38,804 nt of DNA. It comes from Candidatus Eiseniibacteriota bacterium (GTDB lineage Bacteria; JAFGKV01). Below, piece after piece: positions 1 to 38,804 of the stretch. The stretch lies in contig JALOPK010000001.1 in NCBI GenBank assembly GCA_025453925.1, positions 1 to 38,804 of the forward strand, in the 5' to 3' direction. The notes under the pieces are model-generated. The model saw only the letters and a list, made by a program, of their open reading frames with translations. It had not been told where the DNA came from and did not search any database. How positions within the stretch are numbered: position 1 is the stretch's first letter; each line of letters opens with the position of its first letter. Made by a program: the position numbers and the translations under genes.

Positions 1-259
1 CGCCGTAGCAGTCGCGCACTTCATGGCACATAGGCGCGCGCATAGCCCGGACCGAGTGGCGGTTTGGTCTTGCCCTTCGGGGACATCGGGGCGTATCTAG
101 TCGGTCTATCCTGTCTGTCTCCCGGTGACTTGCTCTCACGGGCCCAGATGAGCTGGCCAAACATGTGGGTCATCATCAGTCCGGTGCCATCTCACTGATC
201 GCCCCGTCGCTGCGGCCCCGCAGCCGCAAGACTCTGCGGAAAGGGGACGACGCAGCATC

Positions 260-2578
260 ATGACACGATCGTTTCTCCTGATTCCCATCGCGATCTGTCT
301 GGCAGTGATCGGGTGTCGCACGAGTGAACCGCCCAATTGCGTGGTGAGTCTGCTGGATCAAATACCCGAGGAGCAACCCGCTGGGCCCTGGCGAGTGGTG
401 ATTCCACCCAAGGAGATCTCGTCCCTCATGCGCTTTGCCGACAATCACGATGACTCGCGGCTCGCACGCATGGGGGCCCTTCGCCTGCCCGTTGTGCTCA
501 GGCGCGGGACCACCGTTCTCGTGAGGCTCGCCTATGACCGGAGGTGGCAGGATCCCGTGGACATGACGGTGCGACTCCTGTCTGGAGAGCGCGTGCTCCA
601 CGCAACCTCGCAGCGGCTGATGGCGAGTTGGGCAGAGACGCGGTTCAGGAGCCCGCTTGGCGGCGAAGCCATCCTGGAGATTCGGCATCGCACTGGTGCC
701 GACGGGGAGAACCGCCTCCAATCACTCCTCGTCCTGGACATGGACGGAACCGCGACGGCCGACGACCGCGCTCGGGCCAGAACGCTGGCCGCGTGGGCGG
801 TGCGCGCCGGCCGATCAGAGGCTGACATGGGGCTTGTGCGCAGGAGGTTTCAACTCCAGTGTGATGGCCATCGCCGGCCGGTCACGCTCATTGTCGCCGG
901 CGACACGGTGTCCTTTGCGATACCCCCGCTGGAGATGCCTGCAAGTCTCCGCCTCTGGAGCAGGCTGCTGCGGGGTTCCAGGCGAGGTTCCGACGGCCTC
1001 GCCATCCAGCTGAGGACTCTCGAAGGGACTCGGGTCCTCGCCTCGCGGAGCTGCAGGGAGTTGCCCGCGAAGGAGTGGCGCCAGTTTGATATTGGGATCC
1101 CCCGACTCGAACGGGGGGGCACTCTGCGCATAGGCGTCCGAGGGGGTGAAGCGGTGGTCGCGATGGGGTCTCCGCTGCTGCTGTCTACCGACCGAACGAC
1201 GCCACGGAAGAACGTTGTTCTCATCGATCTGGACACGGTGAGGGCTGATCGGCTGGGGTGCTATGGCTATCGCGAGCGCCCCACCACACAACGACTGGAC
1301 TCCGTGCTGACGGAACGGGGGTTTGCCGTCTTCCGACGAGCATACTCGGGCGGACCATGGACGGTACCTGCGACAGCGAAGTTCTTCACCTCCCGTTACC
1401 GTAACATCGTCCCCTACTTCGAACTCCCTCGCCAGTACACCACACTTGCCGAGTTCCTGAGCACCCAGGGCTACTACTGCGCGGCGATCACGGGAGGGGG
1501 GGTACTTCAGTTGGCAGGATTCGACCAAGGCTTCCACGAGTACCGGTGGGACCCAGAGGAGGGCCGTGTCGTGGGGAAGGTCGAGGCCGTCTTTCCCCAC
1601 GCAGAGCGGTGGCTAAGGTCCATCGACGTTCGTCCGTTCTTCCTGTTTGTCCACACATACGAGGCTCACGCGCCCTACACCAGGGGAATACTCTGTCGAG
1701 ATCTTCCCCATGGCAGTCTTGGTGATCTGACCAAAGGAGAGCCGCTGTTCACACAGGTGAACCCCAGCAAGCGAACCGCTGCCCGTCGGGATTGGCCCAC
1801 AGCGGGAGAGGTCGTGAAGCCTGAGAGGGCGCTCACGCCCCAGGAGAGCACCTACGTTCAAGCAGCCTATGACGGTGGCGTGCGTACGGCGTCTGATGCT
1901 GTCGCCGAGATGCTTGGCGTGCTGGAAGAGCGCGGTCTCTGGCAGAACACCGTGGTGATCATTCTCAGTGACCACGGCGAGGAATTCTGGGAGCATTCGG
2001 CCAAGTTCGGCGAGCATTGCTCAATGTCAGTGTACGGGGAGCTGATCAACGTACCGTTCATGGTGTACGATCCCCCGGGGGCTGGCCGCGGTGTCAAAAT
2101 GATCATGACCGAAGTGAGCACCGTCGATCTCCTCCCGACCGTTGCCGATCTGCTGGGTATCGAGATGACGTTGCCCTGCGACGGCGTGAGCATTGCTGGC
2201 TCAATCAGGGGGAGAGAAATCGAGCGACGAGTCCCGATCATGGCATTGACCTATGAGCCGGGCCATCCAGAGGAGGAGAGGGCGTGCGTAGTGGCCGCAG
2301 GTTTGAAGTATGTGGAACCCCTCCGGCCTGAGGCGGCGGGGCGCTCCCCCTATCCTTCCGGTGAGCAGCTCTACCATCTTTCCGATGACCCACCAGAAGC
2401 CAGGAATCGGGTGTCGAATGCGGATACGCTGACAACATCAATGGCAGCATTGCTGCGGCGTGGTTTGTCGCTGGCACACCCAGAGATGGTGACCGTTGAG
2501 GAAGGCCCTATCGACCTAATCTCGGACGACGCCAGATCGCAGCTTCGCGCACTGGGGTACCTCGAAGAACCCCAATGA
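260..2578 (+). CDS. Sulfatase-fold (alkaline-phosphatase superfamily) lipoprotein with a ~310-aa N-terminal domain of unknown function
   Basis: 772-aa ORF with ATG at 260. The N-terminus MTRSFLLIPIAICLAVIGC is a signal peptide plus lipobox. The C-terminal half carries sulfatase-fold blocks VVLIDLDTVRADRLG and SDHGEEFWEH. The nucleophile position reads T-V-P-A-T (nt 1361-1375), not C/S-x-P-x-R. Confidence 0.8.
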   Translation: MTRSFLLIPIAICLAVIGCRTSEPPNCVVSLLDQIPEEQPAGPWRVVIPPKEISSLMRFADNHDDSRLARMGALRLPVVLRRGTTVLVRLAYDRRWQDPVDMTVRLLSGERVLHATSQRLMASWAETRFRSPLGGEAILEIRHRTGADGENRLQSLLVLDMDGTATADDRARARTLAAWAVRAGRSEADMGLVRRRFQLQCDGHRRPVTLIVAGDTVSFAIPPLEMPASLRLWSRLLRGSRRGSDGLAIQLRTLEGTRVLASRSCRELPAKEWRQFDIGIPRLERGGTLRIGVRGGEAVVAMGSPLLLSTDRTTPRKNVVLIDLDTVRADRLGCYGYRERPTTQRLDSVLTERGFAVFRRAYSGGPWTVPATAKFFTSRYRNIVPYFELPRQYTTLAEFLSTQGYYCAAITGGGVLQLAGFDQGFHEYRWDPEEGRVVGKVEAVFPHAERWLRSIDVRPFFLFVHTYEAHAPYTRGILCRDLPHGSLGDLTKGEPLFTQVNPSKRTAARRDWPTAGEVVKPERALTPQESTYVQAAYDGGVRTASDAVAEMLGVLEERGLWQNTVVIILSDHGEEFWEHSAKFGEHCSMSVYGELINVPFMVYDPPGAGRGVKMIMTEVSTVDLLPTVADLLGIEMTLPCDGVSIAGSIRGREIERRVPIMALTYEPGHPEEERACVVAAGLKYVEPLRPEAAGRSPYPSGEQLYHLSDDPPEARNRVSNADTLTTSMAALLRRGLSLAHPEMVTVEEGPIDLISDDARSQLRALGYLEEPQ

Positions 2579-2859
2579 ACGTGACGCCGCATGCTCATCC
2601 CCCAGATCGTGGCATGGCCGCCCCTCGGGAGCGATCTGTCTCCTGCGAGCCATGGTGGCCCGTGGCAGCACCACTTCTTGGTGGCGCGGCCCGCGCTCCC
2701 GCGGTGGGTCCGGTTCGCTTGGCGATGCCGACATTACGTGCTCAGCCCGACGTCAGTGGACTCCACACGTACCGGTCGAGTGTAGCTCCGGGCAGACTTC
2801 CCGAGTTGCCCAGGTATGTGGCAAGACGGAAAGCCCGGACACCTCAGATTGCAGGCGTG

Positions 2860-5232
2860 ATGTCAGGGGATTGCCTTCATACTCGGAGCACCGGGGCGGC
2901 CCGCATAGTCGTGGAAACCAGCTTCGAAAGCGCCCACCCGCGTGGGAACCCGCGGCGGAGGCTCTTTCCCTGCTTGGGGACATGGCGCTGCTTCCTGGTC
3001 AGCATCGCGGCGGCCGTGATCGCGGCCGGTTGCGGAGTAGGGACGAGCCCCAAGGAGAGGGCAAGGCTTGGAGTCATGAGTTTGCTCGACCAGGTTTCCG
3101 AATCGGCTCCGGCGGGACCATGGCGCGTTGTGCTCATCTGGAGGAGCAGAACCGAGGGGAAAGACGCGCCCTCCCCTCGCGCACGGCTCATGCTCGACCG
3201 AGGGGCAGCCCCGCGAGGAGAGGTTTTCGTGCGCGTCGCGTTTCCCCGGCGTTGGGGAAACGGCCAAACTCTCGTGTTGCGCCTTGGACGTGACGAGAGA
3301 GTGCTCTCCTCAGCTGCCTGTCCCTTGGGAAGGAGTTGGGCAGAGGCGGTTCTCGACGCTCCAGGCTCTGATGCCGAGTGGCTCGCGTTTGACTACACGG
3401 GCTTGTCGGCCCCTCCCGTTGCGCCGAACGCCGTCGTTGCCGCAGTTCTTGACGATTCGGCCACTGCGAATGACAGGACGCGGTTATCGATGCTGCTGAG
3501 ATGGGCCGCGCGGGACGCGGGCCAAGGCGAAACATGGCTTCAGTTCCGGCGGTCCCGGCTGAAGCTGGACCGGTCTTCCCTCCCGTGCGTCTCGCTCATC
3601 AACGCCGACACGCTCTCCTTTGTGATCCCGCCACAACTCGAGTGGAGGGACTTGACGTTCTCCGCCGCGGGGCTGCGATTCTCAGGTACCCCCGCGACCT
3701 TGGCGGTGCAGGCATTCATCGACGCGTCATGGAAACCGGTTGGTTTGTTCCATGTTGCTGCGCGCGACACGGCGCCCTGCCCCCACACGATAGTCCGGAC
3801 CGGGACGTGGACACATGTCCGGTTCATCACGTCGGGCGATGAGACCGTCATCGGACTTGTCGATCCGATTCTACGCGGAGGCTCGTCGTTCGAACGACGC
3901 AACCTGATCCTCATTGATCTTGACACCGTGCGCGCCGACCGGCTCGGCTGCTACGGGTATCGCGACAGGCCGACTTCACAACGGCTGGATTCGCTGCTCG
4001 AGGCGCGAGGGTTTTTCGTATTCAGGCATGCCCGCTCTGCAGGGCCGCACACGTTGCCCGCCACGGCGAAGTTCCTCACCTCCCGCTACCTCAACGTCCA
4101 CCGCAACGGCGTGGTGCCGTCGGAGTACGAGACCCTGGCGGAGCGCCTGCGGGCAGAGGGGTACTACTGCGCGGCATTCACCGGCGGTGCTATCCTCGAG
4201 GGTCGCGGGTTCGAGCAGGGCTTCCACGAGTACCACTGGACGAACTGGTATGGCAAAGTCGATGAGATCTATCCGGATGCGATCCGCTGGCTTCGGGAGT
4301 CGACATGGCGCCCCTTCTTCCTGTTTGTTCACACCTATGAAGCGCATGGGCCGTACACGCGAGATGTGTTCTGCCGCGGTCTGCCGCGCGGCCGGCTTGG
4401 TGACCTCGCCAAGGGGGAGGCTCTCTTCCGCAAGGCTGAAAGGACGACGATCCGCCGAGGGGCGCTCACGCCGGCGGAGAGCACGTACGTGCAGGCGGCG
4501 TACGATGGCGGGATTCGAGCCGCCTGCGACGCCACCGTGGATCTCCTCGCTCATCTCGATTCCATAGGCGCATGGGGCCAGACGGTCGTCGTGGTGCTCA
4601 GTGACCACGGAGAGGAGTTCTGGGAACACTCAGATATCGGGGCTCACCATTCCCCGGCCTCTCTGTACGCGGAACTCCTCGATGTGCCCTTCATGATCCA
4701 CGATCCCGAGCGCAACTTTGCGGGGGCCGTTTCTCTGTGGAGTGAAGTGAGCACGGTGGATCTGATGCCCACCGTGTGCGATCTCCTCGATATTCCCTTC
4801 CCCGCCGACTGCGACGGTGTGAGCCTCAGGCCTGCCATGGACGGCGAGCCGGTGGCCAGACGCATCCCGATCATGGCCACCAACGATCCCGGTATTCCCG
4901 GAGTCGTTCCCCGGGCATGCGTTTATCGCGGGATGAGGAAATACATCGAACGGGCCGGAGTACATCGGATTGGCGCGGCATCTTCCGTCTCCCGCGCCGG
5001 CGGAGATCCCTACTCGACCACGAGGCAGCTCTTCGACCTCACGGCCGATCCTCGTGAGAGCCAGAACCTCGCGGAGCGCATGCCTGCGGCCAGCGAGGAA
5101 CTCTCAGCCACCCTCGACACCGCGCTCGTCCTGGCGACCGATCCTGCCGCCCGCCCCATGGTACCGGCAGGCCCCGTGATGTCCGAGCGGCTCAGACGTC
5201 AGCTTCGCGTGCTCGGCTACGTTGACGACTAG
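2860..5232 (+). CDS. Paralogous sulfatase-fold lipoprotein (tandem duplicate of 260-2578)
   Basis: The ORF is open from 2575, where its ATG overlaps the upstream TGA as ATGA. The lipobox AVIAAGC (Cys codon 3031-3033) argues for a later start: ATG 2860, GTG 2911 or TTG 2974. It is collinear with gene 1 (SLLDQ..PAGPWRVV, LILIDLDTVRADRLGCYGYRDRPT, SDHGEEFWEH). The nucleophile position reads T-L-P-A-T (nt 4051-4065). The start is uncertain. Confidence 0.75.
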   Translation: MSGDCLHTRSTGAARIVVETSFESAHPRGNPRRRLFPCLGTWRCFLVSIAAAVIAAGCGVGTSPKERARLGVMSLLDQVSESAPAGPWRVVLIWRSRTEGKDAPSPRARLMLDRGAAPRGEVFVRVAFPRRWGNGQTLVLRLGRDERVLSSAACPLGRSWAEAVLDAPGSDAEWLAFDYTGLSAPPVAPNAVVAAVLDDSATANDRTRLSMLLRWAARDAGQGETWLQFRRSRLKLDRSSLPCVSLINADTLSFVIPPQLEWRDLTFSAAGLRFSGTPATLAVQAFIDASWKPVGLFHVAARDTAPCPHTIVRTGTWTHVRFITSGDETVIGLVDPILRGGSSFERRNLILIDLDTVRADRLGCYGYRDRPTSQRLDSLLEARGFFVFRHARSAGPHTLPATAKFLTSRYLNVHRNGVVPSEYETLAERLRAEGYYCAAFTGGAILEGRGFEQGFHEYHWTNWYGKVDEIYPDAIRWLRESTWRPFFLFVHTYEAHGPYTRDVFCRGLPRGRLGDLAKGEALFRKAERTTIRRGALTPAESTYVQAAYDGGIRAACDATVDLLAHLDSIGAWGQTVVVVLSDHGEEFWEHSDIGAHHSPASLYAELLDVPFMIHDPERNFAGAVSLWSEVSTVDLMPTVCDLLDIPFPADCDGVSLRPAMDGEPVARRIPIMATNDPGIPGVVPRACVYRGMRKYIERAGVHRIGAASSVSRAGGDPYSTTRQLFDLTADPRESQNLAERMPAASEELSATLDTALVLATDPAARPMVPAGPVMSERLRRQLRVLGYVDD

Positions 5233-5423
5233 GCGCCCCGCAACGCGGCCTCGCGCGCGGGTCTCATGGGTTGATCTGCCCCGGCGTCGCGCCACCACCG
5301 GCGCCCGGGCTCCGTGGAGTGCGGCAACACGTGCGTGAAAGGAACCACACAGGGCATGCATGATGGGGCCGGCTGGCATGGGAGACGCAGAAGAGGCGGC
5401 GCAGGATCGAAAGGCCGGGAGGG

Positions 5424-8400
5424 CTACTCACCGGCAAGCTCCTGCTGCACGAGGCTGAGATACGCCCGCGATTGACGCGAACGCAGCCCCAGGCGGGCCT
5501 TCTGGTCGGCGATCGCGGCGGACGGGTCTCTCCCCTGGTCACGATATGCGCGGGCGGCCCCGACGGCGACGGCGTCAAGTGACACCCCTCTCGCACCCCG
5601 TGGCTGTCTGGCAAGGATGAGTGTTCGGGCGGCGGTGGCGTACGCATCGAGTGCACAGTCAAGGGCTCCGTGGGCACCGCAGGTATCTCCGAGTTCCAGG
5701 AGCTGACCCGCGTAGGCGAGGGACGGCATGTTGAGGAAGTGGGCATTCGCTAGGGCCGCTGCGGCCTGATCAAAGCGACCCGATTCGCGGCAGGCCAGCG
5801 CAAGATCCCTCCAGTACACCGGCCACAGCGGCTCGAAGAACGCATTCGGCCGCCATGCCGCGGCGGCGCGCGCGAGGTGGGGGATCGCCTCCGCATACCG
5901 CCGTTCACTGCACATCAACATGCCGAGCTGGTGATGGAGCCACGGATCATCCCACAGGAGGAGCGCGTGCCCCAGCTCAGTCTCTGCAGCCTCGACGGCG
6001 CCCAGCATGAGCAGTGCGGTGGCGCGACGGCCCATCAGCTTGCCGTGGGCCACCGAGTTCCTCTCCGTGAGGCGTTCGAGGCGTTCGAGGGCGTCCAGCG
6101 CACGCTGTGGTTCATCCCACCGCCGGTACGCGGCAACCAGATTTGAGAGCACGTACCGCATCAACGCGGAGTCTCCCGTGCGCTCGGCGCGGGAGAGCAG
6201 GCGATCCGCCACCATTGTGAGGGATATGCCTCCCTCCGCCACGGAGACTGCCGTGCTCGGTTGTCCGGTGCGGCCGAGGTGAGAGTCGATGAGCTGAAGA
6301 AGCTCGGTGTCGACGAGGCCAGTCCGGGCGAAACGAGGCAGCGCCCCGGACAGCATGATATCACCCTGGGCGATTCGCCATTCAGGGCCGCGTAATGCGG
6401 CAGGGTCCAGAAACAGCGCGTCGGCGAAAGCTCCGAGCGCCCCCTCTTCGTCGCCTGCGGCGGCGAGCGCAGCACCAAGGTCCGCCTGAGGGACCTCTCC
6501 GTCCATCCCGAATGGGTCGAGTTCGACCGACCGCCGGAAGGCTCCGATGGCATCGTCGAGGCGCCCCTCCCGCCACAGCAGCCACCCGATCCTTGAATGA
6601 TAGGGTGCGTAGAGGTTGCGGCGACTCACAGCCGCCGCGTAGTGTGCGAGCGCCTTCTCGCCCGCGCTGATATCACCCAGCGCCGCCTGTATCTCCGCAT
6701 CCAACGGGTTGAGACGGCCCGCATGGCGCAGTCGATCCTCCCGCCCCGCGTCTCCCGCGCCGGGCGCCGCTTGTTTACCTGGCGCCCCCATGCTTTGGGA
6801 CGCCAAAGGTCGCACGACGAAGAGGAGGGCAGCGATGAACACACACGCCGCGGCCCAAATGGCGCCCGATCCCGAGTGATGCGGCTGACGACTCGCCGTT
6901 TCGGGGGCATCAGCCGCAGCGATCCGTTGCACCCCGTTGATGACTCCCAGAAGTACGAAGAAGCAGAGGGGAAGGACCGTACCCGTGCTCAGCGTCAGCA
7001 CCAGAACGTGCGGGACGAGAAGGGCCACAACTCCGGCACTGGCCGCCTCCGTCCGGGAACGGATTTCCTGGGCAACCGAAGGCCTCCGCAGACGCCGTAT
7101 CCCCGCGCACGCCGCCAGAATCACGGCAGCCAATGCAGCAACACCGAGCACGCCCGTGGACTCTGCGATCTCCAGCCCGAGATTGTGCGGATGCCATCCG
7201 ACGCGCCACTCGTTCAGGAGCGACTCGCGGATCGGCGCGAGGCCGCCGGCCTCGACGATTCCCGCCACAGGCACCCGGACCATGGCCGGGATGAGATGAT
7301 TCCCGAAGCCTACCCCGAGCAGCGGGCGATGCCCGATGACGTCAACCGTCAACCGCCACGTGGCCGCCCTGCGGGTGAGTTCCCCGCTTTCGGCGCGCAG
7401 CGACCACGCCAGCATCAGCATCGCCGCAGGCGCGAGGACCATAACCCACCACCACCCGACCTTCCGGCGTGGCCTCGTCAAGCGAAGAAGCAGTAGGGTC
7501 AAGAGGCCCGCGAGCAGCCCCGCGGCGGCAGAACGGGAGTAGGTGAGAACCGTGGGCGGGAGCAGCAGCGCGGCCGCGCCGATGGCCAGCCATCTCCGGG
7601 GGCCGGACCACGTCCCCGCCAGACTCGCGGCCAGGGTGATCATGGCCGCCCCGTAGGTGGCGAGACCGTTGGCGTGGAGTACGCGCAGCCCGAGCCGTGC
7701 CCGCAGCGCGGTCTCCCACCCCATCTTCGAGGCATAGGCGACCACCCCGGCCGCCGCCGCCGCCGCCACCACCGCCGCCACCGCAAGCAGGGTCGTGAGC
7801 AGCCGGTCCACACGGTCAAGACTGCGCACACTCCCCGCGACGAGAAAGAAGACGACCATCCAGGTCAGAAGCCTGACCCACACAGACAGGCTCTGGTGCG
7901 GATAGGGGGAGACCACAGTGGCGGCGAGGCCAACTGCCGCGAAGGCGAGGACGGCGAGATCCAGCATCGTGGGGCGGTCGAGTTCCAAGACTGCCAGGGA
8001 GGCGGTGATGAGCACGATCGCCGCCATCAGGGATCCACGGCTGCCCTCCAGGAGGAATAGATGCCCGTTCACCGCGCCGAAGGTCACGATTGCGGTGACT
8101 CCCATCCACACGGCGCCTCGGATGGGATCATCGCCCGCCGTTCCCCACACCGACGACACCAGGAATGCACCGTACACCAGTATCAGGAATGGGCTCAGGT
8201 TGACCGAGAAGACCGACCCGAGACTCGTCACCCGGGGAAGGTCGTGCACCGAATCAACGGTGATCAGGAACGCGCATGCCTCAACGGCGATGACTGCCAG
8301 CAGCGCCGGTACGTTCCGCGGGAGGCGAGGCCGCCGAGCCCGCCGCCATCGTTCCCACGCCATGACCGCGGCGAGCGTGGCCATGGTCAGCAGCCCCAAT

Positions 8401-8564
8401 CCCGTGACGGCCCGGCCTCCTGTGGCGCGCCAGAGCGGGAGAGTCGCGGCCAGAAGAACGACGATGGTCACCAGAGAGAAGGAGACGGCCGCCCACGGGG
8501 CCCGCCTTGAGGCACCCGCGCGCGAGCACGCAGTGCCCGCTCGACGCTCAGGCGAGGGCTGCAT
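5424..8564 (-). CDS. O-antigen ligase/polymerase family (Wzy_C-like) polytopic membrane protein fused to a ~430-aa C-terminal TPR-like domain
   Basis: The long ORF reaches 8732, but its first 56 codons overlap the upstream GT4, so I take ATG 8564 (17-nt overlap). It has many hydrophobic helices. Wzy_C-type blocks are TYSRSAAAGLLAGL, GVGFGN and HPHNLGLEIAESTGVLG. The C-terminal helical repeats look TPR-like (YHSRIGWLLWREGRLDDAIGAFRRSVELDP). Confidence 0.8.
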   Translation of the reverse strand: MQPSPERRAGTACSRAGASRRAPWAAVSFSLVTIVVLLAATLPLWRATGGRAVTGLGLLTMATLAAVMAWERWRRARRPRLPRNVPALLAVIAVEACAFLITVDSVHDLPRVTSLGSVFSVNLSPFLILVYGAFLVSSVWGTAGDDPIRGAVWMGVTAIVTFGAVNGHLFLLEGSRGSLMAAIVLITASLAVLELDRPTMLDLAVLAFAAVGLAATVVSPYPHQSLSVWVRLLTWMVVFFLVAGSVRSLDRVDRLLTTLLAVAAVVAAAAAAGVVAYASKMGWETALRARLGLRVLHANGLATYGAAMITLAASLAGTWSGPRRWLAIGAAALLLPPTVLTYSRSAAAGLLAGLLTLLLLRLTRPRRKVGWWWVMVLAPAAMLMLAWSLRAESGELTRRAATWRLTVDVIGHRPLLGVGFGNHLIPAMVRVPVAGIVEAGGLAPIRESLLNEWRVGWHPHNLGLEIAESTGVLGVAALAAVILAACAGIRRLRRPSVAQEIRSRTEAASAGVVALLVPHVLVLTLSTGTVLPLCFFVLLGVINGVQRIAAADAPETASRQPHHSGSGAIWAAACVFIAALLFVVRPLASQSMGAPGKQAAPGAGDAGREDRLRHAGRLNPLDAEIQAALGDISAGEKALAHYAAAVSRRNLYAPYHSRIGWLLWREGRLDDAIGAFRRSVELDPFGMDGEVPQADLGAALAAAGDEEGALGAFADALFLDPAALRGPEWRIAQGDIMLSGALPRFARTGLVDTELLQLIDSHLGRTGQPSTAVSVAEGGISLTMVADRLLSRAERTGDSALMRYVLSNLVAAYRRWDEPQRALDALERLERLTERNSVAHGKLMGRRATALLMLGAVEAAETELGHALLLWDDPWLHHQLGMLMCSERRYAEAIPHLARAAAAWRPNAFFEPLWPVYWRDLALACRESGRFDQAAAALANAHFLNMPSLAYAGQLLELGDTCGAHGALDCALDAYATAARTLILARQPRGARGVSLDAVAVGAARAYRDQGRDPSAAIADQKARLGLRSRQSRAYLSLVQQELAGE

Positions 8565-9759
8565 ACGCGTCGAGTAGGCGCGAGATGTGCGTCTCGGTGG
8601 AGAAGGTTTCAATGACACGCTTGCGGCCGGCCCGGCCCATGTCTTCCGCCTCTTGCGGGGCCGACCAGAGTCTGCGGATGGCCGTGGCCAAAGCGGCCGG
8701 GTCTCCTGGCGGCACCAGCACTCCGTCCACACCGTCCTTCACCACGTCGGGGATGCCGCCGATTCCGCTCGCCACCACGGGCTTCCCCGCGACCCATGAC
8801 TCAAGGATGGAAATCCCAAAGACTTCATACCAGATCGACGGCAGCACTGTGAGACGGCATCCCGCAATGGTCCGCCCCAGCCGGTCGCCCGCCAGATGGC
8901 CGAGAAATCGGACATTATTGAGGCCGAGTTCCGTGGACAGGCGCTCAAGATCCTCGCGCACCGGACCCTCGCCTGCCACAAAGAGCGGCACTTCGGGCAG
9001 TAGCCGCATGGCGCGCAGCAGGATGGGCAGGCCTTTCTCCCGTGAGAGCCTCCCCGCGAAGAGGACATACGGGCCTGCCTCCGGTTCGAGGAGGCGCGGC
9101 GTCACCGGCGCGAAATAGGGGATAACGGTCACCTGCCCGGGGCTCAGACCAAAGTCGATGACCTTCTGACGAACGAAGGCGGTGGGCGCGATAAGCCGTC
9201 GAGCGAAACCCTGGAATGCACCAATTGTCCTGTGTGCCGTCATTTCCGCGGCCGCCAGCAGGCTCCATGACCAGGTGCCGAGACACCGATGCGCCACCGC
9301 CTGCCAGAACCGGCCGCCGCGGCACCGCTCACATGGCCTGCCGTCCGTGAACAGGAGGTAGTTCGGGCAGATGAGCTTGTAGTCATTCAAAGTCTGCACG
9401 ACGGGGATTCCCCGACGAGTCATGGGGGGCAGAATCGAGGGTGAGAGATGGTGATAGATGTTGAAGACGTGCACGATGTCAGGCGCGAACGCGTCAAGCA
9501 CCCGTTCCATTCGCCGTGCCCCCTCGCGATACCATATCACGCGCCCTGCCACGCCCCACCTCTGTCGGCTGGAGAGCTGCCGGAAGTCGATCTCCGGCGG
9601 AAACAGGTCGGCAAAGCGCGCGGGCTCGTTGCGCGGGTGCGCCATGGTAAAGGTCTCGACGGCGTGCCCACGGTCCTCCAAGGCCCGCTTCACGCTGAAC
9701 AAATAGCGTTCCGTGCCGGAACGCACGAATCCGTGCTTGTTGACCAGCAGCACTCTCAT
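8548..9759 (-). CDS. GT4-family (GT-B) glycosyltransferase
   Basis: Start MRVLLVNKHGF at 9759 forms an ATGA overlap with the stop of the upstream gene (9756-9759). The sequence LFAGRLSREKG...EVFGISILESWVAGKPVV is the E-x7-E region typical of group-1 glycosyltransferases. The upstream part of the 585-aa ORF lies inside the neighbouring gene and is Arg/Pro-rich. Confidence 0.85.
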   Translation of the reverse strand: MRVLLVNKHGFVRSGTERYLFSVKRALEDRGHAVETFTMAHPRNEPARFADLFPPEIDFRQLSSRQRWGVAGRVIWYREGARRMERVLDAFAPDIVHVFNIYHHLSPSILPPMTRRGIPVVQTLNDYKLICPNYLLFTDGRPCERCRGGRFWQAVAHRCLGTWSWSLLAAAEMTAHRTIGAFQGFARRLIAPTAFVRQKVIDFGLSPGQVTVIPYFAPVTPRLLEPEAGPYVLFAGRLSREKGLPILLRAMRLLPEVPLFVAGEGPVREDLERLSTELGLNNVRFLGHLAGDRLGRTIAGCRLTVLPSIWYEVFGISILESWVAGKPVVASGIGGIPDVVKDGVDGVLVPPGDPAALATAIRRLWSAPQEAEDMGRAGRKRVIETFSTETHISRLLDAYAALA

Positions 9760-10700
9760 GTTCGGTTCCTGACGCGAAGCATGGCGCCATGAACGATCCC
9801 GGCCATGGTCCCGATGTGAATCGTCGCCAGAATAGCCGGGACACGGTAGAAGGTTCGCCATGAGGGCGCGGCAAAGCAGCCGGCCCGGGCCTTCCGGATC
9901 AGATAGGCGGCGCCCAGCGCCACCATCGCGATCCAAGGCACCCAATGGCCCGTGACACACCCCGCACCGACGAGGGCGAGCCCCGCGGCGCTCTGGAGAA
10001 CCGTTCGGGAATGAAAGGTCCCGCTCGCACCCAGTTGACCCAGGCCGCGGGCATACTGATAGAACTGCCTCAATACCGCTCGGTATGTGGCCCGAGGTCG
10101 CCAGAGGACCGTGGCCGAAGGCCTGTGGGCGACGCCGCCGCAACGGGATGCGCGTTCGATGAACACGCCGTCTTCGGCGCGATTGAATGGGGGATGCTCG
10201 GGGAACCCACCAGCGGCCTCCCACGCCCAGCGGGGGAACGCAAGAGACCGGGCAGTCGGATTGACCGTCATGCCCGCGATCCGGATGTCGGGCGTGAGGG
10301 AACATCGGGCAACGCAGGCCTCGAAGTGCGTCGAAGGATTCGGAGTCACCCCTCCGATGACGAGGCCCAGAGCAGGATCATTCTCCAGGGGCGCCGCGAT
10401 TGCGGCGACCCATTCGCAGGACGGGATGCATCCGGCGTCGGTGACTGCGATGATTTCCGCTACGCTCGCGGCGATGCCGAGATTACGCCCGTGGGCAATA
10501 TCGGCACCCGGGGCTTCGATCACGTGAAGCCCGGGCACCTTGCCGCTTCGCTGCTTCGCGAGGGCCGGCGTGCCGTCCGTGGAACCCCCATCGACGATGA
10601 TCACTTGATCCGCGGGCCTGGTCTGGATCGAAAGGGCATCCAGCAGCGGCACGATGGATGACGCCTCGTTCCGCACGGTGACGACGACCGCCACGCGCAT
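9756..10700 (-). CDS. GT2-family glycosyltransferase with C-terminal transmembrane helices (GtrB/ArnC/DPMS-like architecture)
   Basis: 314 aa. The N-terminus MRVAVVVTVRNEASSIVPLLDALSIQTRPADQVIIVDGGSTDGT is a classic GT2 start. The C-terminal ~90 aa are hydrophobic (LALVGAGCVTGHWVPWIAMVALGAAYLI, VPAILATIHIGTMAGIV). Confidence 0.85.
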   Translation of the reverse strand: MRVAVVVTVRNEASSIVPLLDALSIQTRPADQVIIVDGGSTDGTPALAKQRSGKVPGLHVIEAPGADIAHGRNLGIAASVAEIIAVTDAGCIPSCEWVAAIAAPLENDPALGLVIGGVTPNPSTHFEACVARCSLTPDIRIAGMTVNPTARSLAFPRWAWEAAGGFPEHPPFNRAEDGVFIERASRCGGVAHRPSATVLWRPRATYRAVLRQFYQYARGLGQLGASGTFHSRTVLQSAAGLALVGAGCVTGHWVPWIAMVALGAAYLIRKARAGCFAAPSWRTFYRVPAILATIHIGTMAGIVHGAMLRVRNRT

Positions 10701-10701
10701 G

Positions 10702-11748
10702 TCATGCCCCCCAGAGCAAAAGGTAGTGCTGAGCCAGGGCCTCCCAGGTATGGGCCGCGGCGAAGCAATGGGCCTGTTCGAGCATCTGCGCAGACGGGCC
10801 TTGGGCGATCACACGGAGCGCCTGATCGGCGAATGTGGCGGGATCAGGCGCGGTAAGGAACAGCTCCGACGCCTGTGGCATGAGCTTGAGATAGTCCTCC
10901 TTGACCGGGTTGTGGTACACCGTAAAGAGAGGACGTCGCCGTACCATGGTCTCCAGCATGGAGAGATAGCCCGACGTGAGCACCAGGGTCGACGACTCGA
11001 TGATCGGTCCGGGGTCGGGGATGAACCCATGGAACGTGGCACGGATGCCCTCATCCCGCGCGAGTTGCTCCAGTGTCGCGCGCCAAGGACCGTCACCGCA
11101 GACGGTAAGAGGGATGTCGATCCCGTGATGGTTTCTCAAGAGTCCAAGGCCGCGAAGATAGATGTCCAACCCCGTGTCGGGCGCCAGCCTTCCGACAAAC
11201 GCCGCGCTATGGGCCTCGGGCGCGGCGGGCACCAGTTCCGGCGCGGTGCAGGCACCGTAGGTGACCACGGTCGGATGGATGCCCAACCATCGCACCAGGA
11301 AATGGCCGATGCACAGCGACCCCCGCGTCAGCCGCTCTGCCATGTCGTGGTAGAGCCTGGCGCGCCTCTGTACAGGGATGCGCATCTCATACCCGTGGTA
11401 GGTCATGAAGCGGGGACGATGAGACGACAGCGCCAGAGACGGGCCCGTCCAATGGAGAAGGCTGTAGACGCCATGGAAATGGATGATGTCCGCGTCCAGA
11501 AGAAGATGCCGATGGTCCATCCACCATCGCCATGCGGCGGGATAGCGAGCCCGGCCCGCGCGGGTGGGCATCCGGAACACCCGCGCGTCGGCCAGCGAGT
11601 CTTCGTCGGGCAGGCGTGGATCGTGCTTCGGGGCCACGAGGGTCAGTGTGATGCCGTGGGAGGCGAGCGAGGGAACAAGCCCCGTCATGTGCCGCTCGAC
11701 ACCGCCGATCGCCGGCGGCAACCGCTCAGCCACCATCAGGACGCGCAT
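10702..11748 (-). CDS. GT4-like (GT-B) glycosyltransferase
   Basis: Start MRVLMVAERLPPAIGGVERH at ATG 11748 overlaps the upstream gene by 23 nt. The longer 409-aa version would overlap by about 200 nt. The stop lies 1 nt before the next gene's ATG. The GT-B-like layout is AFVGRLAPDTG...CGDGP. Confidence 0.75.
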   Translation of the reverse strand: MRVLMVAERLPPAIGGVERHMTGLVPSLASHGITLTLVAPKHDPRLPDEDSLADARVFRMPTRAGRARYPAAWRWWMDHRHLLLDADIIHFHGVYSLLHWTGPSLALSSHRPRFMTYHGYEMRIPVQRRARLYHDMAERLTRGSLCIGHFLVRWLGIHPTVVTYGACTAPELVPAAPEAHSAAFVGRLAPDTGLDIYLRGLGLLRNHHGIDIPLTVCGDGPWRATLEQLARDEGIRATFHGFIPDPGPIIESSTLVLTSGYLSMLETMVRRRPLFTVYHNPVKEDYLKLMPQASELFLTAPDPATFADQALRVIAQGPSAQMLEQAHCFAAAHTWEALAQHYLLLWGA

Positions 11749-14700
11749 GATCTCCCGTTCTCCCCTCGGTGGCCTTGTCATTGACCAAGGCCCAGTACGC
11801 CTCTCGCACACACCCCCGGCGCGGGACCAGATGGCCGTGCTCATCCGGGACTCGATCCCCCGGGATACCCATCCTGCGATAGTTTCGCCTGGTCTCGGAG
11901 GCCATGAGGCCAAGAAGCCGGCGGGTCTCACCGCTGAGCGACCCGTCTTCCTGCAGGCTGGTTACTCCCATCGCGACGAGGCGCAATGCCGACGAGTAAT
12001 CGGCCTGACCATAGGCAGTGCGGGCGAGGCCGAGCAGCCGTTCGGCATAGGTCTGGGTCGGCATGAGGAGGAAGTGCGCCATGGCATACGACCGGGCGGC
12101 ATCAGGGATTCTGCCCGCCTGTTGTTGTGCCTGGGCGAGATCGTGCCAGACTTGCCACCAAGAACCGTCTGCCGGCACGCCCGGGTCCCAGGACAGCGCG
12201 GCCAACTCCAACTCGCGAATGGCCTCCTCCCGGCGACCCTGCAGGGTGAGGGAGGCAGCGAGGAGGGCGCGGGCCTTGGCTCCATCGGAGCCCGCCAGGC
12301 ATGCTCGAAGTATGTTCTCTGATTCTTCTGGCCGTTTCTGCCCGAGTGCGGCAATGCCCGCCAGTTTCTGCAGGTGAGCCCGCTCCCGGCTTCCGCCCGG
12401 AAGGCGATCCACGAGTGAAGAGAGAACGCGAAAGGCCTCTTCTGGGAGTCCCCACCGCTCATACACGGCGGCGACTCTCTCACCGTGGCGCATCGTCGTG
12501 ACGGCATCGTGCGCGTGAGCGCCGGCCATGTACCGAGAGGCGAGGAGCGAGAACCCGATGCTGCCGCCCGAGGTGCGCGGCTTTTCGGCCGCGGCCCCCT
12601 GTCCGGTATGTTGTTCGATGATGCTGACCATCCGCGCATCCAGGACGCCGTTCGCGGCGAAACGCTCGAAGGCGGCGGAGAGCCGTATCTGGTCGTTTTC
12701 GAGGACCCAGTCGATCGGATTGATTGGATCGGCTGAAAGCCCCATGGCTCGCAAGAAGCACGTTACGGCCTCGTCGCCGCGGCCCGTGGCGACATACGCA
12801 AGGGCGAGGTCGGACATATGCTCTCGGAAGTTGGGACCGACCCAGGTCGCCAGGGTCAGATCCTGTGCCCGCTGCGAGATGAAGGCCTCGGACAGGCTCC
12901 GGCCAAGGGTTTCGTCCTGGATGCGGACAGCCTCCTCGAAATGGCCCAGCGCCTCCTCGAGTCGTTGCTGGCCCCAGAGGCGCCATCCCAGACGCACGTG
13001 GTAAGCGGGATGCCGCGGCCTCAGGCGGCACGCATCCCGGTACCACCGGAGGGCGTCTGCATCCCCCGCCAGATCGCCCGACAGCGCCCGCAGCTCGGCA
13101 TTCAGGGGCATCAGGCGGCACGCCATTTCGATGCGCGCCGGCGACGCCGGTGGTGGTGGCATGCACTTGTCCGCCCCGATAGATGTCCTCACGAGAGTCC
13201 CCGCGAGCATCGGCCGGACCACGCACACCAGCATGACCGTGATCACTGTCAGACTCAGCACGAGTGGTCGCCCCCTGACGCTGCGCAACCTCTCTTCCCT
13301 CGCCTCGAGTGCAGGCAATGACCCTCCCGCCGGGGGGTTCAGCCTTACCGTTGCCGCCGCAAGGCCCAGCAGGAGCCAGAACTCCAAAGGAAGCAAAGAC
13401 GGCGCGCTCAGGCTCAACACGAGCTGGTGCGGAATCAACAGGGAAACCATGGCCGCTCCTATCGCGGCGAGGACTCCACGGACGGGCCCCGCTGATCGTG
13501 ACCATCCCCGCACCACCAGGACGGCAGCCGCGGCGACCATGCCCAGGAAGACGACGAGCCCCGCGGCGCCCGCGCTTTCGAACACCTGCAGGAATAGGTT
13601 GTGGGAATGCCATTGGCTGGCCGGGCTCGCTAGAGGATCCGGATAAGCCCCCGCCGCCCACGCCGCCTGGTTGGCATTGAGGCCCCGGGGCAGGGGGTCG
13701 TAGAACGCCATCACGGCCGGATCGCCAAGCCCGCGTCCAAGAAACGGCCTCCGGGAGACGGAATCGGCCACCATGCGCCACACATTCCGCCGCCAGGATG
13801 CCTCCTGCTGACCCCAGAGCGTCACCAAGGCCCCGGCGACGACAATGAGAGCCCCCGCAGTCACCAGCGCGGGCAGGACGCGGCGCCACGCACTCTGGCG
13901 CGACAGCGGTCCCCTTCGAGCCGCCCACCCCAGCACCGCCAGCCCCGCCAGAAGCCCGGCCGCAGCGGAACGCGAGTACGTGAGCATGAGAATGGGGGCC
14001 GAGAACACCGCCGCGCCATGGGCCAACCCGACTGCCCACCCGGCCTTCCTCACTAAAGCGAAGAGCGCCCCCAAGACTACGATCACCCCCGCGGCGGCCG
14101 CCACGGGGACGATGCCTCTCATCGCGGGAGCGGAAGGGAGCTGCACACCGGCTCGGGCGGCGAGCGACACCCCCACCGATGCCACTGCCGCCGCCGCAGC
14201 CACCCCGATGGTGATCCGGCCCCCGGGAGACCGTGCCCGGAGCGCGCCGAGGGCCAGTGTTATTATGGTTGCCGCGTAGATACCCACGGCATTGGGGTGC
14301 ATGGAGGCCATGCTGAGGCGGGCACGAAGTGCGGCGCCCGCTGATGCATGCTGCGCATAGTTCCACACCCCGTGCAGCCCCGCCACAGCGAGGACGACTG
14401 CCACGGTCAGCATGACTCGCACCGTTCGCGGCGGGGTGCCGGCGTCACGGCTTCGCGACAAAAGCACGAAGGCGAGCGCTCCGGTCCCGAGGCGCATCAG
14501 CATCTCCGCGCTGTAGTGGACATACTGCGCCGTCACCGTGGCCAGGAGGGCGCAGCCCAGGAAGAGCCCCGTCATGACCTCCACGGCCGCGATTTCCCGT
14601 ACCCGGACGCCGCTGTCCCTCCTGATGGGGAGGTGCGCGACGCCGACCAGCAAGATCCCGCTGAGCAGAAAAAAACGCTCATCACCGAGCGCGAAGAACC

Positions 14701-15109
14701 CGCCGTTGAGCGCACCGTACGTGACGGCCGCCCACACCGCCGCTTCAACCATGGAGATCCGGCTCAGTGACACCATCAACGCCATCGAACCGATGAGCCC
14801 GTAATGGAGCAGCCTGTAGTAGGGGCCGAGATGAGTCTGCCATACCGACTGCTGGGTCACGACCTCTGGCAGGGACGCGATGGCTGCGGCAGTGATGAGG
14901 GTTCCTGCCGTTCCCACTGCCGCCAGGCCCAACGTCCTGGAGAAATCGATCCGAAGGCCTCGAACCGCAGTGGTCAGAACGGCGGAGCCGATGATCAGGA
15001 CGGTCACGCCGACCAACTCGACGATCACGGCAGCAGGAAGCAACCGGGCATAGGTGGCGCATACCCCGATGAGAAGCACGCCGGGTACGCTTTCGATCGC
15101 ACCCCTCAT
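11726..15109 (-). CDS. Second Wzy_C-like polytopic membrane protein with C-terminal TPR-like domain (full-length paralogue of 5424-8564)
   Basis: 1127 aa. ATG 15109 overlaps the upstream stop as ATGA. Wzy_C-type blocks are LTYSRSAAAGLLAGL, GRGLGD and WHSHNLFLQVFESAGAAGL. The C-terminal repeats are collinear with the paralogue (YHVRLGWRLWGQQRLEEALGHFEEAVRIQD; MAHFLLMPTQTYAERLL versus NAHFLNMPSLAYAGQLL). Confidence 0.8.
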   Translation of the reverse strand: MRGAIESVPGVLLIGVCATYARLLPAAVIVELVGVTVLIIGSAVLTTAVRGLRIDFSRTLGLAAVGTAGTLITAAAIASLPEVVTQQSVWQTHLGPYYRLLHYGLIGSMALMVSLSRISMVEAAVWAAVTYGALNGGFFALGDERFFLLSGILLVGVAHLPIRRDSGVRVREIAAVEVMTGLFLGCALLATVTAQYVHYSAEMLMRLGTGALAFVLLSRSRDAGTPPRTVRVMLTVAVVLAVAGLHGVWNYAQHASAGAALRARLSMASMHPNAVGIYAATIITLALGALRARSPGGRITIGVAAAAAVASVGVSLAARAGVQLPSAPAMRGIVPVAAAAGVIVVLGALFALVRKAGWAVGLAHGAAVFSAPILMLTYSRSAAAGLLAGLAVLGWAARRGPLSRQSAWRRVLPALVTAGALIVVAGALVTLWGQQEASWRRNVWRMVADSVSRRPFLGRGLGDPAVMAFYDPLPRGLNANQAAWAAGAYPDPLASPASQWHSHNLFLQVFESAGAAGLVVFLGMVAAAAVLVVRGWSRSAGPVRGVLAAIGAAMVSLLIPHQLVLSLSAPSLLPLEFWLLLGLAAATVRLNPPAGGSLPALEAREERLRSVRGRPLVLSLTVITVMLVCVVRPMLAGTLVRTSIGADKCMPPPPASPARIEMACRLMPLNAELRALSGDLAGDADALRWYRDACRLRPRHPAYHVRLGWRLWGQQRLEEALGHFEEAVRIQDETLGRSLSEAFISQRAQDLTLATWVGPNFREHMSDLALAYVATGRGDEAVTCFLRAMGLSADPINPIDWVLENDQIRLSAAFERFAANGVLDARMVSIIEQHTGQGAAAEKPRTSGGSIGFSLLASRYMAGAHAHDAVTTMRHGERVAAVYERWGLPEEAFRVLSSLVDRLPGGSRERAHLQKLAGIAALGQKRPEESENILRACLAGSDGAKARALLAASLTLQGRREEAIRELELAALSWDPGVPADGSWWQVWHDLAQAQQQAGRIPDAARSYAMAHFLLMPTQTYAERLLGLARTAYGQADYSSALRLVAMGVTSLQEDGSLSGETRRLLGLMASETRRNYRRMGIPGDRVPDEHGHLVPRRGCVREAYWALVNDKATEGRTGDHARPDGG

Positions 15110-17043
15110 CGCCCGCTCCTTCCCGCCAGGTCCTCATACACGTGCGCCATGGTGGCCGCCACGGGCTCCCATGCGTAGCGGTCGCGAACCCTGGCCTGGA
15201 GCTGCCCGCCCATGGCCGTCACACCGGCAGGGTCATCCGCCAGGGCTTGTATCCGTGCGGCAAGATCGCCCTCATCACCCCGGCGGAATACATGGCCCAG
15301 ACCATCCAGGGCCTCCAGGTGGGGCGGGATGTCACTCGCAAGCACACACAATCCGTAACTCATCGCCTCGAGCAGCGCCAGCGGTAGACCCTCCACCTCC
15401 GACGCCGTGACAAAGAGATACGCATTGCTGAGGAGTTCCTCGAATACGGTGCCATACACGTATCCGGTGAACACGACGCGAGGATCCGTCGCCATGGCGT
15501 GAAGCCCGTCAACGTAGTCCTGACTGTGGCTCTCTCCGCCCGCAATCACAAGACGCTTATCCGTCGGCACTCGACCGAAGGCGCGGATGAGAAGCTCGAG
15601 CGACTTCTCGGGCACCAATCTCCCTACGCTCAGGATGAATGAACCCGGCTGGAGGCCCCACGCGCGTATGGCGTCCGCAGGGCGCCGCACCGGATCGTTC
15701 ACTCCGTTGGGGGCGTATACCGGATACCCGTGGTAGTGGTCCCGGTAGTGTGTCTCCAGCGCCCGGGACACCACTACCGTCCGATTTGGGAACCGGGCGG
15801 ATGCCCACTCACCTGCGCGGAGCACGGCGCGGGCGACGCGACCCCATTTCTGGCGCTGCCAATCGAGACCCTGCACGGTCACCACGACGCGTCGCCCGAA
15901 AACCCGAGGGAGCCACGCAAGCAGCGATGGACCCAATGCCTGGTAGTGAACGATGTCGTCCTCTTGAAAGAGGACATGCAGCGTGGAGAAGAGCGTGTGG
16001 GTGATGGCCTCAAGGTGCTTCGTGCGGATGCTGGGGAGGTGACGCAATTCCACGCCATGATAGGCGCGCCGCTGCGCGGTGTAGTGCGGCCGGCAGTACA
16101 CCGCGACCCGGAAGCCCTGCTTCGCCAGACGTGTGCTCAGCTCTTCCACCGAGCGCTCGACCCCCCCATACGTCGCCGGGATTCCCCGGGATCCGAGAAT
16201 GGCGATGCGCGGCTTCTCCAGGGGGTCAACCCGACGGTCGACGTGCTCCATCATGTCGGCGAGTAATGCATCACTCGCGGGAACCGTCCCGGGCTCGGGT
16301 GTCTTCACGGCCATGATCAGTTCGTCGAACTGATGCCGGGGCATGGCCCACCGGATGTCGGTGCCGGCGCACGTCCTCATCAGGTGGATAATCCAGGCCG
16401 GCGAGGAAGTTTCCCCGGCGATCCACACCACCCTCGCCCGCGTGCGGCCCATGGCGTCTGCCAGGCGCTCCATCGCCCCGGCATCAGCGGCCAGGCGCAG
16501 GTCACCCACCACGCGATCCCCGATCCATGGCTGGGTGGTGATCGCGTCGGCGAGCCGGGCCACAGCAGACTCCGACTCGAGGACCAGTACTCGGCGGACC
16601 CCGATGCCCCGCCGGACGAGGGCCTCTCCGAGGCGACCCGCAAGGATACGCCATACCGATACTCCGGCGTAGGTCATGACCCATCCCACGGACAGGCAGA
16701 GGCGGGAGTAGAGAAAGGGCGCATCGGCATTGTACGTGCCGAGCCTCAGGAGGTGGAGCGTGGAGACCACCAGGACCACGTTGATCAGCATGGCGCGCAG
16801 GAGCAGCACCGCCACCCGCCACCCCTCCGACCGCCGCGGCAACCGGTACCCACCGCAGAGGGCCAGGGCGCCTACCGCGATACATGCGCTAAGGAACGTG
16901 AGCAGGGCATACCTCGGCGCCCAAGGCACGATGCTCGCGAATAGCCCGGTGCGGAAGCGAAACAGGTAGGCAAGTCCGTGCGCGGCCACGACCGCGGCGA
17001 CGTCCCCGGCAATCAGCACCATGACGGCAGCGCGACCTCTCAT
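15106..17043 (-). CDS. Chimeric protein: WbaP-like N-terminal membrane + Rossmann-like module (aa 1-~275) fused to a DUF1972-type GT4 glycosyltransferase (aa ~278-645)
   Basis: 645 aa. ATG 17043 overlaps the upstream stop as ATGA. The N-terminus VLIAGDVAAVVAAHGLAYLFRFR is followed by about 4 helices and then RRVLVLESESAVARLADAI..GDRVVG. The C-terminal part, PRIAILGSRGIPATYGGVERSVEEL...ASEVEGLPLALLEAMSYG, is a group-1 GT with a DUF1972-like start. Confidence 0.8.
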   Translation of the reverse strand: MRGRAAVMVLIAGDVAAVVAAHGLAYLFRFRTGLFASIVPWAPRYALLTFLSACIAVGALALCGGYRLPRRSEGWRVAVLLLRAMLINVVLVVSTLHLLRLGTYNADAPFLYSRLCLSVGWVMTYAGVSVWRILAGRLGEALVRRGIGVRRVLVLESESAVARLADAITTQPWIGDRVVGDLRLAADAGAMERLADAMGRTRARVVWIAGETSSPAWIIHLMRTCAGTDIRWAMPRHQFDELIMAVKTPEPGTVPASDALLADMMEHVDRRVDPLEKPRIAILGSRGIPATYGGVERSVEELSTRLAKQGFRVAVYCRPHYTAQRRAYHGVELRHLPSIRTKHLEAITHTLFSTLHVLFQEDDIVHYQALGPSLLAWLPRVFGRRVVVTVQGLDWQRQKWGRVARAVLRAGEWASARFPNRTVVVSRALETHYRDHYHGYPVYAPNGVNDPVRRPADAIRAWGLQPGSFILSVGRLVPEKSLELLIRAFGRVPTDKRLVIAGGESHSQDYVDGLHAMATDPRVVFTGYVYGTVFEELLSNAYLFVTASEVEGLPLALLEAMSYGLCVLASDIPPHLEALDGLGHVFRRGDEGDLAARIQALADDPAGVTAMGGQLQARVRDRYAWEPVAATMAHVYEDLAGRSGR

Positions 17044-18221
17044 GCGGGCTCGCCTTCGTCTCTCGATGTGGCATCGCGGAGTGTGTGGCCGCCGGCACTG
17101 GCGACGGGGCGGCTTCGGAGGGCCGGATCATCGGGCGGGGACATCCGGAGGGGCGACCATACCCATTTCGTTCCGCGCTCGGCGCCGACGCGCCAGTAGA
17201 GAGGCCGGCCGGCCGTGAGGGCACCCATCCGGTCAGGGAGAATGCAGTGCTCCTGCTGCACAATCCCGCCGGCACCGAAGAGGAAGGCGGGATCCGGTGA
17301 GATCTCGACGCGGTAGGAGGTTGCTCCCGGCACCGGACTCCACTGCAACGCACGAGTCTCGTGGTGTTCCTGCGACCCTGCGGGGCTGGTGGTTCGGCGC
17401 GCATTGCGGCGTGAGGCAAGCCACCATAGCAGCCTCGTCGCCGGATCCGCACGGTCTGCCAGATACCGCAGACCGCTCCGGTAGAGGTGGTCCTCACCTC
17501 GGGAGGGCGTCCTGCCCACCGTTCCTCCAACCCGATGAACCATGCCGCTCTTCGGTACGACGCAGAGCTTCCATCCCCTCCCCCTCAGGCGGTCCGACAG
17601 ATCGACGTCCTCGAAGAAGATGAAGAAGCGTTCATCGAATCCGCCCACTTCCTCGAAGGCCGAGCGTCGCACCAGGAATCCGGCACCCGAGAGATAGGGC
17701 ACCTCCGCAGGGTCGTCTCCGAACCACACCGCGCGGTGCCAGCGCTGGTATGGTGGTGTGAACCGGGCACCCGTGCCAAGGCGTCTCAGGATCATCCGCC
17801 AGAAGAGGAACGTGAGCAACGTGGGAGGAACCGGGACCACGCTCCATTGCCAATTCAAGCGCGCATCAACCCACTGCCGGGGCCCCACGGCGCCAAGGTT
17901 TGGCGCGGACGCCAGATGATCCGTGAGGGTGCGGAGCGCACCAGGCAGGAAGTATGCGTCGGGGTTCAGAAAGAGCAGGAATGGCGCTCTCCCCATGGCG
18001 GCGCCCTGGTTGCACGCCGCCGAGAACCCCCTGTTCGCGGTGTTCACGAACAACTGGGCGCCCGGGGCGGCATTGCGCACCACGTCGGCTCCGCCATCTG
18101 TGGAAGCATTGTCCACGACGATGATCTCCACCCCCGGCTCCCGCATGATCGAATCGAGGCAGGCGCCAATCCAGCCGGCGTCGTCGTGGATGAGGATGAC
18201 TACTGTGACGAGTGGATCCAT
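17040..18221 (-). CDS. GT2-family glycosyltransferase (rhamnosyltransferase-like core) with a ~100-aa C-terminal extension
   Basis: 393 aa. The start is MDPLVTVVILIHDDAGWIGACLDSIMREPGVEIIVVDNASTDGG. FFEDVDLSDR is an ED-x-DL block. The C-terminal LQWSPVPGATSYRVEISPDPAF...LYWRVGA resembles an FN3-like module. Confidence 0.85.
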   Translation of the reverse strand: MDPLVTVVILIHDDAGWIGACLDSIMREPGVEIIVVDNASTDGGADVVRNAAPGAQLFVNTANRGFSAACNQGAAMGRAPFLLFLNPDAYFLPGALRTLTDHLASAPNLGAVGPRQWVDARLNWQWSVVPVPPTLLTFLFWRMILRRLGTGARFTPPYQRWHRAVWFGDDPAEVPYLSGAGFLVRRSAFEEVGGFDERFFIFFEDVDLSDRLRGRGWKLCVVPKSGMVHRVGGTVGRTPSRGEDHLYRSGLRYLADRADPATRLLWWLASRRNARRTTSPAGSQEHHETRALQWSPVPGATSYRVEISPDPAFLFGAGGIVQQEHCILPDRMGALTAGRPLYWRVGAERGTKWVWSPLRMSPPDDPALRSRPVASAGGHTLRDATSRDEGEPA

Positions 18222-18228
18222 GATGAGA

Positions 18229-19665
18229 CTACGGGGACTTCACTGACGAGTGAGCATGCACGCCGCTGAAGATGGAGACGGCACCCAGAAGCTGAAGCGT
18301 CACGACATACCCCGCCGTCGCGGGAACGAGCGCCACCCAGAATGTCGTCCCGTCAAGGAGAGCATACACTGCCGCAGCCACCAGAGCAGCGAAGGCGGGG
18401 CGCGCCGCTGTCTTTGCCAGCGGTCGTTTGGCTGGCCCAAGAAGATCTCTGATCCACCACGTCCTCACCACCAAGCTGAACACGGCCCCTCCGCACGCTG
18501 CCCAGGCGGCGCCGATCTGTGCCCCTCCCGGGATAAGGAGCCCGCACAACACCGTCTTGACCACGGCCTCCGCGCCCGCTACGGCGACGAATGCCCCGAT
18601 TCCCCTGCGGGAAATGATGACGATCATCAGCACGGGGCCGGAGAGGACCGTGGCGACCAGGGACCATGCGAGGATACGGAGAACGCTCGCCGCCGGCAAA
18701 TAGACCTCGCCAAGCAGCAGGCCGATGATTGACTCGGCCCCGAATGACAGCGTGACTGCCAGTCCGAAGACCACCAGCGCGAACGCGTTCAGGGCGTCAT
18801 TGTAGCCGCGGGCCGCCACCTCCGGAGACTCCTGCCACCGGGCCGAAAGAAACGGAAAGAGGGCACCCAGGGCGCTCATCCGCAAAATGCCGGCGTACTC
18901 GATGAGTCGCAAGCCGGGCATGTAGAGGCCGACCGCCTCGGCGCCTGACAGCCTGGCGAGGAGCAACACATCCACCCGCCTCATGGCAAGATCCAGAACA
19001 CTGAGGGCGAACAATACGAATCCGTCGCGAAGCAACGCGCTCATGGCCGGCCGGGAAGGGAGACCCGCCAGCGGAGTGACACGCCGATGCACAAGGAGAA
19101 CGAGCGCGCACGCCTCCAGCGAGACAGAGGCAACCTGGAGTGCCACCAGCGCGCGCACGCGGGCGCCTGAAAGGACGAGGATGATGCCGGCAGCCGCGGT
19201 CGTCATCGACACTGCGATCCGAAACACCCCCAGCGTCGTCATGCGCTCGAACGCCCGCGCGATGGCCTCGGCCAGTCCCTGGATCGTGGCCCCCACGAGG
19301 ATCGCCCCTGTGAGCCAGAGGAGGGATTTCATCTGCGGACCATAGCCGGCTACCGACGCAGCCACGGGCAGGAGCGCCCAGACCAGGAGCGCCACGGGCA
19401 CCGTGAGAGCGATTCCGCTGAACAGGTACCGTCCCGCTCTCTCCCGGTGCTGAGCCACGTCTCGGATGATCACCTGAGGGAACCCCATCAGACTGATCGT
19501 GCGGGCGAACAGCGCGAAGGTCATGGCGATCGAGTAGAGCCCGAAATCGGCGACCCCGAGGCGGCGGGCGGCCACGGCGACGAATGCCAAGTTGGCCATC
19601 TGCACGCACAGCTCCGCCCCGGACAAGACCGCAGTATTGCCTAGAAGCCTCCGGGATTCGGTCAC
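18229..19665 (-). CDS. wzx: Wzx-like polysaccharide flippase (MOP superfamily)
   Basis: Polytopic protein. LLGNTAVLSGAELCVQMANLAFVAVAARRLGVADFGLYS is typical of a Wzx N-terminus. The ORF is open to a TTG at 19797. GTG 19665, preceded by GGGGGGAG, gives a canonical-length N-terminus. The start is uncertain. Confidence 0.75.
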   Translation of the reverse strand: MTESRRLLGNTAVLSGAELCVQMANLAFVAVAARRLGVADFGLYSIAMTFALFARTISLMGFPQVIIRDVAQHRERAGRYLFSGIALTVPVALLVWALLPVAASVAGYGPQMKSLLWLTGAILVGATIQGLAEAIARAFERMTTLGVFRIAVSMTTAAAGIILVLSGARVRALVALQVASVSLEACALVLLVHRRVTPLAGLPSRPAMSALLRDGFVLFALSVLDLAMRRVDVLLLARLSGAEAVGLYMPGLRLIEYAGILRMSALGALFPFLSARWQESPEVAARGYNDALNAFALVVFGLAVTLSFGAESIIGLLLGEVYLPAASVLRILAWSLVATVLSGPVLMIVIISRRGIGAFVAVAGAEAVVKTVLCGLLIPGGAQIGAAWAACGGAVFSLVVRTWWIRDLLGPAKRPLAKTAARPAFAALVAAAVYALLDGTTFWVALVPATAGYVVTLQLLGAVSIFSGVHAHSSVKSP

Positions 19666-19822
19666 ATCTCCCCCCGGCGGACTTCGATGGCGGTTCGTTC
19701 GCGGGGAAGTCGCGTCTCTCTCCCACTGCCTGCGGGGGAGATCACCGCCATCGCAACGGATCCTGCGCACCCCCGGGGTGCCGAACCGCCGGGGCAAGAG
19801 GGCACAGAACTGCTCGTTCGCA

Positions 19823-20776
19823 TCAGGGCTTGCCTATGGGCACGCCGTCCGGGCTCATCGCCTCCAGGAGGCAGGCGAGATCCACACATCGGGTTCGCTG
19901 GATACCGCGGCGGGCACGGAGCGTGGCACCCATCCGAAGGAACGCCTCGCAATAGCCGCGAAACGCCGCCCCCCGATGGGGAGCATGCCGGAGTGCCGCC
20001 GCCCATGTGTGCCCGATACCCCCGAGGCGAGGCTTGATGAGTCCCCACGGCATGTTCTTCAGGTACACCGTGACCCGGTTCCGGTACACCAGTCTCATCT
20101 GAGCGCTCGATCCCCGGCCGAACGTGGCACTCCGGTCGTGATGAACCACGGCATCAGGGACATAGACGCAGCGGTGTCCCAGGAGTCGGGCGCGGAATCC
20201 GAAGTCGATGTCATCGCTGTAGATGAAAAGGCTCTCATCGAGCGAGCCCACACGCTCGAAGACTCCCCTTCGGTAGATCGATGCCGCACCGGTCGCGGTG
20301 AAGACCTCACACGGGGTATCAAACGCGGGTCCATCCGGTTCTCCGTGACCCCGCATGATGCCTCCGATCAGAGGATCGAAGGCGTCGCCCGCGGAGTCGA
20401 TCCGGCGTGGATCGGAGGCAAGGAGGAGCCGGCACGCCGCGAATGAGAACACCGGCGCCTCCTCCAGCGCAGACTGCAGCGCCTCCAACCATGTCGGGGT
20501 GGGATAGGCATCACTGTCCAGAGTGACGATGAAATCTCCCGAGGCCGCCTTGACCCCCGCGTTCACGCCGCCTGACGTGCCGAGGTTACGCGGGAGTCGA
20601 ACCACTTTCACCCAAGGATACTCCCCGCGCATGGTCTTCACCGTGTCGTCGCTGGACGCATTGTCCACCACGATTATCTCTTCCGGCCGCCGCGTCTGAC
20701 TGGCAAGGCGTTGGAGGCACCGCCTGAGCCGTGGCAGTGCGTTCCAGGTCGGGATGACTACCGAGACGGACGCCAT
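19823..20776 (-). CDS. GT2-family glycosyltransferase
   Basis: 317 aa with ATG at 20776. Supporting blocks are MASVSVVIPTWNALPRLRRCLQRLASQTRRPEEIIVVDNASSDDT, TLDSDAY and YSDDIDFGFRARLLG. Confidence 0.85.
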   Translation of the reverse strand: MASVSVVIPTWNALPRLRRCLQRLASQTRRPEEIIVVDNASSDDTVKTMRGEYPWVKVVRLPRNLGTSGGVNAGVKAASGDFIVTLDSDAYPTPTWLEALQSALEEAPVFSFAACRLLLASDPRRIDSAGDAFDPLIGGIMRGHGEPDGPAFDTPCEVFTATGAASIYRRGVFERVGSLDESLFIYSDDIDFGFRARLLGHRCVYVPDAVVHHDRSATFGRGSSAQMRLVYRNRVTVYLKNMPWGLIKPRLGGIGHTWAAALRHAPHRGAAFRGYCEAFLRMGATLRARRGIQRTRCVDLACLLEAMSPDGVPIGKP

Positions 20777-20866
20777 GGTTGGGTCTGGTGCGGCAGGCGG
20801 CCGCTCCCGCCGGGATAGCCGGCCCGCGTCGGAGGCCTGGTGGAGGGGGCATTCACCGAGGTTCCC

Positions 20867-22303
20867 CTATTCAGCGAACATGGATCGGCCATCCATGTAA
20901 CGGGGAACGGCCTCATCGAGCGCGTGGAGCACGGTCGGCGCCACATCCATGATTGAGACGCATGCTTCACGCAAGGCGCCACATCCCGGCCCCCGGGCGT
21001 AGAGCACGCCCACGGGGCGATGACTTCCCCGATTCTCCACGGAGTTCGCCGTCGCCTCCAGGGAGGACCGAATCGTGAACTGGCCCATGAGGCGAATCCC
21101 CTCATCATGGGGCATAAGGAGCATGTCGGGCGCCCCGGCTGCATGGAGCCCGGCGTAGATGTCATCCCGTGGGACCACCGCCCTTAGCAACGGACTGCCC
21201 TCGTCGTCACGGCAGGCGAGGAGATCGTCGGCCAGCCTGACGCTCAGGTCTCTCTGCTCCGTCCCGGTCGTGATCACGCCATCCGGTTCGCGCCCCTTAA
21301 TGTTGAGCCAGAGCCCGGGACATTCTACGTAGAGCCCGCCGAACGCGCGGGTCCTCCGCCAATCCACCCTGAGCCGCGGAGGGCCGAGCTCTACCCGGGG
21401 CCGCCACCCCCTTGCAGGACGTCGCAGGCGTCTCACGCGAAGCTTGTGGCCGCGATGGAGACGGAGAAACCCGTGCTCGCGGAGCCAGACGTTGACATGA
21501 AACAGATGGCGGCATGGACCGAAACCGTGGTCAGACATCACGATGACCGTCGTCTCGGACCCGGTGGCCTCGAGCAACCGACCCAGCGTCGCGTCCAACG
21601 TCTCGTATGCTGCTTCAACGGCCGCGCCGGGCTCCCCACCGGGCGCACCTTCCGTCTCCCTGGCCTCTGTCTCACCCCAGAGCATGTGTTGGACCTTGTC
21701 GGCCAAGGTGAACACCACCATGAAGAGGTCCCATTGCTCCTGCCCCAAGAGCCAGAGTGCCGCGTCGCGTCTCGCCGCATGTCTCCGCGCGAGTTGCGCG
21801 CTCAGGTGGCCGGCGTCGAGCGTGTCGAGGTCGCCAAAGCCGTCCGCCTGGTAGTCGGGAATTCGCGTGCGCAAGTGATCGGCCACCGCAGCGGGAAATG
21901 TGAAGTCGGATCGCATTCCCGGAGTGGGCAAACCGGTCACCATTACCCCGTTCACCGGTCGGGGGGGAAACGTCAGCGGCACGTTCAGGGAGCAGACCCG
22001 GCGCCCGCGTCGGCTGAGTATCTGCTCCAGGGTTGCCGCGCCGATGTCCGCGCTGCTCACCAGTGGCCATTCATAGCCCGAACGGCGCCAGAACCCGAAC
22101 GCGCCGTGTTTCCCCGGGTTCACGCCCGTTCTGCAACTCGTCCACGCAGGGGCGGAGTTGGCCGGGAATGTTGACTGAAGACGCCCCGCGCAGCCCTCCG
22201 CCATGAGCCGCGCGAGGACCGGAAGCCGACGGGCATTCACCATTCGGTCGGCGACAGCCGGCTCGAGACCGTCGAGGCCGACCAACAGGACCCGGGCTCC
22301 CAT
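20867..22303 (-). CDS. Alkaline-phosphatase superfamily protein, NPP/type I phosphodiesterase-like, with no signal peptide
   Basis: 478 aa. Supporting blocks are MGARVLLVGLDGLEP (metal Asp), FPANSAPAWTSCRTGVNPGKHG (nucleophile loop), VIVMSDHGFG (DH codons 21527-21532) and GSHRPVGVL. Confidence 0.8.
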   Translation of the reverse strand: MGARVLLVGLDGLEPAVADRMVNARRLPVLARLMAEGCAGRLQSTFPANSAPAWTSCRTGVNPGKHGAFGFWRRSGYEWPLVSSADIGAATLEQILSRRGRRVCSLNVPLTFPPRPVNGVMVTGLPTPGMRSDFTFPAAVADHLRTRIPDYQADGFGDLDTLDAGHLSAQLARRHAARRDAALWLLGQEQWDLFMVVFTLADKVQHMLWGETEARETEGAPGGEPGAAVEAAYETLDATLGRLLEATGSETTVIVMSDHGFGPCRHLFHVNVWLREHGFLRLHRGHKLRVRRLRRPARGWRPRVELGPPRLRVDWRRTRAFGGLYVECPGLWLNIKGREPDGVITTGTEQRDLSVRLADDLLACRDDEGSPLLRAVVPRDDIYAGLHAAGAPDMLLMPHDEGIRLMGQFTIRSSLEATANSVENRGSHRPVGVLYARGPGCGALREACVSIMDVAPTVLHALDEAVPRYMDGRSMFAE

Positions 22304-22306
22304 TGC

Positions 22307-23806
22307 CTACCCCAGATACCCCAGAGCCCGCAGATGTGCCTCCACACCTTGCCGCTCGACGGCGGACAGTTCCTGCGCTGCAGAGCGGGGCAGACCATCG
22401 GGCGAGGCAACTACACGAACAGGATGATCCCGCAACCAAGAGTCATCAAACAGCTCCGTCGCCACCGTTCCTTCCATGTGGCCGGGCACCGGCACACCGA
22501 GGATATGGAGAACAGTCGGTGCGATATCCGTGAGCCGCATGGGCACCGCATCCCCATCCCCGGCGCAATCCCCGGCCAGAGCCAGCACTCCTCCGCCGAT
22601 CATATGGAACTCACCTTCCGGAGCCGGACCCATCACCGAGCTGGCATCCAGGGAAGGGCATGTCGCGATTCCCTCGTCGGCCGGCTCAACTACCAAGTCA
22701 GGCAAAGGGATCAGGCCGGGCCCGGCAGACAGGTTCTCGCGGATCAAGACATTGCCCACGGCCGGCAGATCGGCGATGCTGTCCCGGATGAATCTCGCGC
22801 GGGCGGCGCGATCAGTGAGAGGCGCCCGGGAAGCATCGCTTCCCACAGGTGCCCCGGATCTCCCCCCGCATGAGAGAAAGACCCCGGCGTCGTCGGCAAG
22901 GGCCGCCGTCCGTTTCCCGTCTACGCCGCGGCGTTGCCCGAGTTCTCCGGGGAGTGCGCACTGCTCCATCAAGAAACGGCACGCCGACGAGTCCCGCCTC
23001 GACAACCGCCGCAGCGCGCGCCGCGCCGTGCCGGATGGAGAAAGCCGGAGCAAACCCTGTTGTTCCAGCCAGGCATTGAGGTGAAGATGGCTTCGCACCG
23101 TCGCGGCGTGTGTTGGCGACACCAGCAGCAGTGCCCGCGCGGGTATCTCCGAGATCAACAGGCGAAGGAGGGCGTCGAGCCCGTCCGGCATCCCGGGCGT
23201 TGCACCGGTTCGCGCGCGGGAGCCACGCGCCCGCCTCGCCCCGGCAAGATGCCGAAAGCCAATGGCGATGAGGTCACTGTCCTGCTGGTCCCGCATCCAG
23301 CGCACCATGCGGATGACCCCCTCTGCGCGGCGAACGCCTTCAGTGGTCTCAACGGAGGCCAGGGTTGCCCGGTCCGAGGGCGGCATCGCCTCCCACAGCC
23401 CCCGCGGGAAGCTGTCCCATGGGTCGGGAGGCATGGTCAATGCCACGCCGTTGATGGCCGCCGGCGGCCAGGTGAGTGGAACGCCCACCGCCGCCACCCG
23501 CAGGCCTGCTTCCCCGGCGACGGCAAGGAGGCTGGGGAACGCCAGCCGCCAGATCGAAGGGCCCGCGCGCTCCGGGCCCCCGTCCACACTCCGCCCTCCC
23601 CACACCCCGTGGGCGGATGGCTCGACACCCGTGTGCACCGTGGCCCAGGCCGCCGCCTGGCTGCGGGCGAGACCGGCCGAAAAGATGCCCTGAGAGCCTC
23701 CATCGAGGAATGGGCGGAGGGCGGGCTGGCCCGCGCGGCGTTCCGCGTTGCCGACGGACGAGGGAGTCAGCCCTTCCGTTGCGAGTACGATGACCGGAGA
23801 ACCCAC
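22307..23806 (-). CDS. Paralogue of the NPP-like protein with substituted metal-ligand motifs (possible pseudoenzyme)
   Basis: GTG 23806 aligns residue-for-residue with Met1 of the downstream paralogue (VGSPVIVLATEGL versus MGARVLLVGLDGL). The upstream part of the 575-aa ORF is Arg-rich junk. D becomes E in ATEGL, and SDHG becomes SPTH (nt 23108-23119). The stop lies 3 nt before the next ATG. Confidence 0.7.
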   Translation of the reverse strand: MGSPVIVLATEGLTPSSVGNAERRAGQPALRPFLDGGSQGIFSAGLARSQAAAWATVHTGVEPSAHGVWGGRSVDGGPERAGPSIWRLAFPSLLAVAGEAGLRVAAVGVPLTWPPAAINGVALTMPPDPWDSFPRGLWEAMPPSDRATLASVETTEGVRRAEGVIRMVRWMRDQQDSDLIAIGFRHLAGARRARGSRARTGATPGMPDGLDALLRLLISEIPARALLLVSPTHAATVRSHLHLNAWLEQQGLLRLSPSGTARRALRRLSRRDSSACRFLMEQCALPGELGQRRGVDGKRTAALADDAGVFLSCGGRSGAPVGSDASRAPLTDRAARARFIRDSIADLPAVGNVLIRENLSAGPGLIPLPDLVVEPADEGIATCPSLDASSVMGPAPEGEFHMIGGGVLALAGDCAGDGDAVPMRLTDIAPTVLHILGVPVPGHMEGTVATELFDDSWLRDHPVRVVASPDGLPRSAAQELSAVERQGVEAHLRALGYLG

Positions 23807-24218
23807 TATGGAGTCCCGCGCGCAACAGAGAGAGGCGAGGCCACTGGTTCGCCGGGCATTCCCACTTCCGCGGGACGGTTCTCGCAGGATTTCAGGATCA
23901 TCCGTCGTTGAGAGTGCCGGTGATCGGCGTTCCCGCCGACCGGTCGTGAGAGGAATGGATCGGCGCGGCGTGGCGGCACACCCGTCTCTGTGAAGAGGAA
24001 CGGCTGCCCGCCCTTCAAATGCGGCGCACAGCATTCCGTTTCGTCACGGACTCGGTGCACATGCGTGGGGCGAGCCGTTCTGGTCGCCGGAATCGCGCGC
24101 CCGCCCCGCTGAGAGAACGAAGTTGAACGGGCCGCCCGCATACCACGGGAGCCCCTCGGTGGGGAAACCGCCCGGCCGACGCCCTGCCGCGAGATCACTG
24201 GCCGCCGCGATCCAGGTA

Positions 24219-25430
24219 TCAGCCCGATGCGGCGCCCAGGGCGAACTGTACACCCAGCGCCTCGCTACGCGACGTCGGTATGCGAAACCCAGTTGCACCA
24301 AGGCGCAGGCGCAGGGGGCCGGGTCTCAACTCCAGCCCGGCGGCCATACCGAAGCCTTCCGGCCGACCCGCTCCCAACTCCAGCCATGTTCGCAGCCATG
24401 CCCGGGCATCCCAGATCAGACCAGCATGCACGCGGGGCGATGTGGTGACACCGGCCCAGGAGCGCAGTCCCTGGTTCCATCGCGCGTAGGCGCCGCCCCA
24501 CGGGAGCCGGCGGCCGATGTGCACTTCCATCCGGGCAGGTAAGGGCGTCGACCACCGACCGACGTCGTACGTGCTGTCGGAGCTGACATACCCGCTATCT
24601 CCCAATTCCGCGGTCCATTCCTCCGCCTGGAACTCGACCAGCTTCTCCTCGACCCCCTTCCAGGAGAGTGAGGGTCCCAGATCCTTGAGCACGATCTCCA
24701 GCTCCCACTGGTCCCTGGCCGCGCGGCCGCCGAGGTCGAGCGCGACGCCGACGGGAAGGCGGGACTCCGGGTCGTCCGTCGTGCGCCGTACGACGGTGAC
24801 ACCTTCCGCGGTGAGGCCCTCTACTTCGGTAAGTACCGCGAACGAACTCCTCGTGATCTTGGCGGCGAGGACGCCCAACACGATTCGGGCGCCAATCCCC
24901 GACGAGGTTTCCCATCCGGCTATCCGGCCGCTTGGGAACCCGTATGATCCGCCGGCGGACAGGTAGGTCAACATGCCACCCGAGTTCAGCAGTTCATAGC
25001 GGCGATCCAGTGCATTGCCGAAGAACATCAGGTCGATGAGGTCCTTATCGAGGCTCAGGTCTCCCCCCAGATAGGCCCTCGTGATGAAGGCCGCCCGGCC
25101 GACGCGTATTCCCAACGCCTCAGCCTCGCCCTGCAGGAACCCCCTGGCGGTCTTCCCGGAGATGCTCTCCAGGATCGTCCTCTTGTCGTCTTCGTCGAGG
25201 TACTCCCCGCTGTACCTGCGATAGAGGTCCAAGCTCACGGCATTGTTGCGGACCGCCACGCTCCCATGCACCAGGTAGGCCTCCCAGGCCCCCATGGCGG
25301 GATCGGCCAGAGCGGCTGGGTTGGCGAGCCACGCGACTCCTGACCCTGACCATCCGCCGGGCGCTGCCCATGCCGCGCCGGCGGTCATCAGAGATATGAT
25401 CAGCCACACCGCGGGGTTACATGTCATCAT
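24219..25430 (-). CDS. Secreted protein, putative outer-membrane beta-barrel (weak FadL/PorV-like N-terminal motif)
   Basis: ATG 25430 or 25427 gives MMTCNPAVWLIISLMTAGAAWA, a signal peptide. This start overlaps the upstream gene by 11-14 nt. An ANPAALA motif sits near the mature N-terminus. The sequence has alternating amphipathic Gly/aromatic-rich stretches to the C-terminus. Function is not established. Confidence 0.55.
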   Translation of the reverse strand: MMTCNPAVWLIISLMTAGAAWAAPGGWSGSGVAWLANPAALADPAMGAWEAYLVHGSVAVRNNAVSLDLYRRYSGEYLDEDDKRTILESISGKTARGFLQGEAEALGIRVGRAAFITRAYLGGDLSLDKDLIDLMFFGNALDRRYELLNSGGMLTYLSAGGSYGFPSGRIAGWETSSGIGARIVLGVLAAKITRSSFAVLTEVEGLTAEGVTVVRRTTDDPESRLPVGVALDLGGRAARDQWELEIVLKDLGPSLSWKGVEEKLVEFQAEEWTAELGDSGYVSSDSTYDVGRWSTPLPARMEVHIGRRLPWGGAYARWNQGLRSWAGVTTSPRVHAGLIWDARAWLRTWLELGAGRPEGFGMAAGLELRPGPLRLRLGATGFRIPTSRSEALGVQFALGAASG

Positions 25431-26577
25431 CGAGCTCGATGCGCGACGTAATGCCCATGAGTATCCTGGCGGAAATGGAGTCGTCCGCACAGATGCAGAT
25501 CCGGCGCGTGCCCGATCCATCCAACAGATACTCCACGGCTGCGTACAGCGTATCGTTCCCCGGGCCGGGGTTCGCGAAGAGGCCCAACTGGTCCTCATCA
25601 AGACTCACGCTGGTCTGCGCATGCGCCACGCCCGTGGATTTGCCGGTGATGGGGTCCACCGATGGGGCCTCGAACGCGAAAGGCCCGATCAGCAGTTCCG
25701 GATCATCCCATAATCGCAGTGAATCGTTGTCAACCCGGACGCAGGCGTGTCCGCCGAGCGGCAGGTTGTTGTCGACATCGGCAATAATGAGAGCCGCACG
25801 GAGATTCTCGGTCAGGTCGCCTTCGACGTCCGCATCGTCGGAGTCGCCGTCAGCCGGATCAATCACCAGCTTCTGCACGATGGAGCGTCGATCCACATCC
25901 GCGCCGTCAAAGGTCAAGTCGAATGCGGTGAGCAGCGATACCTGCACCGACAGGGTCGCCTGGGGACCGACCGGCCGGCCCTGCGCCGTATACGCCAGCG
26001 TACTGGTCGCCGCATAGCTGTCGGGGACGGCATGAGTCGGGGAGGGATTGATGAAGATCAAGATCTGGGGGTCGGTCACGAGGTGGGTCGAGACGATCTC
26101 TTCACCACTGAGTGACGAGGGGGCGTTCACGGAAACACGCAACGGCCCGGATGGCCGCCCATCGTCATCCCAGCCTTCTATCGCCGTCTCGATTTCCACA
26201 GTGCCCGGCAGATTGTGCCTGACGACAATCTCGAGCCAGGCGCGGTAGAACGAGGGATTCTCCAGCTCATCCAGGGGATTGCCGCTCCATGTGGCGGTGC
26301 CACCAGGGATTACCGCCTCCCCCTGGGTAGGCAAGCCCTGAAGGGTGGCCGGGTCGGCGACGATCACGTCGGACACGACGCTGGCGACCACGCTATCCGA
26401 ATCCATCAGGCGAAACGGGCCATACTCGCCGAAGAAGAAGTCGCCCTCGGCGCCAACCAGCTCGCGCACGAATGCGGTGCGTGAAACCAACGGCACGTTG
26501 GCAGTCACGTCCCACGTCGGGGCCTTCGGGCTTGGGATGGAGCAACCGGCGACCAGCAGAATGAGAAGTCGGCGCAT
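25417..26577 (-). CDS. Acidic lipoprotein of unknown function (first gene of the long minus-strand operon)
   Basis: 386 aa. The N-terminus MRRLLILLVAGCS is a lipobox. A strong AGGAGG site (26583-26588, minus strand) lies 5 nt upstream of ATG 26577. I recognise no family. Confidence 0.65.
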   Translation of the reverse strand: MRRLLILLVAGCSIPSPKAPTWDVTANVPLVSRTAFVRELVGAEGDFFFGEYGPFRLMDSDSVVASVVSDVIVADPATLQGLPTQGEAVIPGGTATWSGNPLDELENPSFYRAWLEIVVRHNLPGTVEIETAIEGWDDDGRPSGPLRVSVNAPSSLSGEEIVSTHLVTDPQILIFINPSPTHAVPDSYAATSTLAYTAQGRPVGPQATLSVQVSLLTAFDLTFDGADVDRRSIVQKLVIDPADGDSDDADVEGDLTENLRAALIIADVDNNLPLGGHACVRVDNDSLRLWDDPELLIGPFAFEAPSVDPITGKSTGVAHAQTSVSLDEDQLGLFANPGPGNDTLYAAVEYLLDGSGTRRICICADDSISARILMGITSRIELDDDM

Positions 26578-26960
26578 GAATGCCTCCTACGGCACGCGAT
26601 ACCGGAATGCAACGTGCGTTCCCGGCGGTCCCGGGTCAAGCGGTTCCTCTGCCGCGCAGCGGCTCCCGGCTCTCGACCTCTGCTCTCTTCAGTCATCGAT
26701 GGTGCACGCCGGTGCGTGTCGCCAGTCGATCTGCCGGCGGCACACCCCGGCCTACCGGCTCGCGTCTGGTCGGCCAGTCGGCCGGATCACCCCGTGATGC
26801 TTGACAGCGGGGGGTTCCCTGCCGTCACTCTGCCCGTTCCCACTCTGGCGCCGGCGACGCCGCTCCGGGCCTTTTGACTACGGCGTCTCTCACGGGTTTC
26901 TCCCTGCGGGGAGTCACAGATTCGTCGTGCGCGGCACGATGGATCCAAGGAGGACCTTCG

Positions 26961-27149
26961 ATGAAGCTGCTCTCCCTGCTGCTTGGCGTGCTGGGCCTGG
27001 TTTCTCTCGTGCTCTCGTTCTACGGGCGATTCTCAGGACCGTCGGTGGTGTTCCTGCTGGGGGACAGCGTCTCGTCCGCCATGCTGCTCCAGTTCGCAGG
27101 CGTGATGTTCTCCATGGGCGTGTTCGTCCGCGTTCTGGCTACGAAGTAG
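26961..27149 (+). CDS. Small (62-aa) two-helix membrane protein
   Basis: AAGGAGG at 26947-26953 lies 7 nt upstream of ATG 26961. The product is MKLLSLLLGVLGLVSLVLSFYGRF...LLQFAGVMFSMGVFVRVLATK. The longer 91-aa ORF version has no RBS. Confidence 0.5.
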   Translation: MKLLSLLLGVLGLVSLVLSFYGRFSGPSVVFLLGDSVSSAMLLQFAGVMFSMGVFVRVLATK

Positions 27150-27400
27150 GCTGTCCGGCGACGACGAGCGCCGGGGCCGCGGCATCACGGGACATTGCAA
27201 CCGGGGCGGAACAGTCCTGGAGGCGTCTTCCCGTCATTGAGACGAGGGTGAGGCCCTCAACACCCCCGGCGACCGGCTGTGGGCGCCGCCACGCCCGGTT
27301 GCGGGGGGATTCGCATACTTGACCTCGTGTCCGCGACGCCTGTTCTTGCTGACTTCGCCAGATTATCGGCAGTTCGTCATTCGGAGAGGGCCGCTTTTCC

Positions 27401-28573
27401 ATGATGTCCCCACACATTCCCGTTCCGCTTCTTGATCTCAAGCCGCAATACGCCTCCCTCAGAGTCGAAATCCAGGCCGCCCTGGAAAGAGTCGCAGAGT
27501 CGCAGCAGTTCATCCTGGGCCCCGAGGTCGAGGCCTTCGAGCGGGAGATCGCGGCATACTCGGCCTGCGCCTTCGGCGTGGGCGTTTCCTCGGGCACGGA
27601 TGCGCTGCTCATCGCGCTCATGGCCCTTGGGATCGCCCCCGGAGATGAAGTGATCACTACGCCTTATACGTTCTTCGCCACGGCCGGCTGCGTGAGCCGT
27701 CTCGGCGCGCGGCCGGTGTTCGCCGACATCGACCCCCTGACCTATAACATCGATCCCGACGGCATCGAACGGGTCATCAGCGGCAGAACTCGTGCCATCA
27801 TCCCCGTGCATCTCTACGGGCAGATGGCGGAGATGGATCCCATCGTGGATGTTGCCTCCCGCCACGGTCTCTCCGTCATCGAAGACGCGGCCCAGGCCAT
27901 CGGTGCGGAGTACCGGTCCCGCCGGGCCGGCTCCATCGGACACATCGGCACGTTCAGCTTCTTCCCCTCCAAGAACTTGGGCGGATTCGGCGACGGAGGC
28001 ATGGTGACCACGGCCGACGGGGCCATGGCCGACCGCCTCCGGATTCTCCGCAACCACGGAGCGAGTCCGAAGTACTACCACAAAGTCGTCGGGGGGAACT
28101 TCCGGCTGGATGCCCTCCAGGCCGCGGTGTTGCGCATCAAGCTTCGCCGCCTCGATGGCTGGACCGAGGCTCGCCAGACCAACGCGTCGAAGTACCGGCG
28201 GCTGTTCGTCGCTGCGGGGCTCTGTGACCCGGCATCACCTGCCGCACCCACCGACGACTATCCCGTCGTCCTCCCCGCCGAGGCGGATCGCCGACGGCAC
28301 ATCTACAATCAGTTCGTCATCAGGGCTCTACGAAGGGACGGGCTGATTGCCCACATGAAGGCGAGGAGCATCGGTCACGAGATCTACTATCCGGTGCCCC
28401 TGCATCAGCAGGAGTGCTTCGCGGATCTTGGCTATCGGCCGGGAGCCTTCCCCGAGAGCGAACGGGCCGCCGCGCAGACGGTGGCCCTCCCCATCTACCC
28501 GGAACTGACCGCAAGGATGCAGGAATCCGTGGTTTCCGCCATTGCCGAGTACTATCAGGCCGGCGCCGCGTGA
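27401..28573 (+). CDS. DegT/DnrJ/EryC1/StrS-family PLP-dependent sugar aminotransferase
   Basis: 390 aa. Supporting blocks are [72 protein letters not shown] and [17 protein letters not shown] (Schiff-base Lys region). Confidence 0.9.
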
Positions 28574-28735
28574 GCGGGTTCATCCCGCCGGCGATGGCCT
28601 CGTGGCGTGGGCCGGTCTGCCCCCGGCCTGTCCGGTCGAACATTGTGGAAGGTGGCCCGCCGCAGGACGACGGCTCGTTCGTACCGCCGGCCGCGCTCCG
28701 ATGCATGACAACTGACACCACTCGAGGGAACTCTC

Positions 28736-30382
28736 ATGAATGAAATGTCGACAAGTCCCGCAGGCGAAGCGTTTCCCCTGCCACGCAACGAAGACTATGC
28801 GGAAGAGTTCAAGCGGGTTGCCCGTCTCGTCGACCAGGCCCGGTCCGACGGCAAGGAAATTGTCGTGGTGATGGGCGTCGGTTTCGTCGGGGCGGTGATG
28901 GCCGCCATCGTTGCCGATACCCTCGATCCCGTCACCGGACGGCCCGAGAAGTTCGTCGTCGGCTGCCAGCGGCCCAGCTCTCGCAGTTTCTGGAAGATCC
29001 CCCTGCTCAACCGCGGAGAGGCTCCCGTCAAGGCCGAAGACCCCGAAGTGGCTCCGATGATCCGGCGCTGCGTCTTGGAGAAGAAGACCCTGACCGCCAC
29101 CTACAACAGCGATTGCCTTGCTCTGGCCGACTGCGTGGTCGTCGACGTTCAGTGCGACTACCGCAAGAACTCGCTGGGCGACATGCGGACGGGTGAAGTC
29201 GAGATGGGCGCGCTGGAGGCGACCATGCGCACGATCGGGGAGAAGGTGCCTGCCCAGTGTCTCGTGCTCATCGAGACGACGGTGGCCCCGGGGACCACCG
29301 AGTTTGTCGCATATCCCATCATGAAGAAGGAGTTCCAGAGGCGCGGCATCGAGACGGCGCCGCTGCTGGCCCACAGCTTCGAACGGGTCATGCCGGGCCG
29401 GAACTACGTGTCGTCAATACGGGACTTCTGGCGGGTCTGCTCCGGGTGCAACCCCGAGGCCCGCGAGCGGGTGGTGAGGTTCCTCACCGAAGTCCTCAAC
29501 ACCAAGGACTTCCCCCTCACGGTCATGGATCGGCCCATCGAGTCGGAAACCACGAAGATCATCGAGAACTCCTACCGGGCGACGATTCTGGCGTTCCTTG
29601 ACGAATGGAGTGTGTTCTCCGAGCGCAACGGGGTCGACCTCACGAAAGTGATCAAGGCCATCAAGATGCGGCCCACGCACAGCAACATGATCTTCCCCGG
29701 TCCGGGAATCGGGGGGTATTGCCTGCCCAAGGACGGCGGGCTGGGGCAGTGGGCCTACCATCACATTCTCGGCTTTGAGGACGACATCTTCAAGATCACG
29801 CCGCAGGCCATCGACATCAACGACACGCGCGGCCTCCGGGCCGCCGAACAGACCCGGGACGCCCTTCGGAACATGGGGCGCTACATCGCGGGGGCCTCGG
29901 TGCTGCTGTGCGGCGCCAGCTATCGGGAGGACGTGGGCGACACTCGGTACAGCGGATCGGAACTGGTTGCCAGGAAACTGACCGAGATGGGCGCGGAGAT
30001 CAGGGTCCATGATCCCTATGTTGATCATTGGTATGAGCTTGAGGAACAGGCGACATATCCGGGGCCGGGCCAGTCCTGGGCGCGGTTTTTCCGCAATCAG
30101 GAGGAACTCACTCACATCCGTGTGCAGAAGGATCTCGCTGGCGCCGCGCGAGGGGTCGAGGCAATCATCCTGGCCGTGCGGCATGCGCAGTATCTGGAGC
30201 TCGACCCTGATGAAGTCCTCTCCTGGGTCGGCGCGCCCTTCGCCATTGTCGATTGCTTCGGCATTCTGGATGATGCGCGGATTCGCCGGTACTTCGAGTT
30301 GGGGTGTGAAGTCAAGGGGCTCGGCCGTGGCCACATCTCCCGGTTGAAGAAGGCTGCGCGGCGCACGCCCGCCGGGTCCTGA
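28736..30382 (+). CDS. UDP-glucose/GDP-mannose dehydrogenase-family nucleotide-sugar 6-dehydrogenase (unusually long, 548 aa)
   Basis: GAGGGA lies 8 nt upstream of ATG 28736. VVVMGVGFVGAVMA is the NAD-binding GxGxxG motif. GPGIGGYCLPKDG contains the catalytic Cys. The C-terminal UDP-binding-type region is ASYREDVGDTRYS. Confidence 0.9.
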   Translation: MNEMSTSPAGEAFPLPRNEDYAEEFKRVARLVDQARSDGKEIVVVMGVGFVGAVMAAIVADTLDPVTGRPEKFVVGCQRPSSRSFWKIPLLNRGEAPVKAEDPEVAPMIRRCVLEKKTLTATYNSDCLALADCVVVDVQCDYRKNSLGDMRTGEVEMGALEATMRTIGEKVPAQCLVLIETTVAPGTTEFVAYPIMKKEFQRRGIETAPLLAHSFERVMPGRNYVSSIRDFWRVCSGCNPEARERVVRFLTEVLNTKDFPLTVMDRPIESETTKIIENSYRATILAFLDEWSVFSERNGVDLTKVIKAIKMRPTHSNMIFPGPGIGGYCLPKDGGLGQWAYHHILGFEDDIFKITPQAIDINDTRGLRAAEQTRDALRNMGRYIAGASVLLCGASYREDVGDTRYSGSELVARKLTEMGAEIRVHDPYVDHWYELEEQATYPGPGQSWARFFRNQEELTHIRVQKDLAGAARGVEAIILAVRHAQYLELDPDEVLSWVGAPFAIVDCFGILDDARIRRYFELGCEVKGLGRGHISRLKKAARRTPAGS

Positions 30383-30676
30383 GGGTCCCCCGGGAACGCC
30401 GTTCGACTGACGCGCGTTTTCTCGCCGGGATCAGGGTCGACCAATGATGCGAGGCATCGCCCGGCCCGGCCTGTGGACATGATAACTGGTATGCATCGCG
30501 CGGGCCCGCGATCGGCCGGCGATCGCCGCGGCGGCCTCTGCCGGGTGAGCCGGAGTACGCTATCCGAGCGCCCGCGCCTTGCGCGCGCGGCCCTTCGGCG
30601 GCACATTCTCCCGGCTCTGGATACTGAGGGCCGTCATTGGACCTTCCGTTCTCGAACCGCATGATGGGGGGTACCC

Positions 30677-31723
30677 ATGTGCTCGCTCCGAAGGTCACGA
30701 CATCGCCTGCGACGCTCGATCAAGCATATGCTTGCCCGGCGACACGAGCGCCGCAGAGTGCTCAATATTGTCATCGCGACTTTGGCAAGTGCCGTCTTCC
30801 TGTGGGTCGCCGTGCACATCATACCGGGATTCCTTGCCCGGGTGGGAGAGAAGACGCTGGGCGTGGCCGCCGCAAAAGGCAATGCCGACCTGATGCGGAT
30901 CCTCCTGAGCCTTGGTATCGAACCGGGGACGCCCGATCCCTTCGGCCTCACGCCCCTCCACCGCGCGGCGTACCAAGGAAGGGTCGACCTCGTCGAACTC
31001 CTGCTGCAGCGCGGCGCCAACCCCGGATTCCCCGGCCAGGGCGGCATGACCCCGCTCCATCTGGCGACCATGTCGGGGTATGATCAGATCGTCAACCGTC
31101 TCATCGCGGCAGGTGCGCCCATTGGCTCAGAGGACACCAAGGGGAGAACCCCGCTCTTCTACGCCGTCGCCCGCAACTTCAGGCCGATCGCCGATTCGCT
31201 TATCGCCCACGGCGGAGACATCGATGATCGGGATATGCTCGGTCAATCCGTGCTGCACCACACGATCCAAGGAGGGCGGGTCGAATCAGCCGAACTCGCG
31301 CTCGCGCTCGGGGCCGATCCCGAAGCCGCCGACAGCACCGGCGTGCGGCCACTGCACCAGGCCGCCCGTCGCGGCCTGCTCTCCGTGATGGATCTCCTCC
31401 TCGCTCGTGGAGCAGAGCTTCAGGCCGAAGCACTGGATGGGCAGTCGCCCCTTCACTACGCGGTCAACGGGGGGCAACTGGAGGCAGCCCAACTCCTCAT
31501 CGAGCGAGGCGCCAAGGTCAACATACCCATGGACCGGGGCGTTACCCCGCTTCACGCAGCCGTCATTTCCCGCAACTACGAGATGGTGCGCCTGCTTCTC
31601 GAACGAGGCGCTGACATCAACGCAGTGACCGACAAGGGGTGGACTCCGCTTCACTACGCCGCGTCGGCGGGCGAGAGCAAGATCATCAAGCTTCTCACCC
31701 AGTACGGGGCTCGGTACACCTAG
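30677..31723 (+). CDS. N-terminally membrane-anchored ankyrin-repeat protein (~9 ANK repeats)
   Basis: 348 aa. A basic tail is followed by the TM helix VLNIVIATLASAVFLWVAVHIIPGFL. About nine 33-aa repeats follow, of the type G.TPLH.AA..G....V.LLL..GA (for example GLTPLHRAAYQGRVDLVELLLQRGANP and GWTPLHYAASAGESKIIKLLTQYGA). An alternative start is ATG 30728. Confidence 0.85.
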   Translation: MCSLRRSRHRLRRSIKHMLARRHERRRVLNIVIATLASAVFLWVAVHIIPGFLARVGEKTLGVAAAKGNADLMRILLSLGIEPGTPDPFGLTPLHRAAYQGRVDLVELLLQRGANPGFPGQGGMTPLHLATMSGYDQIVNRLIAAGAPIGSEDTKGRTPLFYAVARNFRPIADSLIAHGGDIDDRDMLGQSVLHHTIQGGRVESAELALALGADPEAADSTGVRPLHQAARRGLLSVMDLLLARGAELQAEALDGQSPLHYAVNGGQLEAAQLLIERGAKVNIPMDRGVTPLHAAVISRNYEMVRLLLERGADINAVTDKGWTPLHYAASAGESKIIKLLTQYGARYT

Positions 31724-31732
31724 TCATTGGAG

Positions 31733-31752
31733 GGACACGTTCCATCGTGTCC
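31733..31752. terminator. Hairpin between convergent genes (candidate bidirectional terminator)
   Basis: GGACACG-ttccat-CGTGTCC is a 7-bp stem with a 6-nt loop. It lies in the 71-nt gap between the ankyrin stop (31723) and the ABC exporter stop (31795). There is no U-tract. Confidence 0.3.
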
Positions 31753-31794
31753 GGATGGCATCGCCCCCAGAGGATTCACTGCCAGGGGCGGTGT

Positions 31795-33651
31795 TCAGCT
31801 CTCCCGGTAGGCGGCTGCCTGCAGCTCATACATGCGGGCGTACGTGCCGCCTCGCGCCACGAGCTCGGCGTGTGAACCCGCCTCGGTCACCCTGCCGTGT
31901 TCAAGCACATAGATACGATCTGCCAGGCGGACCGTGGAGAACCGATGGCTCACCAGAATCGCCGATCGTCCTTCCAGCAAGTCCCGAAAACGGCAGAAGA
32001 TCTCGTATTCGGATCGGGCATCCAGAGAGCTGGTCGGCTCATCCAGCACGATAAGCTGCGCATCCCGCAAGAAGGCCCGCGCGAGCGCGATCTTCTGCCA
32101 CTGGCCGAAGCTCAACTCCTCGCCTTCTTCCAGCCACTTGCCCAGCGTGCTGTCGTATCCCTTGGGAAGTTCGAGAAGGGTGTCATGAATGCCGGACTTC
32201 CGTGCAGCATGCTCGATGGCCGGATCCCGCGGGTCACGGATGACGTCGCCAAACCAGATGTTCTCTCTCGCGCTGACCGGGTACTGGGCGAAGTCCTGGA
32301 AGATGACGCCCATCTGGGCGCGAAGTTCCGTGGCGGCATACTCACGGATATCGCGGCCGTCAAGCGTGATGGCACCGTGGGTCGGGTCATACAGCCGGCA
32401 CATCAGTTTGATGAGCGTGGTCTTGCCTGAGCCGTTTTCCCCGACCAACGCGATCACCTCACCGGGTGCGATCCGGAGGCAGGCATCGGTCAGCACCTCG
32501 TGATTGTTGTTCTCGTACCGGAAGTGTACTCCGTGGAACTCGATGCCCGAGACCATGGGTCGCGGCACCGGCCGCGGCGACTCGGGGTCGACCACCTGCG
32601 GCTTCTGTTCCAGGAACTCGTAGAGGTTGGATAGGAAGAGATTCCCCTCGTACAGGCCCGCCAGCGACACCAGAATCTGACGGAGCTGCGAGAGACCCCT
32701 TTGAAACGCCTGATAGTACATGACGACCGCCCCGACCGTGAGCTTCCCCACGACGGCGCCTCGGGCGATGGCGGCGAAGGCCGCGAATACGGTGGCGGTC
32801 CCCGCAGTCTGCGCCACGAGTTCGGCCACCGTCTGCTTCCGTGCAAGGTCGAGCCGCTCCCGGCGGAGTTGGACCCTGAGCCGTCCGTAGCGGGAGCGGA
32901 ACAGGTCACCGAGCTGGAACAACCGGATTTCCTTGGCGAACCGGATGCCCGATATCATCCAGTCATAGAACGCGACCAGCCGCTCCGTGTTGGTGCGCTC
33001 CCGTTGCCACTTGTACATGCGCTCCGAGTAGGCAAGCTTCACCACCACCACGGGAGTTGCGGCGAAGAAGAGTGCAATGGCCATGACCGGGCTGAATGAG
33101 ACGATCAGCCCCAGGATCGCCAGCAGACCGATGGTGTTCTGCACAAGTCCGGTGAGACTGCTCAGAATCATCGCCGGCCGGCCCGCGCCTTCCCGTTTCG
33201 CGCGGTGCATGATGTCGTAGTAGGTGGCGTTCTCATAGTGGGCGAGATCCAGTTCCAGGGCCCGGGTCTGGATCACCGATTGCACGTGATCCGTGAGTCG
33301 TTGGCTCTGATCCTGGCTGACCAGCCCCGCCACCGCGCCGGCCAGCGCCGCGACCATGGCCACCACAGCCGACAGCACGATGAGGAACACCGCCTGATGG
33401 ATGTGAGCCATGGGATTCGGGTTGGCCAGGGCGACCGCGACCGCATCAACGATCCGTTTCATCAGATAGAGATTCACGATGGGCAGGATTCCCTGCACCG
33501 CCTGCAGTACCAGCGTGACGATGAGGTGGCGCGGACCACTGACCCACGCCAGTTTCACGGCCCGGTCTACCCGGAGGGCGAGTCGGAGTTTGTCCTTGAG
33601 CCGCTTCGGGCGGCCGTCGGGATGGCGGAGGGTTACTGCTTGGGCTGGCAC
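31795..33651 (-). CDS. ABC exporter, fused permease + ATPase half-transporter (MsbA/McjD/PglK architecture)
   Basis: 618 aa. GTG 33651 lies 3 nt after the upstream stop. A six-helix TMD precedes Walker A GENGSGKTT, the signature LSFGQ (nt 32101-32115; canonical is LSGGQ), Walker B LIVLDEPTSSLD and an H-loop ILVSHR. Confidence 0.9.
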   Translation of the reverse strand: MPAQAVTLRHPDGRPKRLKDKLRLALRVDRAVKLAWVSGPRHLIVTLVLQAVQGILPIVNLYLMKRIVDAVAVALANPNPMAHIHQAVFLIVLSAVVAMVAALAGAVAGLVSQDQSQRLTDHVQSVIQTRALELDLAHYENATYYDIMHRAKREGAGRPAMILSSLTGLVQNTIGLLAILGLIVSFSPVMAIALFFAATPVVVVKLAYSERMYKWQRERTNTERLVAFYDWMISGIRFAKEIRLFQLGDLFRSRYGRLRVQLRRERLDLARKQTVAELVAQTAGTATVFAAFAAIARGAVVGKLTVGAVVMYYQAFQRGLSQLRQILVSLAGLYEGNLFLSNLYEFLEQKPQVVDPESPRPVPRPMVSGIEFHGVHFRYENNNHEVLTDACLRIAPGEVIALVGENGSGKTTLIKLMCRLYDPTHGAITLDGRDIREYAATELRAQMGVIFQDFAQYPVSARENIWFGDVIRDPRDPAIEHAARKSGIHDTLLELPKGYDSTLGKWLEEGEELSFGQWQKIALARAFLRDAQLIVLDEPTSSLDARSEYEIFCRFRDLLEGRSAILVSHRFSTVRLADRIYVLEHGRVTEAGSHAELVARGGTYARMYELQAAAYRES

Positions 33652-33654
33652 CGG

Positions 33655-34317
33655 CTATCGCTCCCCGAACTCCTCGACCGCCCGGCGCAGGAATGCCTTG
33701 TCTACAAATGGAAGATAGACGTACCGGATGCTCCAGAGATGACCGCCGGGCACGTGTCGCCCGATGATCCCTCTTCCCATCAGCAGGAGGAGTTCCTGAC
33801 CCCGTGGCCGTCTTACCGCCAGCACTCGGGGGCGGGAACGTGCCGGGAGCAATGCCCAGAGACGGACGCCGGAGAGCCATCGTCCGAGATCAATGGCGCG
33901 GATCAGCCCGTACATGATCCGCCTGCGCACCCGATCGAGCCTCGCGTGCCTGCGCCGGATTCGGTGGTAGGCAAGGCCGACAGATCCTCCCCACACCTGA
34001 CGCTCGCGGCCCTTGCGCTCGACGGCGGTGACGCATCCGACGATATCCTCCGGCCGTAGCATCCACGGGTCCACGCCGCTCATGATGCTGTCCCCGCAGG
34101 TGACGATACCCTCGTTGGAGACTTCGATCACGCGGTGCGAGATGAGGTCCCCGCCCTGGGGAGACGAGAAGACGATCACATCGCCCCGCCGCACGCTGCG
34201 CTGCGCATACGGGACGATGGTCAGCACGTCGCCGGGAGCGAAGGTCGGGGTCATGCTCCGCTTGTAGTAGAAGAGCTGTTTGCAGCTTCCATTCACCAGT
34301 TCGTCGGATTCGGTCAT
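33655..34317 (-). CDS. S26B-type (SipW/Sec11/archaeal-like, Ser-His) signal-peptidase-fold protease without a membrane anchor, plus a ~100-aa basic C-terminal domain
   Basis: ATG 34317; the longer version starts at a TTG at 34431. The Ser box is YKRSMTPTFAPGD (Ser codon 34255-34257). The His box is LISHRVIEV (His codon 34135-34137). The GD...D...IVG box is TCGDSIMSGVDPWMLRPEDIVG. There is no N-terminal hydrophobic helix. Confidence 0.7.
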   Translation of the reverse strand: MTESDELVNGSCKQLFYYKRSMTPTFAPGDVLTIVPYAQRSVRRGDVIVFSSPQGGDLISHRVIEVSNEGIVTCGDSIMSGVDPWMLRPEDIVGCVTAVERKGRERQVWGGSVGLAYHRIRRRHARLDRVRRRIMYGLIRAIDLGRWLSGVRLWALLPARSRPRVLAVRRPRGQELLLLMGRGIIGRHVPGGHLWSIRYVYLPFVDKAFLRRAVEEFGER

Positions 34318-34625
34318 GGTTCCAGCGTCGCGAAGTGACGTTTCAGGGACAGTGGCATGGCCGACAGGAGGGAGGAAAGATCCTCCCCCATGCAGCAGGG
34401 ACAACTCCCATGGCGAATCACCCGCACTCAATGAGCAGCGTCACGAGGCCATTCGACGGCACACGCACCAGATGCCGGCGGGCTGATCACCCGACACGGC
34501 GAAACGGAGTGCCGGTCGTCGGCTGACCGCATCACGCTTCGACGGTTTGCCACGATCCCGGGCGCGAGGGTATCTGCCTTTGGGAGCCTCACAAGAGTAC
34601 ACCGACCGGCGTCTTTCGACAACGA

Positions 34626-35876
34626 CTACTCGGAGCGAAGCCAGCGCTTGAGCGCCGCCTCATCACGAACGCCCCGGGCCGACGCTCGTGTGGCACGCTC
34701 CCCCCGGGCCAGACGCCACAGTAGCGGCAGGTAGGTGCGGGTCAGCGCGCCGAGCCTTCTCGCGTAGCATGCCGCCACGCGGCATGACCCGGCCGGCACA
34801 CCGCTGCGGCGTGCCAGCTCCCCCGGGGGCATGAACAGTTGCCGGCCCAGCGCCCGAAGCCTGCTCCCCGTCGGGGGAGGGACGGCGATGCGCTTGAGCA
34901 TCGTCCACGAGGCGGCATCGCGCGGCTTCCCCTCCAGCAGACGAGCCCGGGCGGCCTCGAGTATGGGCTCTCGGGGGGGGGCCGGCTGGAGTGCGCGCAC
35001 GATCTCTCCCGGGATCATCACGCCAAGAAGCTCATGACAGAGGGCAAGCGTCACCCACGCTCCCCGGGTCATGCGCCATTCCTGCGCACGGCGGACCAGC
35101 ATGTTCCAGTCGAAGACCGACCCTCTGCGCGTCAGGATGGCATCGACATCGCACAAGACCGGAAGACCGAGGCAGAATGCATGCTGCATGGCCGCGTGCA
35201 TGCACAAGTGGAGGACCGCATCCTCGGGACACATGACCCGGGCGTCCGCGCCGTTGAGGCGGATCGTCTCCGCCCGGGCCCAGACGCCCTCGATGTCGAC
35301 GGGCGACCCGGGCCGGCTGAGATCGAATGTCCGGTGCACCTCGATCACGGTGCCCGTCCTGCTTGCCAGCGAGACATGGGCGATGTGGGGAGGTGACGCC
35401 GATGCGAGATGTGGTTCCGCGTGAACCTTGAACCCCGCTCCCTGCATCAGCGCCACCGACCGGGCGAAGTCGGCCGATCTGACCATGATATCGGCGTCGG
35501 CCATCGGGCGCGTTGCCTCACGCGGATACACGAAACGCGCGAGGTGTGCACCCTTCAGGAGCAGCACGTCGATCCCCTGCCGGCATAATACCCCGGTGAT
35601 TCGTTCAAGCGCCGAGAAGATCTTCATGTTCCTCAGGGAGGATTGCAGGTACTCGTCCCGGAGGAATGCCATAGTGTTGGTGTCGAGGGGTGATGGGCCG
35701 GCTCGGCCCCGCAACGTCGCAAAGAGCAAAGGCGCAACGCCGTGGTGTGCCGCCTCCTGTGCGATGGACATCCCCGTGGGGGGATCGACGCCCGGCATGC
35801 CGCGCGCGGGGAGCGACGTGTCGCCCCGAAGGAGGGACAGAAGCCGGCGGCTTTGCTCGCTGAGTCGGTCAGGCAT
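34626..35876 (-). CDS. Uncharacterised nucleotidyltransferase family protein (PF14907/NTP_transf_5-like, pol-beta fold)
   Basis: AGGGAG lies upstream of ATG 35876. LLLKGAHLARFVYPREATRPMADADIMV is a G-x(n)-D-x-D NTase motif (DAD codons 35490-35498). VIEVHRTF and the overall layout are typical of this family as I recall it. Confidence 0.7.
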   Translation of the reverse strand: MPDRLSEQSRRLLSLLRGDTSLPARGMPGVDPPTGMSIAQEAAHHGVAPLLFATLRGRAGPSPLDTNTMAFLRDEYLQSSLRNMKIFSALERITGVLCRQGIDVLLLKGAHLARFVYPREATRPMADADIMVRSADFARSVALMQGAGFKVHAEPHLASASPPHIAHVSLASRTGTVIEVHRTFDLSRPGSPVDIEGVWARAETIRLNGADARVMCPEDAVLHLCMHAAMQHAFCLGLPVLCDVDAILTRRGSVFDWNMLVRRAQEWRMTRGAWVTLALCHELLGVMIPGEIVRALQPAPPREPILEAARARLLEGKPRDAASWTMLKRIAVPPPTGSRLRALGRQLFMPPGELARRSGVPAGSCRVAACYARRLGALTRTYLPLLWRLARGERATRASARGVRDEAALKRWLRSE

Positions 35877-36492
35877 CCTGACTCCCTGGTTCGAATAACG
35901 GCGGCCGCGGAGGCGTGTCGCGATTCGACCTCCTCTCATCCGGCCATCACTCCCGGTCGACGTGTCAAGACGGTGGATGCGGCGCCGTGATCGGGAGCCC
36001 CGGGAACGCCACGCGGGACTCCATCTGACTGATACTCCGGCGATCGTGGGCAGTGATCCAAATACGAAAACGCATGTGCGTCAAGGGATTGCTTCGTCCG
36101 AGGCACCGTTCCCACTGGATGGTCAGCGCGTCGATTGGACCGATGGAGGACTCCCGGCGTGCCCATCGCACGACGCGTCCACACCCCGCTGTCCACGACG
36201 GCTCTCCGCCCTCGAGGGCGGTGAGCGGGCCGGGAGCGGCCGACGCTGAGTGTGCCGCCCGGCTTGGGACCTCGAGCCACGAGTCCTCCTCCGGGGCTGT
36301 CCGGGGGCGACGGCGACTGCCTGCGGGGGTGGCGCCGCGAGCCCGGTGAACCCTATATTCGCCCGACCGCTCGGATATCCCGGGATCGCCGTCGCGGTGC
36401 GTCCGCTCTCCTGCCGCTCACCGCGGGACAGGTGCACGTGCACATCGTGCGCATGACCGTTCCACCACTTCCCCGACCCATGCGAGGTCCTG

Positions 36493-37515
36493 ATGCCGCA
36501 GCCCGTGTCTTCCCCTCCGTCAGTGTTGATGGCTGCCACGGCGCCGACCGCGGCGCCGATCTTGATCACCGGGACAGCCGGGTTCATCGGGTTCCACCTC
36601 GCCACAAGGCTGCTCGACCAGGGTCATGAGATCGTCGGGTATGACAACTTCAATGATTACTACTCGGCAAAGCTCAAGCACGACCGCCACGCAATTCTCG
36701 AGACGCATCCTCGATACACGGGGATCCGGGCCGATCTCTGCGATGTCGGAGCCCTGAACGATGTGTTCGACCGGTATCGTTTTCAGGTGGTGTGCCACCT
36801 GGCGGCACAGGCGGGGGTTCGCTATTCGCTCACCCACCCCGAGGTGTATCTGAAGTCCAACCTGGAGGGGTTCCTCAATATCCTGGAAGCGTGCAGGCAC
36901 AAAGGCGTCCAGCGGCTCGTCTACGCATCGAGCTCCAGCGTCTACGGCGGGAACACGAAACTCCCGTTCAGCGAGACCGATCCGGTGGACACCCCGATCA
37001 GTCTCTACGCGGCCACGAAGAAGGCCAATGAGCTCATGGCGCATACCTACAGCCACCTCTACGGCCTTCAGACGATCGGGCTCCGTTTCTTCACGGTATA
37101 CGGGCCTTGGGGCCGGCCGGACATGGCGATGTGGTTGTTCACCGACGCCCTTCTGGCGGGCCGTCCCATCCAGGTGTTCAATCACGGCAGGATGCGCCGG
37201 GACTTCACCTATGTCGCCGATATCATCGCCGGCACCACCGCGGCGCTGTTCGCGCAGGGGCTGGACCGCTGCGAGGTGTTCAACCTGGGCAACCATCGCT
37301 CCGAGCATCTGCTGGACATGATCCGCGTTCTCGGTGCCACCCTCGGGGTCGAGCCGGCCATGGATCTTCTCCCGATGCAGCCGGGCGACGTGGAGGCGAC
37401 GTTCGCGGACATTGATCGCGCCCGCGCGAAGCTGGGGTTCGAGCCGTCCACGCCCATCGCCGAAGGCATCCCGCGATTCATCGCATGGTACAAGAACTAC
37501 CACGCGGGGCGCTAG
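36493..37515 (+). CDS. UDP-glucuronate 4-epimerase (NAD-dependent epimerase/dehydratase, SDR)
   Basis: GAGG lies 5 nt upstream of ATG 36493. Supporting blocks are ILITGTAGFIGFHL, HLAAQAGVRYS, YASSSSVYG, SLYAATKKANELMAHTYSHLYG and LRFFTVYGPWGRPDMA. These are near-diagnostic of the Cap1J/LpsL-type epimerases. Confidence 0.9.
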   Translation: MPQPVSSPPSVLMAATAPTAAPILITGTAGFIGFHLATRLLDQGHEIVGYDNFNDYYSAKLKHDRHAILETHPRYTGIRADLCDVGALNDVFDRYRFQVVCHLAAQAGVRYSLTHPEVYLKSNLEGFLNILEACRHKGVQRLVYASSSSVYGGNTKLPFSETDPVDTPISLYAATKKANELMAHTYSHLYGLQTIGLRFFTVYGPWGRPDMAMWLFTDALLAGRPIQVFNHGRMRRDFTYVADIIAGTTAALFAQGLDRCEVFNLGNHRSEHLLDMIRVLGATLGVEPAMDLLPMQPGDVEATFADIDRARAKLGFEPSTPIAEGIPRFIAWYKNYHAGR

Positions 37516-37633
37516 GCTTCCTGCCCCGGGTCCGGTCGGCCCGCACGGGGCTGCCTCCGTCCTGCATCCAGGGAGCAACACCCCGCAGACAACGCCGATG
37601 CCAAGTGACCGGCGTTGACCGGGTCTCAGGAGC

Positions 37634-37652
37634 CTCCGCCGGCCCGGCGGAG
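37634..37652 (+). terminator. GC-rich hairpin downstream of the epimerase gene (candidate terminator)
   Basis: CTCCGCCG-gcc-CGGCGGAG is an 8-bp stem about 120 nt after the stop at 37515. There is no U-tract. Confidence 0.25.
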
Positions 37653-37717
37653 CGCTATCGTGGAGGCCGCACACCCCATCGATATCCCCGGAAGGCAGGC
37701 ATCCGACCTTGGTTATA

Positions 37718-37737
37718 CTATTCTAATATTAGAATAG
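37718..37737. promoter_or_regulatory. Perfect 20-nt AT-rich palindrome CTATTCTAATATTAGAATAG (candidate operator or promoter element)
   Basis: The sequence equals its own reverse complement. It sits in the only strongly AT-rich patch of the window, about 170 nt upstream of the 37907 start, and overlaps TATACT and TAATAT hexamers. Confidence 0.35.
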
Positions 37738-37906
37738 CGACCCCAAGCCCCGCCCTGACAGCGGTGATGCCGTGAGGCTGCTGTGACGCCTTCCGTCACC
37801 TCCACCGACTCTGTTGACCGTTCTTTTCTGGGAATGCTGAGCGTCCCCGTCGAACAGGCTGTTGGTCGTGGGAGCCATTGACCGCGGCCACCCGACGGCA
37901 TGGGCA

Positions 37907-38804
37907 ATGAGGACACCGCAGGGGAGTGACGAGTCGCCCAGACGCGAGTTACCGCCACGAGCATACTTGACGATGCTCCTCGCGACGCTTGTGGGCCTGG
38001 TGGTGGCTTACGCGGCCGTGGCAGTGATCATCGATCCGCGCGGGATCTTCTCGACGGGCGTCTTCCCGGTGGTGGTGTGGGATTCACGTCAGGAGAAGAT
38101 GCGGCTTTTCTCGAAGTTCAATGAAGCCAGCCCAGTCGAATGCATTGTTCTGGGGTCCAGCCGGGCCATGAAGGTATCTCCGCAACAGGTGGAGCGCGAG
38201 ACGGGTCTGCGAACCTTCAACTTCTGCGTGGACAGTGCGCGTTCCGAGGACTACCTCGCGATCTACCGCTGGGTCTCCAGCCGATCACCGCGCCTCAAGA
38301 CTATGCTCATCGGCCTTGATGTCGAGGCCTTGCACTGCGATGACGAATTCGACCGAAGACTGACGTCAAATGCACAGTTGATGAGCGGATTGGACGACAC
38401 GGCCGAGCCTGGCCCCTCCACCCGCTCCTGCCCCGCCCTCAGTCTGGTTTCGACGGTCATGAGTGTTCCATACGCGCGCGACATGGCTTCATCACTTCGA
38501 GTGCTGCTTTCGAGTAGCAGACCGCGAAACCAGCTTGAGGACGACGGATACTTGCACTACACCGAATGGGAGCAGGCACGGCAACGGGGATCCCTTGATC
38601 TCGCCGAGAACATCAAGGCGAGTTACGAGGAATACCGCCGCCGTTTCGGTGGCATGTCGGCGCTTTCGCCCCAAAGGGAGAGGATGCTACGGCAGCTGCT
38701 CCATGCGGCGAGGAAGGACGGCCTGGAGGTCGCTGTCTGGATCACGCCTATCCACCCGGCCGTGGCAACCTACATCTCCGCGGGGACGCACTACACCCAA
38801 GTTC
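37907..38804 (+). CDS. 3'-truncated gene: N-terminally anchored protein of unknown function (weak DltD/SGNH-like GSS block)
   Basis: This gene is not in the ORF track because it runs off the window. The frame is open from 37841, with candidate starts at ATG 37907 (MRTPQGSDESPRRELPPRAYLT) or ATG 37973 (MLLATLVGLVVAYAAVAVII, a TM helix). It then reads ECIVLGSSRAMK...LIGLDVE...VWITPIHPA. Its codon usage is visibly less GC3-biased than the rest of the window. Confidence 0.55.
   Translation, partial: MRTPQGSDESPRRELPPRAYLTMLLATLVGLVVAYAAVAVIIDPRGIFSTGVFPVVVWDSRQEKMRLFSKFNEASPVECIVLGSSRAMKVSPQQVERETGLRTFNFCVDSARSEDYLAIYRWVSSRSPRLKTMLIGLDVEALHCDDEFDRRLTSNAQLMSGLDDTAEPGPSTRSCPALSLVSTVMSVPYARDMASSLRVLLSSSRPRNQLEDDGYLHYTEWEQARQRGSLDLAENIKASYEEYRRRFGGMSALSPQRERMLRQLLHAARKDGLEVAVWITPIHPAVATYISAGTHYTQV

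Follow-up and report, generated by a model that had tools for sequence, protein, structure and literature searches.

A probable O-antigen-like Wzx/Wzy_C gene cluster with rearranged parts in an uncultured outer-membrane bacterium

The O-antigen clusters of E. coli contain neither wecA nor waaL, and both Wza and Wzc are dispensable for them. Large phosphoglycosyltransferases (PGTs) of the WbaP type join a four-helix membrane bundle and "DUF" (the 4TMH-DUF module) to a catalytic domain. This module, which dimerises and binds UMP/UDP in WbaP, is also found on PglF dehydratases (PMC10942596). A canonical counterpart of the system described here was found in Acidobacteriota (locus L011, the single such locus examined with Pfam), where a 516-aa large PGT (PF13727 + PF02397) and a plain 426-aa Wzy_C protein occur together with a double GT4, fused as one 824-aa protein whose halves resemble g12 and g8 below.

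The window analyzed, 38,804 nt (38.8 kb), is the entire contig JALOPK010000001.1, from a high-GC bacterium that is uncultured and has an outer membrane. The gene cluster in it is real, with 13 minus-strand ORFs, g1 to g13, running from 26577 down to 5424. Start and stop codons overlap as ATGA at g7/g8 (17040-17043), g8/g9 (15106-15109) and g11/g12 (9756-9759), and longer overlaps occur at g1/g2 (14 nt), g9/g10 (23 nt) and g12/g13 (17 nt). Small gaps separate g3/g4 (3 nt), g6/g7 (7 nt) and g10/g11 (1 nt), and wider ones follow g2 (412 nt), g4 (90 nt) and g5 (157 nt). The GTG start of g6 at 19665 is consistent with the 473-aa orthologue in FWPV01000042.1 (operon locus L002), the one close relative that was detected, and that of g3 at 23806 with an end-to-end alignment of g3 and g4. 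ORF coordinates, Pfam and NCBIfam thus agree with the original prediction on layout, junctions and domain content, but the single 13-gene operon that it proposed is an interpretation rather than an observation: the common strand stands, whereas g1-g2 are separable. The relative retains orthologues of g4 to g13 in the same order at 35-70% amino-acid identity, which indicates more than chance clustering, plus a short g3 remnant, and its g1-g2 orthologues lie about 19 kb away. Because of this shared order and the separate position of g1-g2, the conserved unit appears to be g3-g13, with g3 (22307-23806) as its first gene and g13 (5424-8564) as its last.

Profile-HMM searches of all 13 products (Pfam, NCBIfam) bore out the expected inventory of one MOP flippase (g6), two Wzy_C proteins (g9, g13), two NPP-type proteins (g3, g4), three GT2 enzymes (g5, g7, g11) and three GT4 enzymes (g8, g10, g12), and none of the 13 reached an NCBIfam equivalog cut-off. 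This content supports a Wzx/Wzy_C-type lipid-linked glycan locus. The Wzx-type flippase g6 (18229..19665; PF01943 96 bits, PF13440 85 bits) also matches an NCBIfam MOP flippase family, has many hydrophobic segments and is 60% identical to its L002 orthologue. Among the GT2 enzymes, g5 (19823..20776; PF00535 108 bits) has a 70% identical orthologue in L002, g7 (17040..18221; 71.5 bits) carries a C-terminal extension of about 120 aa, and g11 (9756..10700; 63.7 bits) has a weakly hydrophobic C-terminus with hydropathy peaks at 233-262 and 290-308. Together with the GT4 enzyme g10 (10702..11748; PF13439 + PF00534), g7 and g11 belong to a widely conserved glycosyltransferase set and have orthologues in L002, L088 and L089, at identities of 41-48% (g7), 50-58% (g10) and 48-65% (g11). 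In L086, L088 and L089, this set is accompanied by a PIG-L deacetylase and acyltransferases, and no Wzx, Wzy or PGT was found within 10 kb of it. The remaining plain GT4 enzyme, g12 (8548..9759; PF00534 134 bits), appears to pair functionally with the GT4 domain of g8, because homologues of the two are adjacent in L003, L004, L086, L088 and L089, with g12 directly upstream, and fused in L011.

The most unusual architecture is that of g8 (15106..17043), in which a 4TMH-DUF module with PF13727 (residues ~1-250) and four hydrophobic segments is fused to a DUF1972/GT4 Cps2T-like domain (279-645). The N-terminus aligns with positions 3-232 of the 445 in TIGR03025 (E 7e-14) and with TIGR03023 (E 8.5e-12), and the g8 family profile matches residues 6-213 of the solved WbaP (E 1.3e-7). 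The best named NCBIfam match of the GT4 domain is Cps2T (E 3.6e-26). The architecture is common to a family of ~640-670-aa proteins, one of which, in L004, scores 49.5 bits against PF13727. As neither Pfam nor NCBIfam detected a Bac_transf catalytic domain, g8 was rejected as a PGT: it holds only the non-catalytic half of WbaP/WcaJ, with a Cps2T-like GT4 where a large WbaP-type PGT has its catalytic domain. The claim that no listed gene is a PGT therefore stands, although the N-terminus of g8 carries a PGT footprint.

The reported lack of PGT, Wzz/Wzc and Wza genes from the 38.8 kb was borne out. No large ORF in the window matched Bac_transf, MraY/WecA, Wzz or Poly_export in Pfam; the PglC catalytic domain, used as a tblastn query, gave matches in 68 fetched loci and none in the window; and the largest unannotated gap, 823 nt, leaves no room for a further PGT gene. 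However, such absences are normal for an O-antigen-type cluster and are no proof of a pathway without these components, so that the variant pathway deduced from them is weakly evidenced, the E. coli O-antigen clusters being without wecA too. Within the fetched flanks, which span only ±10 kb, a Bac_transf PGT occurs at 68 of the 78 loci with unfused homologues of the g8 GT4, a count that does not represent independent events since these loci are mostly from Acidobacteriota, and at none of the 10 loci (~7 independent) with the fused architecture. As the window and the flanks of these 10 loci hold no PGT, one acting in trans is an assumption.

Both Wzy_C proteins are WaaL-like and carry an additional helix and a TPR domain of ~450-490 aa. 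In g9 (11726..15109), PF04932 scores 52.8 bits (cut-off 31.7) alongside TPR families, with an extra TM helix and a C-terminal TPR region of ~490 aa; in g13 (5424..8564), PF04932 scores 42.4 bits, again with TPR families. The two are ~28% identical. The motif HN-x9-G-x2-G lies at residue 503 of g9, followed by four hydrophobic segments, and at residue 460 of g13, and R380, R440, H501 and H503 (g9 numbering) are invariant in both paralogue groups, so the WaaL-type His motif and the invariant Arg/His residues are kept by both proteins. Orthologues in L002 are 40% (g9) and 35% (g13) identical, and a g13 homologue in L004 29%. Since each has its own orthologue, g13 appears to be an ancient paralogue of g9, with both copies maintained after an old duplication. 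Judged by hydropathy counting alone, both TPR domains are probably periplasmic.

We consider it fairly probable that g3-g13 is an O-antigen-like Wzx/Wzy_C-dependent operon making a lipid-linked surface glycan by a flippase/ligase route, its oddities being rearranged standard parts rather than signs of a novel pathway type. The direct results are the gene content, the domain architectures, the synteny, the conserved motifs and the barrel fold of g2. As originally stated, the parts list is atypical: the g8 fusion, the two Wzy_C-TPR proteins, the degenerate g3 and the FadL/PorV-like g2 are unusual, and several such parts are conserved in FWPV01000042.1. The first sugar-phosphate would come from a PGT whose gene lies outside the window, elsewhere in the genome, and g5, g7, g8, g10, g11 and g12 would assemble an oligosaccharide on a polyprenyl-diphosphate carrier at the cytoplasmic face, an acceptor argued for by the co-occurrence of PGT, Wzy_C and double GT4 in L011. 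The g8 GT4 would work early on the PGT product, like Cps2T/WchF, anchored at the membrane by its 4TMH-DUF module, which by analogy with WbaP may also dimerise or respond to uridine nucleotides. After flipping by g6, most likely one of g9 and g13, either way round, would polymerise the units outside the membrane and the other would ligate them to lipid A-core or another envelope acceptor, while the putative periplasmic TPR arms may bind a partner or acceptor.

The same Wzy_C-TPR proteins could instead be PglL-like O-oligosaccharyltransferases serving protein O-glycosylation or an S-layer, transferring glycan en bloc to acceptors recruited by the TPR domains, a reading we regard as unlikely. The Wzy_C family does span the PglL/PilO O-oligosaccharyltransferases as well as WaaL (PMC3643930), and TfpW, a membrane glycosyl/oligosaccharyltransferase whose C-terminal TPR domain is periplasmic, modifies a protein (bioRxiv 10.1101/2020.04.19.049825), but it belongs to an ArnT-like family and not to Wzy_C. 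In the PDB, the TPR region of g9 matches OGT TPR domains best, a generic resemblance, and the absence of a Wzz/PCP from the window fits short-glycan transfer; neither a candidate acceptor protein nor a sequon was identified, the two paralogues are explained no better than by a polymerase-plus-ligase split, and six glycosyltransferases fit either reading. It is more doubtful still that g8 starts the glycan itself on polyprenyl monophosphate, diacylglycerol or a phospholipid, which would make the cluster self-sufficient and its product glycolipid-anchored. The flank counts above would agree with this, within their ±10 kb, as would the existence of GT4 enzymes acting directly on membrane lipids, the glycolipid-type gene set suggested by L086, L088 and L089, and weak NCBIfam matches of g8 and g12 to GlcNAc-phosphatidylglycerol synthase and the IagA/BgsA glycolipid-anchor transferases. 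Those matches, however, fall far under the cut-offs, Cps2T takes an Und-PP-sugar acceptor, Wzx and WaaL-like enzymes fit Und-PP chemistry, and the GT4 domain shares 45-53% identity with unfused homologues beside Bac_transf PGTs, which adjoin the g12/g8-like pair in the related Acidobacteriota loci, including L011 with its large PGT and plain Wzy_C.

The pair g1-g2 bears on a further reading, trans-envelope export without PCP or OPX. The 386-aa g1 (25417..26577) is a lipoprotein by its LVAGC lipobox, with no Pfam or NCBIfam match at E<=10 and no PDB sequence match. Its neighbour g2 (24219..25430) carries a signal peptide, and AF2 models it confidently as a barrel (pLDDT 91.4), so the lipoprotein and putative barrel were correctly recognised. 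It is a secreted FadL/TodX/PorV-like outer-membrane beta-barrel and a divergent DUF5723 member: an exhaustive HMMER search gave 420 relatives, Pfam matches among 85 family members were PF18990 (76), TraF_2 (34) and Toluene_X (8), and the best Foldseek matches were TbuX, FadL, TodX, CymD and PorV (TM 0.4-0.5), versus ~0.25 for AlgE. This fold ruled out an OPX or polysaccharide channel. Orthologues of g1, 56-66% identical, lie directly upstream of g2 orthologues in L084 and L085, and the two form a conserved pair, with g1 probably outside the core operon. The operon does not open with them, as had been supposed, given the distance in FWPV01000042.1 and the gap before g3 here; they would form a neighbouring, separable outer-membrane module. 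Barrels of the FadL type let amphipathic cargo out sideways, into the outer membrane. For export, the g9/g13 TPR arms would act like the scaffolds of the synthase-dependent BcsC, PgaA, PelB and AlgK, passing the glycan or its lipid-linked form to g1/g2; in synthase systems, such a transfer from TPR to barrel is established (PMC12220298). We find this very improbable. The predicted periplasmic TPR domains, the lack of Wzc/Wza in the window and the inspected parts of the relative, and the fact that in both genomes g1-g2 share one larger glycan region with the operon are in its favour, but the pair was found in no other locus carrying the glycosyltransferase set, g2 resembles FadL/PorV rather than glycan porins of the AlgE/PgaA/BcsC type, and the Lpt pathway would suffice if the glycan were ligated to lipid A-core.

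In the window and FWPV01000042.1 alike, g1-g2 are flanked by DegT, NDP-sugar dehydrogenase, Ank, ABC and epimerase genes. On the plus strand, divergent from g1, Pfam and NCBIfam identified two genes, one (27401-28573) for a DegT/PseC-like sugar aminotransferase and the other (28736-30382) for an NDP-sugar dehydrogenase of 548 aa, which are 70% and 86% identical to counterparts arranged likewise beside g1-g2 in L084; an NAD-dependent GalE/TviC-like NDP-sugar epimerase follows (36493..37515, plus strand; PF01370 196 bits, NCBIfam), with a 75% identical L084 orthologue. Under the favored flippase/ligase reading, these three would supply amino- and uronic-acid-type precursors. As for the two supposedly cytoplasmic NPP-type proteins, both are NPP-type, but only g4 keeps catalytic residues. 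This type I phosphodiesterase/nucleotide pyrophosphatase metalloenzyme (20867..22303; PF01663 131 bits) aligns with phosphonoacetate hydrolase over the nucleophile position and DHG motif with all alignable catalytic residues kept; no hydrophobic segment was found in it, and it is predicted to be cytoplasmic. Its degenerate paralogue g3 (22307..23806), of the NPP/alkaline-phosphatase fold, falls just below the PF01663 cut-off (22.4 versus 23 bits) and is 25% identical to g4 across its full length (E 1e-21); aligned to g4, it has Gln in place of the nucleophile Ser and Thr in place of the DHG Asp, and it has lost the D-x3-H segment, so it is probably a pseudo-enzyme. In the favored reading, g4 would be an accessory cytoplasmic phosphodiesterase and g3 its dead paralogue. 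In L002, the g4 orthologue is 46% identical and g3 is a 292-aa remnant, and the distant locus L088 also has a Phosphodiest gene.

The most economical reading of the minus-strand gene run g1-g13 is an O-antigen-like Wzx/Wzy_C pathway. The glycan would be started by an initiating phosphoglycosyltransferase (PGT) encoded elsewhere in the genome, six glycosyltransferases (GTs) would assemble the repeat unit, the Wzx flippase (g6) would flip this unit, and polymerization and ligation would fall to two WaaL-like enzymes, g9 and g13, with precursors supplied by the neighbouring DegT, dehydrogenase and epimerase genes. All findings in the window leave the current model of glycan assembly standing. Truly unusual are the module swap in the GT4 protein g8, the presence of two Wzy_C proteins that both bear TPR domains, and the pair of NPP-type proteins.

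ORF calling returned an uninterrupted series of 13 ORFs, all on the minus strand, from 26577 down to 5424, in a window that makes up the entire contig and has a G+C content of about 65% throughout its 38,804 nt; their starts were set by upstream context and orthologue alignments. ATGA overlaps join g7/g8, g8/g9 and g11/g12, overlaps of 14-23 nt are found at g1/g2, g9/g10 and g12/g13, and gaps of 1-7 nt separate g3/g4, g6/g7 and g10/g11, with wider spacers between g2 and g3 (412 nt), g4 and g5 (90 nt) and g5 and g6 (157 nt). The junctions listed in the original prediction read the same when the sequence was examined again, and its inventory of one Wzx, two Wzy_C proteins, three GT2 and three GT4 domains was borne out by Pfam and NCBIfam: g6 is a MOP-family (Wzx) flippase (PF01943, 96 bits; PF13440, 85 bits; NCBIfam MOP flippase family, E 1e-17), g9 (1127 aa) and g13 (1046 aa) are Wzy_C proteins with TPR repeats, and GT2 domains lie in g5, g7 and g11 and GT4 domains in g8, g10 and g12. 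None of the 13 proteins reached an NCBIfam equivalog cut-off, and g1 and g2 matched no Pfam or NCBIfam family by their own sequence.

Gene order, which had been proposed for comparison among relatives, is kept in contig FWPV01000042.1 (assembly GCA_900174595.1, 472 kb), the only close relative in the collections searched, where orthologues of g4 to g13 (35-70% identity) stand in unchanged order behind a 292-aa g3 remnant. This contig also carries g1 and g2 (56% and 52% identity), separated from the g3-like gene by about 19 kb, and in a third contig, L085, the pair occurs by itself. Thus, g1 and g2 form a module of their own that can be separated from the other genes, and in the window one unit probably ends and the next begins at the 412-nt spacer; what is transcribed as one unit is probably g3-g13, and not the 13-gene operon opening with a lipoprotein and a barrel that had been predicted. 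The neighbours of g1-g2 are alike in the window and the relative, and comprise DegT, a 548-aa NDP-sugar dehydrogenase, an ankyrin protein, an ABC exporter, an S26-like peptidase and an epimerase. In the window, an Rfam scan gave no match, a promoter/terminator scan stayed at background level, and no ops/JUMPStart core element, tRNA gene or notable repeat was found; in addition, alignment of the g2-g3 spacer with the relative's upstream region revealed no conserved leader.

Homologues of the barrel protein g2 numbered three by word-indexed search and 420 by exhaustive profile search. DUF5723 (PF18990) was matched by 76 of 85 aligned family members, TraF_2 by 34 and the FadL/TodX family (Toluene_X) by eight; g2 has diverged too far to score on PF18990, and its orthologue P0124 reached E 0.009. 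The AlphaFold model from the 85-sequence alignment is all-beta and confident (pLDDT 91.4, pTM 0.85). Among PDB structures, Foldseek ranked TbuX, FadL, TodX, CymD, PorV and a Bacteroidota BAM-complex barrel subunit highest (TM 0.4-0.5). By its predicted structure, g2 belongs to the FadL/PorV type of outer-membrane barrels, which marks the host as diderm. It shares the fold of the FadL/TodX/TbuX channels for hydrophobic compounds and the T9SS shuttle PorV (Foldseek probability 1.0), whereas sequence identity to these is about 10% and g2 is paired with a lipoprotein. A glycan porin of the AlgE/PgaA/Wzi type was rejected for g2 (TM about 0.25, the value for the alginate porin AlgE, versus 0.4-0.5 for FadL-type barrels), and so was a Wza-type outer-membrane exporter (OPX), the model and Foldseek placing g2 among FadL/PorV barrels. 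The lipoprotein g1 carries a lipobox, and searches of Pfam, NCBIfam and the PDB detected no relative; it was also rejected as an OPX, Poly_export and SLBB domains both being missing.

The original prediction that a PGT, a Wzz/Wzc co-polymerase and a Wza are missing from the whole 38.8 kb was upheld. No scanned window ORF matched Bac_transf, MraY/WecA, Wzz or Poly_export in Pfam/NCBIfam, and none matched PF02706, PF13807 or a tyrosine kinase; a co-polymerase may be encoded elsewhere in the genome. A tblastn search with a PglC catalytic-domain sequence, which served as a probe only, found nothing in the window, yet matched 68 other fetched loci. There is no candidate in the window for a Wza-type OPX, that is, a lipoprotein with Poly_export and SLBB, and g1 has no Pfam match even at E<=10. 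Similarly, no initiating PGT was found in the 43 kb inspected around the relative's orthologous genes, in two stretches on either side of a 14-kb interval. However, E. coli-type O-antigen clusters also lack the PGT, Wzz/Wzc and Wza genes, and O-antigen requires no OPX; therefore, the absence of these genes does not make the window locus non-canonical, contrary to what had been concluded.

Compared with the E. coli/Salmonella rfb pathway, the window is alike in its MOP flippase, Wzy_C-family enzymes, run of GT2 and GT4 genes and nearby nucleotide-sugar genes. Like the window, E. coli-type clusters contain neither a PGT gene (wecA in E. coli) nor export machinery; they are also without the ligase gene, and they need neither Wza nor Wzc. 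In contrast to rfb clusters, the operon itself encodes two WaaL-like proteins, both extended by an additional helix and a TPR region of about 450-490 aa, Wzz was not seen, the NPP pair is included and one GT4 protein bears a PGT-derived membrane module.

This GT4 protein, g8, has 645 aa, of which residues 279-645 form a DUF1972/GT4 transferase whose best named relative in NCBIfam is Cps2T, a rhamnosyltransferase acting after the PGT CpsE in pneumococcal capsule synthesis. Residues 14-246 resemble positions 3-232 of the 445 in TIGR03025 (E 7e-14) and the corresponding stretch of the WcaJ model (E 8.5e-12), and a profile built from the N-terminal regions of 15 g8-family members matches the solved WbaP over residues 6-213 (E 1.3e-7). 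Four hydrophobic segments lie within this stretch; g8 alone scores 18.7-20.6 bits on PF13727, under the cut-off of 25, and its homologue in L004, a locus from an Anaerolineae (Chloroflexota) metagenome-assembled genome (MAG), scores 49.5 bits. Judged from these profiles, the N-terminal region (about 1-250) is homologous to the non-catalytic half of WbaP/WcaJ, that is, a four-helix bundle with PF13727 (4TMH-DUF). This module dimerizes WbaP, binds UMP/UDP/UTP and probably regulates activity; it also occurs on PglF-like dehydratases, and the bifunctional PGT fusions described keep the catalytic domain (PMC10942596). In g8 the C-terminal Bac_transf domain, with its re-entrant helix and Asp-Glu dyad, is lacking, with PF02397 unmatched, the PglC probe negative and GT4 sequence from residue 279, and g8 was ruled out as a PGT by the missing catalytic domain. 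HMM searches for a standard PGT or OPX among the listed genes, the outcome named beforehand as speaking against the prediction, turned up none, g8 keeping the N-terminal half of a PGT only.

Thus, g8 has the 4TMH and PF13727 of the large WbaP/WcaJ/CpsE PGTs but not their Bac_transf domain, and it resembles, in one protein, the CpsE N-terminus plus Cps2T, the enzymes of the first two capsule steps (CpsE-Cps2T, or WchA-WchF). As in PglF-like NDP-sugar dehydratases, the module precedes a non-PGT enzyme (PMC10942596), which in g8 is a GT4. At least 28 full-length homologues could be aligned (34-55% identity, about 640-670 aa), so the architecture is not a one-off; most are metagenomic, and the named ones belong to Anaerolineae/Chloroflexota. 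A metagenome scan with g8 returned unfused GT4 homologues only, on short contigs, and a literature search for PF13727-GT fusions found no description of the 4TMH-DUF plus GT4 combination. The WbaP-type module, described so far only on PGTs and PglF dehydratases, thereby gains a third host, a presumed second-step glycosyltransferase; the g8 family supports the 4TMH-DUF as a portable membrane-anchoring and regulatory device, and g8 is a natural construct for asking what the module does without a PGT domain.

Comparison of fetched homologous loci placed g8 within a recurrent set of GTs. Orthologues of g7, g10, g11, g12 and g8 are clustered in L088 and L089 (40-56% identity), with g10-g11-g12-g8 contiguous, and g12 lies directly upstream of the g8 homologue in L086, L003 and L004. 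These five GTs make up an assembly module that is old and mobile and that in the window lineage is joined with Wzx and two Wzy_C-TPR proteins. Its occurrence in both the diderm window lineage and distant MAG or metagenome contigs points to a conserved glycan core in uncultured bacteria. Between them, the five loci add sulfotransferases, a PIG-L deacetylase and acyltransferases: one to five sulfotransferases are present per locus in four of them (L004, 277-12528; L086, 395-11935; L088, 1-11929; L089, 1-11935), and L088 and L089 have, in addition, genes for a PIG-L deacetylase and for an acyl-activating enzyme or acetyltransferase. A Phosphodiest gene is also found in L088 and a 1151-aa Wzy_C-TPR protein in L004, and no Wzx was seen within 10 kb in these four loci, whose product is probably a sulfated glycan or glycolipid.

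In the fetched flanks, a Bac_transf PGT adjoins none of the ten loci with the fused g8 architecture (about seven independent), whereas by the PglC probe it lies beside 68 of 78 loci whose GT4 homologue is without the 4TMH-DUF module, a contrast that is phylogenetically lumped, the unfused loci being mostly Acidobacteriota. In L011, from an Acidobacteriaceae MAG (5245-11857), a 516-aa large PGT (PF13727 and PF02397) accompanies a plain 426-aa Wzy_C protein by Pfam and an 824-aa protein that fuses g12-like and g8-like GT4 domains. A small PglC type for the PGTs beside unfused GT4 genes was discarded, the one examined (L011) being this large PGT. The L011 cluster is like the window in bearing Wzy_C and GT4 domains homologous to g12 and g8 (38-53% identity), but there the 4TMH-DUF is on the PGT, Wzy_C is without TPR and the two GT4 domains are fused, whereas in the window the module is on g8, the PGT is absent and TPR is on Wzy_C. 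Between the g8 module and its counterpart on the L011 PGT, similarity is weak (hhalign E 2e-4). L011 can be regarded as the canonical counterpart of the window system, with about 68 similar loci among L007-L083. The fusion in L011, together with the adjacency elsewhere, identifies g12 and g8 as functional partners. In addition, since the g8 GT4 domain shares 45-53% identity with homologues adjoining a Bac_transf PGT (the large PGT in L011), its acceptor is most likely a polyprenyl-diphosphate-sugar, and hence a PGT would act in trans.

Across their whole length, the two Wzy_C-TPR proteins (g9 and g13) share about 28% identity. The relative has a separate orthologue of each (40% and 35% identity, respectively), so the duplication is older than the split of the two genomes, with both copies kept. 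Both pass PF04932 (52.8 and 42.4 bits; cut-off 31.7), and a word-indexed search with g9 returned only itself and g13. A motif H-N-x9-G-x2-G occurs at residue 503 of g9 and 460 of g13, in agreement with H[NSQ]x9Gxx[GTY], the periplasmic-loop His motif typical of WaaL and O-antigen ligases, and Arg and His residues are conserved without exception among paralogues and orthologues. The His loop is followed by four hydrophobic segments, versus three in WaaL. Should this loop face the periplasm, as it does in WaaL (PMC2932511), hydropathy would place the 450-490-aa TPR domain on that side too. A hydrophobic insertion of about 60 aa at residues ~295-360 of g9 (window ~14030-14230) is shared by the g9 orthologue and missing from g13, its orthologue and the L004 protein; with it, one of the two paralogues alone may have additional transmembrane helices. 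The pair offers a tractable case for how ligase-family enzymes choose acceptors.

PF04932 spans Wzy polymerases, WaaL ligases and PglL O-oligosaccharyltransferases, and within the Wzy_C family these three activities are not separable by sequence (PMC3643930). A protein O-glycosylation system would fit this family range, as would the likeness to TfpW, the P. aeruginosa pilin arabinosyl/oligosaccharyltransferase, which is polytopic and has a periplasmic TPR domain (bioRxiv 10.1101/2020.04.19.049825), as predicted for g9 and g13; TfpW is, however, ArnT-like and not Wzy_C, and we consider such a system rather unlikely. Periplasmic TPRs also serve as scaffolds in synthase-dependent exopolysaccharide export (PMC12220298), and BcsC, PgaA, PelB and AlgK share TPR with g9 and g13. 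A route from TPR to barrel would draw on that likeness; in BcsC, PgaA and PelB the TPR is joined to an outer-membrane barrel, whereas in g9 and g13 it is joined to an inner-membrane enzyme, and this export route is given very little weight.

Initiation by g8 independent of a PGT would agree with the PGT-free flanks of the fused loci; set against the resemblance of the g8 GT4 domain to PGT-associated homologues, it is improbable. A self-contained route would go further and dispense with classical PGT, co-polymerase and OPX altogether: the 4TMH-DUF-GT4 protein would start on a membrane lipid, and the WaaL-like pair would polymerize the product and, by means of its periplasmic TPR arms, pass it through the periplasm, perhaps as far as g1 and g2. 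Such a route, for which the gene content of the window would suffice, must be considered highly improbable. The O-antigen-like pathway with a PGT in trans is the reading that we retain.

The two NPP-type proteins of the original prediction fared differently. The assignment is clear for g4, which has 131 bits on PF01663 and no hydrophobic segment and aligns to phosphonoacetate hydrolase (PhnA) at the nucleophile and DHG positions, as expected of a putative NPP/type I phosphodiesterase of the alkaline-phosphatase superfamily. It is marginal for g3, a full-length g4 paralogue (E 1e-21) that at 22.4 bits falls just under the PF01663 cut-off of 23 and lacks the residues expected of an NPP: the nucleophile and two Asp ligands are lost, with Ser replaced by Gln, an Asp ligand by Thr and the D-x3-H segment gone. 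The counterpart in the relative has only 292 aa, and g3 is read as a probable decaying or regulatory pseudo-enzyme. Because a g4-type gene recurs with the GT set in the window, in the relative's g3-g13-like locus (L002) and in L088, a link of g4 to the glycan pathway is suggested.

Convergent with g13 lie two tandem overlapping plus-strand Sulfatase-family paralogues of 772 and 885 aa (260-2578 and 2575-5232; 41-44% identical). Both begin with a long region that no Pfam family matches and have one hydrophobic segment, at the N-terminus. A role as LtaS/EptA-like decorators of the glycan was rejected on account of this single segment, of best NCBIfam matches that are arylsulfatase/PehA-like, and of the absence of both genes beside the relative's operon. 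Within the operon, the GT2 protein g7 has a C-terminal extension of about 120 aa (17040-17400) without Pfam match (sequence WSPVPGATSYRVEISPDPAF...). The 823-nt divergent region between g1 and DegT (26578-27400) has no Rfam match, contains solely an Arg-rich 173-aa ORF (26801-27322) without family match, and is probably regulatory and non-coding.

Beyond it, the 548-aa NDP-sugar dehydrogenase (28736-30382, plus strand), with about 450 residues matched over 413 TIGR03026 positions, is the protein most conserved between window and relative (86% identity), and an ankyrin-repeat protein of about seven repeats (30677-31723, plus strand) is 45% identical to its counterpart in the relative's g1-g2 locus (L084, 4343-5386). 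An NTP_transf_5 protein (437 aa), an S26-like signal-peptidase homologue (258 aa) and an ABC_membrane/ABC_tran exporter (618 aa) follow on the minus strand (31795-35939), a trio that resembles a peptide-maturation/export set. The relative keeps the exporter (77% identity) and the peptidase (61%), and has a NusG paralogue between the epimerase and peptidase genes, at the position of the window's NTP_transf_5. At the contig end, a truncated plus-strand ORF (~37900-38804) encodes a membrane-anchored protein with a faint resemblance to DUF1574 (E 0.16).

Follow-up and report, generated by a model that had tools for sequence, protein, structure and literature searches.

Two anciently diverged Wzy_C-TPR paralogues in one glycan operon, probable enzymes of different periplasmic transfer reactions

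Two Wzy_C-TPR proteins encoded in one operon, here called A and B, are best read as anciently diverged, non-redundant enzymes of a rare Wzy_C clade (GT-C-B fold) that would each catalyse a different transfer in the periplasm; we put the probability of this reading at roughly 0.55. Both genes lie in the window, the whole stretch of 38,804 nucleotides that was analysed:

5424..8564, minus strand: gene A, A-type Wzy_C-TPR protein, 1046 aa with the ATG at 8564 as start (ORF list, Pfam, AlphaFold)
11726..15109, minus strand: gene B, Wzy_C-TPR protein of B type, 1127 aa (ORF list, Pfam, AlphaFold)

The coordinates and protein sizes given by the first-pass annotation were reproduced from the ORF list. 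The frame of gene A is open over 5424..8732 (minus strand) with an alternative GTG start at 8471, and on a near-identical contig JGI places the start 31 codons downstream, giving 1015 aa. The Wzy_C match reaches 42.4 bits in A (residues 331–478) and 52.8 bits in B (residues 366–522) against a Pfam cut-off of 31.7, and TPR_2 and TPR_12 exceed their cut-offs in both, which bears out the reported domain fusion. The proteins are 30% identical over 759 residues (BLASTP, E 1e-47) and 33% identical over 238 residues of the N-terminal part, an overall similarity far above chance and consistent with the collinear paralogy first noticed by eye. All the shared motifs quoted at that stage are present: LTYSRSAAAGLLAGL, with the same letters in A and B; HxHN, in the two versions WHPHN and WHSHN, one per paralogue; and the C-terminal A/B pairs RLNPLDAEIQA/RLMPLNAELRA and YHSRIGWLLW/YHVRLGWRLW. 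At the DNA level blastn (word size 7) gives no match at E ≤ 1e-3, in keeping with well-diverged nucleotide sequences.

From 24034 down to 5424, eleven genes run on the minus strand with intergenic gaps of −23 to +90 nt. A scan of 5000–17500 returned no sigma-70-like promoter and few terminator-like matches, all inside genes. The assignment of A and B to one operon thus holds. The source of the operon is an uncultured wetland bacterium. Besides A and B, the operon and its flank contain:

260..5232, plus strand: two Sulfatase-family (alkaline-phosphatase superfamily) paralogues, convergent with gene A (Pfam Sulfatase)
8548..9759, minus strand: GT4 glycosyltransferase between the paralogues (Pfam Glycos_transf_1 and Glyco_transf_4; L002 positional orthologue 54.5% identical)
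9756..10700, minus strand: GT2 glycosyltransferase between the paralogues (Pfam; L002 orthologue 65% identical)
10702..11748, minus strand: GT4 glycosyltransferase, sharing 23 nt with the end of gene B (Pfam; L002 orthologue 58%)
15106..17043, minus strand: membrane-anchored GT4, 645 aa, directly upstream of B, which it overlaps by 4 nt (Pfam)
17040..18221, minus strand: GT2 glycosyltransferase (Pfam)
18229..19797, minus strand: sole Wzx-type flippase of the operon (Pfam Polysacc_synt and Polysacc_synt_3; L002 orthologue 58%)
19823..20776, minus strand: GT2 glycosyltransferase (Pfam; L002 orthologue 70% identical)
20867..24034, minus strand: two type I phosphodiesterase/nucleotide pyrophosphatase paralogues at the operon head (Pfam Phosphodiest)

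The stop of the GT4 gene at 8548..9759 overlaps the ATG of gene A by 17 nt. In the membrane-anchored GT4, Pfam places GT4 and DUF1972 on residues 280–640; its L002 orthologue is 55% identical and has a weak CoA_binding_3 match. The start codon of wzx is uncertain (the orthologue has 473 aa). The two Phosphodiest proteins share 24% identity and the two Sulfatase proteins 42%; the latter are also 42% identical to a 770-aa neighbour in L006, and L006, L009 and L010 likewise carry the Sulfatase family opposite the A-type gene. The operon tally is one Wzx and seven glycosyltransferases. Of the window proteins scanned, none matched a Wzz/PCP or Wza/OPX domain, and the window yielded no gene identified as coding for an initiating phosphoglycosyl transferase, an acceptor protein or LPS-core synthesis.

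Each protein begins with a polytopic domain that holds the Wzy_C core:

6771..8564, minus strand: A membrane domain, aa 1–598, 17 predicted transmembrane helices (DSSP of the AlphaFold model, WaaL 7TPG profile alignment)
7131..7574, minus strand: A Wzy_C core, aa 331–478, with YSR344S, R399 and WH458xH460N in periplasmic loops (Pfam, invariant columns)
13190..15109, minus strand: B membrane domain, aa 1–640, 19 predicted transmembrane helices, N-terminus inside (AlphaFold, loop charge)
13544..14014, minus strand: B Wzy_C core, aa 366–522, with R380, R440 and H501/H503 (Pfam, 7TPG_B alignment)

The membrane-domain profile matches WaaL (7TPG_B) at E 1e-7, a similarity that is marginal by sequence, and the alignment pairs R380, R440 and H501/H503 of B with R191, R265 and H311/H313 of WaaL. 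R380, R440 and H503 (B numbering) are invariant across the family, and Wzy_C exceeds the Pfam cut-off in 12/12 family members, A and B included. A conserved His is needed in Wzy_C enzymes (PMC9829042), and in WaaL and PglS Arg residues have been proposed to coordinate Und-PP and a His to act as catalytic base (PMC12800693). By these sequence comparisons A and B are homologues of the WaaL ligase that keep its conserved catalytic-type Arg/Arg/His residues.

The C-terminal part of each protein is modelled as a solenoid, and the TPR-like domain reported at first reading, longer than 400 aa, is present in both:

5436..6743, minus strand: A TPR solenoid, aa 608–1043, small beta insert at 729–738 (AlphaFold, TPR_2 and TPR_12, Foldseek)
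11765..13141, minus strand: B TPR solenoid, aa 657–1115, with a conserved beta insert at aa 801–852 (AlphaFold, invariant columns, Foldseek)

W801 in the B insert is invariant across the family, and the solenoids carry conserved motifs specific to it. The AlphaFold models (pLDDT 80.7 and pTM 0.79 for A; 78.0 and 0.76 for B) and the positive-inside rule predict an N-terminus inside for both proteins. In the short loops of B, Lys and Arg make up 16/72 residues on the cytoplasmic side and 3/70 on the periplasmic side. In WaaL-family enzymes the Wzy_C loop faces the periplasm, and four helices lie between this loop and the TPR domain. The last transmembrane helix of A (aa 565–598) is additional to those of WaaL; because one added helix past the WaaL-like core recrosses the membrane, the solenoid of 435–460 residues is predicted to face the periplasm in A and B. 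Model, charge bias and WaaL alignment all favor a periplasmic over a cytoplasmic TPR domain.

Members of the clade are very scarce: 1.84 billion representative proteins yield about 14 clusters. A and B are mutual closest relatives among all retrievable sequences; in one search the next-best Wzy_C matches scored at most 100 bits, against ~560–600 bits for A and B themselves. In GCA_900174595.1 the pair recurs with the same three intervening glycosyltransferase genes. The two orthologues there (P0004 and P0007, on one contig) are 41% and 33% identical, and the gene order follows the A/B operon (Phosphodiest, GT2, Wzx, GT2, TM-GT4, B type, GT4, GT2, GT4, A type), with the remaining genes 44–70% identical. 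Two further metagenome lineages have the pair in part: in L006 an A-type gene is accompanied by the last 86 residues of another family member (E 3e-11), which lie upstream of the same GT4-GT2-GT4 block, and P0005 occupies the B position.

Trees place P0004 beside B (100% bootstrap) and P0007 beside A (94–97%). In distance trees (A, P0007) groups with (B, P0004) and P0005 with P0006, and A-type and B-type clades are not recovered across all lineages; deep orthology for this reason rests on synteny and on an insertion of the B type:

14042..14251, minus strand: B-type insertion, aa 287–356, with two added transmembrane helices at 297–319 and 328–356 (alignment block, AlphaFold)

The helices are linked by R-[AS]-G-[VW]-x-x-P and sit beside the active-site hairpin. 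They are common to B, P0004 and P0005 and absent from A, P0007, P0006 and single-copy relatives. Apart from this insertion, only three fixed residue differences separate the types, no more than appear when the six sequences are divided in one arbitrary way. At these three sites all or most single-copy relatives have the A state. By the insertion and this residue pattern, the A type keeps the ancestral state seen in single-copy relatives, and the derived form is the B type. Independent duplications or gene conversion could also lie behind the branching pattern of the distance trees.

Since the pair recurs with orthologues only 41% and 33% identical and the B-type insertion is shared, the duplication is old, with both copies retained. 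Other uncultured lineages keep the same pair, and therefore both copies appear needed. The earlier suggestion that both are maintained is strengthened by the positional orthologue of each in the syntenic operon of GCA_900174595.1. A recent duplication of tandem-like kind, its copies redundant and sharing the same work, would account for A and B being mutual closest relatives in the superfamily with all conserved catalytic-type residues in common, but it is largely refuted by that synteny, in an operon whose other genes are 44–70% identical, by 30% protein identity with no residual DNA similarity, and by an insertion common to three lineages; we give it hardly any weight. Of the two findings that the first-pass annotation named as contrary to its idea, neither is borne out: the TPR domains are predicted to be periplasmic, and A and B are not recent redundant duplicates. 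The two do fall in one small clade.

For two different transfers, we envisage that the seven glycosyltransferases assemble a lipid-linked oligosaccharide, that the single Wzx flips it, and that A and B would then act on it at the periplasmic face, their conserved Arg, Arg and His in the periplasmic loops binding the pyrophosphate of the undecaprenyl-PP-linked glycan and their TPR domains perhaps holding an acceptor or partner protein. The likeliest split would be that one copy polymerises the chain and the other transfers it en bloc to protein or to lipid/core, as the first-pass annotation proposed. Both copies are intact, with catalytic-type residues, so the proposal is reasonable, but it is one hypothesis among several: A and B share one clade far from other Wzy_C proteins and phylogeny consequently gives no polymerase/transferase split, the PglL- or polymerase-specific signatures PglL_A, Wzy_C_2 and TIGR04370 are found in neither, and sequence assigns neither role.

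Both proteins could instead be en-bloc transferases (O-oligosaccharyltransferases or ligases) with no polymerase, delivering one long oligosaccharide to two classes of acceptor that the divergent TPR domains would select. Acinetobacter is reported to divide the task in this manner, pairing a general PglL with a TfpO or PglS that is specific for pilin. A Wzy_C core with an extra helix and a periplasmic C-terminal domain is the plan of PglL/PglS rather than of the 12-helix WaaL (PMC12800693, PMC9829042), and for WsfB, predicted to be an S-layer O-OTase, the description is likewise a Wzy_C domain with a TPR motif (PMC2943079). Seven glycosyltransferases could make an oligosaccharide that needs no polymerisation, the scanned proteins include no Wzz/PCP, and the distant relative P0068 adjoins a TMEM260_N+TPR protein. 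OGT, which binds acceptors through its TPR domains, is the top structural match of the solenoids (Foldseek; the best matches of A are OGT, SPY and consensus-TPR solenoids), but at a TM-score of 0.35–0.55 on the target this is generic TPR likeness. PglL_A and Wzy_C_2 are moreover absent from all 12 family members scanned, and the window offers no identified acceptor protein candidate. We consider this reading rather unlikely.

That A and B are both polymerases, making two linkages or two polymers or forming a heteromeric complex, with the solenoids as a built-in scaffold or chain guide in place of the missing Wzz/PCP-OPX, seems to us improbable. Caulobacter HfsC and HfsI are paralogous Wzy-like polymerases within one pathway and count in its favor, but strict co-retention across lineages is unlike what a redundant pair of that type would lead one to expect. 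The Wzx-type operon in which PCP/OPX went unmatched fits such a reading, as do TPR proteins that escort polymers through the periplasm in synthase-dependent systems (bioRxiv 10.1101/2022.04.04.486985) and the membrane glycosyltransferase TfpW, which has a TPR domain in the periplasm and both polymerises and transfers (bioRxiv 10.1101/2020.04.19.049825). A single flippase in one contiguous operon argues against it, and polymerase models match neither protein.

Among known systems, WaaL of Cupriavidus metallidurans (7TPG/7TPJ) resembles A and B in its membrane core and Arg/Arg/His; an active site on the periplasmic side and an Und-PP-linked glycan as donor are presumably common to them. Its 413-residue chain aligns to the membrane-domain core alone (profile positions 183–515 of 576) and lacks any added domain, whereas A and B carry the TPR domain and, with 17 and 19 helices, several more N-terminally and one C-terminally. 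Wzy polymerases likewise occur in operons with Wzx and several glycosyltransferases, and many belong to Wzy_C; A and B differ from them in matching no polymerase-specific model and in the Wzz partner not found among the scanned proteins. Characterised Wzy proteins have about 350–500 residues and are not known to carry TPR domains. Two paralogous OTases within a single genome are known from Acinetobacter. PglL, PglS and TfpO share the Wzy_C domain and essential His with A and B, which have many more helices, lack PglL_A and Wzy_C_2, and end in a TPR solenoid four times the size of the C-terminal domain of those enzymes. WsfB of Paenibacillus alvei, encoded in a glycan cluster, is by description the closest architecture (Wzy_C with a C-terminal TPR motif); its host is Gram-positive, and the portion of PMC2943079 consulted mentions no paralogue pair. 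TfpW of Pseudomonas aeruginosa, which transfers its glycan to protein, has an ArnT/Emb-like fold with a DDX motif, not Wzy_C, so its likeness to A and B is analogy rather than homology. GT-C enzymes with a periplasmic TPR (TMEM260/PMT_2 plus TPR) come near through the gene beside P0068. Glycan transferases that already offer a precedent for a TPR or another C-terminal domain in the periplasm are WsfB, TfpW, PglL and PglS; the last is described as having 13 helices and, at its C-terminus, a sizeable periplasmic domain with a possible part in recognising acceptor proteins (PMC12800693, PMC9829042).

Genes A and B lie on the reverse strand of the window (G+C content ~65%) and encode two Wzy_C-TPR proteins:

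5424-8564, reverse strand: gene A, 1046 aa from its ATG; the reading frame is open to 8732.
11726-15109, reverse strand: gene B, 1127 aa.

On a near-identical contig the JGI start for A is 31 codons downstream of this ATG. A second assembly, L001, is 99.98% identical to the window. The two proteins are collinear by BLASTP, with 30% identity over 759 residues (E 1e-47) and 33% identity over a further 238 N-terminal residues. Wzy_C (Pfam PF04932) is matched at 42.4 bits by A and 52.8 bits by B (gathering cut-off 31.7), and TPR_2 and TPR_12 exceed the Pfam curated cut-offs in both. The first-pass annotation had described two collinear, full-length Wzy_C + TPR paralogues; these results bear it out, and every motif it quoted is found in A and B. 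Its statement that the nucleotide sequences are well diverged also holds, as blastn with 7-base words detected no similarity between the two genes. Chance likeness of the proteins is ruled out by the E-value of 1e-47, and a pseudogene reading by the intact reading frames together with confident AlphaFold models of both. The feature is real, well-formed and conserved in evolution, and belongs to a known superfamily; the domain combination already carries the pipeline label 'TPR repeat protein/O-antigen ligase'. What is new is the clade itself, which is rare and has 17 or 19 helices per protein; a predicted periplasmic TPR domain that is very large and has conserved motifs of its own; and the conservation of two copies, one type of which is marked by a two-helix insertion.

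Among 5.8 billion proteins, word-indexed searches with A and B returned the queries themselves and the near-identical JGI contig, and nothing else. An exhaustive HMMER profile search of 1.84 billion representatives gave approximately 14 collinear relatives, ten of them full-length or nearly so; past rank ~12 its matches are mostly generic TPR proteins, and its 19,695 matches are no measure of family size. Each of the ten relatives that were looked up forms a cluster of just one or two sequences, and two relatives, both distant, bear Anaerolineae labels. The Wzy_C model is matched by 12 of 12 family members. A search with the membrane-domain alignment, in which A and B score ~560-600 bits, gave the nearest outside Wzy_C proteins no more than 100 bits; it reached distant plain Wzy_C proteins, with TPR also present in one of 26. 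Scans of genome, viral and metagenome contigs found no further locus. The window DNA is present in wetland metagenomes, and no RNA runs containing the gene were found. An alignment of 11 family sequences was too diverse to yield a pattern.

Two loci of other relatives add to the picture. At the locus of the most distant member, P0068 (GCA_964448115.1, 13410-16106 and 20080-21477), the P0068 gene is directly followed by that of a TMEM260_N + TPR protein, which likewise resembles a membrane glycosyltransferase and bears TPR repeats, and 7 kb away is a plain Wzy_C protein of 465 aa. On a contig labelled Anaerolineae family J111, the single-copy relative P0008 is found in a glycan operon (L004, 4526-11390) with Sulfotransfer_3, GT2, GT4, GT2, PMT_2 (GT-C) and a WecG-family transferase, a hint that glycans in the pathways of the family may carry sulfate or other decorations.

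A membrane-domain profile built from 11 family members and run against solved structures matched only one kind, the WaaL ligase of C. metallidurans (7TPG_B, E 1e-7). WaaL was retrieved only with the membrane domain as sole query; a full-length profile search of the PDB gave TPR proteins only. Across the family, R440 and H503 (B numbering) never vary and R380 and H501 almost never do, and R440/H503/R380/H501 align with R265/H313/R191/H311 of 7TPG_B. In Wzy_C enzymes a conserved His is required for activity (PMC9829042); in WaaL and PglS, Arg residues are proposed to coordinate the undecaprenyl-PP (Und-PP) pyrophosphate and His is the proposed catalytic base (PMC12800693). Because the full Arg/His set is kept in both proteins, A and B are both probably active on lipid-PP-linked glycans.

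AlphaFold models computed on family alignments (B, pLDDT 78.0, pTM 0.76; A, pLDDT 80.7, pTM 0.79) predict 19 membrane helices for B and 17 for A. The WaaL alignment is confined to the central membrane domain, and the profile overhangs the 413-residue WaaL chain at both ends; it follows that family members carry additional helices at the N-terminus and one more past the WaaL-like core (B 614-640, A 565-598), with the predicted periplasmic domain next. Four helices intervene between the Wzy_C loop and the TPR domain, which places the two on one side, predicted in the models to be the periplasm, the face of the Wzy_C loop in WaaL-family enzymes. The short loops of B agree with the positive-inside rule (K+R at 16 of 72 residues assigned cytoplasmic vs three of 70 assigned periplasmic), and two of the three periplasmic-loop residues are the conserved R262 and R264. 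A cytoplasmic TPR domain, which the first-pass annotation had named as evidence against its reading, was not predicted, since helix count and charge both point to the periplasm. The models show the C-terminal domains (A 608-1043, B 657-1115) as helical-hairpin solenoids of ~20-24 helices, broken by a small conserved beta element around a family-invariant Trp (B W801). Foldseek with the A and B models returned TPR proteins only; the best matches to the solenoids were OGT, SPINDLY (SPY) and designed or consensus CTPRs, at E ~1e-6 with modest TM-scores, and are generic to TPR.

A and B belong to a string of eleven genes running from 24034 to 5424, all in the same orientation and spaced by -23 to +90 nt. 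The order is two Phosphodiest genes, GT2, Wzx, GT2, a membrane-anchored GT4, B, GT4, GT2, GT4 and A, and the operon content comprises one Wzx flippase and seven glycosyltransferase (GT) genes. Other features of the operon and its surroundings are:

260-2578 and 2575-5232, forward strand: two Sulfatase-family proteins, convergent with A and 42% identical mutually.
15106-17043, reverse strand: membrane-anchored GT4/DUF1972 protein, 645 aa, its N-terminal third consisting of several membrane helices.
20867-22303 and 22307-24034, reverse strand: two Phosphodiest-family paralogues, 24% identical mutually.
24219-25601 and 25417-26577, reverse strand: two large ORFs without a Pfam match, at the head of the gene string.
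27401-28573: DegT-type aminotransferase, adjoining the dehydrogenase gene.
28736-30382, forward strand: UDP-glucose/GDP-mannose dehydrogenase-family protein, 548 aa.
30677-31723, forward strand: ankyrin-repeat protein, 348 aa (Ank_2, E 5e-84).
31795-35939, reverse strand: ABC exporter (ABC_membrane + ABC_tran), a 258-aa protein that Peptidase_S26 matches weakly, and an NTP_transf_5 'uncharacterised nucleotidyltransferase'.

In the large ORFs of the window Pfam identified no Wzz/PCP, Wza/OPX or initiating phosphoglycosyl-transferase domain (including Bac_transf and the WecA type), and no core-oligosaccharide genes were identified within the window. The catalytic C-terminal part of the 15106-17043 protein is GT4/DUF1972 and not a phosphoglycosyl transferase. 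Its orthologue in GCA_900174595.1 has a weak match to CoA_binding_3, a domain typical of WbaP-type initiating transferases.

The first Sulfatase-family protein bears a lipoprotein-like signal (…LAVIGC), and in both the N-terminal ~300-440 residues are without a Pfam match. Because W-T-V-P-A-T stands in place of the sulfatase C-x-P-x-R formylglycine motif, the two may not be true sulfatases but phosphotransferases or hydrolases with a Thr nucleophile. In another lineage (L006, 8918-11230) a 42% identical Sulfatase-family homologue lies opposite an A-type gene, so the association appears conserved. The second Phosphodiest-family match is weak (E 1.6e-4, under the Pfam cut-off). The locus thus holds three duplicated gene pairs, Wzy_C-TPR, Sulfatase and Phosphodiest. 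The listed coordinates of the two large ORFs share 185 nt, and one start or both are therefore probably wrong; one ORF begins with a lipoprotein-like signal (MRRLLILLVAGCS), and they could be envelope or export components, or acceptor proteins. The dehydrogenase-family protein, at 548 aa, clearly exceeds typical members of its family. Since its gene adjoins that of the aminotransferase, the glycan's amino-sugar or uronic-acid precursors probably come from local synthesis. After an N-terminal hydrophobic segment the 30677-31723 protein is nearly all ankyrin repeats, an unusually strong match for a bacterial protein. The 31795-35939 cluster looks unrelated to the glycan operon.

In distance trees P0004 is the partner of B at 100% bootstrap, and P0007 that of A at 94-97%. 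A single 472-kb contig of GCA_900174595.1 holds both P0004 and P0007; their operon there matches that of the window in gene order, its GTs and Wzx share 44-70% identity with their window counterparts, and identity is lower for the Wzy_C-TPR orthologues (B/P0004 41%, A/P0007 33%). L006, together with L009 and L010, represents a third lineage, which has GT4-GT2-GT4, a member in the A position and the Sulfatase gene opposite it, and at the L006 contig edge, upstream of the GT block, are the last 86 residues of a second member (E 3e-11, family profile). P0005 occupies the B position on its own contig. An insertion of ~65-75 residues (two extra helices) is common to B, P0004 and P0005 and absent from all other members. 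Three positions are fixed differently between the A and B types, with the A state in all or most single-copy relatives; these differences are too few to indicate functional divergence. These sequence relationships are most simply read as one old duplication, in which the B type is the derived one and after which neither copy was lost. Deep branching is unsettled in the distance trees (with or without Dayhoff recoding, and by domain), and P0005 tends toward P0006, a grouping that could reflect composition (GARP content 0.40 vs 0.26-0.31), gene conversion or independent duplications.

The first-pass annotation had set against its proposal of one polymerase and one transferase the prospect of recent, redundant duplicates within a single clade. 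Synteny and the orthologue pairs indicate that the duplicates are not recent, and the two copies do form one clade. Phylogeny thus assigns neither 'polymerase' nor 'transferase' to either copy. Plain redundancy of A and B, our fourth-ranked reading, would sit with the single clade and the shared catalytic-type residues, and against it stand the age of the pair and the retention of both copies; we consider it very improbable.

In the reading that we rank first, the operon's seven GTs would make an Und-PP-linked product, Wzx would flip it, A and B likely both use it at a WaaL-like periplasmic site, and the TPR solenoid likely binds an acceptor or partner; one copy would be a polymerase and the other an en-bloc transferase. 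The probability of roughly 0.55 that we give applies to this explanation as a whole, within which that split is the more specific element. Ranked second, and a tentative alternative, is that both are transferases with different acceptors. Polymerase-specific models (TIGR04370, O-ag_pol_Wzy/EpsG) gave no match at E <= 0.1 (NCBIfam) or E <= 1 (Pfam), which counts little against a polymerase role because Wzy proteins are very diverse. Ranked third, and unlikely, is that both are polymerases or that they form a heteromeric polymerase scaffolded by TPR; like Wzy polymerases, A and B are encoded with Wzx and GTs on one strand. A more specific version of the polymerase-transferase reading, an undescribed, self-contained two-enzyme finishing module, is doubtful: one Wzy_C-TPR protein would polymerize the flipped repeat unit, the other would attach the product to envelope proteins, and the TPRs would take the place of a chain-length regulator as well as of an acceptor-recognition domain.

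Wzy_C enzymes (Wzy, WaaL, PglL/PglS) perform the last step for nearly all Wzx-dependent surface glycans, and Wzy_C O-oligosaccharyltransferases (O-OTases) are working tools for bioconjugate vaccines, with determinants of acceptor choice that are poorly understood. Here the core is fused to a large predicted periplasmic TPR domain with family-specific motifs, and two diverged copies stand in one operon; the fusion and the pair together constitute a natural experiment on adding acceptor or partner recognition to the Wzy_C fold. If one copy were a TPR-guided protein glycosylase, it would represent a new OTase class; if the TPR stood in for Wzz/PCP, a new way of periplasmic chain handling. The finishing module, if real, would define a new class of TPR-guided O-OTases and polymerases in uncultured lineages. 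All members come from uncultured organisms, so their function is accessible through heterologous expression only.

The literature searches yielded no paper that describes a large fusion of Wzy_C to TPR. WaaL, which transfers glycan to lipid A-core, is compact (~400 residues, no added periplasmic domain), and A and B differ from it in their 17 and 19 helices and TPR domain. With PglL/PglS-type O-OTases, enzymes that glycosylate acceptor proteins at Ser, Thr or Tyr, they share a Wzy_C core, then an extra helix, then a C-terminal predicted periplasmic domain, but this domain is TPR and not of the PglL type. PglL_A and Wzy_C_2 have no Pfam match in A or B at E <= 1 and are absent from the 25 families matched by most of the 12 members, which argues against simple PglL-family membership. 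In core, extra helix and periplasmic domain, A and B nonetheless resemble PglL/PglS-type O-OTases more closely than WaaL (PMC12800693, PMC9829042). In P. alvei, the predicted O-OTase for the S-layer, WsfB, is described as combining Wzy_C with TPR (PMC2943079), and TfpW, a membrane glycosyltransferase with a periplasmic TPR, both polymerizes and transfers to protein (bioRxiv 10.1101/2020.04.19.049825).

Follow-up and report, generated by a model that had tools for sequence, protein, structure and literature searches.

A GT4 glycosyltransferase carrying a non-catalytic WbaP-type membrane and Rossmann-like front end in a Wzx/Wzy polysaccharide operon

Large monotopic phosphoglycosyltransferases (Lg-PGTs) are the most abundant class of PGTs. 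For the four-helix transmembrane bundle and PF13727 domain that make up their non-catalytic N-terminus, the roles currently proposed are dimerisation and uridine-nucleotide feedback on the PGT (PMC10942596), and WbaP possesses in addition a beta-hairpin (N251-Q268) (PMC10942596). The module of four transmembrane helices and PF13727 domain (4TMH-DUF) is already known to occur both on PGTs and on PglF-like dehydratases, and bifunctional Bi-PGTs join a PGT catalytic core to a glycosyltransferase or sugar-modifying domain (PMC10942596). Among the glycosyltransferases, the characterised DUF1972-type GT4 enzymes GacB and WchF are membrane-associated and add the second sugar onto GlcNAc- or Glc-PP-Und, and the GlcNAc-PP-Und acceptor of GacB depends on a separately encoded wecA (PMC6802508).

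The window (the whole 38.8-kb stretch of DNA that was analysed) encodes on its minus strand a fusion of these two kinds of protein, that is, a GT4 glycosyltransferase carrying a non-catalytic WbaP-type membrane and Rossmann front end. The gene (15106..17043) is an ATG-initiated open reading frame of 645 codons plus stop in the ORF list, and NCBI's own gene call (P0263) is also of 645 aa. As read from the sequence, ATGA overlaps on the minus strand couple the fusion gene translationally to both neighbours. At 17040..17043 its start codon overlaps the stop of the GT2 gene that precedes it (17040-18221), and at 15106..15109 its stop overlaps the start of the Wzy_C-TPR gene that follows it (11726-15109). 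According to Pfam scans, the surrounding same-strand operon (8548..24034, minus strand) comprises two PF01663 phosphodiesterases, GT2, Wzx, GT2, the fusion, Wzy_C-TPR, GT4, GT2 and GT4 genes, a second Wzy_C-TPR gene running on from it to 5424, and the same gene order recurs in another locus (L001). The fusion protein is the only membrane-integrated glycosyltransferase of the operon.

Residues 1-247 consist of four transmembrane helices and a Rossmann-like domain, homologous to the non-catalytic N-terminus of Lg-PGTs in both sequence and fold. The helix bundle (16612..17043, minus strand; residues 1-144) was delimited by AlphaFold2 (AF2) secondary structure and a hydropathy scan, with transmembrane segments at residues 2-31, 42-62, 74-98 and 114-144, and it aligns with WbaP residues 10 to about 140. 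Block-mean pLDDT in this part is mostly 84-97, dipping to 72 (residues 31-40) and 59 (residues 101-110) in inter-helix loops, and the Arg-rich loops 63-73 and 132-151 predict an N-in/C-in topology. The cytoplasmic Rossmann-like domain, corresponding to the PF13727 'DUF' of Lg-PGTs (16303..16608, minus strand; residues 146-247), was recognised by a PF13727 match at residues 78-183 and by the alternating beta/alpha elements of the AF2 model (E150-H247). In this protein the PF13727 match is weak and falls short of the 25-bit cut-off (18.7 bits, E = 1.8e-3), but the domain is called in most homologues. Stronger matches were obtained with the NCBIfam PGT models TIGR03025 (EPS_sugtrans; residues 14-246 against positions 3-232 of 445, E = 6.9e-14) and TIGR03023 (WcaJ; residues 14-231 against positions 3-222 of 453, E = 8.5e-12), whose alignments end near model positions 232 and 222, so that only the front half of either model is matched.

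When a profile built from 20 N-module sequences was compared with the PDB, WbaP chains were the only matches (E = 3e-8; WbaP residues 10-213 aligned), and the AF2 model of the module (pLDDT 89) had one significant Foldseek match in the PDB, Salmonella enterica WbaP (8T53_A; E = 1.9e-4, TMq 0.58). Word-indexed searching with the N-module alone returned no matches, the module being too divergent for this type of method; an exhaustive HMMER search returned 6582, and 109 of the 141 top matches that were classified with a locally built PGT catalytic-domain HMM carry that domain. Residues D14, R29, G64, Y66, S113, R114 and R132 of the bundle, and G146, the G156 column, G175, G180 and P236 of the cap, are conserved in the fusion family as well as in Lg-PGTs. 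Within the fusion family R132 is invariant. Other features are specific to this family: W173 is invariant, W207 and W232 are conserved at about 90% or more, and W121 is a further conserved tryptophan. The second glycine of the Lg-PGT 'IVGxG' motif is not kept in the family, and the protein of the window has E156 at the first. The conserved Trp and Gly positions of the cap suggest a role beyond anchoring the enzyme. With its degenerate GxG motif and no counterpart of the WbaP beta-hairpin, the cap is doubtful as a site of WbaP-style behaviour such as nucleotide sensing and dimerisation.

Homology to the PGT models stops at residue 246 and is followed by a family-specific linker (16210..16302, minus strand; residues 248-278), for which AF2 predicts a variable loop and a helix (258-267), and no WbaP-like beta-hairpin, in the place where Lg-PGTs have the hairpin and the entry into the catalytic domain. 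Insertions in this region are mutually exclusive between Lg-PGTs and the fusion proteins, and the linkers do not align. The domain-swapped hairpin is not universal among Lg-PGTs either, as EpsZ too is reported to lack it (PMC12802240).

Residues 279-645 form a complete GT4/GT-B glycosyltransferase with an EX7E motif and a distant resemblance to WchF and GacB. Its N-terminal, acceptor-side Rossmann lobe (15679..16209, minus strand; residues 279 to about 455) carries the GSRGIPATYGGVE and QGLDWQR motifs and is matched by PF13439 (292-449; E = 5e-15, 56 bits) and by PF09314, the DUF1972 family (280-325; 36 bits, above the cut-off of 25, with E = 6e-9 and a best stretch of only 46 residues). The C-terminal, donor-side lobe (15109..15678, minus strand; residues 456-645) contains GRLVPEK (474-480) and the EX7E pair E551 and E559 (nt 15367-15393) and is matched by PF00534 (468-605; E = 2e-22, 80 bits); PF13692 scores 82 bits. 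The features expected of a GT4/GT-B enzyme are thus present, with two Rossmann lobes, Glyco_transf_4 and Glycos_transf_1 domains above threshold, and EX7E with basic residues. Among 46 family members, G284, G287, P289, G294, E296 and D394 of the N-terminal lobe and R475, K480 and E551 of the donor lobe are invariant, and E559 nearly so. Foldseek matches to GT4 structures range from E = 1e-18 to 1e-12, those to GlgM, SPS, BshA, HepE, MshA and PglA lying between 1e-18 and 1e-14 (TMt about 0.75-0.8), and with the full-length model only GT4 enzymes occur among the 50 matches listed. The Cps2T model NF046071 aligns over nearly its whole length (residues 280-631 against positions 4-379 of 384, E = 3.6e-26) at 91.9 bits, short of the equivalog cut-off of 500. 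Comparison with stand-alone and tandem orthologues showed 67 columns conserved at 90% or more and identical between the two sets, and no column conserved but different; the catalytic motifs (EX7E, GRLxPEK) are intact and indistinguishable from those of stand-alone orthologues.

Both halves have thus been identified by independent methods, in agreement with the first-pass annotation, which had described a WbaP-type N-module continuing into a DUF1972-like GT4 where the PGT catalytic domain would be expected. The peptides quoted there (IAGDVAAV, 11-18; RRVLVLESESAVARL, 150-164; GDRVVG, 175-180; PRIAILGSRGIPATYGGVERS, 278-298) occur at the positions claimed, and PF02397 (Bac_transf) has no match in the protein. 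The full-length AF2 model is confident as a single body (pLDDT 90.3, pTM 0.89). The same order of domains, for which a search in other genomes had been proposed, was found at about 645 aa in at least 50 independent sequences of 35-55% identity, mostly from Anaerolineae/Chloroflexota, with constrained positions in both halves across the family. The fusion protein belongs to a conserved, previously undescribed Chloroflexota family. Some of its Chloroflexota loci are rich in sulfotransferases. In neighbour-joining (NJ) analysis, the fusion N-modules form one clade apart from 109 Lg-PGT N-modules (bootstrap 64/100), which points to an old, single fusion event. In NJ trees of the GT4 domain the fusion proteins are not resolved as monophyletic, 17 stand-alone sequences being interspersed among them, so that the argument for a single origin comes from the N-module tree only.

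That the locus has no stand-alone initiating enzyme, as also noted at first pass, holds for the entire window: a PGT catalytic-domain HMM found nothing in its six-frame translation (best E = 0.82; positive control, 109 matches), and Pfam scans of all its sizeable ORFs gave neither PF02397 nor PF00953. Two ORFs without family assignment (24219-26577) are unlikely to hide an initiator and were discounted, as they resemble a lipoprotein and a secreted protein and have no transmembrane segments. A survey of about 245 kb around 13 fusion genes (this window and 12 other loci, with up to 10 kb on either side of the gene where contigs are long) found no PGT catalytic domain in any of them. Comparison loci were taken from a full-length alignment search whose patterns all fell in the GT4 half, 78 of the 80 loci recovered having non-fused (stand-alone or tandem) orthologues; 53 of these 78 have a PGT nearby, usually an Lg-PGT 3-5 kb away, which indicates that this type of GT4 works in PGT-initiated pathways. 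The difference (0 of 12 fusion loci against 53 of 78) gives p = 7e-6 in a Fisher test without phylogenetic correction, and may simply mirror how genes are organised in different phyla, Chloroflexota predominating among the fusion loci and Acidobacteriota among the non-fused ones.

Wzx and Wzy act on polyprenyl-diphosphate-linked units, and GT-B/GT4 chemistry moves a sugar rather than a sugar-phosphate, so that a GT-B transferase cannot create such units. The lack of systematic change in the GT4 domain relative to its orthologues, together with Wzx and Wzy in the operon, argues for an early transferase with the initiating PGT elsewhere. The fusion protein is thus probably a membrane-anchored early GT4, most likely of the second, committed step, for a Wzx/Wzy-type polysaccharide whose PGT is encoded elsewhere. 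It would be an integral-membrane, cytoplasm-facing enzyme that builds the polyprenyl-diphosphate-linked repeat unit, acting early and probably second on an acceptor of this class. Its N-terminal 247 residues would derive from a large monotopic PGT whose Bac_transf domain was swapped for a GT4, leaving a four-helix membrane stalk and a cytosolic Rossmann-like cap that would keep the GT-B enzyme at the inner membrane face, where the lipid-linked acceptor is located. The initiating sugar-1-phosphate transfer would fall to a PGT at another place in the genome; that the roughly 245 kb surveyed around the fusion genes contain none counts against this reading. As the protein resembles Cps2T/WchF only distantly (92 bits, with 500 as the equivalog cut-off), any assignment of step, donor and acceptor is provisional.

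It is conceivable, though unlikely, that the GT4 works at a later step or on a different target, such as a membrane glycolipid or a lipid-linked oligosaccharide of greater length, with the N-module as an inherited anchor only. The GT4 family includes lipid-directed enzymes such as PimA and GlcNAc-PG synthase, which appear among the Foldseek and NCBIfam matches respectively, the similarity to Cps2T is far under equivalog level, and the fusion gene closes a GT4-GT2-GT4-fusion block in several loci, an order that says nothing about the step. However, the best full-length family match is of the Cps2T/DUF1972 type, whose characterised members act on monosaccharide-PP-Und (PMC6802508), and the conservation of the cap, with its invariant W173 and R132 and its almost equally constrained W207 and W232, exceeds what a simple anchor needs.

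Another reading is docking, in which the Lg-PGT-like stalk and cap would assemble with a true Lg-PGT, or with another membrane protein of the pathway such as Wzx, into a heterodimer or larger complex, and the Und-PP-monosaccharide would be passed directly to the committed-step transferase. The 4TMH and DUF form the dimer interface in WbaP (PMC10942596), and the N-module retains many Lg-PGT positions (D14, R29, Y66, S113-R114, R132, G175, G180). Nevertheless, the hairpin that makes up most of the WbaP dimer interface is replaced by the family-specific helix, and the surveyed surroundings of all 13 fusion genes lack an Lg-PGT, making this arrangement rather unlikely. More speculative, and quite improbable, is that in this Chloroflexota lineage the operon's Lg-PGT was turned into an initiation-site protein that can do without a PGT of the cluster. 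It would either prime a membrane lipid by direct glycosyl transfer or form an indispensable part of a split initiation complex, its stalk and cap recruiting a housekeeping PGT.

The first-pass annotation had offered two functional readings, tethering of the first committed transferase to the initiation machinery and a new kind of initiation module. The first is compatible with the evidence and close to the membrane-anchored early GT4 favoured here, physical coupling to an initiating enzyme being hypothetical. The second finds no support, because the GT4 columns are unchanged relative to PGT-adjacent orthologues, the EX7E and GRLxPEK motifs are kept, and Wzx and Wzy_C imply polyprenyl-PP-linked substrates. 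In its strongest form, initiation independent of any PGT, the fusion itself would prime the glycan on a membrane lipid in replacement of the ancestral Lg-PGT function; the contrast in PGT presence between fusion and non-fused loci and its position as the operon's sole membrane-integrated glycosyltransferase could be read in this way. Yet the 67 columns are shared with orthologues from PGT-containing loci, a GT4 would deliver a sugar without its phosphate, the locus contrast may again be one of phylum, and clusters lacking a PGT have a precedent in the wecA-dependent supply of GlcNAc-PP-Und to GacB (PMC6802508), so that this form is highly improbable.

That a frameshift or an assembly error merged two genes near nt 16210, also raised at first pass, is refuted by comparative data and can practically be dismissed. 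In 46 aligned homologues, taken from independent assemblies, the frame runs unbroken through the junction, the continuous architecture recurs in NCBI, JGI, ENA and Logan assemblies, no break in composition is seen and AF2 models the linker with confidence, while the shorter 569-aa product of a JGI gene call (P0001) concerns the start codon and not the junction.

With respect to the Lg-PGTs (WbaP, WcaJ, CpsE, EpsZ; TIGR03025/TIGR03023), the membrane-anchored GT4 shares a homologous bundle and PF13727 cap and a location in Wzx/Wzy operons. It differs in that the Bac_transf domain (re-entrant helix, Asp-Glu dyad, DE.PQ region) is wholly missing and a GT4 stands there, and in having a linker helix for the hairpin, a degenerate GxG and tryptophans of its own (W121, W173, W207, W232). 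With GacB/SccB and WchF (Cps2T) it has in common the GT4/GT-B fold, the DUF1972-type N-terminal motif and the full-length Cps2T alignment. These enzymes are membrane-associated, use monosaccharide-PP-Und acceptors and catalyse the committed second step (PMC6802508). They are, however, peripheral proteins of about 385 aa with only a short hydrophobic N-terminus, whereas the fusion is an integral membrane protein, and the window has no recognisable rmlABCD set, only a generic epimerase/dehydratase (36493-37515). Given the 92 bits against the 500-bit equivalog threshold, its donor sugar and acceptor may differ from theirs.

Fusion of consecutive glycoconjugate-pathway functions in one membrane protein is likewise seen in Bi-PGTs (PMC10942596), but these keep the PGT core, whereas the fusion family has lost it and keeps the accessory domains only. 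The tandem GT4-GT4 proteins of Acidobacteriota (about 800 aa; P0047, P0088) have a C-terminal GT4 orthologous to that of the fusion (45-50% identity), the N-terminal partner being a second soluble GT4 instead of a membrane module, and an Lg-PGT is usually encoded 3-5 kb upstream of the tandem gene. The fusion family, in turn, flags Chloroflexota polysaccharide loci whose initiating enzyme would lie outside the cluster.

The closest parallel for the exchange of the catalytic partner is provided by the PglF/Cap5D/WbpM-type NDP-sugar 4,6-dehydratases, in which the same 4TMH-DUF module is attached to a non-PGT domain in glycoconjugate pathways (PMC10942596), a portability that makes the fusion less surprising. 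There the partner is an SDR dehydratase acting on soluble UDP-sugars, while here it is a GT-B enzyme expected to act on a lipid-linked acceptor; the fusion protein has no match to PF02719 (Polysacc_synt_2/SDR dehydratase), and its N-module is nearer to Lg-PGTs than to the dehydratases, as seen in the 109 of 141 classified top matches. The GT4 is thus a third, undescribed catalytic partner of the 4TMH-DUF module, after PGTs and PglF-like dehydratases. Long retention of the module while the PGT domain was exchanged for a transferase of the next-step type implies a function independent of PGT catalysis, and three unrelated catalytic partners argue for a general membrane or pathway-organising role, and the fusion family offers a natural construct in which anchoring, dimerisation and nucleotide sensing can be studied apart from PGT chemistry.

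The fusion gene is a minus-strand ORF (15106-17043) encoding a 645-aa product, tied to its neighbours by two ATGA overlaps on the same strand. One (17040-17043) combines the stop of the upstream GT2 gene with the ATG of the fusion gene, and the other (15106-15109) the fusion gene's stop with the start codon (ATG) of the Wzy_C-TPR gene downstream. The NCBI gene call on the same contig yields an identical 645-aa product (P0263). Public start calls differ over codons 1-77 (16813-17043), the JGI entry (P0001) being a 569-aa form beginning at a GTG at codon 77, as against 645 aa at NCBI; the shorter form would lose TM1-2, masking in domain searches an architecture resembling that of large monotopic phosphoglycosyl transferases (Lg-PGTs). 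The long form is backed by D14, R29, Y66 and P69, which are conserved across the family.

Analysis with Pfam revealed a complete GT4 at residues 280-632 (PF13439, PF00534, PF13692; PF09314/DUF1972 at 36 bits), a weak match to PF13727 (E 1.8e-3) and no match to Bac_transf in the fusion protein. In NCBIfam, the EPS_sugtrans PGT model (445 positions) is matched over its positions 3-232 by residues 14-246 (E 6.9e-14), with a similar alignment to the WcaJ model, and residues 280-631 cover the Cps2T model almost entirely (E 3.6e-26), at 92 bits versus an equivalog cut-off of 500 bits. AF2 models of the full-length protein (pLDDT 90.3, pTM 0.89) and of the N-module folded alone (pLDDT 89.1) predict four TM helices, then a Rossmann-like alpha/beta domain (150-247) that a short helical linker joins to a GT-B domain. 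Structural matches of the full-length model include GT4 enzymes (e.g. GlgM, SPS, BshA, HepE, MshA, PglA), and in the PDB the N-module model has a single significant fold match, Salmonella enterica WbaP (8T53_A; E 1.9e-4, TMq 0.58, 248 columns). A profile of the N-module (A1, built from 20 sequences), run against the PDB, likewise matched WbaP chains and no others (E 3e-8, WbaP residues 10-213). Among 1.84 billion representative proteins it gave 6582 matches at E<=1e-3, dominated by 460-500-aa proteins once the fusion family itself is passed. Local classification of the 141 best matches identified a PGT catalytic domain in 109, four more GT4 fusions and 28 short fragments. Pfam, NCBIfam, profile search and AF2/Foldseek thus bear out the architecture proposed in the first-pass annotation, a WbaP-like N-module joined to a DUF1972-like GT4 without Bac_transf. 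For five short proteins (P0121, P0125, P0126, P0127 and P0132; 145-290 aa), the match to the fusion-type N-module is better than that of any PGT (E 1e-54 to 1e-31); these could represent fragments at contig ends or N-modules that stand alone.

The same domain order, which had been proposed as a search in other genomes, was recovered by full-length search in dozens of ~640-650-aa proteins (90-99% query coverage, 38-55% identity), and this conserved family excludes an artefactual fusion. Named members belong to Anaerolineae/Chloroflexota, and their database entries read just 'glycosyltransferase'. Invariant or near-invariant positions occur in both halves. BLAST with the N-module alone found it in about 50 of 120 proteins among the matches listed. 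In a neighbour-joining tree, 52 fusion N-modules form one clade with 109 Lg-PGT N-modules outside (bootstrap 64/100), mean N-module identity being 0.33 inside the family versus 0.20 to PGTs; the GT4-domain tree did not recover the fusions as one clade.

The same-strand operon of the window comprises, in order, two PF01663 phosphodiesterases, GT2, Wzx, GT2, the fusion, Wzy_C-TPR, GT4, GT2, GT4 and a second Wzy_C-TPR, with amino-sugar and uronic-acid nucleotide-sugar genes nearby. Gene order is identical in locus L001 (GCA_900174595.1). Nine further fusion loci were annotated, and a GT4-GT2-GT4-fusion block recurs in seven of them (L003-L006, L088-L090), accompanied by Wzx and Wzy in L006 and by sulfotransferase arrays in several; the fusion gene lies outside any such operon in L087 and near a contig end in L002. 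The GT4 (~350 aa)/GT2 (~315 aa)/GT4 (~405 aa) trio accompanies the fusion gene, mostly lying directly upstream of it; in the window (8548-11931) and L001 it is found downstream of Wzy. This association suggests a conserved four-transferase core.

Several neighbouring genes are also of note. Two proteins of 1102 and 1127 aa (5424-8732(-) and 11726-15109(-)) combine a Wzy_C/O-antigen-ligase membrane domain with a long C-terminal TPR array, and the pair is kept in L001 (11929-15195, 18395-21385). The PF01663 (type-I phosphodiesterase/nucleotide pyrophosphatase) genes (20867-22303(-), 22307-24034(-)) adjoin fusion operons again in L001, L004 and L006, often paired, and could serve glycan phospho-modification or nucleotide turnover. 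The sulfotransferase arrays (L003 395-7773, L004 103-1014, L005 1-3634, L088 209-7704, L089 2875-3792) point to sulfated polysaccharides in uncultured Chloroflexota. Adjoining 772- and 885-aa proteins (260-2578(+), 2575-5232(+)) carry a C-terminal sulfatase/alkaline-phosphatase-superfamily domain and an N-terminal extension of ~320-440 aa in which a crude scan shows a single hydrophobic segment per protein, and look LtaS/EptA-type in architecture. At 31795-35939(-), a 618-aa ABC exporter (ABC_membrane + ABC_tran) is grouped with an S26-like peptidase and an NTP_transf_5 protein; similar ABC exporters of ~610 aa lie at the edges of L003 and L088, and the exporter might be either a flippase of the PglK kind or an unrelated exporter of peptides. 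Beside the sugar-nucleotide genes, ankyrin repeats (Ank_2 E 5e-84) make up almost all of a 348-aa protein (30677-31723(+)), an uncommon feature in a bacterial polysaccharide region. Two overlapping ORFs (24219-25601(-), the start of which is uncertain, and 25417-26577(-)) have no Pfam or NCBIfam family match; one bears a lipoprotein-type signal (MRRLLILLVAGCS) and the other looks secreted and beta-rich.

That the locus lacks a stand-alone initiating enzyme, as first annotated, was confirmed by HMM search of the six-frame translation, which found no PGT catalytic domain in the window. Nor was one matched in 12 other fusion loci (~245 kb surveyed in all, window included), whose precomputed Pfam tables lack PF02397 and PF00953. 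In contrast, a PGT occurs within 10 kb in 53 of 78 loci where the GT4 domain has a stand-alone or tandem (GT4-GT4) orthologue (50 of the 61 with full flanks), mostly 3-5 kb upstream in the same orientation, a pairing seen in Acidobacteriota, Eisenbacteria, Dormibacterota, Bacillota and Binatia MAGs. Fisher p for this difference is 3e-5 to 7e-6, uncorrected for phylogeny and with phylum as a confounder. Acidobacteriota carry the orthologous GT4 in tandem with another GT4 in one protein (~800 aa; P0047, P0088, P0109), mostly 3-5 kb downstream of an Lg-PGT (examples drawn from L009-L086, e.g. L011, L029, L058); this GT4 type has therefore joined different partners in different phyla.

With Wzx and Wzy_C encoded in the operon, polyprenyl-PP-linked units are implied, and making these is beyond a GT-B sugar transferase. 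The GT4 domain and its orthologues beside Lg-PGTs share 67 columns at least 90% conserved in both, none being conserved but different, and the motifs GSRG.PA.YGG.E, GLDW, GRLxPEK and EX7E are intact; judged by conserved columns, the two are functionally indistinguishable. The DUF1972-GT4 enzymes GacB, SccB and WchF are membrane-associated and add the second sugar onto monosaccharide-PP-Und, the GacB acceptor GlcNAc-PP-Und needing a separately encoded wecA (PMC6802508). Together with Wzx/Wzy_C, this conservation and precedent favour an early transferase with its PGT elsewhere. The fusion is thus reasonably likely to be a membrane-anchored early, probably committed-step, transferase: the catalytic domain of an Lg-PGT would have been replaced, leaving the N-module as a remnant of that enzyme that anchors the GT4 in the membrane, the initiating PGT being encoded elsewhere. 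Action at a different step or acceptor is less likely, and so, to about the same degree, is docking of the fusion to a PGT or Wzx. PGT-independent initiation, the new kind of initiation module once envisaged, is very improbable given the column identity with Lg-PGT-neighbour orthologues and the polyprenyl-PP units required.

The N-module shares with Lg-PGTs D14, R29, G64, Y66, S113, R114, R132, G146, the G156 column, G175, G180 and P236, whereas P69, W121, G136, W173, W207, W232 and an 8-9-residue insertion in the TM3-TM4 loop are peculiar to the fusion family. In the Rossmann GxG the first Gly, present in 94% of the family and 99% of Lg-PGTs, is Glu in the query (E156, 16576-16578), so that its cap domain may have lost any nucleotide binding. 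The Lg-PGT 'IVGxG' becomes 'IVGxxxxA', and beyond residue ~247 the linkers are mutually exclusive, a conserved helix (258-267) taking the place of the domain-swapped beta-hairpin from which most of the WbaP dimer interface is built (PMC10942596). Therefore, WbaP-like dimerisation and uridine-nucleotide sensing cannot be assumed. In full-text literature searches, no account of a GT4 partner came up for this 4TMH-DUF module, known already on Lg-PGTs as well as on dehydratases of the PglF type (PMC10942596). By keeping the module without PGT catalysis, the GT4 fusion family offers a natural system for dissecting its function.

Follow-up and report, generated by a model that had tools for sequence, protein, structure and literature searches.

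Pseudoenzyme paralogues encoded beside active relatives are a general phenomenon, and a dead copy of this kind may be either a dedicated partner of the live enzyme or a remnant of a function that is being lost. The window considered here (the whole 38,804-nt stretch of DNA that was analyzed) contains a sugar-polymer (glycan) gene cluster of the Wzx/Wzy-TPR type, in which two adjacent genes, referred to below as A and B, encode an intact and a degenerate member of the AlkP superfamily, respectively. The first-pass annotation of this DNA described them as an active/inactive pair that could form a heteromer. The question is which of the two alternatives the pair represents. It matches known pseudoenzyme pairs in that the dead copy adjoins the live one and retains its fold, while the catalytic residues are replaced and the open reading frame (ORF) is maintained.

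Gene Layout and Reading Frame

The features of the locus are listed in Table 1. The two NPP-type paralogues are found at the annotated coordinates, on the minus strand, separated by 3 nt (TAG gca ATG), and the tail codons of B overlap the likely ribosome-binding region of A. As read from the DNA, this layout would suit translational coupling. B is apparently the first gene, after a leader of about 410 nt. Rfam and tRNA searches gave zero matches, as did searches for a sigma-70 promoter and an intrinsic terminator, and none of the RNA runs searched for the locus contained a match.

The GTG start assigned to B in the first-pass annotation is borne out by several observations, i.e., homology to both A and intact B-type proteins starts at this codon, GC by codon position is coding-like on its 3' side and not on its 5' side, and the NCBI product for B is 499 aa long. 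A longer ORF from an ATG at 24034 was ruled out by the non-coding-like GC, the lack of third-position bias and indels, of which the leader of a relative has 9 within 130 nt (24029-24161). A 393-aa JGI call (P0001) was also ruled out, because homology to A and intact B begins at the GTG.

Table 1. Position of the genes, junctions and active-site residues of the A-B locus in the window
Feature	Position	Strand	Description
GT2 glycosyltransferase	19823..20776	(-)	third member of the conserved B-A-GT2 module
Gene A	20867..22303	(-)	intact AlkP-superfamily (PF01663 / COG3379-type) enzyme, 478 aa, without C-terminal LGY tail
B-A junction	22304..22309	(-)	B stop TAG at 22307-22309, 3-nt spacer at 22304-22306 (TAG gca ATG), A start ATG at 22303
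Gene B	22307..23806	(-)	full-length degenerate paralogue of A, 499 aa, GTG start at 23806
B C-terminal tail VEAHLRALGYLG	22310..22345	(-)	family-wide ...RLRxLGY[LVI]x motif
B H401	22604..22606	(-)	falls on invariant last metal-ligand His (A H428, 21020-21022); retained
B T232-H233	23108..23113	(-)	replaces DH of SDHG (A D258/H259, 21527-21532); Asp lost, His kept
B A188...R192	23231..23245	(-)	replaces D...H ligand pair of FTxxDxxxHxxW (A D202/H206, 21686-21700)
B Q50	23657..23659	(-)	replaces Ser/Thr nucleophile (A S50, 22154-22156)
B E11	23774..23776	(-)	replaces first metal-ligand Asp (A D11, 22271-22273), from alignments
Non-coding leader 5' of B	23807..24218	(-)	GC by codon position non-coding-like; variants without third-position bias

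Family and Fold

A and B are full-length paralogues with 25% sequence identity (BLASTP, E 2e-21), and the sequence flanking the altered motifs still aligns, as had been noted (HLHLNAWLEQQGLLRL versus HLFHVNVWLREHGFLRL; BLASTP). Both are members of the COG3379 family, named "predicted AlkP superfamily phosphohydrolase/phosphomutase" (~550 aa; common in Chloroflexota and Actinomycetota MAGs): with a family HMM derived from 80 intact members, the scores are 474 bits for A and 159 bits for B, and both align through the insertion described below. Compared with typical COG3379 proteins, A belongs to a tail-less subclade of ~480 aa, and of the 149 nearest representatives, B is the only one in which an xDHG motif is lacking. 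With PF01663, A scores 131.3 bits (E 8e-38), above the Pfam gathering cut-off of 23, and B scores 22.4 bits, just under it.

AF2 models (pLDDT 94.8 and pTM 0.94 for A; pLDDT 78 and pTM 0.84 for B) together with Foldseek predict the AlkP alpha/beta core in both proteins, with a complete AlkP fold in the model of B. The top PDB folds (Foldseek probability 1.00) are Xac NPP, PhnA, ENPP6 and SPAP; A is best matched to Xac NPP and PhnA, and B to the NPP/PhnA/SPAP fold. The core is that of NPP (Xanthomonas NPP, 2gsn/7mw8) and PhnA (1ei6, 3szy), both PF01663, with a Foldseek TM on target of 0.65-0.70 for A and 0.55-0.62 for B, even though the sequence identity to the window proteins is just ~15%. A follows the NPP/PhnA layout throughout, i.e., strand 1 is followed by an Asp ligand and strand 2 by a helix with the Ser/Thr nucleophile at its N-terminus, and the D...H pair, the DH pair and a final His complete the site. 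In contrast to NPP and PhnA, A and B have a ~160-residue insertion between the DHG motif and the last His, are predicted to be cytoplasmic and are encoded within a glycan cluster; B, in addition, is without the nucleophile and four ligands. The fold-defining Gly/Pro/Trp columns are kept in B, despite only ~30% identity to intact B.

Both proteins begin right at the first beta-strand and a leader peptide is absent from both, in line with the first-pass statement that neither carries a signal peptide; by sequence, both are assigned to the cytoplasm. The fold prompts the guess that the substrate is a phosphodiester or a pyrophosphate. A literature search on the COG3379 subfamily found neither a characterized member nor experimental work, and searches on PF01663 with polysaccharide and on AlkP pseudoenzymes found nothing usable.

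Active Sites of A and B

All motifs that had been reported for the downstream copy are found in A (VGLDGL, SDHG and GSHR), and the six ligands of the bimetal site are present (D11, D202, H206, D258, H259 and H428). The nucleophile, S50, aligns with T64 of PhnA and with the Thr of PTKTFPN in ENPP1. Of the seven canonical active-site positions, B has substitutions at five (E11, Q50, A188, R192 and T232) and keeps two (H233 and H401), such that two of the six metal ligands remain. These assignments are based on the family HMM and a 68-sequence alignment.

Of the replacements in B, the first-pass annotation had identified ATEGL (Asp to Glu), which is found here as E11, and SPTH (23108-23119), which was thought to eliminate both the Asp and the His ligand. 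The Asp is indeed lost (T232), but H233 falls on the invariant His of the DHG motif, the Gly of which is deleted. Profile and multiple alignments thus restore to the upstream copy H233 and H401, the latter within EFHM, but not the Asp ligands. Two further replacements had been overlooked, namely that of the nucleophile (Q50 in B at the position of S50 in A) and that of the FTxxDxxxHxxW segment, with which two more ligands are gone. In this latter stretch, around A188 and R192, the family HMM fails to align hmm positions 150-243; the model of B has a pLDDT <50 at residues 196-205.

The dead state of B is present also in its close relatives X4, X8 and X5 (~92-95% identity). Among such relatives S49N/D and Q50E are seen, i.e., the would-be nucleophile position varies; SPTH is unchanged, with only synonymous changes, at 23108 and 23111. 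Judged by these residues, B is catalytically degenerate or dead, and A is the intact enzyme of the pair, which most likely does the chemistry alone. The finding is mainly of use for annotation: B should not be labeled an active phosphodiesterase, and tests of activity should be directed at A.

Selection on B

The reading frame of B contains zero stops in metagenomic relatives, and the sole indel is in-frame (net +3 nt). A single-base insertion at 23014 in X7/X9 was not counted, since it lies in partial matches of 34 nt to contigs that are unrelated. The metagenomic matches X1-X9 stem from studies of wetlands and freshwater sediment. Values of omega were determined by the Nei-Gojobori method relative to X4. 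For A, omega is 0.13 (dS 0.12; the relative is ~95% identical in A), and for B it is 0.58 (dS 0.10; one relative lineage, 73 substitutions), which is below 1 at p = 0.02. The two values differ (p = 0.001), with B being 4.5 times less constrained. Within B, omega is ~0.37 (p = 0.008) for residues 1-260 and ~0.8, indistinguishable from neutrality, for residues 261-499. From base composition, the chance that a 499-codon frame would stay open at 66% GC is estimated to be ~5e-6. B is an open ORF that is maintained under relaxed, apparently non-zero purifying selection, and it is probably translated.

The B-A-GT2 Module in Relatives

In relatives, a conserved module is found that is composed of a tail-bearing B-type gene, a tail-less A-type gene and a GT2 gene, in this order. 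The tail-bearing B-type precedes the A-type in 10 of 11 independent contexts, which supports the earlier view that the two genes are a real pair. B is intact in eight contexts, among them L002, L004/5, L006, L007, L008/9, L014 and the P0013 contig, where SDHGFG, SGxHR and FTxxDRxxHxxW are found, and degenerate only in the window and in L001, where the copy is 292 aa long. In L008, a methyltransferase gene sits between B and A. In L015, the A of which is the closest relative of that in L001, B is absent, with no remnant within ~1 kb 5' of A. Both members are active in the ancestral and most common form of the pair, rather than one active and one inactive as the first-pass annotation proposes for the window. 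That B is truncated in L001 and missing in L015 suggests that the gene can disappear altogether.

In the window and L001, Wzx, GT2, GT4 and Wzy_C-TPR are in shared synteny, and the GT2 proteins of the two are the most similar (69%). This relationship conflicts with a neighbor-joining tree of the A proteins, in which the two are not sisters, and either one ancient or two independent inactivations of B may have occurred.

An exhaustive HMMER search of 1.84 billion representative proteins revealed no other degenerate relative of B, and no close relative either. At E <= 0.001, B has matches in over 4,600 cluster representatives. Because there is no other degenerate relative, the dead form is not a successful, conserved family. 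Close relatives of B were also not found in single-protein scans of genome contigs and metagenome contigs; an alignment-based genome scan yielded only distant intact family members (Anaerolineales and Actinomycetes MAGs), and a word-indexed protein search with B gave six matches, none of them close. The L001 stub used as a query returned only itself and P0280; the latter, a C-terminal fragment encoded in a PKS cluster, is unrelated and hence irrelevant. Unlike a stable, conserved pseudoenzyme family, B displays a dead state that is lineage-restricted and weakly constrained, and it belongs to an erosion series (full-length dead, 292-aa stub, absent).

Proposed Erosion of a Once-Active Partner

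We consider the chances to be about even that B is a catalytically dead, eroding remnant of a once-active partner enzyme, that A alone performs phosphoryl transfer and that any remaining role of B is non-catalytic. In such a scenario, an ancestral module of B-type, A-type and GT2 would have served a cytoplasmic step of glycan assembly, with both AlkP enzymes being active. In a lineage with a Wzx/Wzy-TPR type cluster, as in the window and L001, the chemistry of B may have become dispensable, upon which B would have lost the nucleophile and four of the six metal ligands. The ORF would have been kept open, and probably translated, under relaxed but non-zero purifying selection, and A, intact and strongly constrained, would be the sole performer of the phosphoryl-transfer step. 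Because the ORF is maintained though catalytically dead, a remaining role would have to be non-catalytic: B might support A structurally or serve its docking, carry the RLRxLGY tail, or simply retain ribosomes on the transcript as far as the point where A starts by coupling.

The observed pattern fits erosion of a dispensable function at least as well as a dedicated pseudoenzyme partner. It offers a modest example of gene decay or pseudoenzyme formation, clean and datable, in which one partner of a conserved enzyme pair passes from active through full-length dead and stub to loss inside otherwise conserved glycan clusters. It also draws attention to an unstudied, very large AlkP subfamily that is marked by the conserved B-A-GT2 module and by a C-terminal tail that is likewise conserved.

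A possible, though rather unlikely, alternative is that B is a pseudogene in waiting, i.e., that the protein is without a role and that the frame has stayed open for lack of time to decay, or else because a premature stop in the first gene of a long and tightly packed operon would exert polarity on A and the downstream glycan genes, such that selection acts on translation and not on the product. Such an explanation would account for the overall omega of 0.58, for the C-terminal half with a value not significantly <1, for the drift of active-site positions among close relatives and for the retention of 292 aa only in L001 and nothing in L015. The position of B, apparently first after its leader, with a stop 3 nt from the start of A and tail codons in the likely ribosome-binding region of A, would fit polarity. 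On the other hand, the constraint on residues 1-260 is unexpected for a protein without a role, as are the 159 bits, the Gly/Pro/Trp columns and the complete AlkP fold in the model at ~30% identity to intact B. The low probability of the frame remaining open by chance and the similarity of the last residues of the window and L001 copies (see below) also speak against it.

The C-Terminal Tail and Less Probable Roles of B

The RLRxLGY tail is absent from A and from all 20 A-type orthologues, and it is carried by 101 of 129 and 139 of 149 sampled COG3379 family members. In B, it has zero amino-acid changes among the relatives. The last 80 aa of B are 41-45% identical to those of intact B, comparable to the C-terminus of A and its orthologues (45%), while identity in the catalytic N-core is down to 33% for B as compared to 61% for A. 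Between the window and L001 copies of B, the last 80 residues are 41-53% identical despite the deep split. The omega of ~0.8 in the C-terminal half of B conflicts with the tail region being the selected part.

These data bear on the proposal of an A-B heteromer, a stronger form of the remnant explanation, in which B would be an obligate subunit without catalysis of its own, e.g., supplying the tail for docking or assembly, and the complex would act on a glycan-pathway intermediate in the cytoplasm, either a phosphodiester or a pyrophosphate. The distribution of the tail, the location of a tail-bearing B-type before A in 10 of the 11 contexts and the finding that no part of the two degenerate copies is better kept than the tail and the last beta-alpha unit are compatible with such an assembly. 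However, an A without an adjoining B in L015, the methyltransferase gene that separates the two in L008 and the relaxed selection on B, above all in its C-terminal half, would not be expected for an obligate subunit, which makes the proposal improbable.

A broader speculation, to which we assign a slightly smaller likelihood still, is that the COG3379 tail is a docking or assembly peptide and that the tail-less A-type is recruited to membrane glycan-assembly machinery via the tail-bearing partner; B of the window would then be a pure adaptor with a decaying core, in which the last beta-alpha unit and the tail persist. If true, an uncharacterized, very large enzyme family would have an architecture of two components, one catalytic and one for targeting, and if the tail is a docking signal, the dead B would be a natural separation-of-function mutant for dissecting the role of the tail.

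That B has been neofunctionalized, with E11, H233 and H401 binding a single metal or ligand in a new enzyme or a substrate-binding or regulatory protein, is very improbable. It would be in keeping with the retention of two invariant His residues, the conservative change of the first Asp to Glu and the constancy of SPTH in relatives. However, the elevated omega and the drifting nucleophile position do not fit a newly optimized site, the model shows disorder in the segment expected to hold the remaining site-1 ligands, and a clade of similar proteins is absent.

Degenerate sites are also found in the membrane-anchored, COG3379-like proteins P0003, P0004 and P0006, in which Pro occupies the nucleophile position, SDHG is changed to GDPG and the last His to Gln, and the LGY motif is present at the N- as well as the C-terminus. 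Unlike B, they have a multi-pass membrane N-domain and another architecture, and their identity of ~40% to B extends over its last 100 residues only.

Active-site residues and fold

Gene A, the downstream member of the tandem AlkP-superfamily pair (PF01663/COG3379-type), is complete at the invariant catalytic columns of a 69-sequence alignment (D11, D202, H206, D258, H259 and H428). D11 and the SDHG motif fall on the Asp and Asp-His ligands, respectively, in PhnA and ENPP1, and S50 falls on the PhnA nucleophile T64, i.e., the residue altered in the T64A entry 3t02. In the upstream paralogue, B, five of the seven canonical active-site positions are lost, so that the description of this copy as degenerate in the first-pass annotation, made from sequence alone, holds. 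Residues of B were assigned with an HMM of 80 intact family members and, independently, with a MAFFT alignment of 68 sequences; the two agree. The earlier reading had the His of the DHG motif as lost, but both alignments retain it, and the losses of the nucleophile and of the D...H pair had been overlooked. The region of B that matches this pair (FTxxDxxxHxxW) is unalignable by the HMM, and a deletion has removed the Gly of DHG.

Canonical active-site positions in A and B
Position	A	B
First metal-ligand Asp	D11	E11
Nucleophile	S50	Q50
D of D...H pair	D202	A188
H of D...H pair	H206	R192
D of DHG motif	D258	T232
H of DHG motif	H259	H233 (kept)
Last His	H428	H401 (kept)

NPP, PhnA and alkaline phosphatase use a two-metal mechanism with a covalent Ser/Thr. 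Because five of the seven positions are gone, the residue set of B is incompatible with this mechanism. AlphaFold2 models A with very high confidence (pLDDT 94.8, pTM 0.94), and the model of B, which is driven by the alignment of intact homologues, is of moderate confidence (pLDDT 78, pTM 0.84), with pLDDT below 50 at residues 196-205. Foldseek searches of the PDB matched both models to the fold common to Xac NPP, PhnA, ENPP4/5/6/7, ENPP1/3 and SPAP, and B is therefore predicted to retain the AlkP fold.

Gene arrangement and surrounding cluster

A and B are arranged head to tail, with the TAG of B 3 nt from the ATG of A, as originally described, and align end to end (25% identity, E 2e-21). 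A is a clear member of PF01663 (131 bits), while B scores 22.4 bits, slightly below the cut-off of 23. Both products open directly with the first beta-strand, in line with the reported lack of signal peptides. The start of B is placed at GTG 23806 because four observations agree: this is where homology starts, both to A, as had been noted, and to intact relatives; GC by codon position is coding-like downstream of this point (0.74/0.57/0.75 in 22307-23806) and not upstream (0.67/0.70/0.58 in 23807-24034); upstream differences from close relatives fall 6/6/3 by codon position, i.e., without third-position bias, and nine indels occur at 24029-24161; and the NCBI call is 499 aa. Rfam, promoter and terminator matches were sought in the leader upstream of B and none was found.

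The pair lies within a polysaccharide cluster on a common strand, followed downstream of A by genes for a GT2 glycosyltransferase, a Wzx-type flippase, GT2, GT4, Wzy_C-TPR, two GT4 and a second Wzy_C-TPR. Other features of the window, and of related loci, are collected in the table. Neither of the two ORFs upstream of the cluster has a Pfam match; the second starts with MRRLLILLVAGCS, which resembles a lipoprotein signal, and because there is a 185-nt overlap between the maximal ORFs, the first probably has a more internal start. The ankyrin-repeat gene, unusual for a bacterial glycan locus, neighbours genes for UDP-glucose dehydrogenase, a DegT aminotransferase and an ABC exporter.

Coordinates of features in the window and in loci of relatives with A-type genes (L001-L015)
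Feature	Position	Strand	Remarks
PF00884 gene (sulfatase/LtaS-like)	260-2578	plus	772 aa; with the next, a second tandem AlkP-superfamily pair
PF00884 gene	2575-5232	plus	885 aa; 4-nt overlap with the preceding gene
Wzy_C-TPR paralogue	5424-8732	minus	1102 aa; membrane domain (O-antigen ligase/polymerase-like) fused to long TPR region; same kind in L001
Wzy_C-TPR paralogue	11726-15109	minus	1127 aa; as preceding
Gene A	20867-22303	minus	478 aa, ATG start
Gene B	22307-23806	minus	499 aa from GTG; frame open as far as ATG 24034
B stop, TAG	22307-22309	minus	
B tail	22310-22345	minus	
Leader	23807-24218		410 nt; nine indels at 24029-24161 in relative of roughly 92-95% identity
ORF upstream of cluster	24219-25601	minus	
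ORF upstream of cluster	25417-26577	minus	
Ankyrin-repeat gene	30677-31723	plus	348 aa, nearly all repeats (Ank_2, 277 bits)
L001, A	8001-9431		
L002, third COG3379 paralogue	7738-9408		556-562 aa; ABC-transporter and sulfotransferase type cluster
L006, third COG3379 paralogue	9753-11441		as preceding
L015, upstream of A-type gene	1-1080		no called gene; all frames, both strands, interrupted or unrelated

Selection on A and B

A relative of the locus occurs in the sediment and freshwater metagenomes X4, X5 and X8 as contig pieces roughly 92-95% identical. Nei-Gojobori estimates, which ignore transition bias, were made for the covered codons against X4. They give dS 0.12, dN 0.015 and omega 0.13 for A (371 codons) and dS 0.10, dN 0.057 and omega 0.58 for B (370 codons); selection on the two genes differs (Fisher p = 0.001). 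For these Logan contigs, essentially one relative lineage with 73 substitutions, omega of B is under neutrality overall (binomial p = 0.02), as it is for residues 1-260 (about 0.37, p = 0.008), and not for residues 261-499 (about 0.8) in the same X4 comparison. No stop codons in B were seen among the metagenomic relatives. The sole credible indel, in X5, consists of three single-base insertions in 6 nt that restore the frame; by comparison, the non-coding leader directly upstream carries nine indels in 130 nt. Residues near the would-be nucleophile drift (S49N, S49D, Q50E), and changes in SPTH are synonymous only. Identity of B to intact B-type proteins, i.e., its tail-bearing COG3379 relatives, is 33% in the catalytic N-core, 22% near the lost D...H motif and 27% across the insertion domain, and reaches 41-45% over the final 80 residues; for A and its orthologues the same regions give 61/44/43/45%.

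A conserved three-gene module

About 20 orthologues of A were found (A-type; 44-51% identity, all ~480 aa), and their flanks were examined in eleven independent contexts. Upstream of A, an intact 534-561-aa PF01663 protein with every catalytic motif and the C-terminus ...EAHLRxLGY[ILV]x is encoded in L002/L003, L004/L005, L006, L007, L008/L009, L014 and the contig of protein P0013. Downstream of A, a GT2 of ~315 aa is present in all contexts; therefore, B-type, A-type and GT2 form a conserved module, with a methyltransferase gene between B and A in L008. Clusters with intact B-type genes otherwise hold a fused ABC exporter and sulfotransferases, and some have a third COG3379 gene; with this paralogue present in L002 and L006, up to three enzymes of the family may serve one glycan pathway.

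Among the loci examined, the synteny of the window (Wzx, GT2, GT4, Wzy_C-TPR) recurs in L001 only, at 69% (GT2, the closest to that of the window), 60% (Wzx) and 55% (GT4) identity. GT2 identity and synteny favour sisterhood of the two loci; a neighbour-joining tree of A does not. Upstream of A, L001 encodes a 292-aa stub that lacks the entire insertion domain, has ATHG replacing SDHG and ends in IEAHLRALGYVG, with 49% identity to B across the last 78 residues. In L015, whose A is 64% identical to that of L001, B-like sequence is absent from both strands of the ~1 kb upstream. The N-terminal extension of the L015 database protein P0025 (525 aa) is spurious, the true start being MPARVMVIGLDG.

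No close or degenerate relative of B was found in a word-indexed search of 5.8 billion proteins or by exhaustive HMMER comparison with 1.84 billion representatives. The next-best match is 32% identical, and the top matches have xDHG in 149/149 and the tail in 139/149. In a database search, the L001 stub is likewise unique.

A of the window is 46% identical to that of L001, against 69% for the adjoining GT2, i.e., in the lineages with degenerate B, A is more diverged than its neighbours; where B is intact, A and GT2 diverge similarly (54-69%). Following the death of its partner, A may have shifted in evolutionary pace or in specificity.

Interpretation of B

B is probably not a plain pseudogene, because even at ~30% identity it remains a complete, foldable, open frame of 499 codons; GC in the genome is 66%, the indels of B keep the frame and its omega lies below 1. 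Nor is it a tightly conserved pseudoenzyme, because its constraint is 4.5-fold below that of A, L001 has a stub, L015 has no adjacent copy and the protein searches found no family of such proteins. B is therefore read as an eroding, non-catalytic remnant, to which we give about an even chance. The ancestral and usual state would be two active paralogues with GT2, catalysis having been lost by the upstream enzyme in the Wzx/Wzy-type branch. Chemistry would be performed by A alone, and the residual value of B would be structural, B serving A as a partner or by carrying the tail, or translational, keeping translation running into the coupled start of A.

That B is a functionless frame, open solely through operon polarity, is a rather unlikely alternative; the near-neutral C-terminal half speaks for it and the constrained residues 1-260 speak against it. 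The obligate A-B heteromer first proposed, a stronger form of the eroding-remnant reading, appears improbable. The observation behind it was real and largely correct, and its interpretation is supported in part. Neofunctionalization of B is very improbable.

A dead paralogue next to a live one is of a known kind, and B/A is a new, unsurprising example. A literature search found no characterised member of the COG3379 family. The fold suggests phosphodiester, phosphomonoester or phosphoryl transfer as candidate chemistry, and a glycan intermediate linked to a nucleotide or lipid is the candidate substrate suggested by the cytoplasmic location and the invariable GT2 neighbour.

The C-terminal tail

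The conserved module and the tail, in a large, unstudied family, are a side lead that may outweigh the dead paralogue. The C-terminus ...RLRxLGY[LVI]x, preceded by an acidic conserved stretch in nearly all ~550-aa members of this AlkP subfamily, is found in 101/129 family proteins of a first collection and in the 139/149 top matches counted above; B itself, P0027-P0126 and P0130-P0278 are the proteins concerned. The 20 A-type proteins are a coherent, tail-less clade. The motif is covered by no Pfam model, and a literature search found no paper on it. The membrane-anchored relatives P0003, P0004 and P0006 carry LGY motifs at both termini, the N-terminal one preceding the transmembrane segments. 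Their AlkP domain is degenerate, with Pro in place of the nucleophile, GDPG replacing SDHG and Gln where the last His would be, and by these residues they are a second, independent lineage predicted to be non-catalytic.

Follow-up and report, generated by a model that had tools for sequence, protein, structure and literature searches.

A nucleotidyltransferase, an anchorless S26-type peptidase, and an ABC exporter encoded in a glycan locus of an Eiseniibacteriota bacterium form a putative finishing-and-export module that may derive from SynChlorMet-type RiPP clusters but lacks their core

The window analyzed here, a 38.8-kb stretch of DNA from Candidatus Eiseniibacteriota bacterium, carries at positions 31795-35876 three co-directional minus-strand genes for a nucleotidyltransferase (NTase), an anchorless S26-type peptidase, and an ABCB-type half-transporter (Table 1). 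The trio sits inside a sugar-polymer (glycan) locus, which also encodes a Wzx-type flippase (18229-19797) and two Wzy-like polymerases. A previous sequence-only reading had described the three genes as a compact operon for peptide maturation and export, and its statements on their shared direction and their motifs were all borne out. Compactness, on the other hand, holds only for the peptidase and ABC genes, which lie 3 nt apart, whereas the NTase gene is set off from the peptidase gene by a 308-nt non-coding gap. GC content in this spacer is flat over the codon positions (0.64/0.59/0.66, versus a GC3 of about 0.8 in genes). Searches of the spacer for an Rfam match, for a promoter or terminator consensus, and for the conserved small ORF envisaged earlier yielded none.

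Table 1. Features of the trio and its flanking non-coding regions (window coordinates)
Feature	Position	Strand	Basis
PF14907 (NTP_transf_5) nucleotidyltransferase, 416 aa	34626..35876	-	PF14907 match and Shine-Dalgarno
NTase glycine motif LKG, paired with DxD	35550-35558	-	
NTase DxD metal-binding motif D127-A-D129	35490..35498	-	conservation in homologues
S26 (SEC11/SipW-type) Ser/His peptidase, anchorless, 220 aa, family-specific C-terminal extension	33655..34317	-	
Peptidase catalytic beta-core, residues 1-110	33988..34317	-	invariant residues; SEC11/SPase I fold
Peptidase Ser21	34255-34257	-	
Peptidase His61	34135-34137	-	
Peptidase Asp76	34090-34092	-	
Peptidase Asp83	34069-34071	-	
Peptidase long Arg-rich helix, residues ~111-157, not transmembrane	33847..33987	-	AlphaFold and Kyte-Doolittle
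Peptidase C-terminal domain, residues 158-220, four strands and two helices	33658..33846	-	
ABCB-type half-transporter (exporter), 618 aa	31795..33651	-	PF00664 and PF00005
ABC Walker A GENGSGKT	32419-32442	-	
ABC signature LSFGQ	32101-32115	-	
ABC Walker B LIVLDE	32038-32055	-	
Spacer NTase/peptidase, non-coding, 308 nt	34318..34625	.	GC flat over codon positions
Divergent non-coding region NTase/epimerase gene	35877..36492	.	flat codon-position GC

The NTase ORF extends from 34626 to 35939 on the minus strand, and its best start is the ATG at 35876, with a Shine-Dalgarno sequence, AGGGAG, 6 nt upstream. The profile search suggested by the sequence-only reading placed the protein far above the PF14907 cutoff (E 3.8e-52; 177.8 versus 31.2 bits). 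The DAD of its pol-beta-type G...DxD motif, noticed in the same reading, corresponds to D127/D129 of the 416-aa form, and K108-G109, R123, D127, and D129 are conserved at 90% or more among 29 homologues. PsmN, an NTase-like enzyme of lasso-peptide biosynthesis, is required to add a hexose onto a phosphorylated (phospho-Ser) lasso peptide; its DxD motif is needed, since the D134A/D136A double mutant is inactive (PMC6993621). PsmN and the window NTase probably belong to the same family, PF14907.

For the peptidase, the ATG at 34317 (220 aa) was taken as the start rather than the TTG at 34431, because the extension between them has a GC3 of 0.51 versus about 0.8 in genes and is unconserved, and because the public gene call is likewise 220 aa. 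All three SipW/archaeal-type boxes were confirmed, namely, SMTPTFAPGD (34228-34257), SHRV (34129-34140), and GDS (34087-34095) followed by D83 and IVG, and S, H, R, G-D, and D do not vary across 124 members of the family, except for alignment gaps at the Ser. The enzyme shares with ER, archaeal, and SipW-type signal peptidases (MEROPS S26B) its fold, catalytic residues, and spacing (Ser-x39-His-x14-Asp-x6-Asp). Its best NCBIfam match is TIGR02228, and the scores lie marginally below the curated cutoffs of that model (48.7 versus 51.85) and of PF10502 (22.3 versus 22.9). The AlphaFold model (pLDDT 82.5) has human SEC11 as its top structural match (7p2q_A, E 7e-4), and its fold also resembles that of bacterial SPase I.

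Several properties set this protein apart from S26B signal peptidases. It lacks the N-terminal membrane anchor, as noted before, the highest 19-residue Kyte-Doolittle mean being 0.82, and its homologues likewise begin about 20 residues ahead of the catalytic Ser; it is predicted to be cytoplasmic or peripheral. The C-terminal half is indeed basic (25 K+R versus 7 D+E in residues 108-220), and comprises an Arg-rich region, modeled as helices 111-142, 144-151, and 153-156, and a novel 60-residue domain (pLDDT 89.4). Foldseek returned no significant PDB match for this C-domain (best E 0.56). Among 1.84 billion cluster representatives searched, 910 clusters matched it at an E of 1e-3 or lower, nearly all at the C terminus of proteins of 190 to 250 aa and almost only in this peptidase family. 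The domain does not resemble PqqD (hhalign probability, 0.2%), and the idea of an RRE/PqqD-like fold found no support.

The ABC gene starts with a GTG at 33651, 3 nt past the TAG stop of the peptidase gene, as proposed previously, with GGGGAG upstream, and is translationally coupled to it. The same 3-nt coupling is found in locus L001, whose ABC protein is 77% identical. Both PF00664 and PF00005 domains were found, and the profile search detected no C39 or C39-like domain. The signature LSFGQ is present, but it is not the distinctive mark it had been taken for: related ABC proteins of L001 and of loci L020, L030, L031, and L032 carry LSEGQ, LSLGQ, or LSIGQ, which is ordinary variation. All matches to curated NCBIfam equivalogs fall far under the cutoffs.

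The genomic context of the peptidase family is that of peptide-modification cassettes rather than secretion. In 8 of 9 independent loci outside the clade of the window, the peptidase gene directly follows an Scm-type cassette, composed of PqqD, one or two radical-SAM enzymes (rSAM), and an HprK-like ScmC. The Scm cassette is defined in databases by ScmD (TIGR04248, PqqD-like), ScmE/ScmF (TIGR04250/04251, radical-SAM/SPASM), and ScmC (TIGR04249/PF27840, HprK-like), and no experimental characterization of it, or of any other member of this system, was found in the literature searched. L002 is a true Scm cassette, with ScmD, ScmE, ScmF, and ScmC above their NCBIfam cutoffs and a peptidase gene overlapping the end of ScmC. 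The rSAM and ScmC genes occur together in L018, L020, L030, L031, L032, L033, and the P0058 locus; PqqD was seen in L018, L030, L031, L032, and the P0058 locus, the contigs of L020 and L033 beginning within rSAM genes. The ScmC-like proteins gave weak HprK-related matches. Six loci have readable genes for Cys-rich precursors, and the peptidase gene lies downstream of or adjoins them. Ten precursor ORFs from five loci align with a common leader, whose consensus is (K)Y-x-(K/P)-P-x-A-x-D-L-[S/G], and common Cys positions; L033 holds a similar one.

Homologues of the window peptidase, ABC, and NTase end the extended versions of the Scm cassette (L002, L020, L030-L033). An ABC gene lies downstream of the peptidase gene in the window, L001, L009/L011 (as peptidase-PqqD-ABC), L020, L030, L031, L032, and the P0058 locus, and the neighborhood comparison proposed earlier showed that the trio recurs as peptidase-ABC-NTase in L020/L030 and L031. 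Gene fusions reinforce this association: P0281 joins the peptidase and its C-domain to PF14907, P0079, P0110, and P0247 join PqqD to the peptidase, and P0064 joins ScmC to it. NCBIfam holds no model dedicated to the peptidase, ABC, or NTase of the trio. These comparisons support both the earlier link to peptide maturation and export and a functional association of the three genes.

The window itself encodes neither a Cys-rich precursor nor any of the four proteins by which the Scm cassette is defined. PqqD, ScmE/F-type rSAM, and ScmC are all absent from its 38.8 kb, tblastn gave chance matches only (E at or above 0.02), and the best match of a precursor HMM had an E of 2; nor were a core or precursor found in 20 kb of L001. 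The sequence-only reading was right that no recognizable RiPP core enzyme is present, but its conclusion of an undescribed maturation logic was not supported, as the relatives possess a radical-SAM/SPASM core covered by TIGR04248-04251, which the window merely lacks. Conservation of the trio, the lack of which that reading would have counted as a refutation, is divided. It recurs in L020/L030 and L031, but in the closest relatives (59 to 70% identity) the peptidase is solitary or accompanied by the ABC, which occurs in L001 only, and the NTase is missing. Its place is occupied by an RfaH/UpxY-like NusG paralogue, found between the epimerase and peptidase genes in L001, L003, and L023 and absent from the window. 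Thus, the three genes do not stay together stably in the lineage of the window. The module is under purifying selection, with a dN/dS of 0.14 to 0.27 for the peptidase in its own clade and 0.10 for the ABC. In a neighbor-joining tree (no bootstrap), the window clade is nested in a clade with the Scm-linked P0007, P0036, P0058, and P0064.

Other known systems share individual traits with the trio. Firmicute lasso clusters (paeninodin and pseudomycoidin) combine a PqqD-type protein, an HprK-like kinase, a DxD "uncharacterised NTP transferase," and an ABC exporter (PMC6993621). The window, in contrast, has no lasso cyclase, B2 transglutaminase-type protease, or kinase, and leader removal in lasso clusters relies on a Cys protease rather than an S26 enzyme. 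PCATs (C39 plus ABC exporter) couple leader removal to export. The same logic is proposed here for the peptidase and the ABCB-type exporter, whose genes are translationally coupled, but the protease of PCATs is a Cys C39 domain at the N terminus, whereas that of the window is a stand-alone protein with the Ser/His S26 fold. The maturation protease of nickel superoxide dismutase, SodX (TIGR02754), is a small S26 protease that plays no signal-peptidase role and trims the N-terminal leader of a cytoplasmic substrate. The window peptidase matches its model weakly (E 2e-4; 21.7 versus a cutoff of 63.25), no sodN lies nearby, and SodX-type proteins miss the C-domain.

Since the peptidase of the relatives follows an Scm cassette, while the window is devoid of the Scm core and precursor, we propose with moderate confidence that the three genes derive from the module that finishes and exports the product of SynChlorMet-type (Scm) radical-SAM RiPP clusters, here deprived of the core. 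Some data count against this assignment, among them the missing core and precursor and the loss of the NTase, and often of the ABC, in the nearest relatives. The NTase gene comes first in the window, across the 308-nt gap from the other two, and last in Scm clusters. The window NTase is 28 to 32% identical to the post-ABC NTases of L020, L030, and L031, but its nearest homologue (P0013/L017, 42%) closes a glycan locus with no peptidase gene downstream. Because ScmC is absent, it would also be deprived of the phosphorylated substrate that the analogy with PsmN needs. The window ABC can be aligned with those of Scm clusters only in the NBD and the final stretch of the TMD (30 to 43% identity), so that they are no more than candidate orthologues.

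It is possible, though we judge it unlikely, that the trio is a repurposed relic, in which the Scm core was lost and the retained peptidase, alone or with the ABC, came to serve the Wzx/Wzy glycan locus together with an NTase that was acquired separately; they might, for instance, process an assembly-machinery protein of the cytoplasm or membrane, or export something other than a peptide. The glycan-locus position of the nearest NTase relative and the missing core and precursor in the window and L001 are in keeping with this scenario, as is the peptidase of the window clade, which always lies at a glycan-locus edge beside the epimerase gene, along with the antiterminator in L001, L003, and L023. 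Purifying selection acts even on the solitary peptidase of L003-L006 (dN/dS 0.22). However, we found no candidate protein substrate, the locus is already equipped with a flippase and polymerases, and the PqqD and ScmC fusions tie the wider peptidase family to peptides. Proximity to glycan genes does not separate the two explanations, as full Scm clusters often lie near such genes too (L020, L030, and L032).

We consider it improbable that the exporter and protease are orphan resistance or scavenging genes that expel or inactivate the Scm-type peptides of neighbors. Orphan immunity and export genes are known in other RiPP classes, the cassette is conserved despite having no core or precursor, and L009/L011 similarly contain only peptidase-PqqD-ABC; yet immunity requires neither a leader-type peptidase nor a tailoring NTase, and foreign peptides would reach the cell from outside, while the peptidase resides in the cytoplasm. 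Lower still is the probability of a PglK/MsbA-like flippase, the alternative raised in the sequence-only reading, in which the ABC protein would serve the surrounding glycan pathway; the peptidase and NTase would then be neighbors with no relation to it. The trio does lie within a large glycan locus, and MsbA_rel and MsbA are the top-scoring NCBIfam matches, but the scores are far under the cutoffs (MsbA, 270 versus 602; MsbA_rel, 282 versus 780; PglK, 122 versus 1000, a partial match) and lend it no support. Moreover, the best PDB matches are the generic ABCB1, TmrAB, and Sav1866, a Wzx-type flippase is already encoded, the 3-nt coupling is kept in L001, and peptidase-then-ABC adjacency is found beside RiPP genes in unrelated lineages. 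Finally, a housekeeping type I signal peptidase or an anti-phage defense system is hardly credible: relatives are annotated as "S26 family signal peptidase" or "signal peptidase I" and the TIGR02228 score is close to its cutoff, but transmembrane anchors and signal sequences are absent from all members, the additional C-domain is peculiar to a rare, patchy family embedded in RiPP-type cassettes, and PADLOC gave no match for the NTase or peptidase.

Under the preferred reading of the trio as a core-less tail module, we infer the following course of events from the families and their contexts. In a full cluster, PqqD would bind the Cys-rich precursor via its leader, ScmE/ScmF-type radical-SAM/SPASM enzymes would cross-link it, and the HprK-like ScmC would probably phosphorylate it; the last genes encode the soluble S26-type peptidase, the exporter of ABCB type, and, in many cases, an NTase of PF14907. 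In the window, the NTase may add a nucleotide-activated group to the peptide, by analogy with PsmN, and the cytoplasmic Ser/His peptidase would cleave off the leader; the Arg-rich helix and the C-domain may tether the enzyme to the membrane or the exporter. The homodimeric ABC would then expel the product as a C39-peptidase ABC transporter does, the protease being a separate protein. This bacterium may finish and export a peptide substrate that would be encoded elsewhere in its genome.

The peptidase of the trio belongs to a family of anchorless S26-type enzymes (143 members in a profile search) that is tied genetically, through gene neighbourhoods and fusions, to PqqD, radical-SAM (rSAM), HprK-like, PF14907 and ABC exporter genes. 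The three sequence boxes described for it in the sequence-only reading (SMTPTFAPGD, SHRV and GDS...D...IVG) are all present, and S21, H61-R62, G75-D76 and D83 are invariant among 124 family members. A TTG-initiated ORF of 258 aa was rejected as the peptidase gene, its N-terminal extension being non-conserved and low in GC3. When the AlphaFold model (pLDDT 82.5) was searched with Foldseek, the top match was human SEC11 (7p2q_A, E 7e-4), followed in structural closeness by bacterial SPase I, SipA and LexA. The protein has the fold of S26 enzymes, with Ser and His as catalytic residues, without a Lys, and with conserved Asp residues. Its placement in subfamily S26B is borne out by fold and residues, but not by curated scores, which fall just short for both TIGR02228 (48.7 versus 51.85) and PF10502 (22.3 versus 22.9).

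S26B signal peptidases carry an N-terminal transmembrane anchor and have their active site on the trans side, whereas the window peptidase, as that reading had also stated, is without such an anchor. No hydrophobic segment was found (highest 19-residue Kyte-Doolittle mean, 0.82), and the catalytic Ser lies 21 residues from the N terminus, likewise in the five closest aligned members of its clade. Since the predicted location is cytoplasmic, cleavage of Sec-type signal peptides by this enzyme is unlikely. The catalytic core is followed by a long arginine-rich helix, and the C-terminal half is basic as described (25 K+R versus 7 D+E in residues 108-220). Modelled alone (pLDDT 89.4), the C-domain has 60 residues, which form four strands and two helices. 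The idea that it has an RRE/PqqD-like fold is unsupported, because no PDB structure came up as a significant match in Foldseek (best E 0.56, no PqqD/RRE match) and hhalign gave a probability of 0.2% to PqqD. Two relatives with PqqD fused N-terminally (P0079 and P0110) possess their own C-domain besides. In an exhaustive profile search of 1.84 billion representatives, the C-domain matched 910 clusters, 330 of them at E<=1e-10, and lay nearly always at the C terminus of proteins of 190-250 residues. Members combining the anchorless S26 core with this domain are mostly annotated publicly as "signal peptidase I" or "hypothetical".

Features of the window and of related loci (L handles, loci of relatives; P handles, homologous proteins)
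Locus and feature	Position	Strand	Remarks
Window, ABC half-transporter	31795-33651	-	PF00664 + PF00005
Window, peptidase	33655-34317	-	220 aa
Window, spacer	34318-34625		308 nt, between NTase and peptidase; GC flat over codon positions
Window, PF14907 NTase	34626-35876	-	Pfam match E 3.8e-52
Window, Wzx-like flippase	18229-19797		
Window, two ~1100-aa proteins	5424-8732; 11726-15109	-; -	Wzy_C O-antigen-polymerase/ligase domain, C-terminal TPR repeats
Window, 460- and 386-aa proteins	24219-25601; 25417-26577	-; -	adjacent, ORFs overlapping
Window, 62-aa protein	26961-27149	+	two-transmembrane (MKLLSLLLGVLGLVSLVLSFYGRFSGP...); AAGGAGG ribosome-binding site; GC3 0.85; same position in L001 (16636-16887); no Pfam match
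Window, ankyrin-repeat protein	30677-31723	+	membrane-anchored, seven Ank repeats; convergent with ABC gene; syntenic in L001 (12523-13566), 45-47% identity
Window, palindrome	37719-37736		perfect, 18 nt, TATTCTAATATTAGAATA; short AT-rich island
Window, ORF open at contig end	37973-38803	+	at least 277 codons; N-terminal hydrophobic segment; no Pfam match
L001, L003, L023, RfaH/UpxY-like NusG paralogue	9205-9774; 8848-9291; about 2279-2752		epimerase-peptidase interval
L003, L020, L032, LPG_synthase_TM (PF03706) gene	2149-3102; 12580-13611; 3917-4888		near peptidase/Scm-type cassettes; unrelated loci
L011, tandem repeats	5080-5270		straight after ABC; GTGAAAA units, then CACGCAT units; absent from 92%-identical L009
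L002, gene order			PqqD, ScmD, ScmE, ScmF, 71-aa ORF, ScmC, then peptidase overlapping ScmC
L033, gene order			rSAM/SPASM, rSAM, 69-aa ORF, ScmC, peptidase
L032 (Ca. Fermentibacter), gene order			PqqD, rSAM, rSAM, two small ORFs, ScmC, peptidase, ABC
L031, gene order			PqqD, rSAM, rSAM, small ORF, ScmC, small ORF, ScmC, peptidase, ABC, PF14907
L030 and L020, gene order			rSAM(s), ScmC, two or three small ORFs, peptidase, ABC, PF14907; genes overlapping
P0058 locus			additional B12-rSAM, GT4, PqqD-ScmC fusion
L018, gene order			shorter S26-like gene, PqqD, rSAM, 55-aa ORF, HprK-like gene, C25 peptidase, PF14907
L009/L011, gene order			peptidase, PqqD, ABC only
L002, putative precursor	8946-9161		
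L020, putative precursors	1707-3220		three ORFs
L030, putative precursors	8054-8913		
L031, putative precursors	5596-5844; 7399-7653		
L032, putative precursors	7386-7968		
L033, putative precursor	1747-1956		

About a dozen independent neighbourhoods were read, and outside the window clade (closest peptidase relatives, 59-70% identical) all those readable were peptide-modification cassettes. As shown in the table, many correspond to the SynChlorMet (Scm) type, with PqqD-like ScmD, radical-SAM/SPASM ScmE and ScmF, and HprK-like ScmC; in L002, all four exceed the NCBIfam cut-offs. The window peptidase shares 30-43% identity with the peptidases of L002 and L020-L033, and its NTase 28-32% with those of L020, L030 and L031. 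L030 and L020 are about 87% identical to each other; PqqD lies upstream in L030, and the L020 contig begins inside an rSAM gene. Fusions join the same partners: peptidase, C-domain and PF14907 in P0281, PqqD and peptidase in P0079, P0110 and P0247, ScmC and peptidase in P0064, and a B12-rSAM ahead of the C-domain in P0181. In P0135, P0140 and P0144 an S26-like peptidase is fused with GNAT acetyltransferases. In a neighbour-joining tree without bootstrap, the window clade is nested in a clade with the Scm-linked P0007, P0036, P0058 and P0064.

Ten small ORFs from L002, L020, L030, L031 and L032 align as one family, and the ORF of L033 is similar in look. These putative precursors are Cys-rich proteins of 55-91 aa. 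They have a leader in common, (K)Y-x-(K/P)-P-x-A-x-D-L-[S/G], and their cores, which are rich in Gly and Asn, carry four or five evenly spaced Cys and are of either the CxNGNxN or the Gly-rich type. In every case, their genes have rSAM/ScmC genes on one side and the S26-like peptidase on the other. By their sequences, they have the look of precursors of radical-SAM-modified RiPPs.

The window contains no such core. That ScmD, ScmE, ScmF and ScmC are absent, as the sequence-only reading had noted for RiPP core enzymes, was upheld by Pfam and NCBIfam scans of the ORFs of at least 180 aa outside already assigned genes and by tblastn, in which 19 PqqD, ScmC and rSAM proteins gave chance matches only (E>=0.02). 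A lasso cyclase is likewise missing, with no Asn-synthetase-like, transglutaminase-like B2 or PqqD-like B1 domain in the scanned ORFs. A precursor HMM found nothing in the window (six-frame) or in L001, L003, L006 and L009-L011 (best E=2). The conserved small ORF envisaged near the trio did not materialize: the 308-nt and 616-nt intergenic regions show no conservation across loci, codon-position GC is flat in both, and neither has a precursor-HMM match. A 22-codon Cys-containing ORF spotted by eye upstream of the peptidase was discarded (hand-counted GC3 about 0.55, non-conserved). For L001, a close relative, an rSAM/SPASM pair 8 kb away was considered as the Scm core and rejected, since it is not ScmE/F (35-56 bits versus 400). 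Searches of the 308-nt spacer for a conserved ORF and for Rfam, promoter and terminator matches were all negative, and Rfam, tRNA and promoter/terminator scans gave no regulatory or RNA element.

In the case of the NTase, assignment to PF14907 held (177.8 bits versus a gathering score of 31.2, profile positions 9-249 of 249), and so did its pol-beta motif, LKG...R...D127-A-D129, with DAD at 35490-35498. K108-G109 and D127-A-D129 show at least 90% conservation among 29 homologues. The ORF reaches 35939; ATG 35876 was chosen as the start, favoured by an AGGGAG Shine-Dalgarno sequence and by homologue alignments and the Pfam match, which are concordant. The trio was also considered as a defence system and rejected, PADLOC giving no hit for the NTase or the peptidase.

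The ABC gene starts at a GTG 3 nt past the peptidase TAG, as reported, with GGGGAG upstream. Its product is a half-transporter of the ordinary ABCB type, in which Walker A, Walker B and the H-loop are intact. The LSFGQ signature, singled out as departing from LSGGQ, proved unremarkable, the ABC proteins of L001, L020, L030, L031 and L032 reading LSIGQ, LSEGQ or LSLGQ. Best PDB matches were ABCB1, TmrAB, Sav1866 and MsbA, none standing out, and classification by sequence (NCBIfam and PDB) went no further than a generic ABCB-type exporter. PCATs carry an N-terminal C39 domain, whereas the window ABC is without C39, its TIGR01193 match being confined to residues 302-608. Its alignment with the ABC proteins of Scm clusters is confined to the NBD and the final part of the TMD, and orthology among the ABC proteins of the different loci is not demonstrable. 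The best outside ABC match, accompanied by an S26 hit, was in the Streptomyces locus L014, and was set aside as a different family, an ordinary PF10502 peptidase beside an FtsX-type transporter.

Close relatives are few: a single-sequence search of 5.8 billion proteins returned only 10 peptidase homologues, and a metagenome scan added short contigs only. L001 and the window are colinear over the stretch running from the two genes at 24.2-26.6 kb through the epimerase (identity: ABC, 77%; dehydrogenase, 86%; peptidase, 61%), and the L001 peptidase-ABC junction is also 3 nt. L001 lacks the NTase and has an RfaH/UpxY-like NusG paralogue in the epimerase-peptidase interval instead; no NusG-like sequence was found anywhere in the window, where the PF14907 gene occupies the equivalent position. 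In L003 and L006, no ABC gene follows the peptidase. Conservation of the trio therefore holds in part: peptidase, ABC and PF14907 occur together in L020/L030 and L031, but not in the window's own lineage, within which the NTase is a window-specific addition or a rearrangement. With dS near saturation, peptidase dN/dS values were 0.14-0.27, the comparison between the two "solo" copies included, and the ABC value was 0.10; both genes are maintained.

The window as a whole represents a large glycan locus of the Wzx/Wzy type. Encoded in it are two sulfatase-superfamily proteins, GT4 and GT2 glycosyltransferases, two phosphodiesterase-family proteins, a UDP-sugar dehydrogenase, a DegT aminotransferase and an NAD-dependent epimerase. 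The adjacent 460- and 386-aa proteins have no match in Pfam, NCBIfam or PADLOC and are 52-56% identical to syntenic genes of L001, and thus are conserved unknowns of the locus. Bacterial glycan loci seldom contain ankyrin-repeat proteins such as the one encoded beside the ABC gene. The palindrome, in a contig otherwise of 65% GC, is a possible operator-like site in the interval from the epimerase to the last gene; the view on that side ends 1.3 kb past the epimerase, where the window stops. Elsewhere, Bac_transf, GT4 and Wzz glycan genes flank several cassettes, and together with the recurring PF03706 gene they indicate a repeated tie of peptide cassettes to envelope-glycan loci.

Taken together, these results best support the trio as a core-less derivative of the finishing and export end of Scm-type radical-SAM RiPP clusters. 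Sequence comparison indicates that its peptidase, ABC and PF14907 genes are homologues of those at the 3' end of extended Scm cassettes. All functions are inferred from sequence, models and gene context. Position, fusions and analogy make the S26-like enzyme a candidate leader peptidase, the ABC a candidate exporter and the PF14907 protein a putative tailoring enzyme. Peptidase and ABC would then function as a C39-ABC transporter does, except that the protease is detached. For the NTase, PsmN offers, by analogy, the only experimental precedent. This "uncharacterised NTP transferase" of a lasso cluster is encoded next to the ABC gene and depends on its DxD motif; hexose addition requires it, the acceptor being a Ser that an HprK-like kinase has phosphorylated (PMC6993621). 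Since ScmC-like proteins give weak HprK-related matches, a kinase/NTase pair is plausible in full clusters.

As a derivative of this kind, the window module may cooperate in trans with genes located elsewhere, it may have found a new use inside the glycan locus, or it may represent an orphan unit for export or resistance. We give only an outside chance to the proposal that the trio forms a minimal system, sufficient in itself and linked with the glycan locus, and that the anchorless S26/C-domain family is an unrecognised class of dedicated RiPP leader peptidases. There, the PF14907 enzyme would put a nucleotide sugar, supplied through the flanking UDP-sugar dehydrogenase, aminotransferase and epimerase genes, on an unrecognised peptide or small protein, the soluble peptidase would trim the decorated product, and the ABC would export it. 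If true, a glycopeptide or peptide-primed envelope component would arise with no radical-SAM core involved. Weaker still is the suggestion of the sequence-only reading that the ABC is a PglK/MsbA-type flippase of lipid-linked glycans, since equivalog cut-offs are far from reached (MsbA, 270 versus 602; MsbA_rel, 282 versus 780; PglK, 122 versus 1000), a Wzx is already present, the ABC-peptidase coupling is conserved, and their adjacency recurs beside RiPP genes in unrelated lineages.

Systems that combine RiPP maturation with export are already known, and TIGRFAM/Pfam models exist for the Scm cassette. The anchorless S26/C-domain family, its systematic tie to ABC and PF14907 genes, and the precursor family appear undescribed; the copy in the window is atypical, a stripped-down variant. 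A literature search covering the Scm system, PF14907 and S26-type dedicated leader peptidases yielded nothing relevant except PsmN, and we know of no S26-type leader peptidase with a separate exporter described for ribosomal peptide natural products. The analysis brings forward a candidate new family of leader peptidases, soluble and with a signal-peptidase fold, which, if that role is true, would provide a handle on the uncharacterised SynChlorMet-type clusters and their Cys-rich precursors. For genome mining, the window cautions that tail modules of clusters can persist alone in polysaccharide loci, the substrate then having to be sought elsewhere. Full and partial cassettes often adjoin envelope-glycan genes, and this proximity, together with the sugar precedent of PsmN, hints at glycosylated peptide products.
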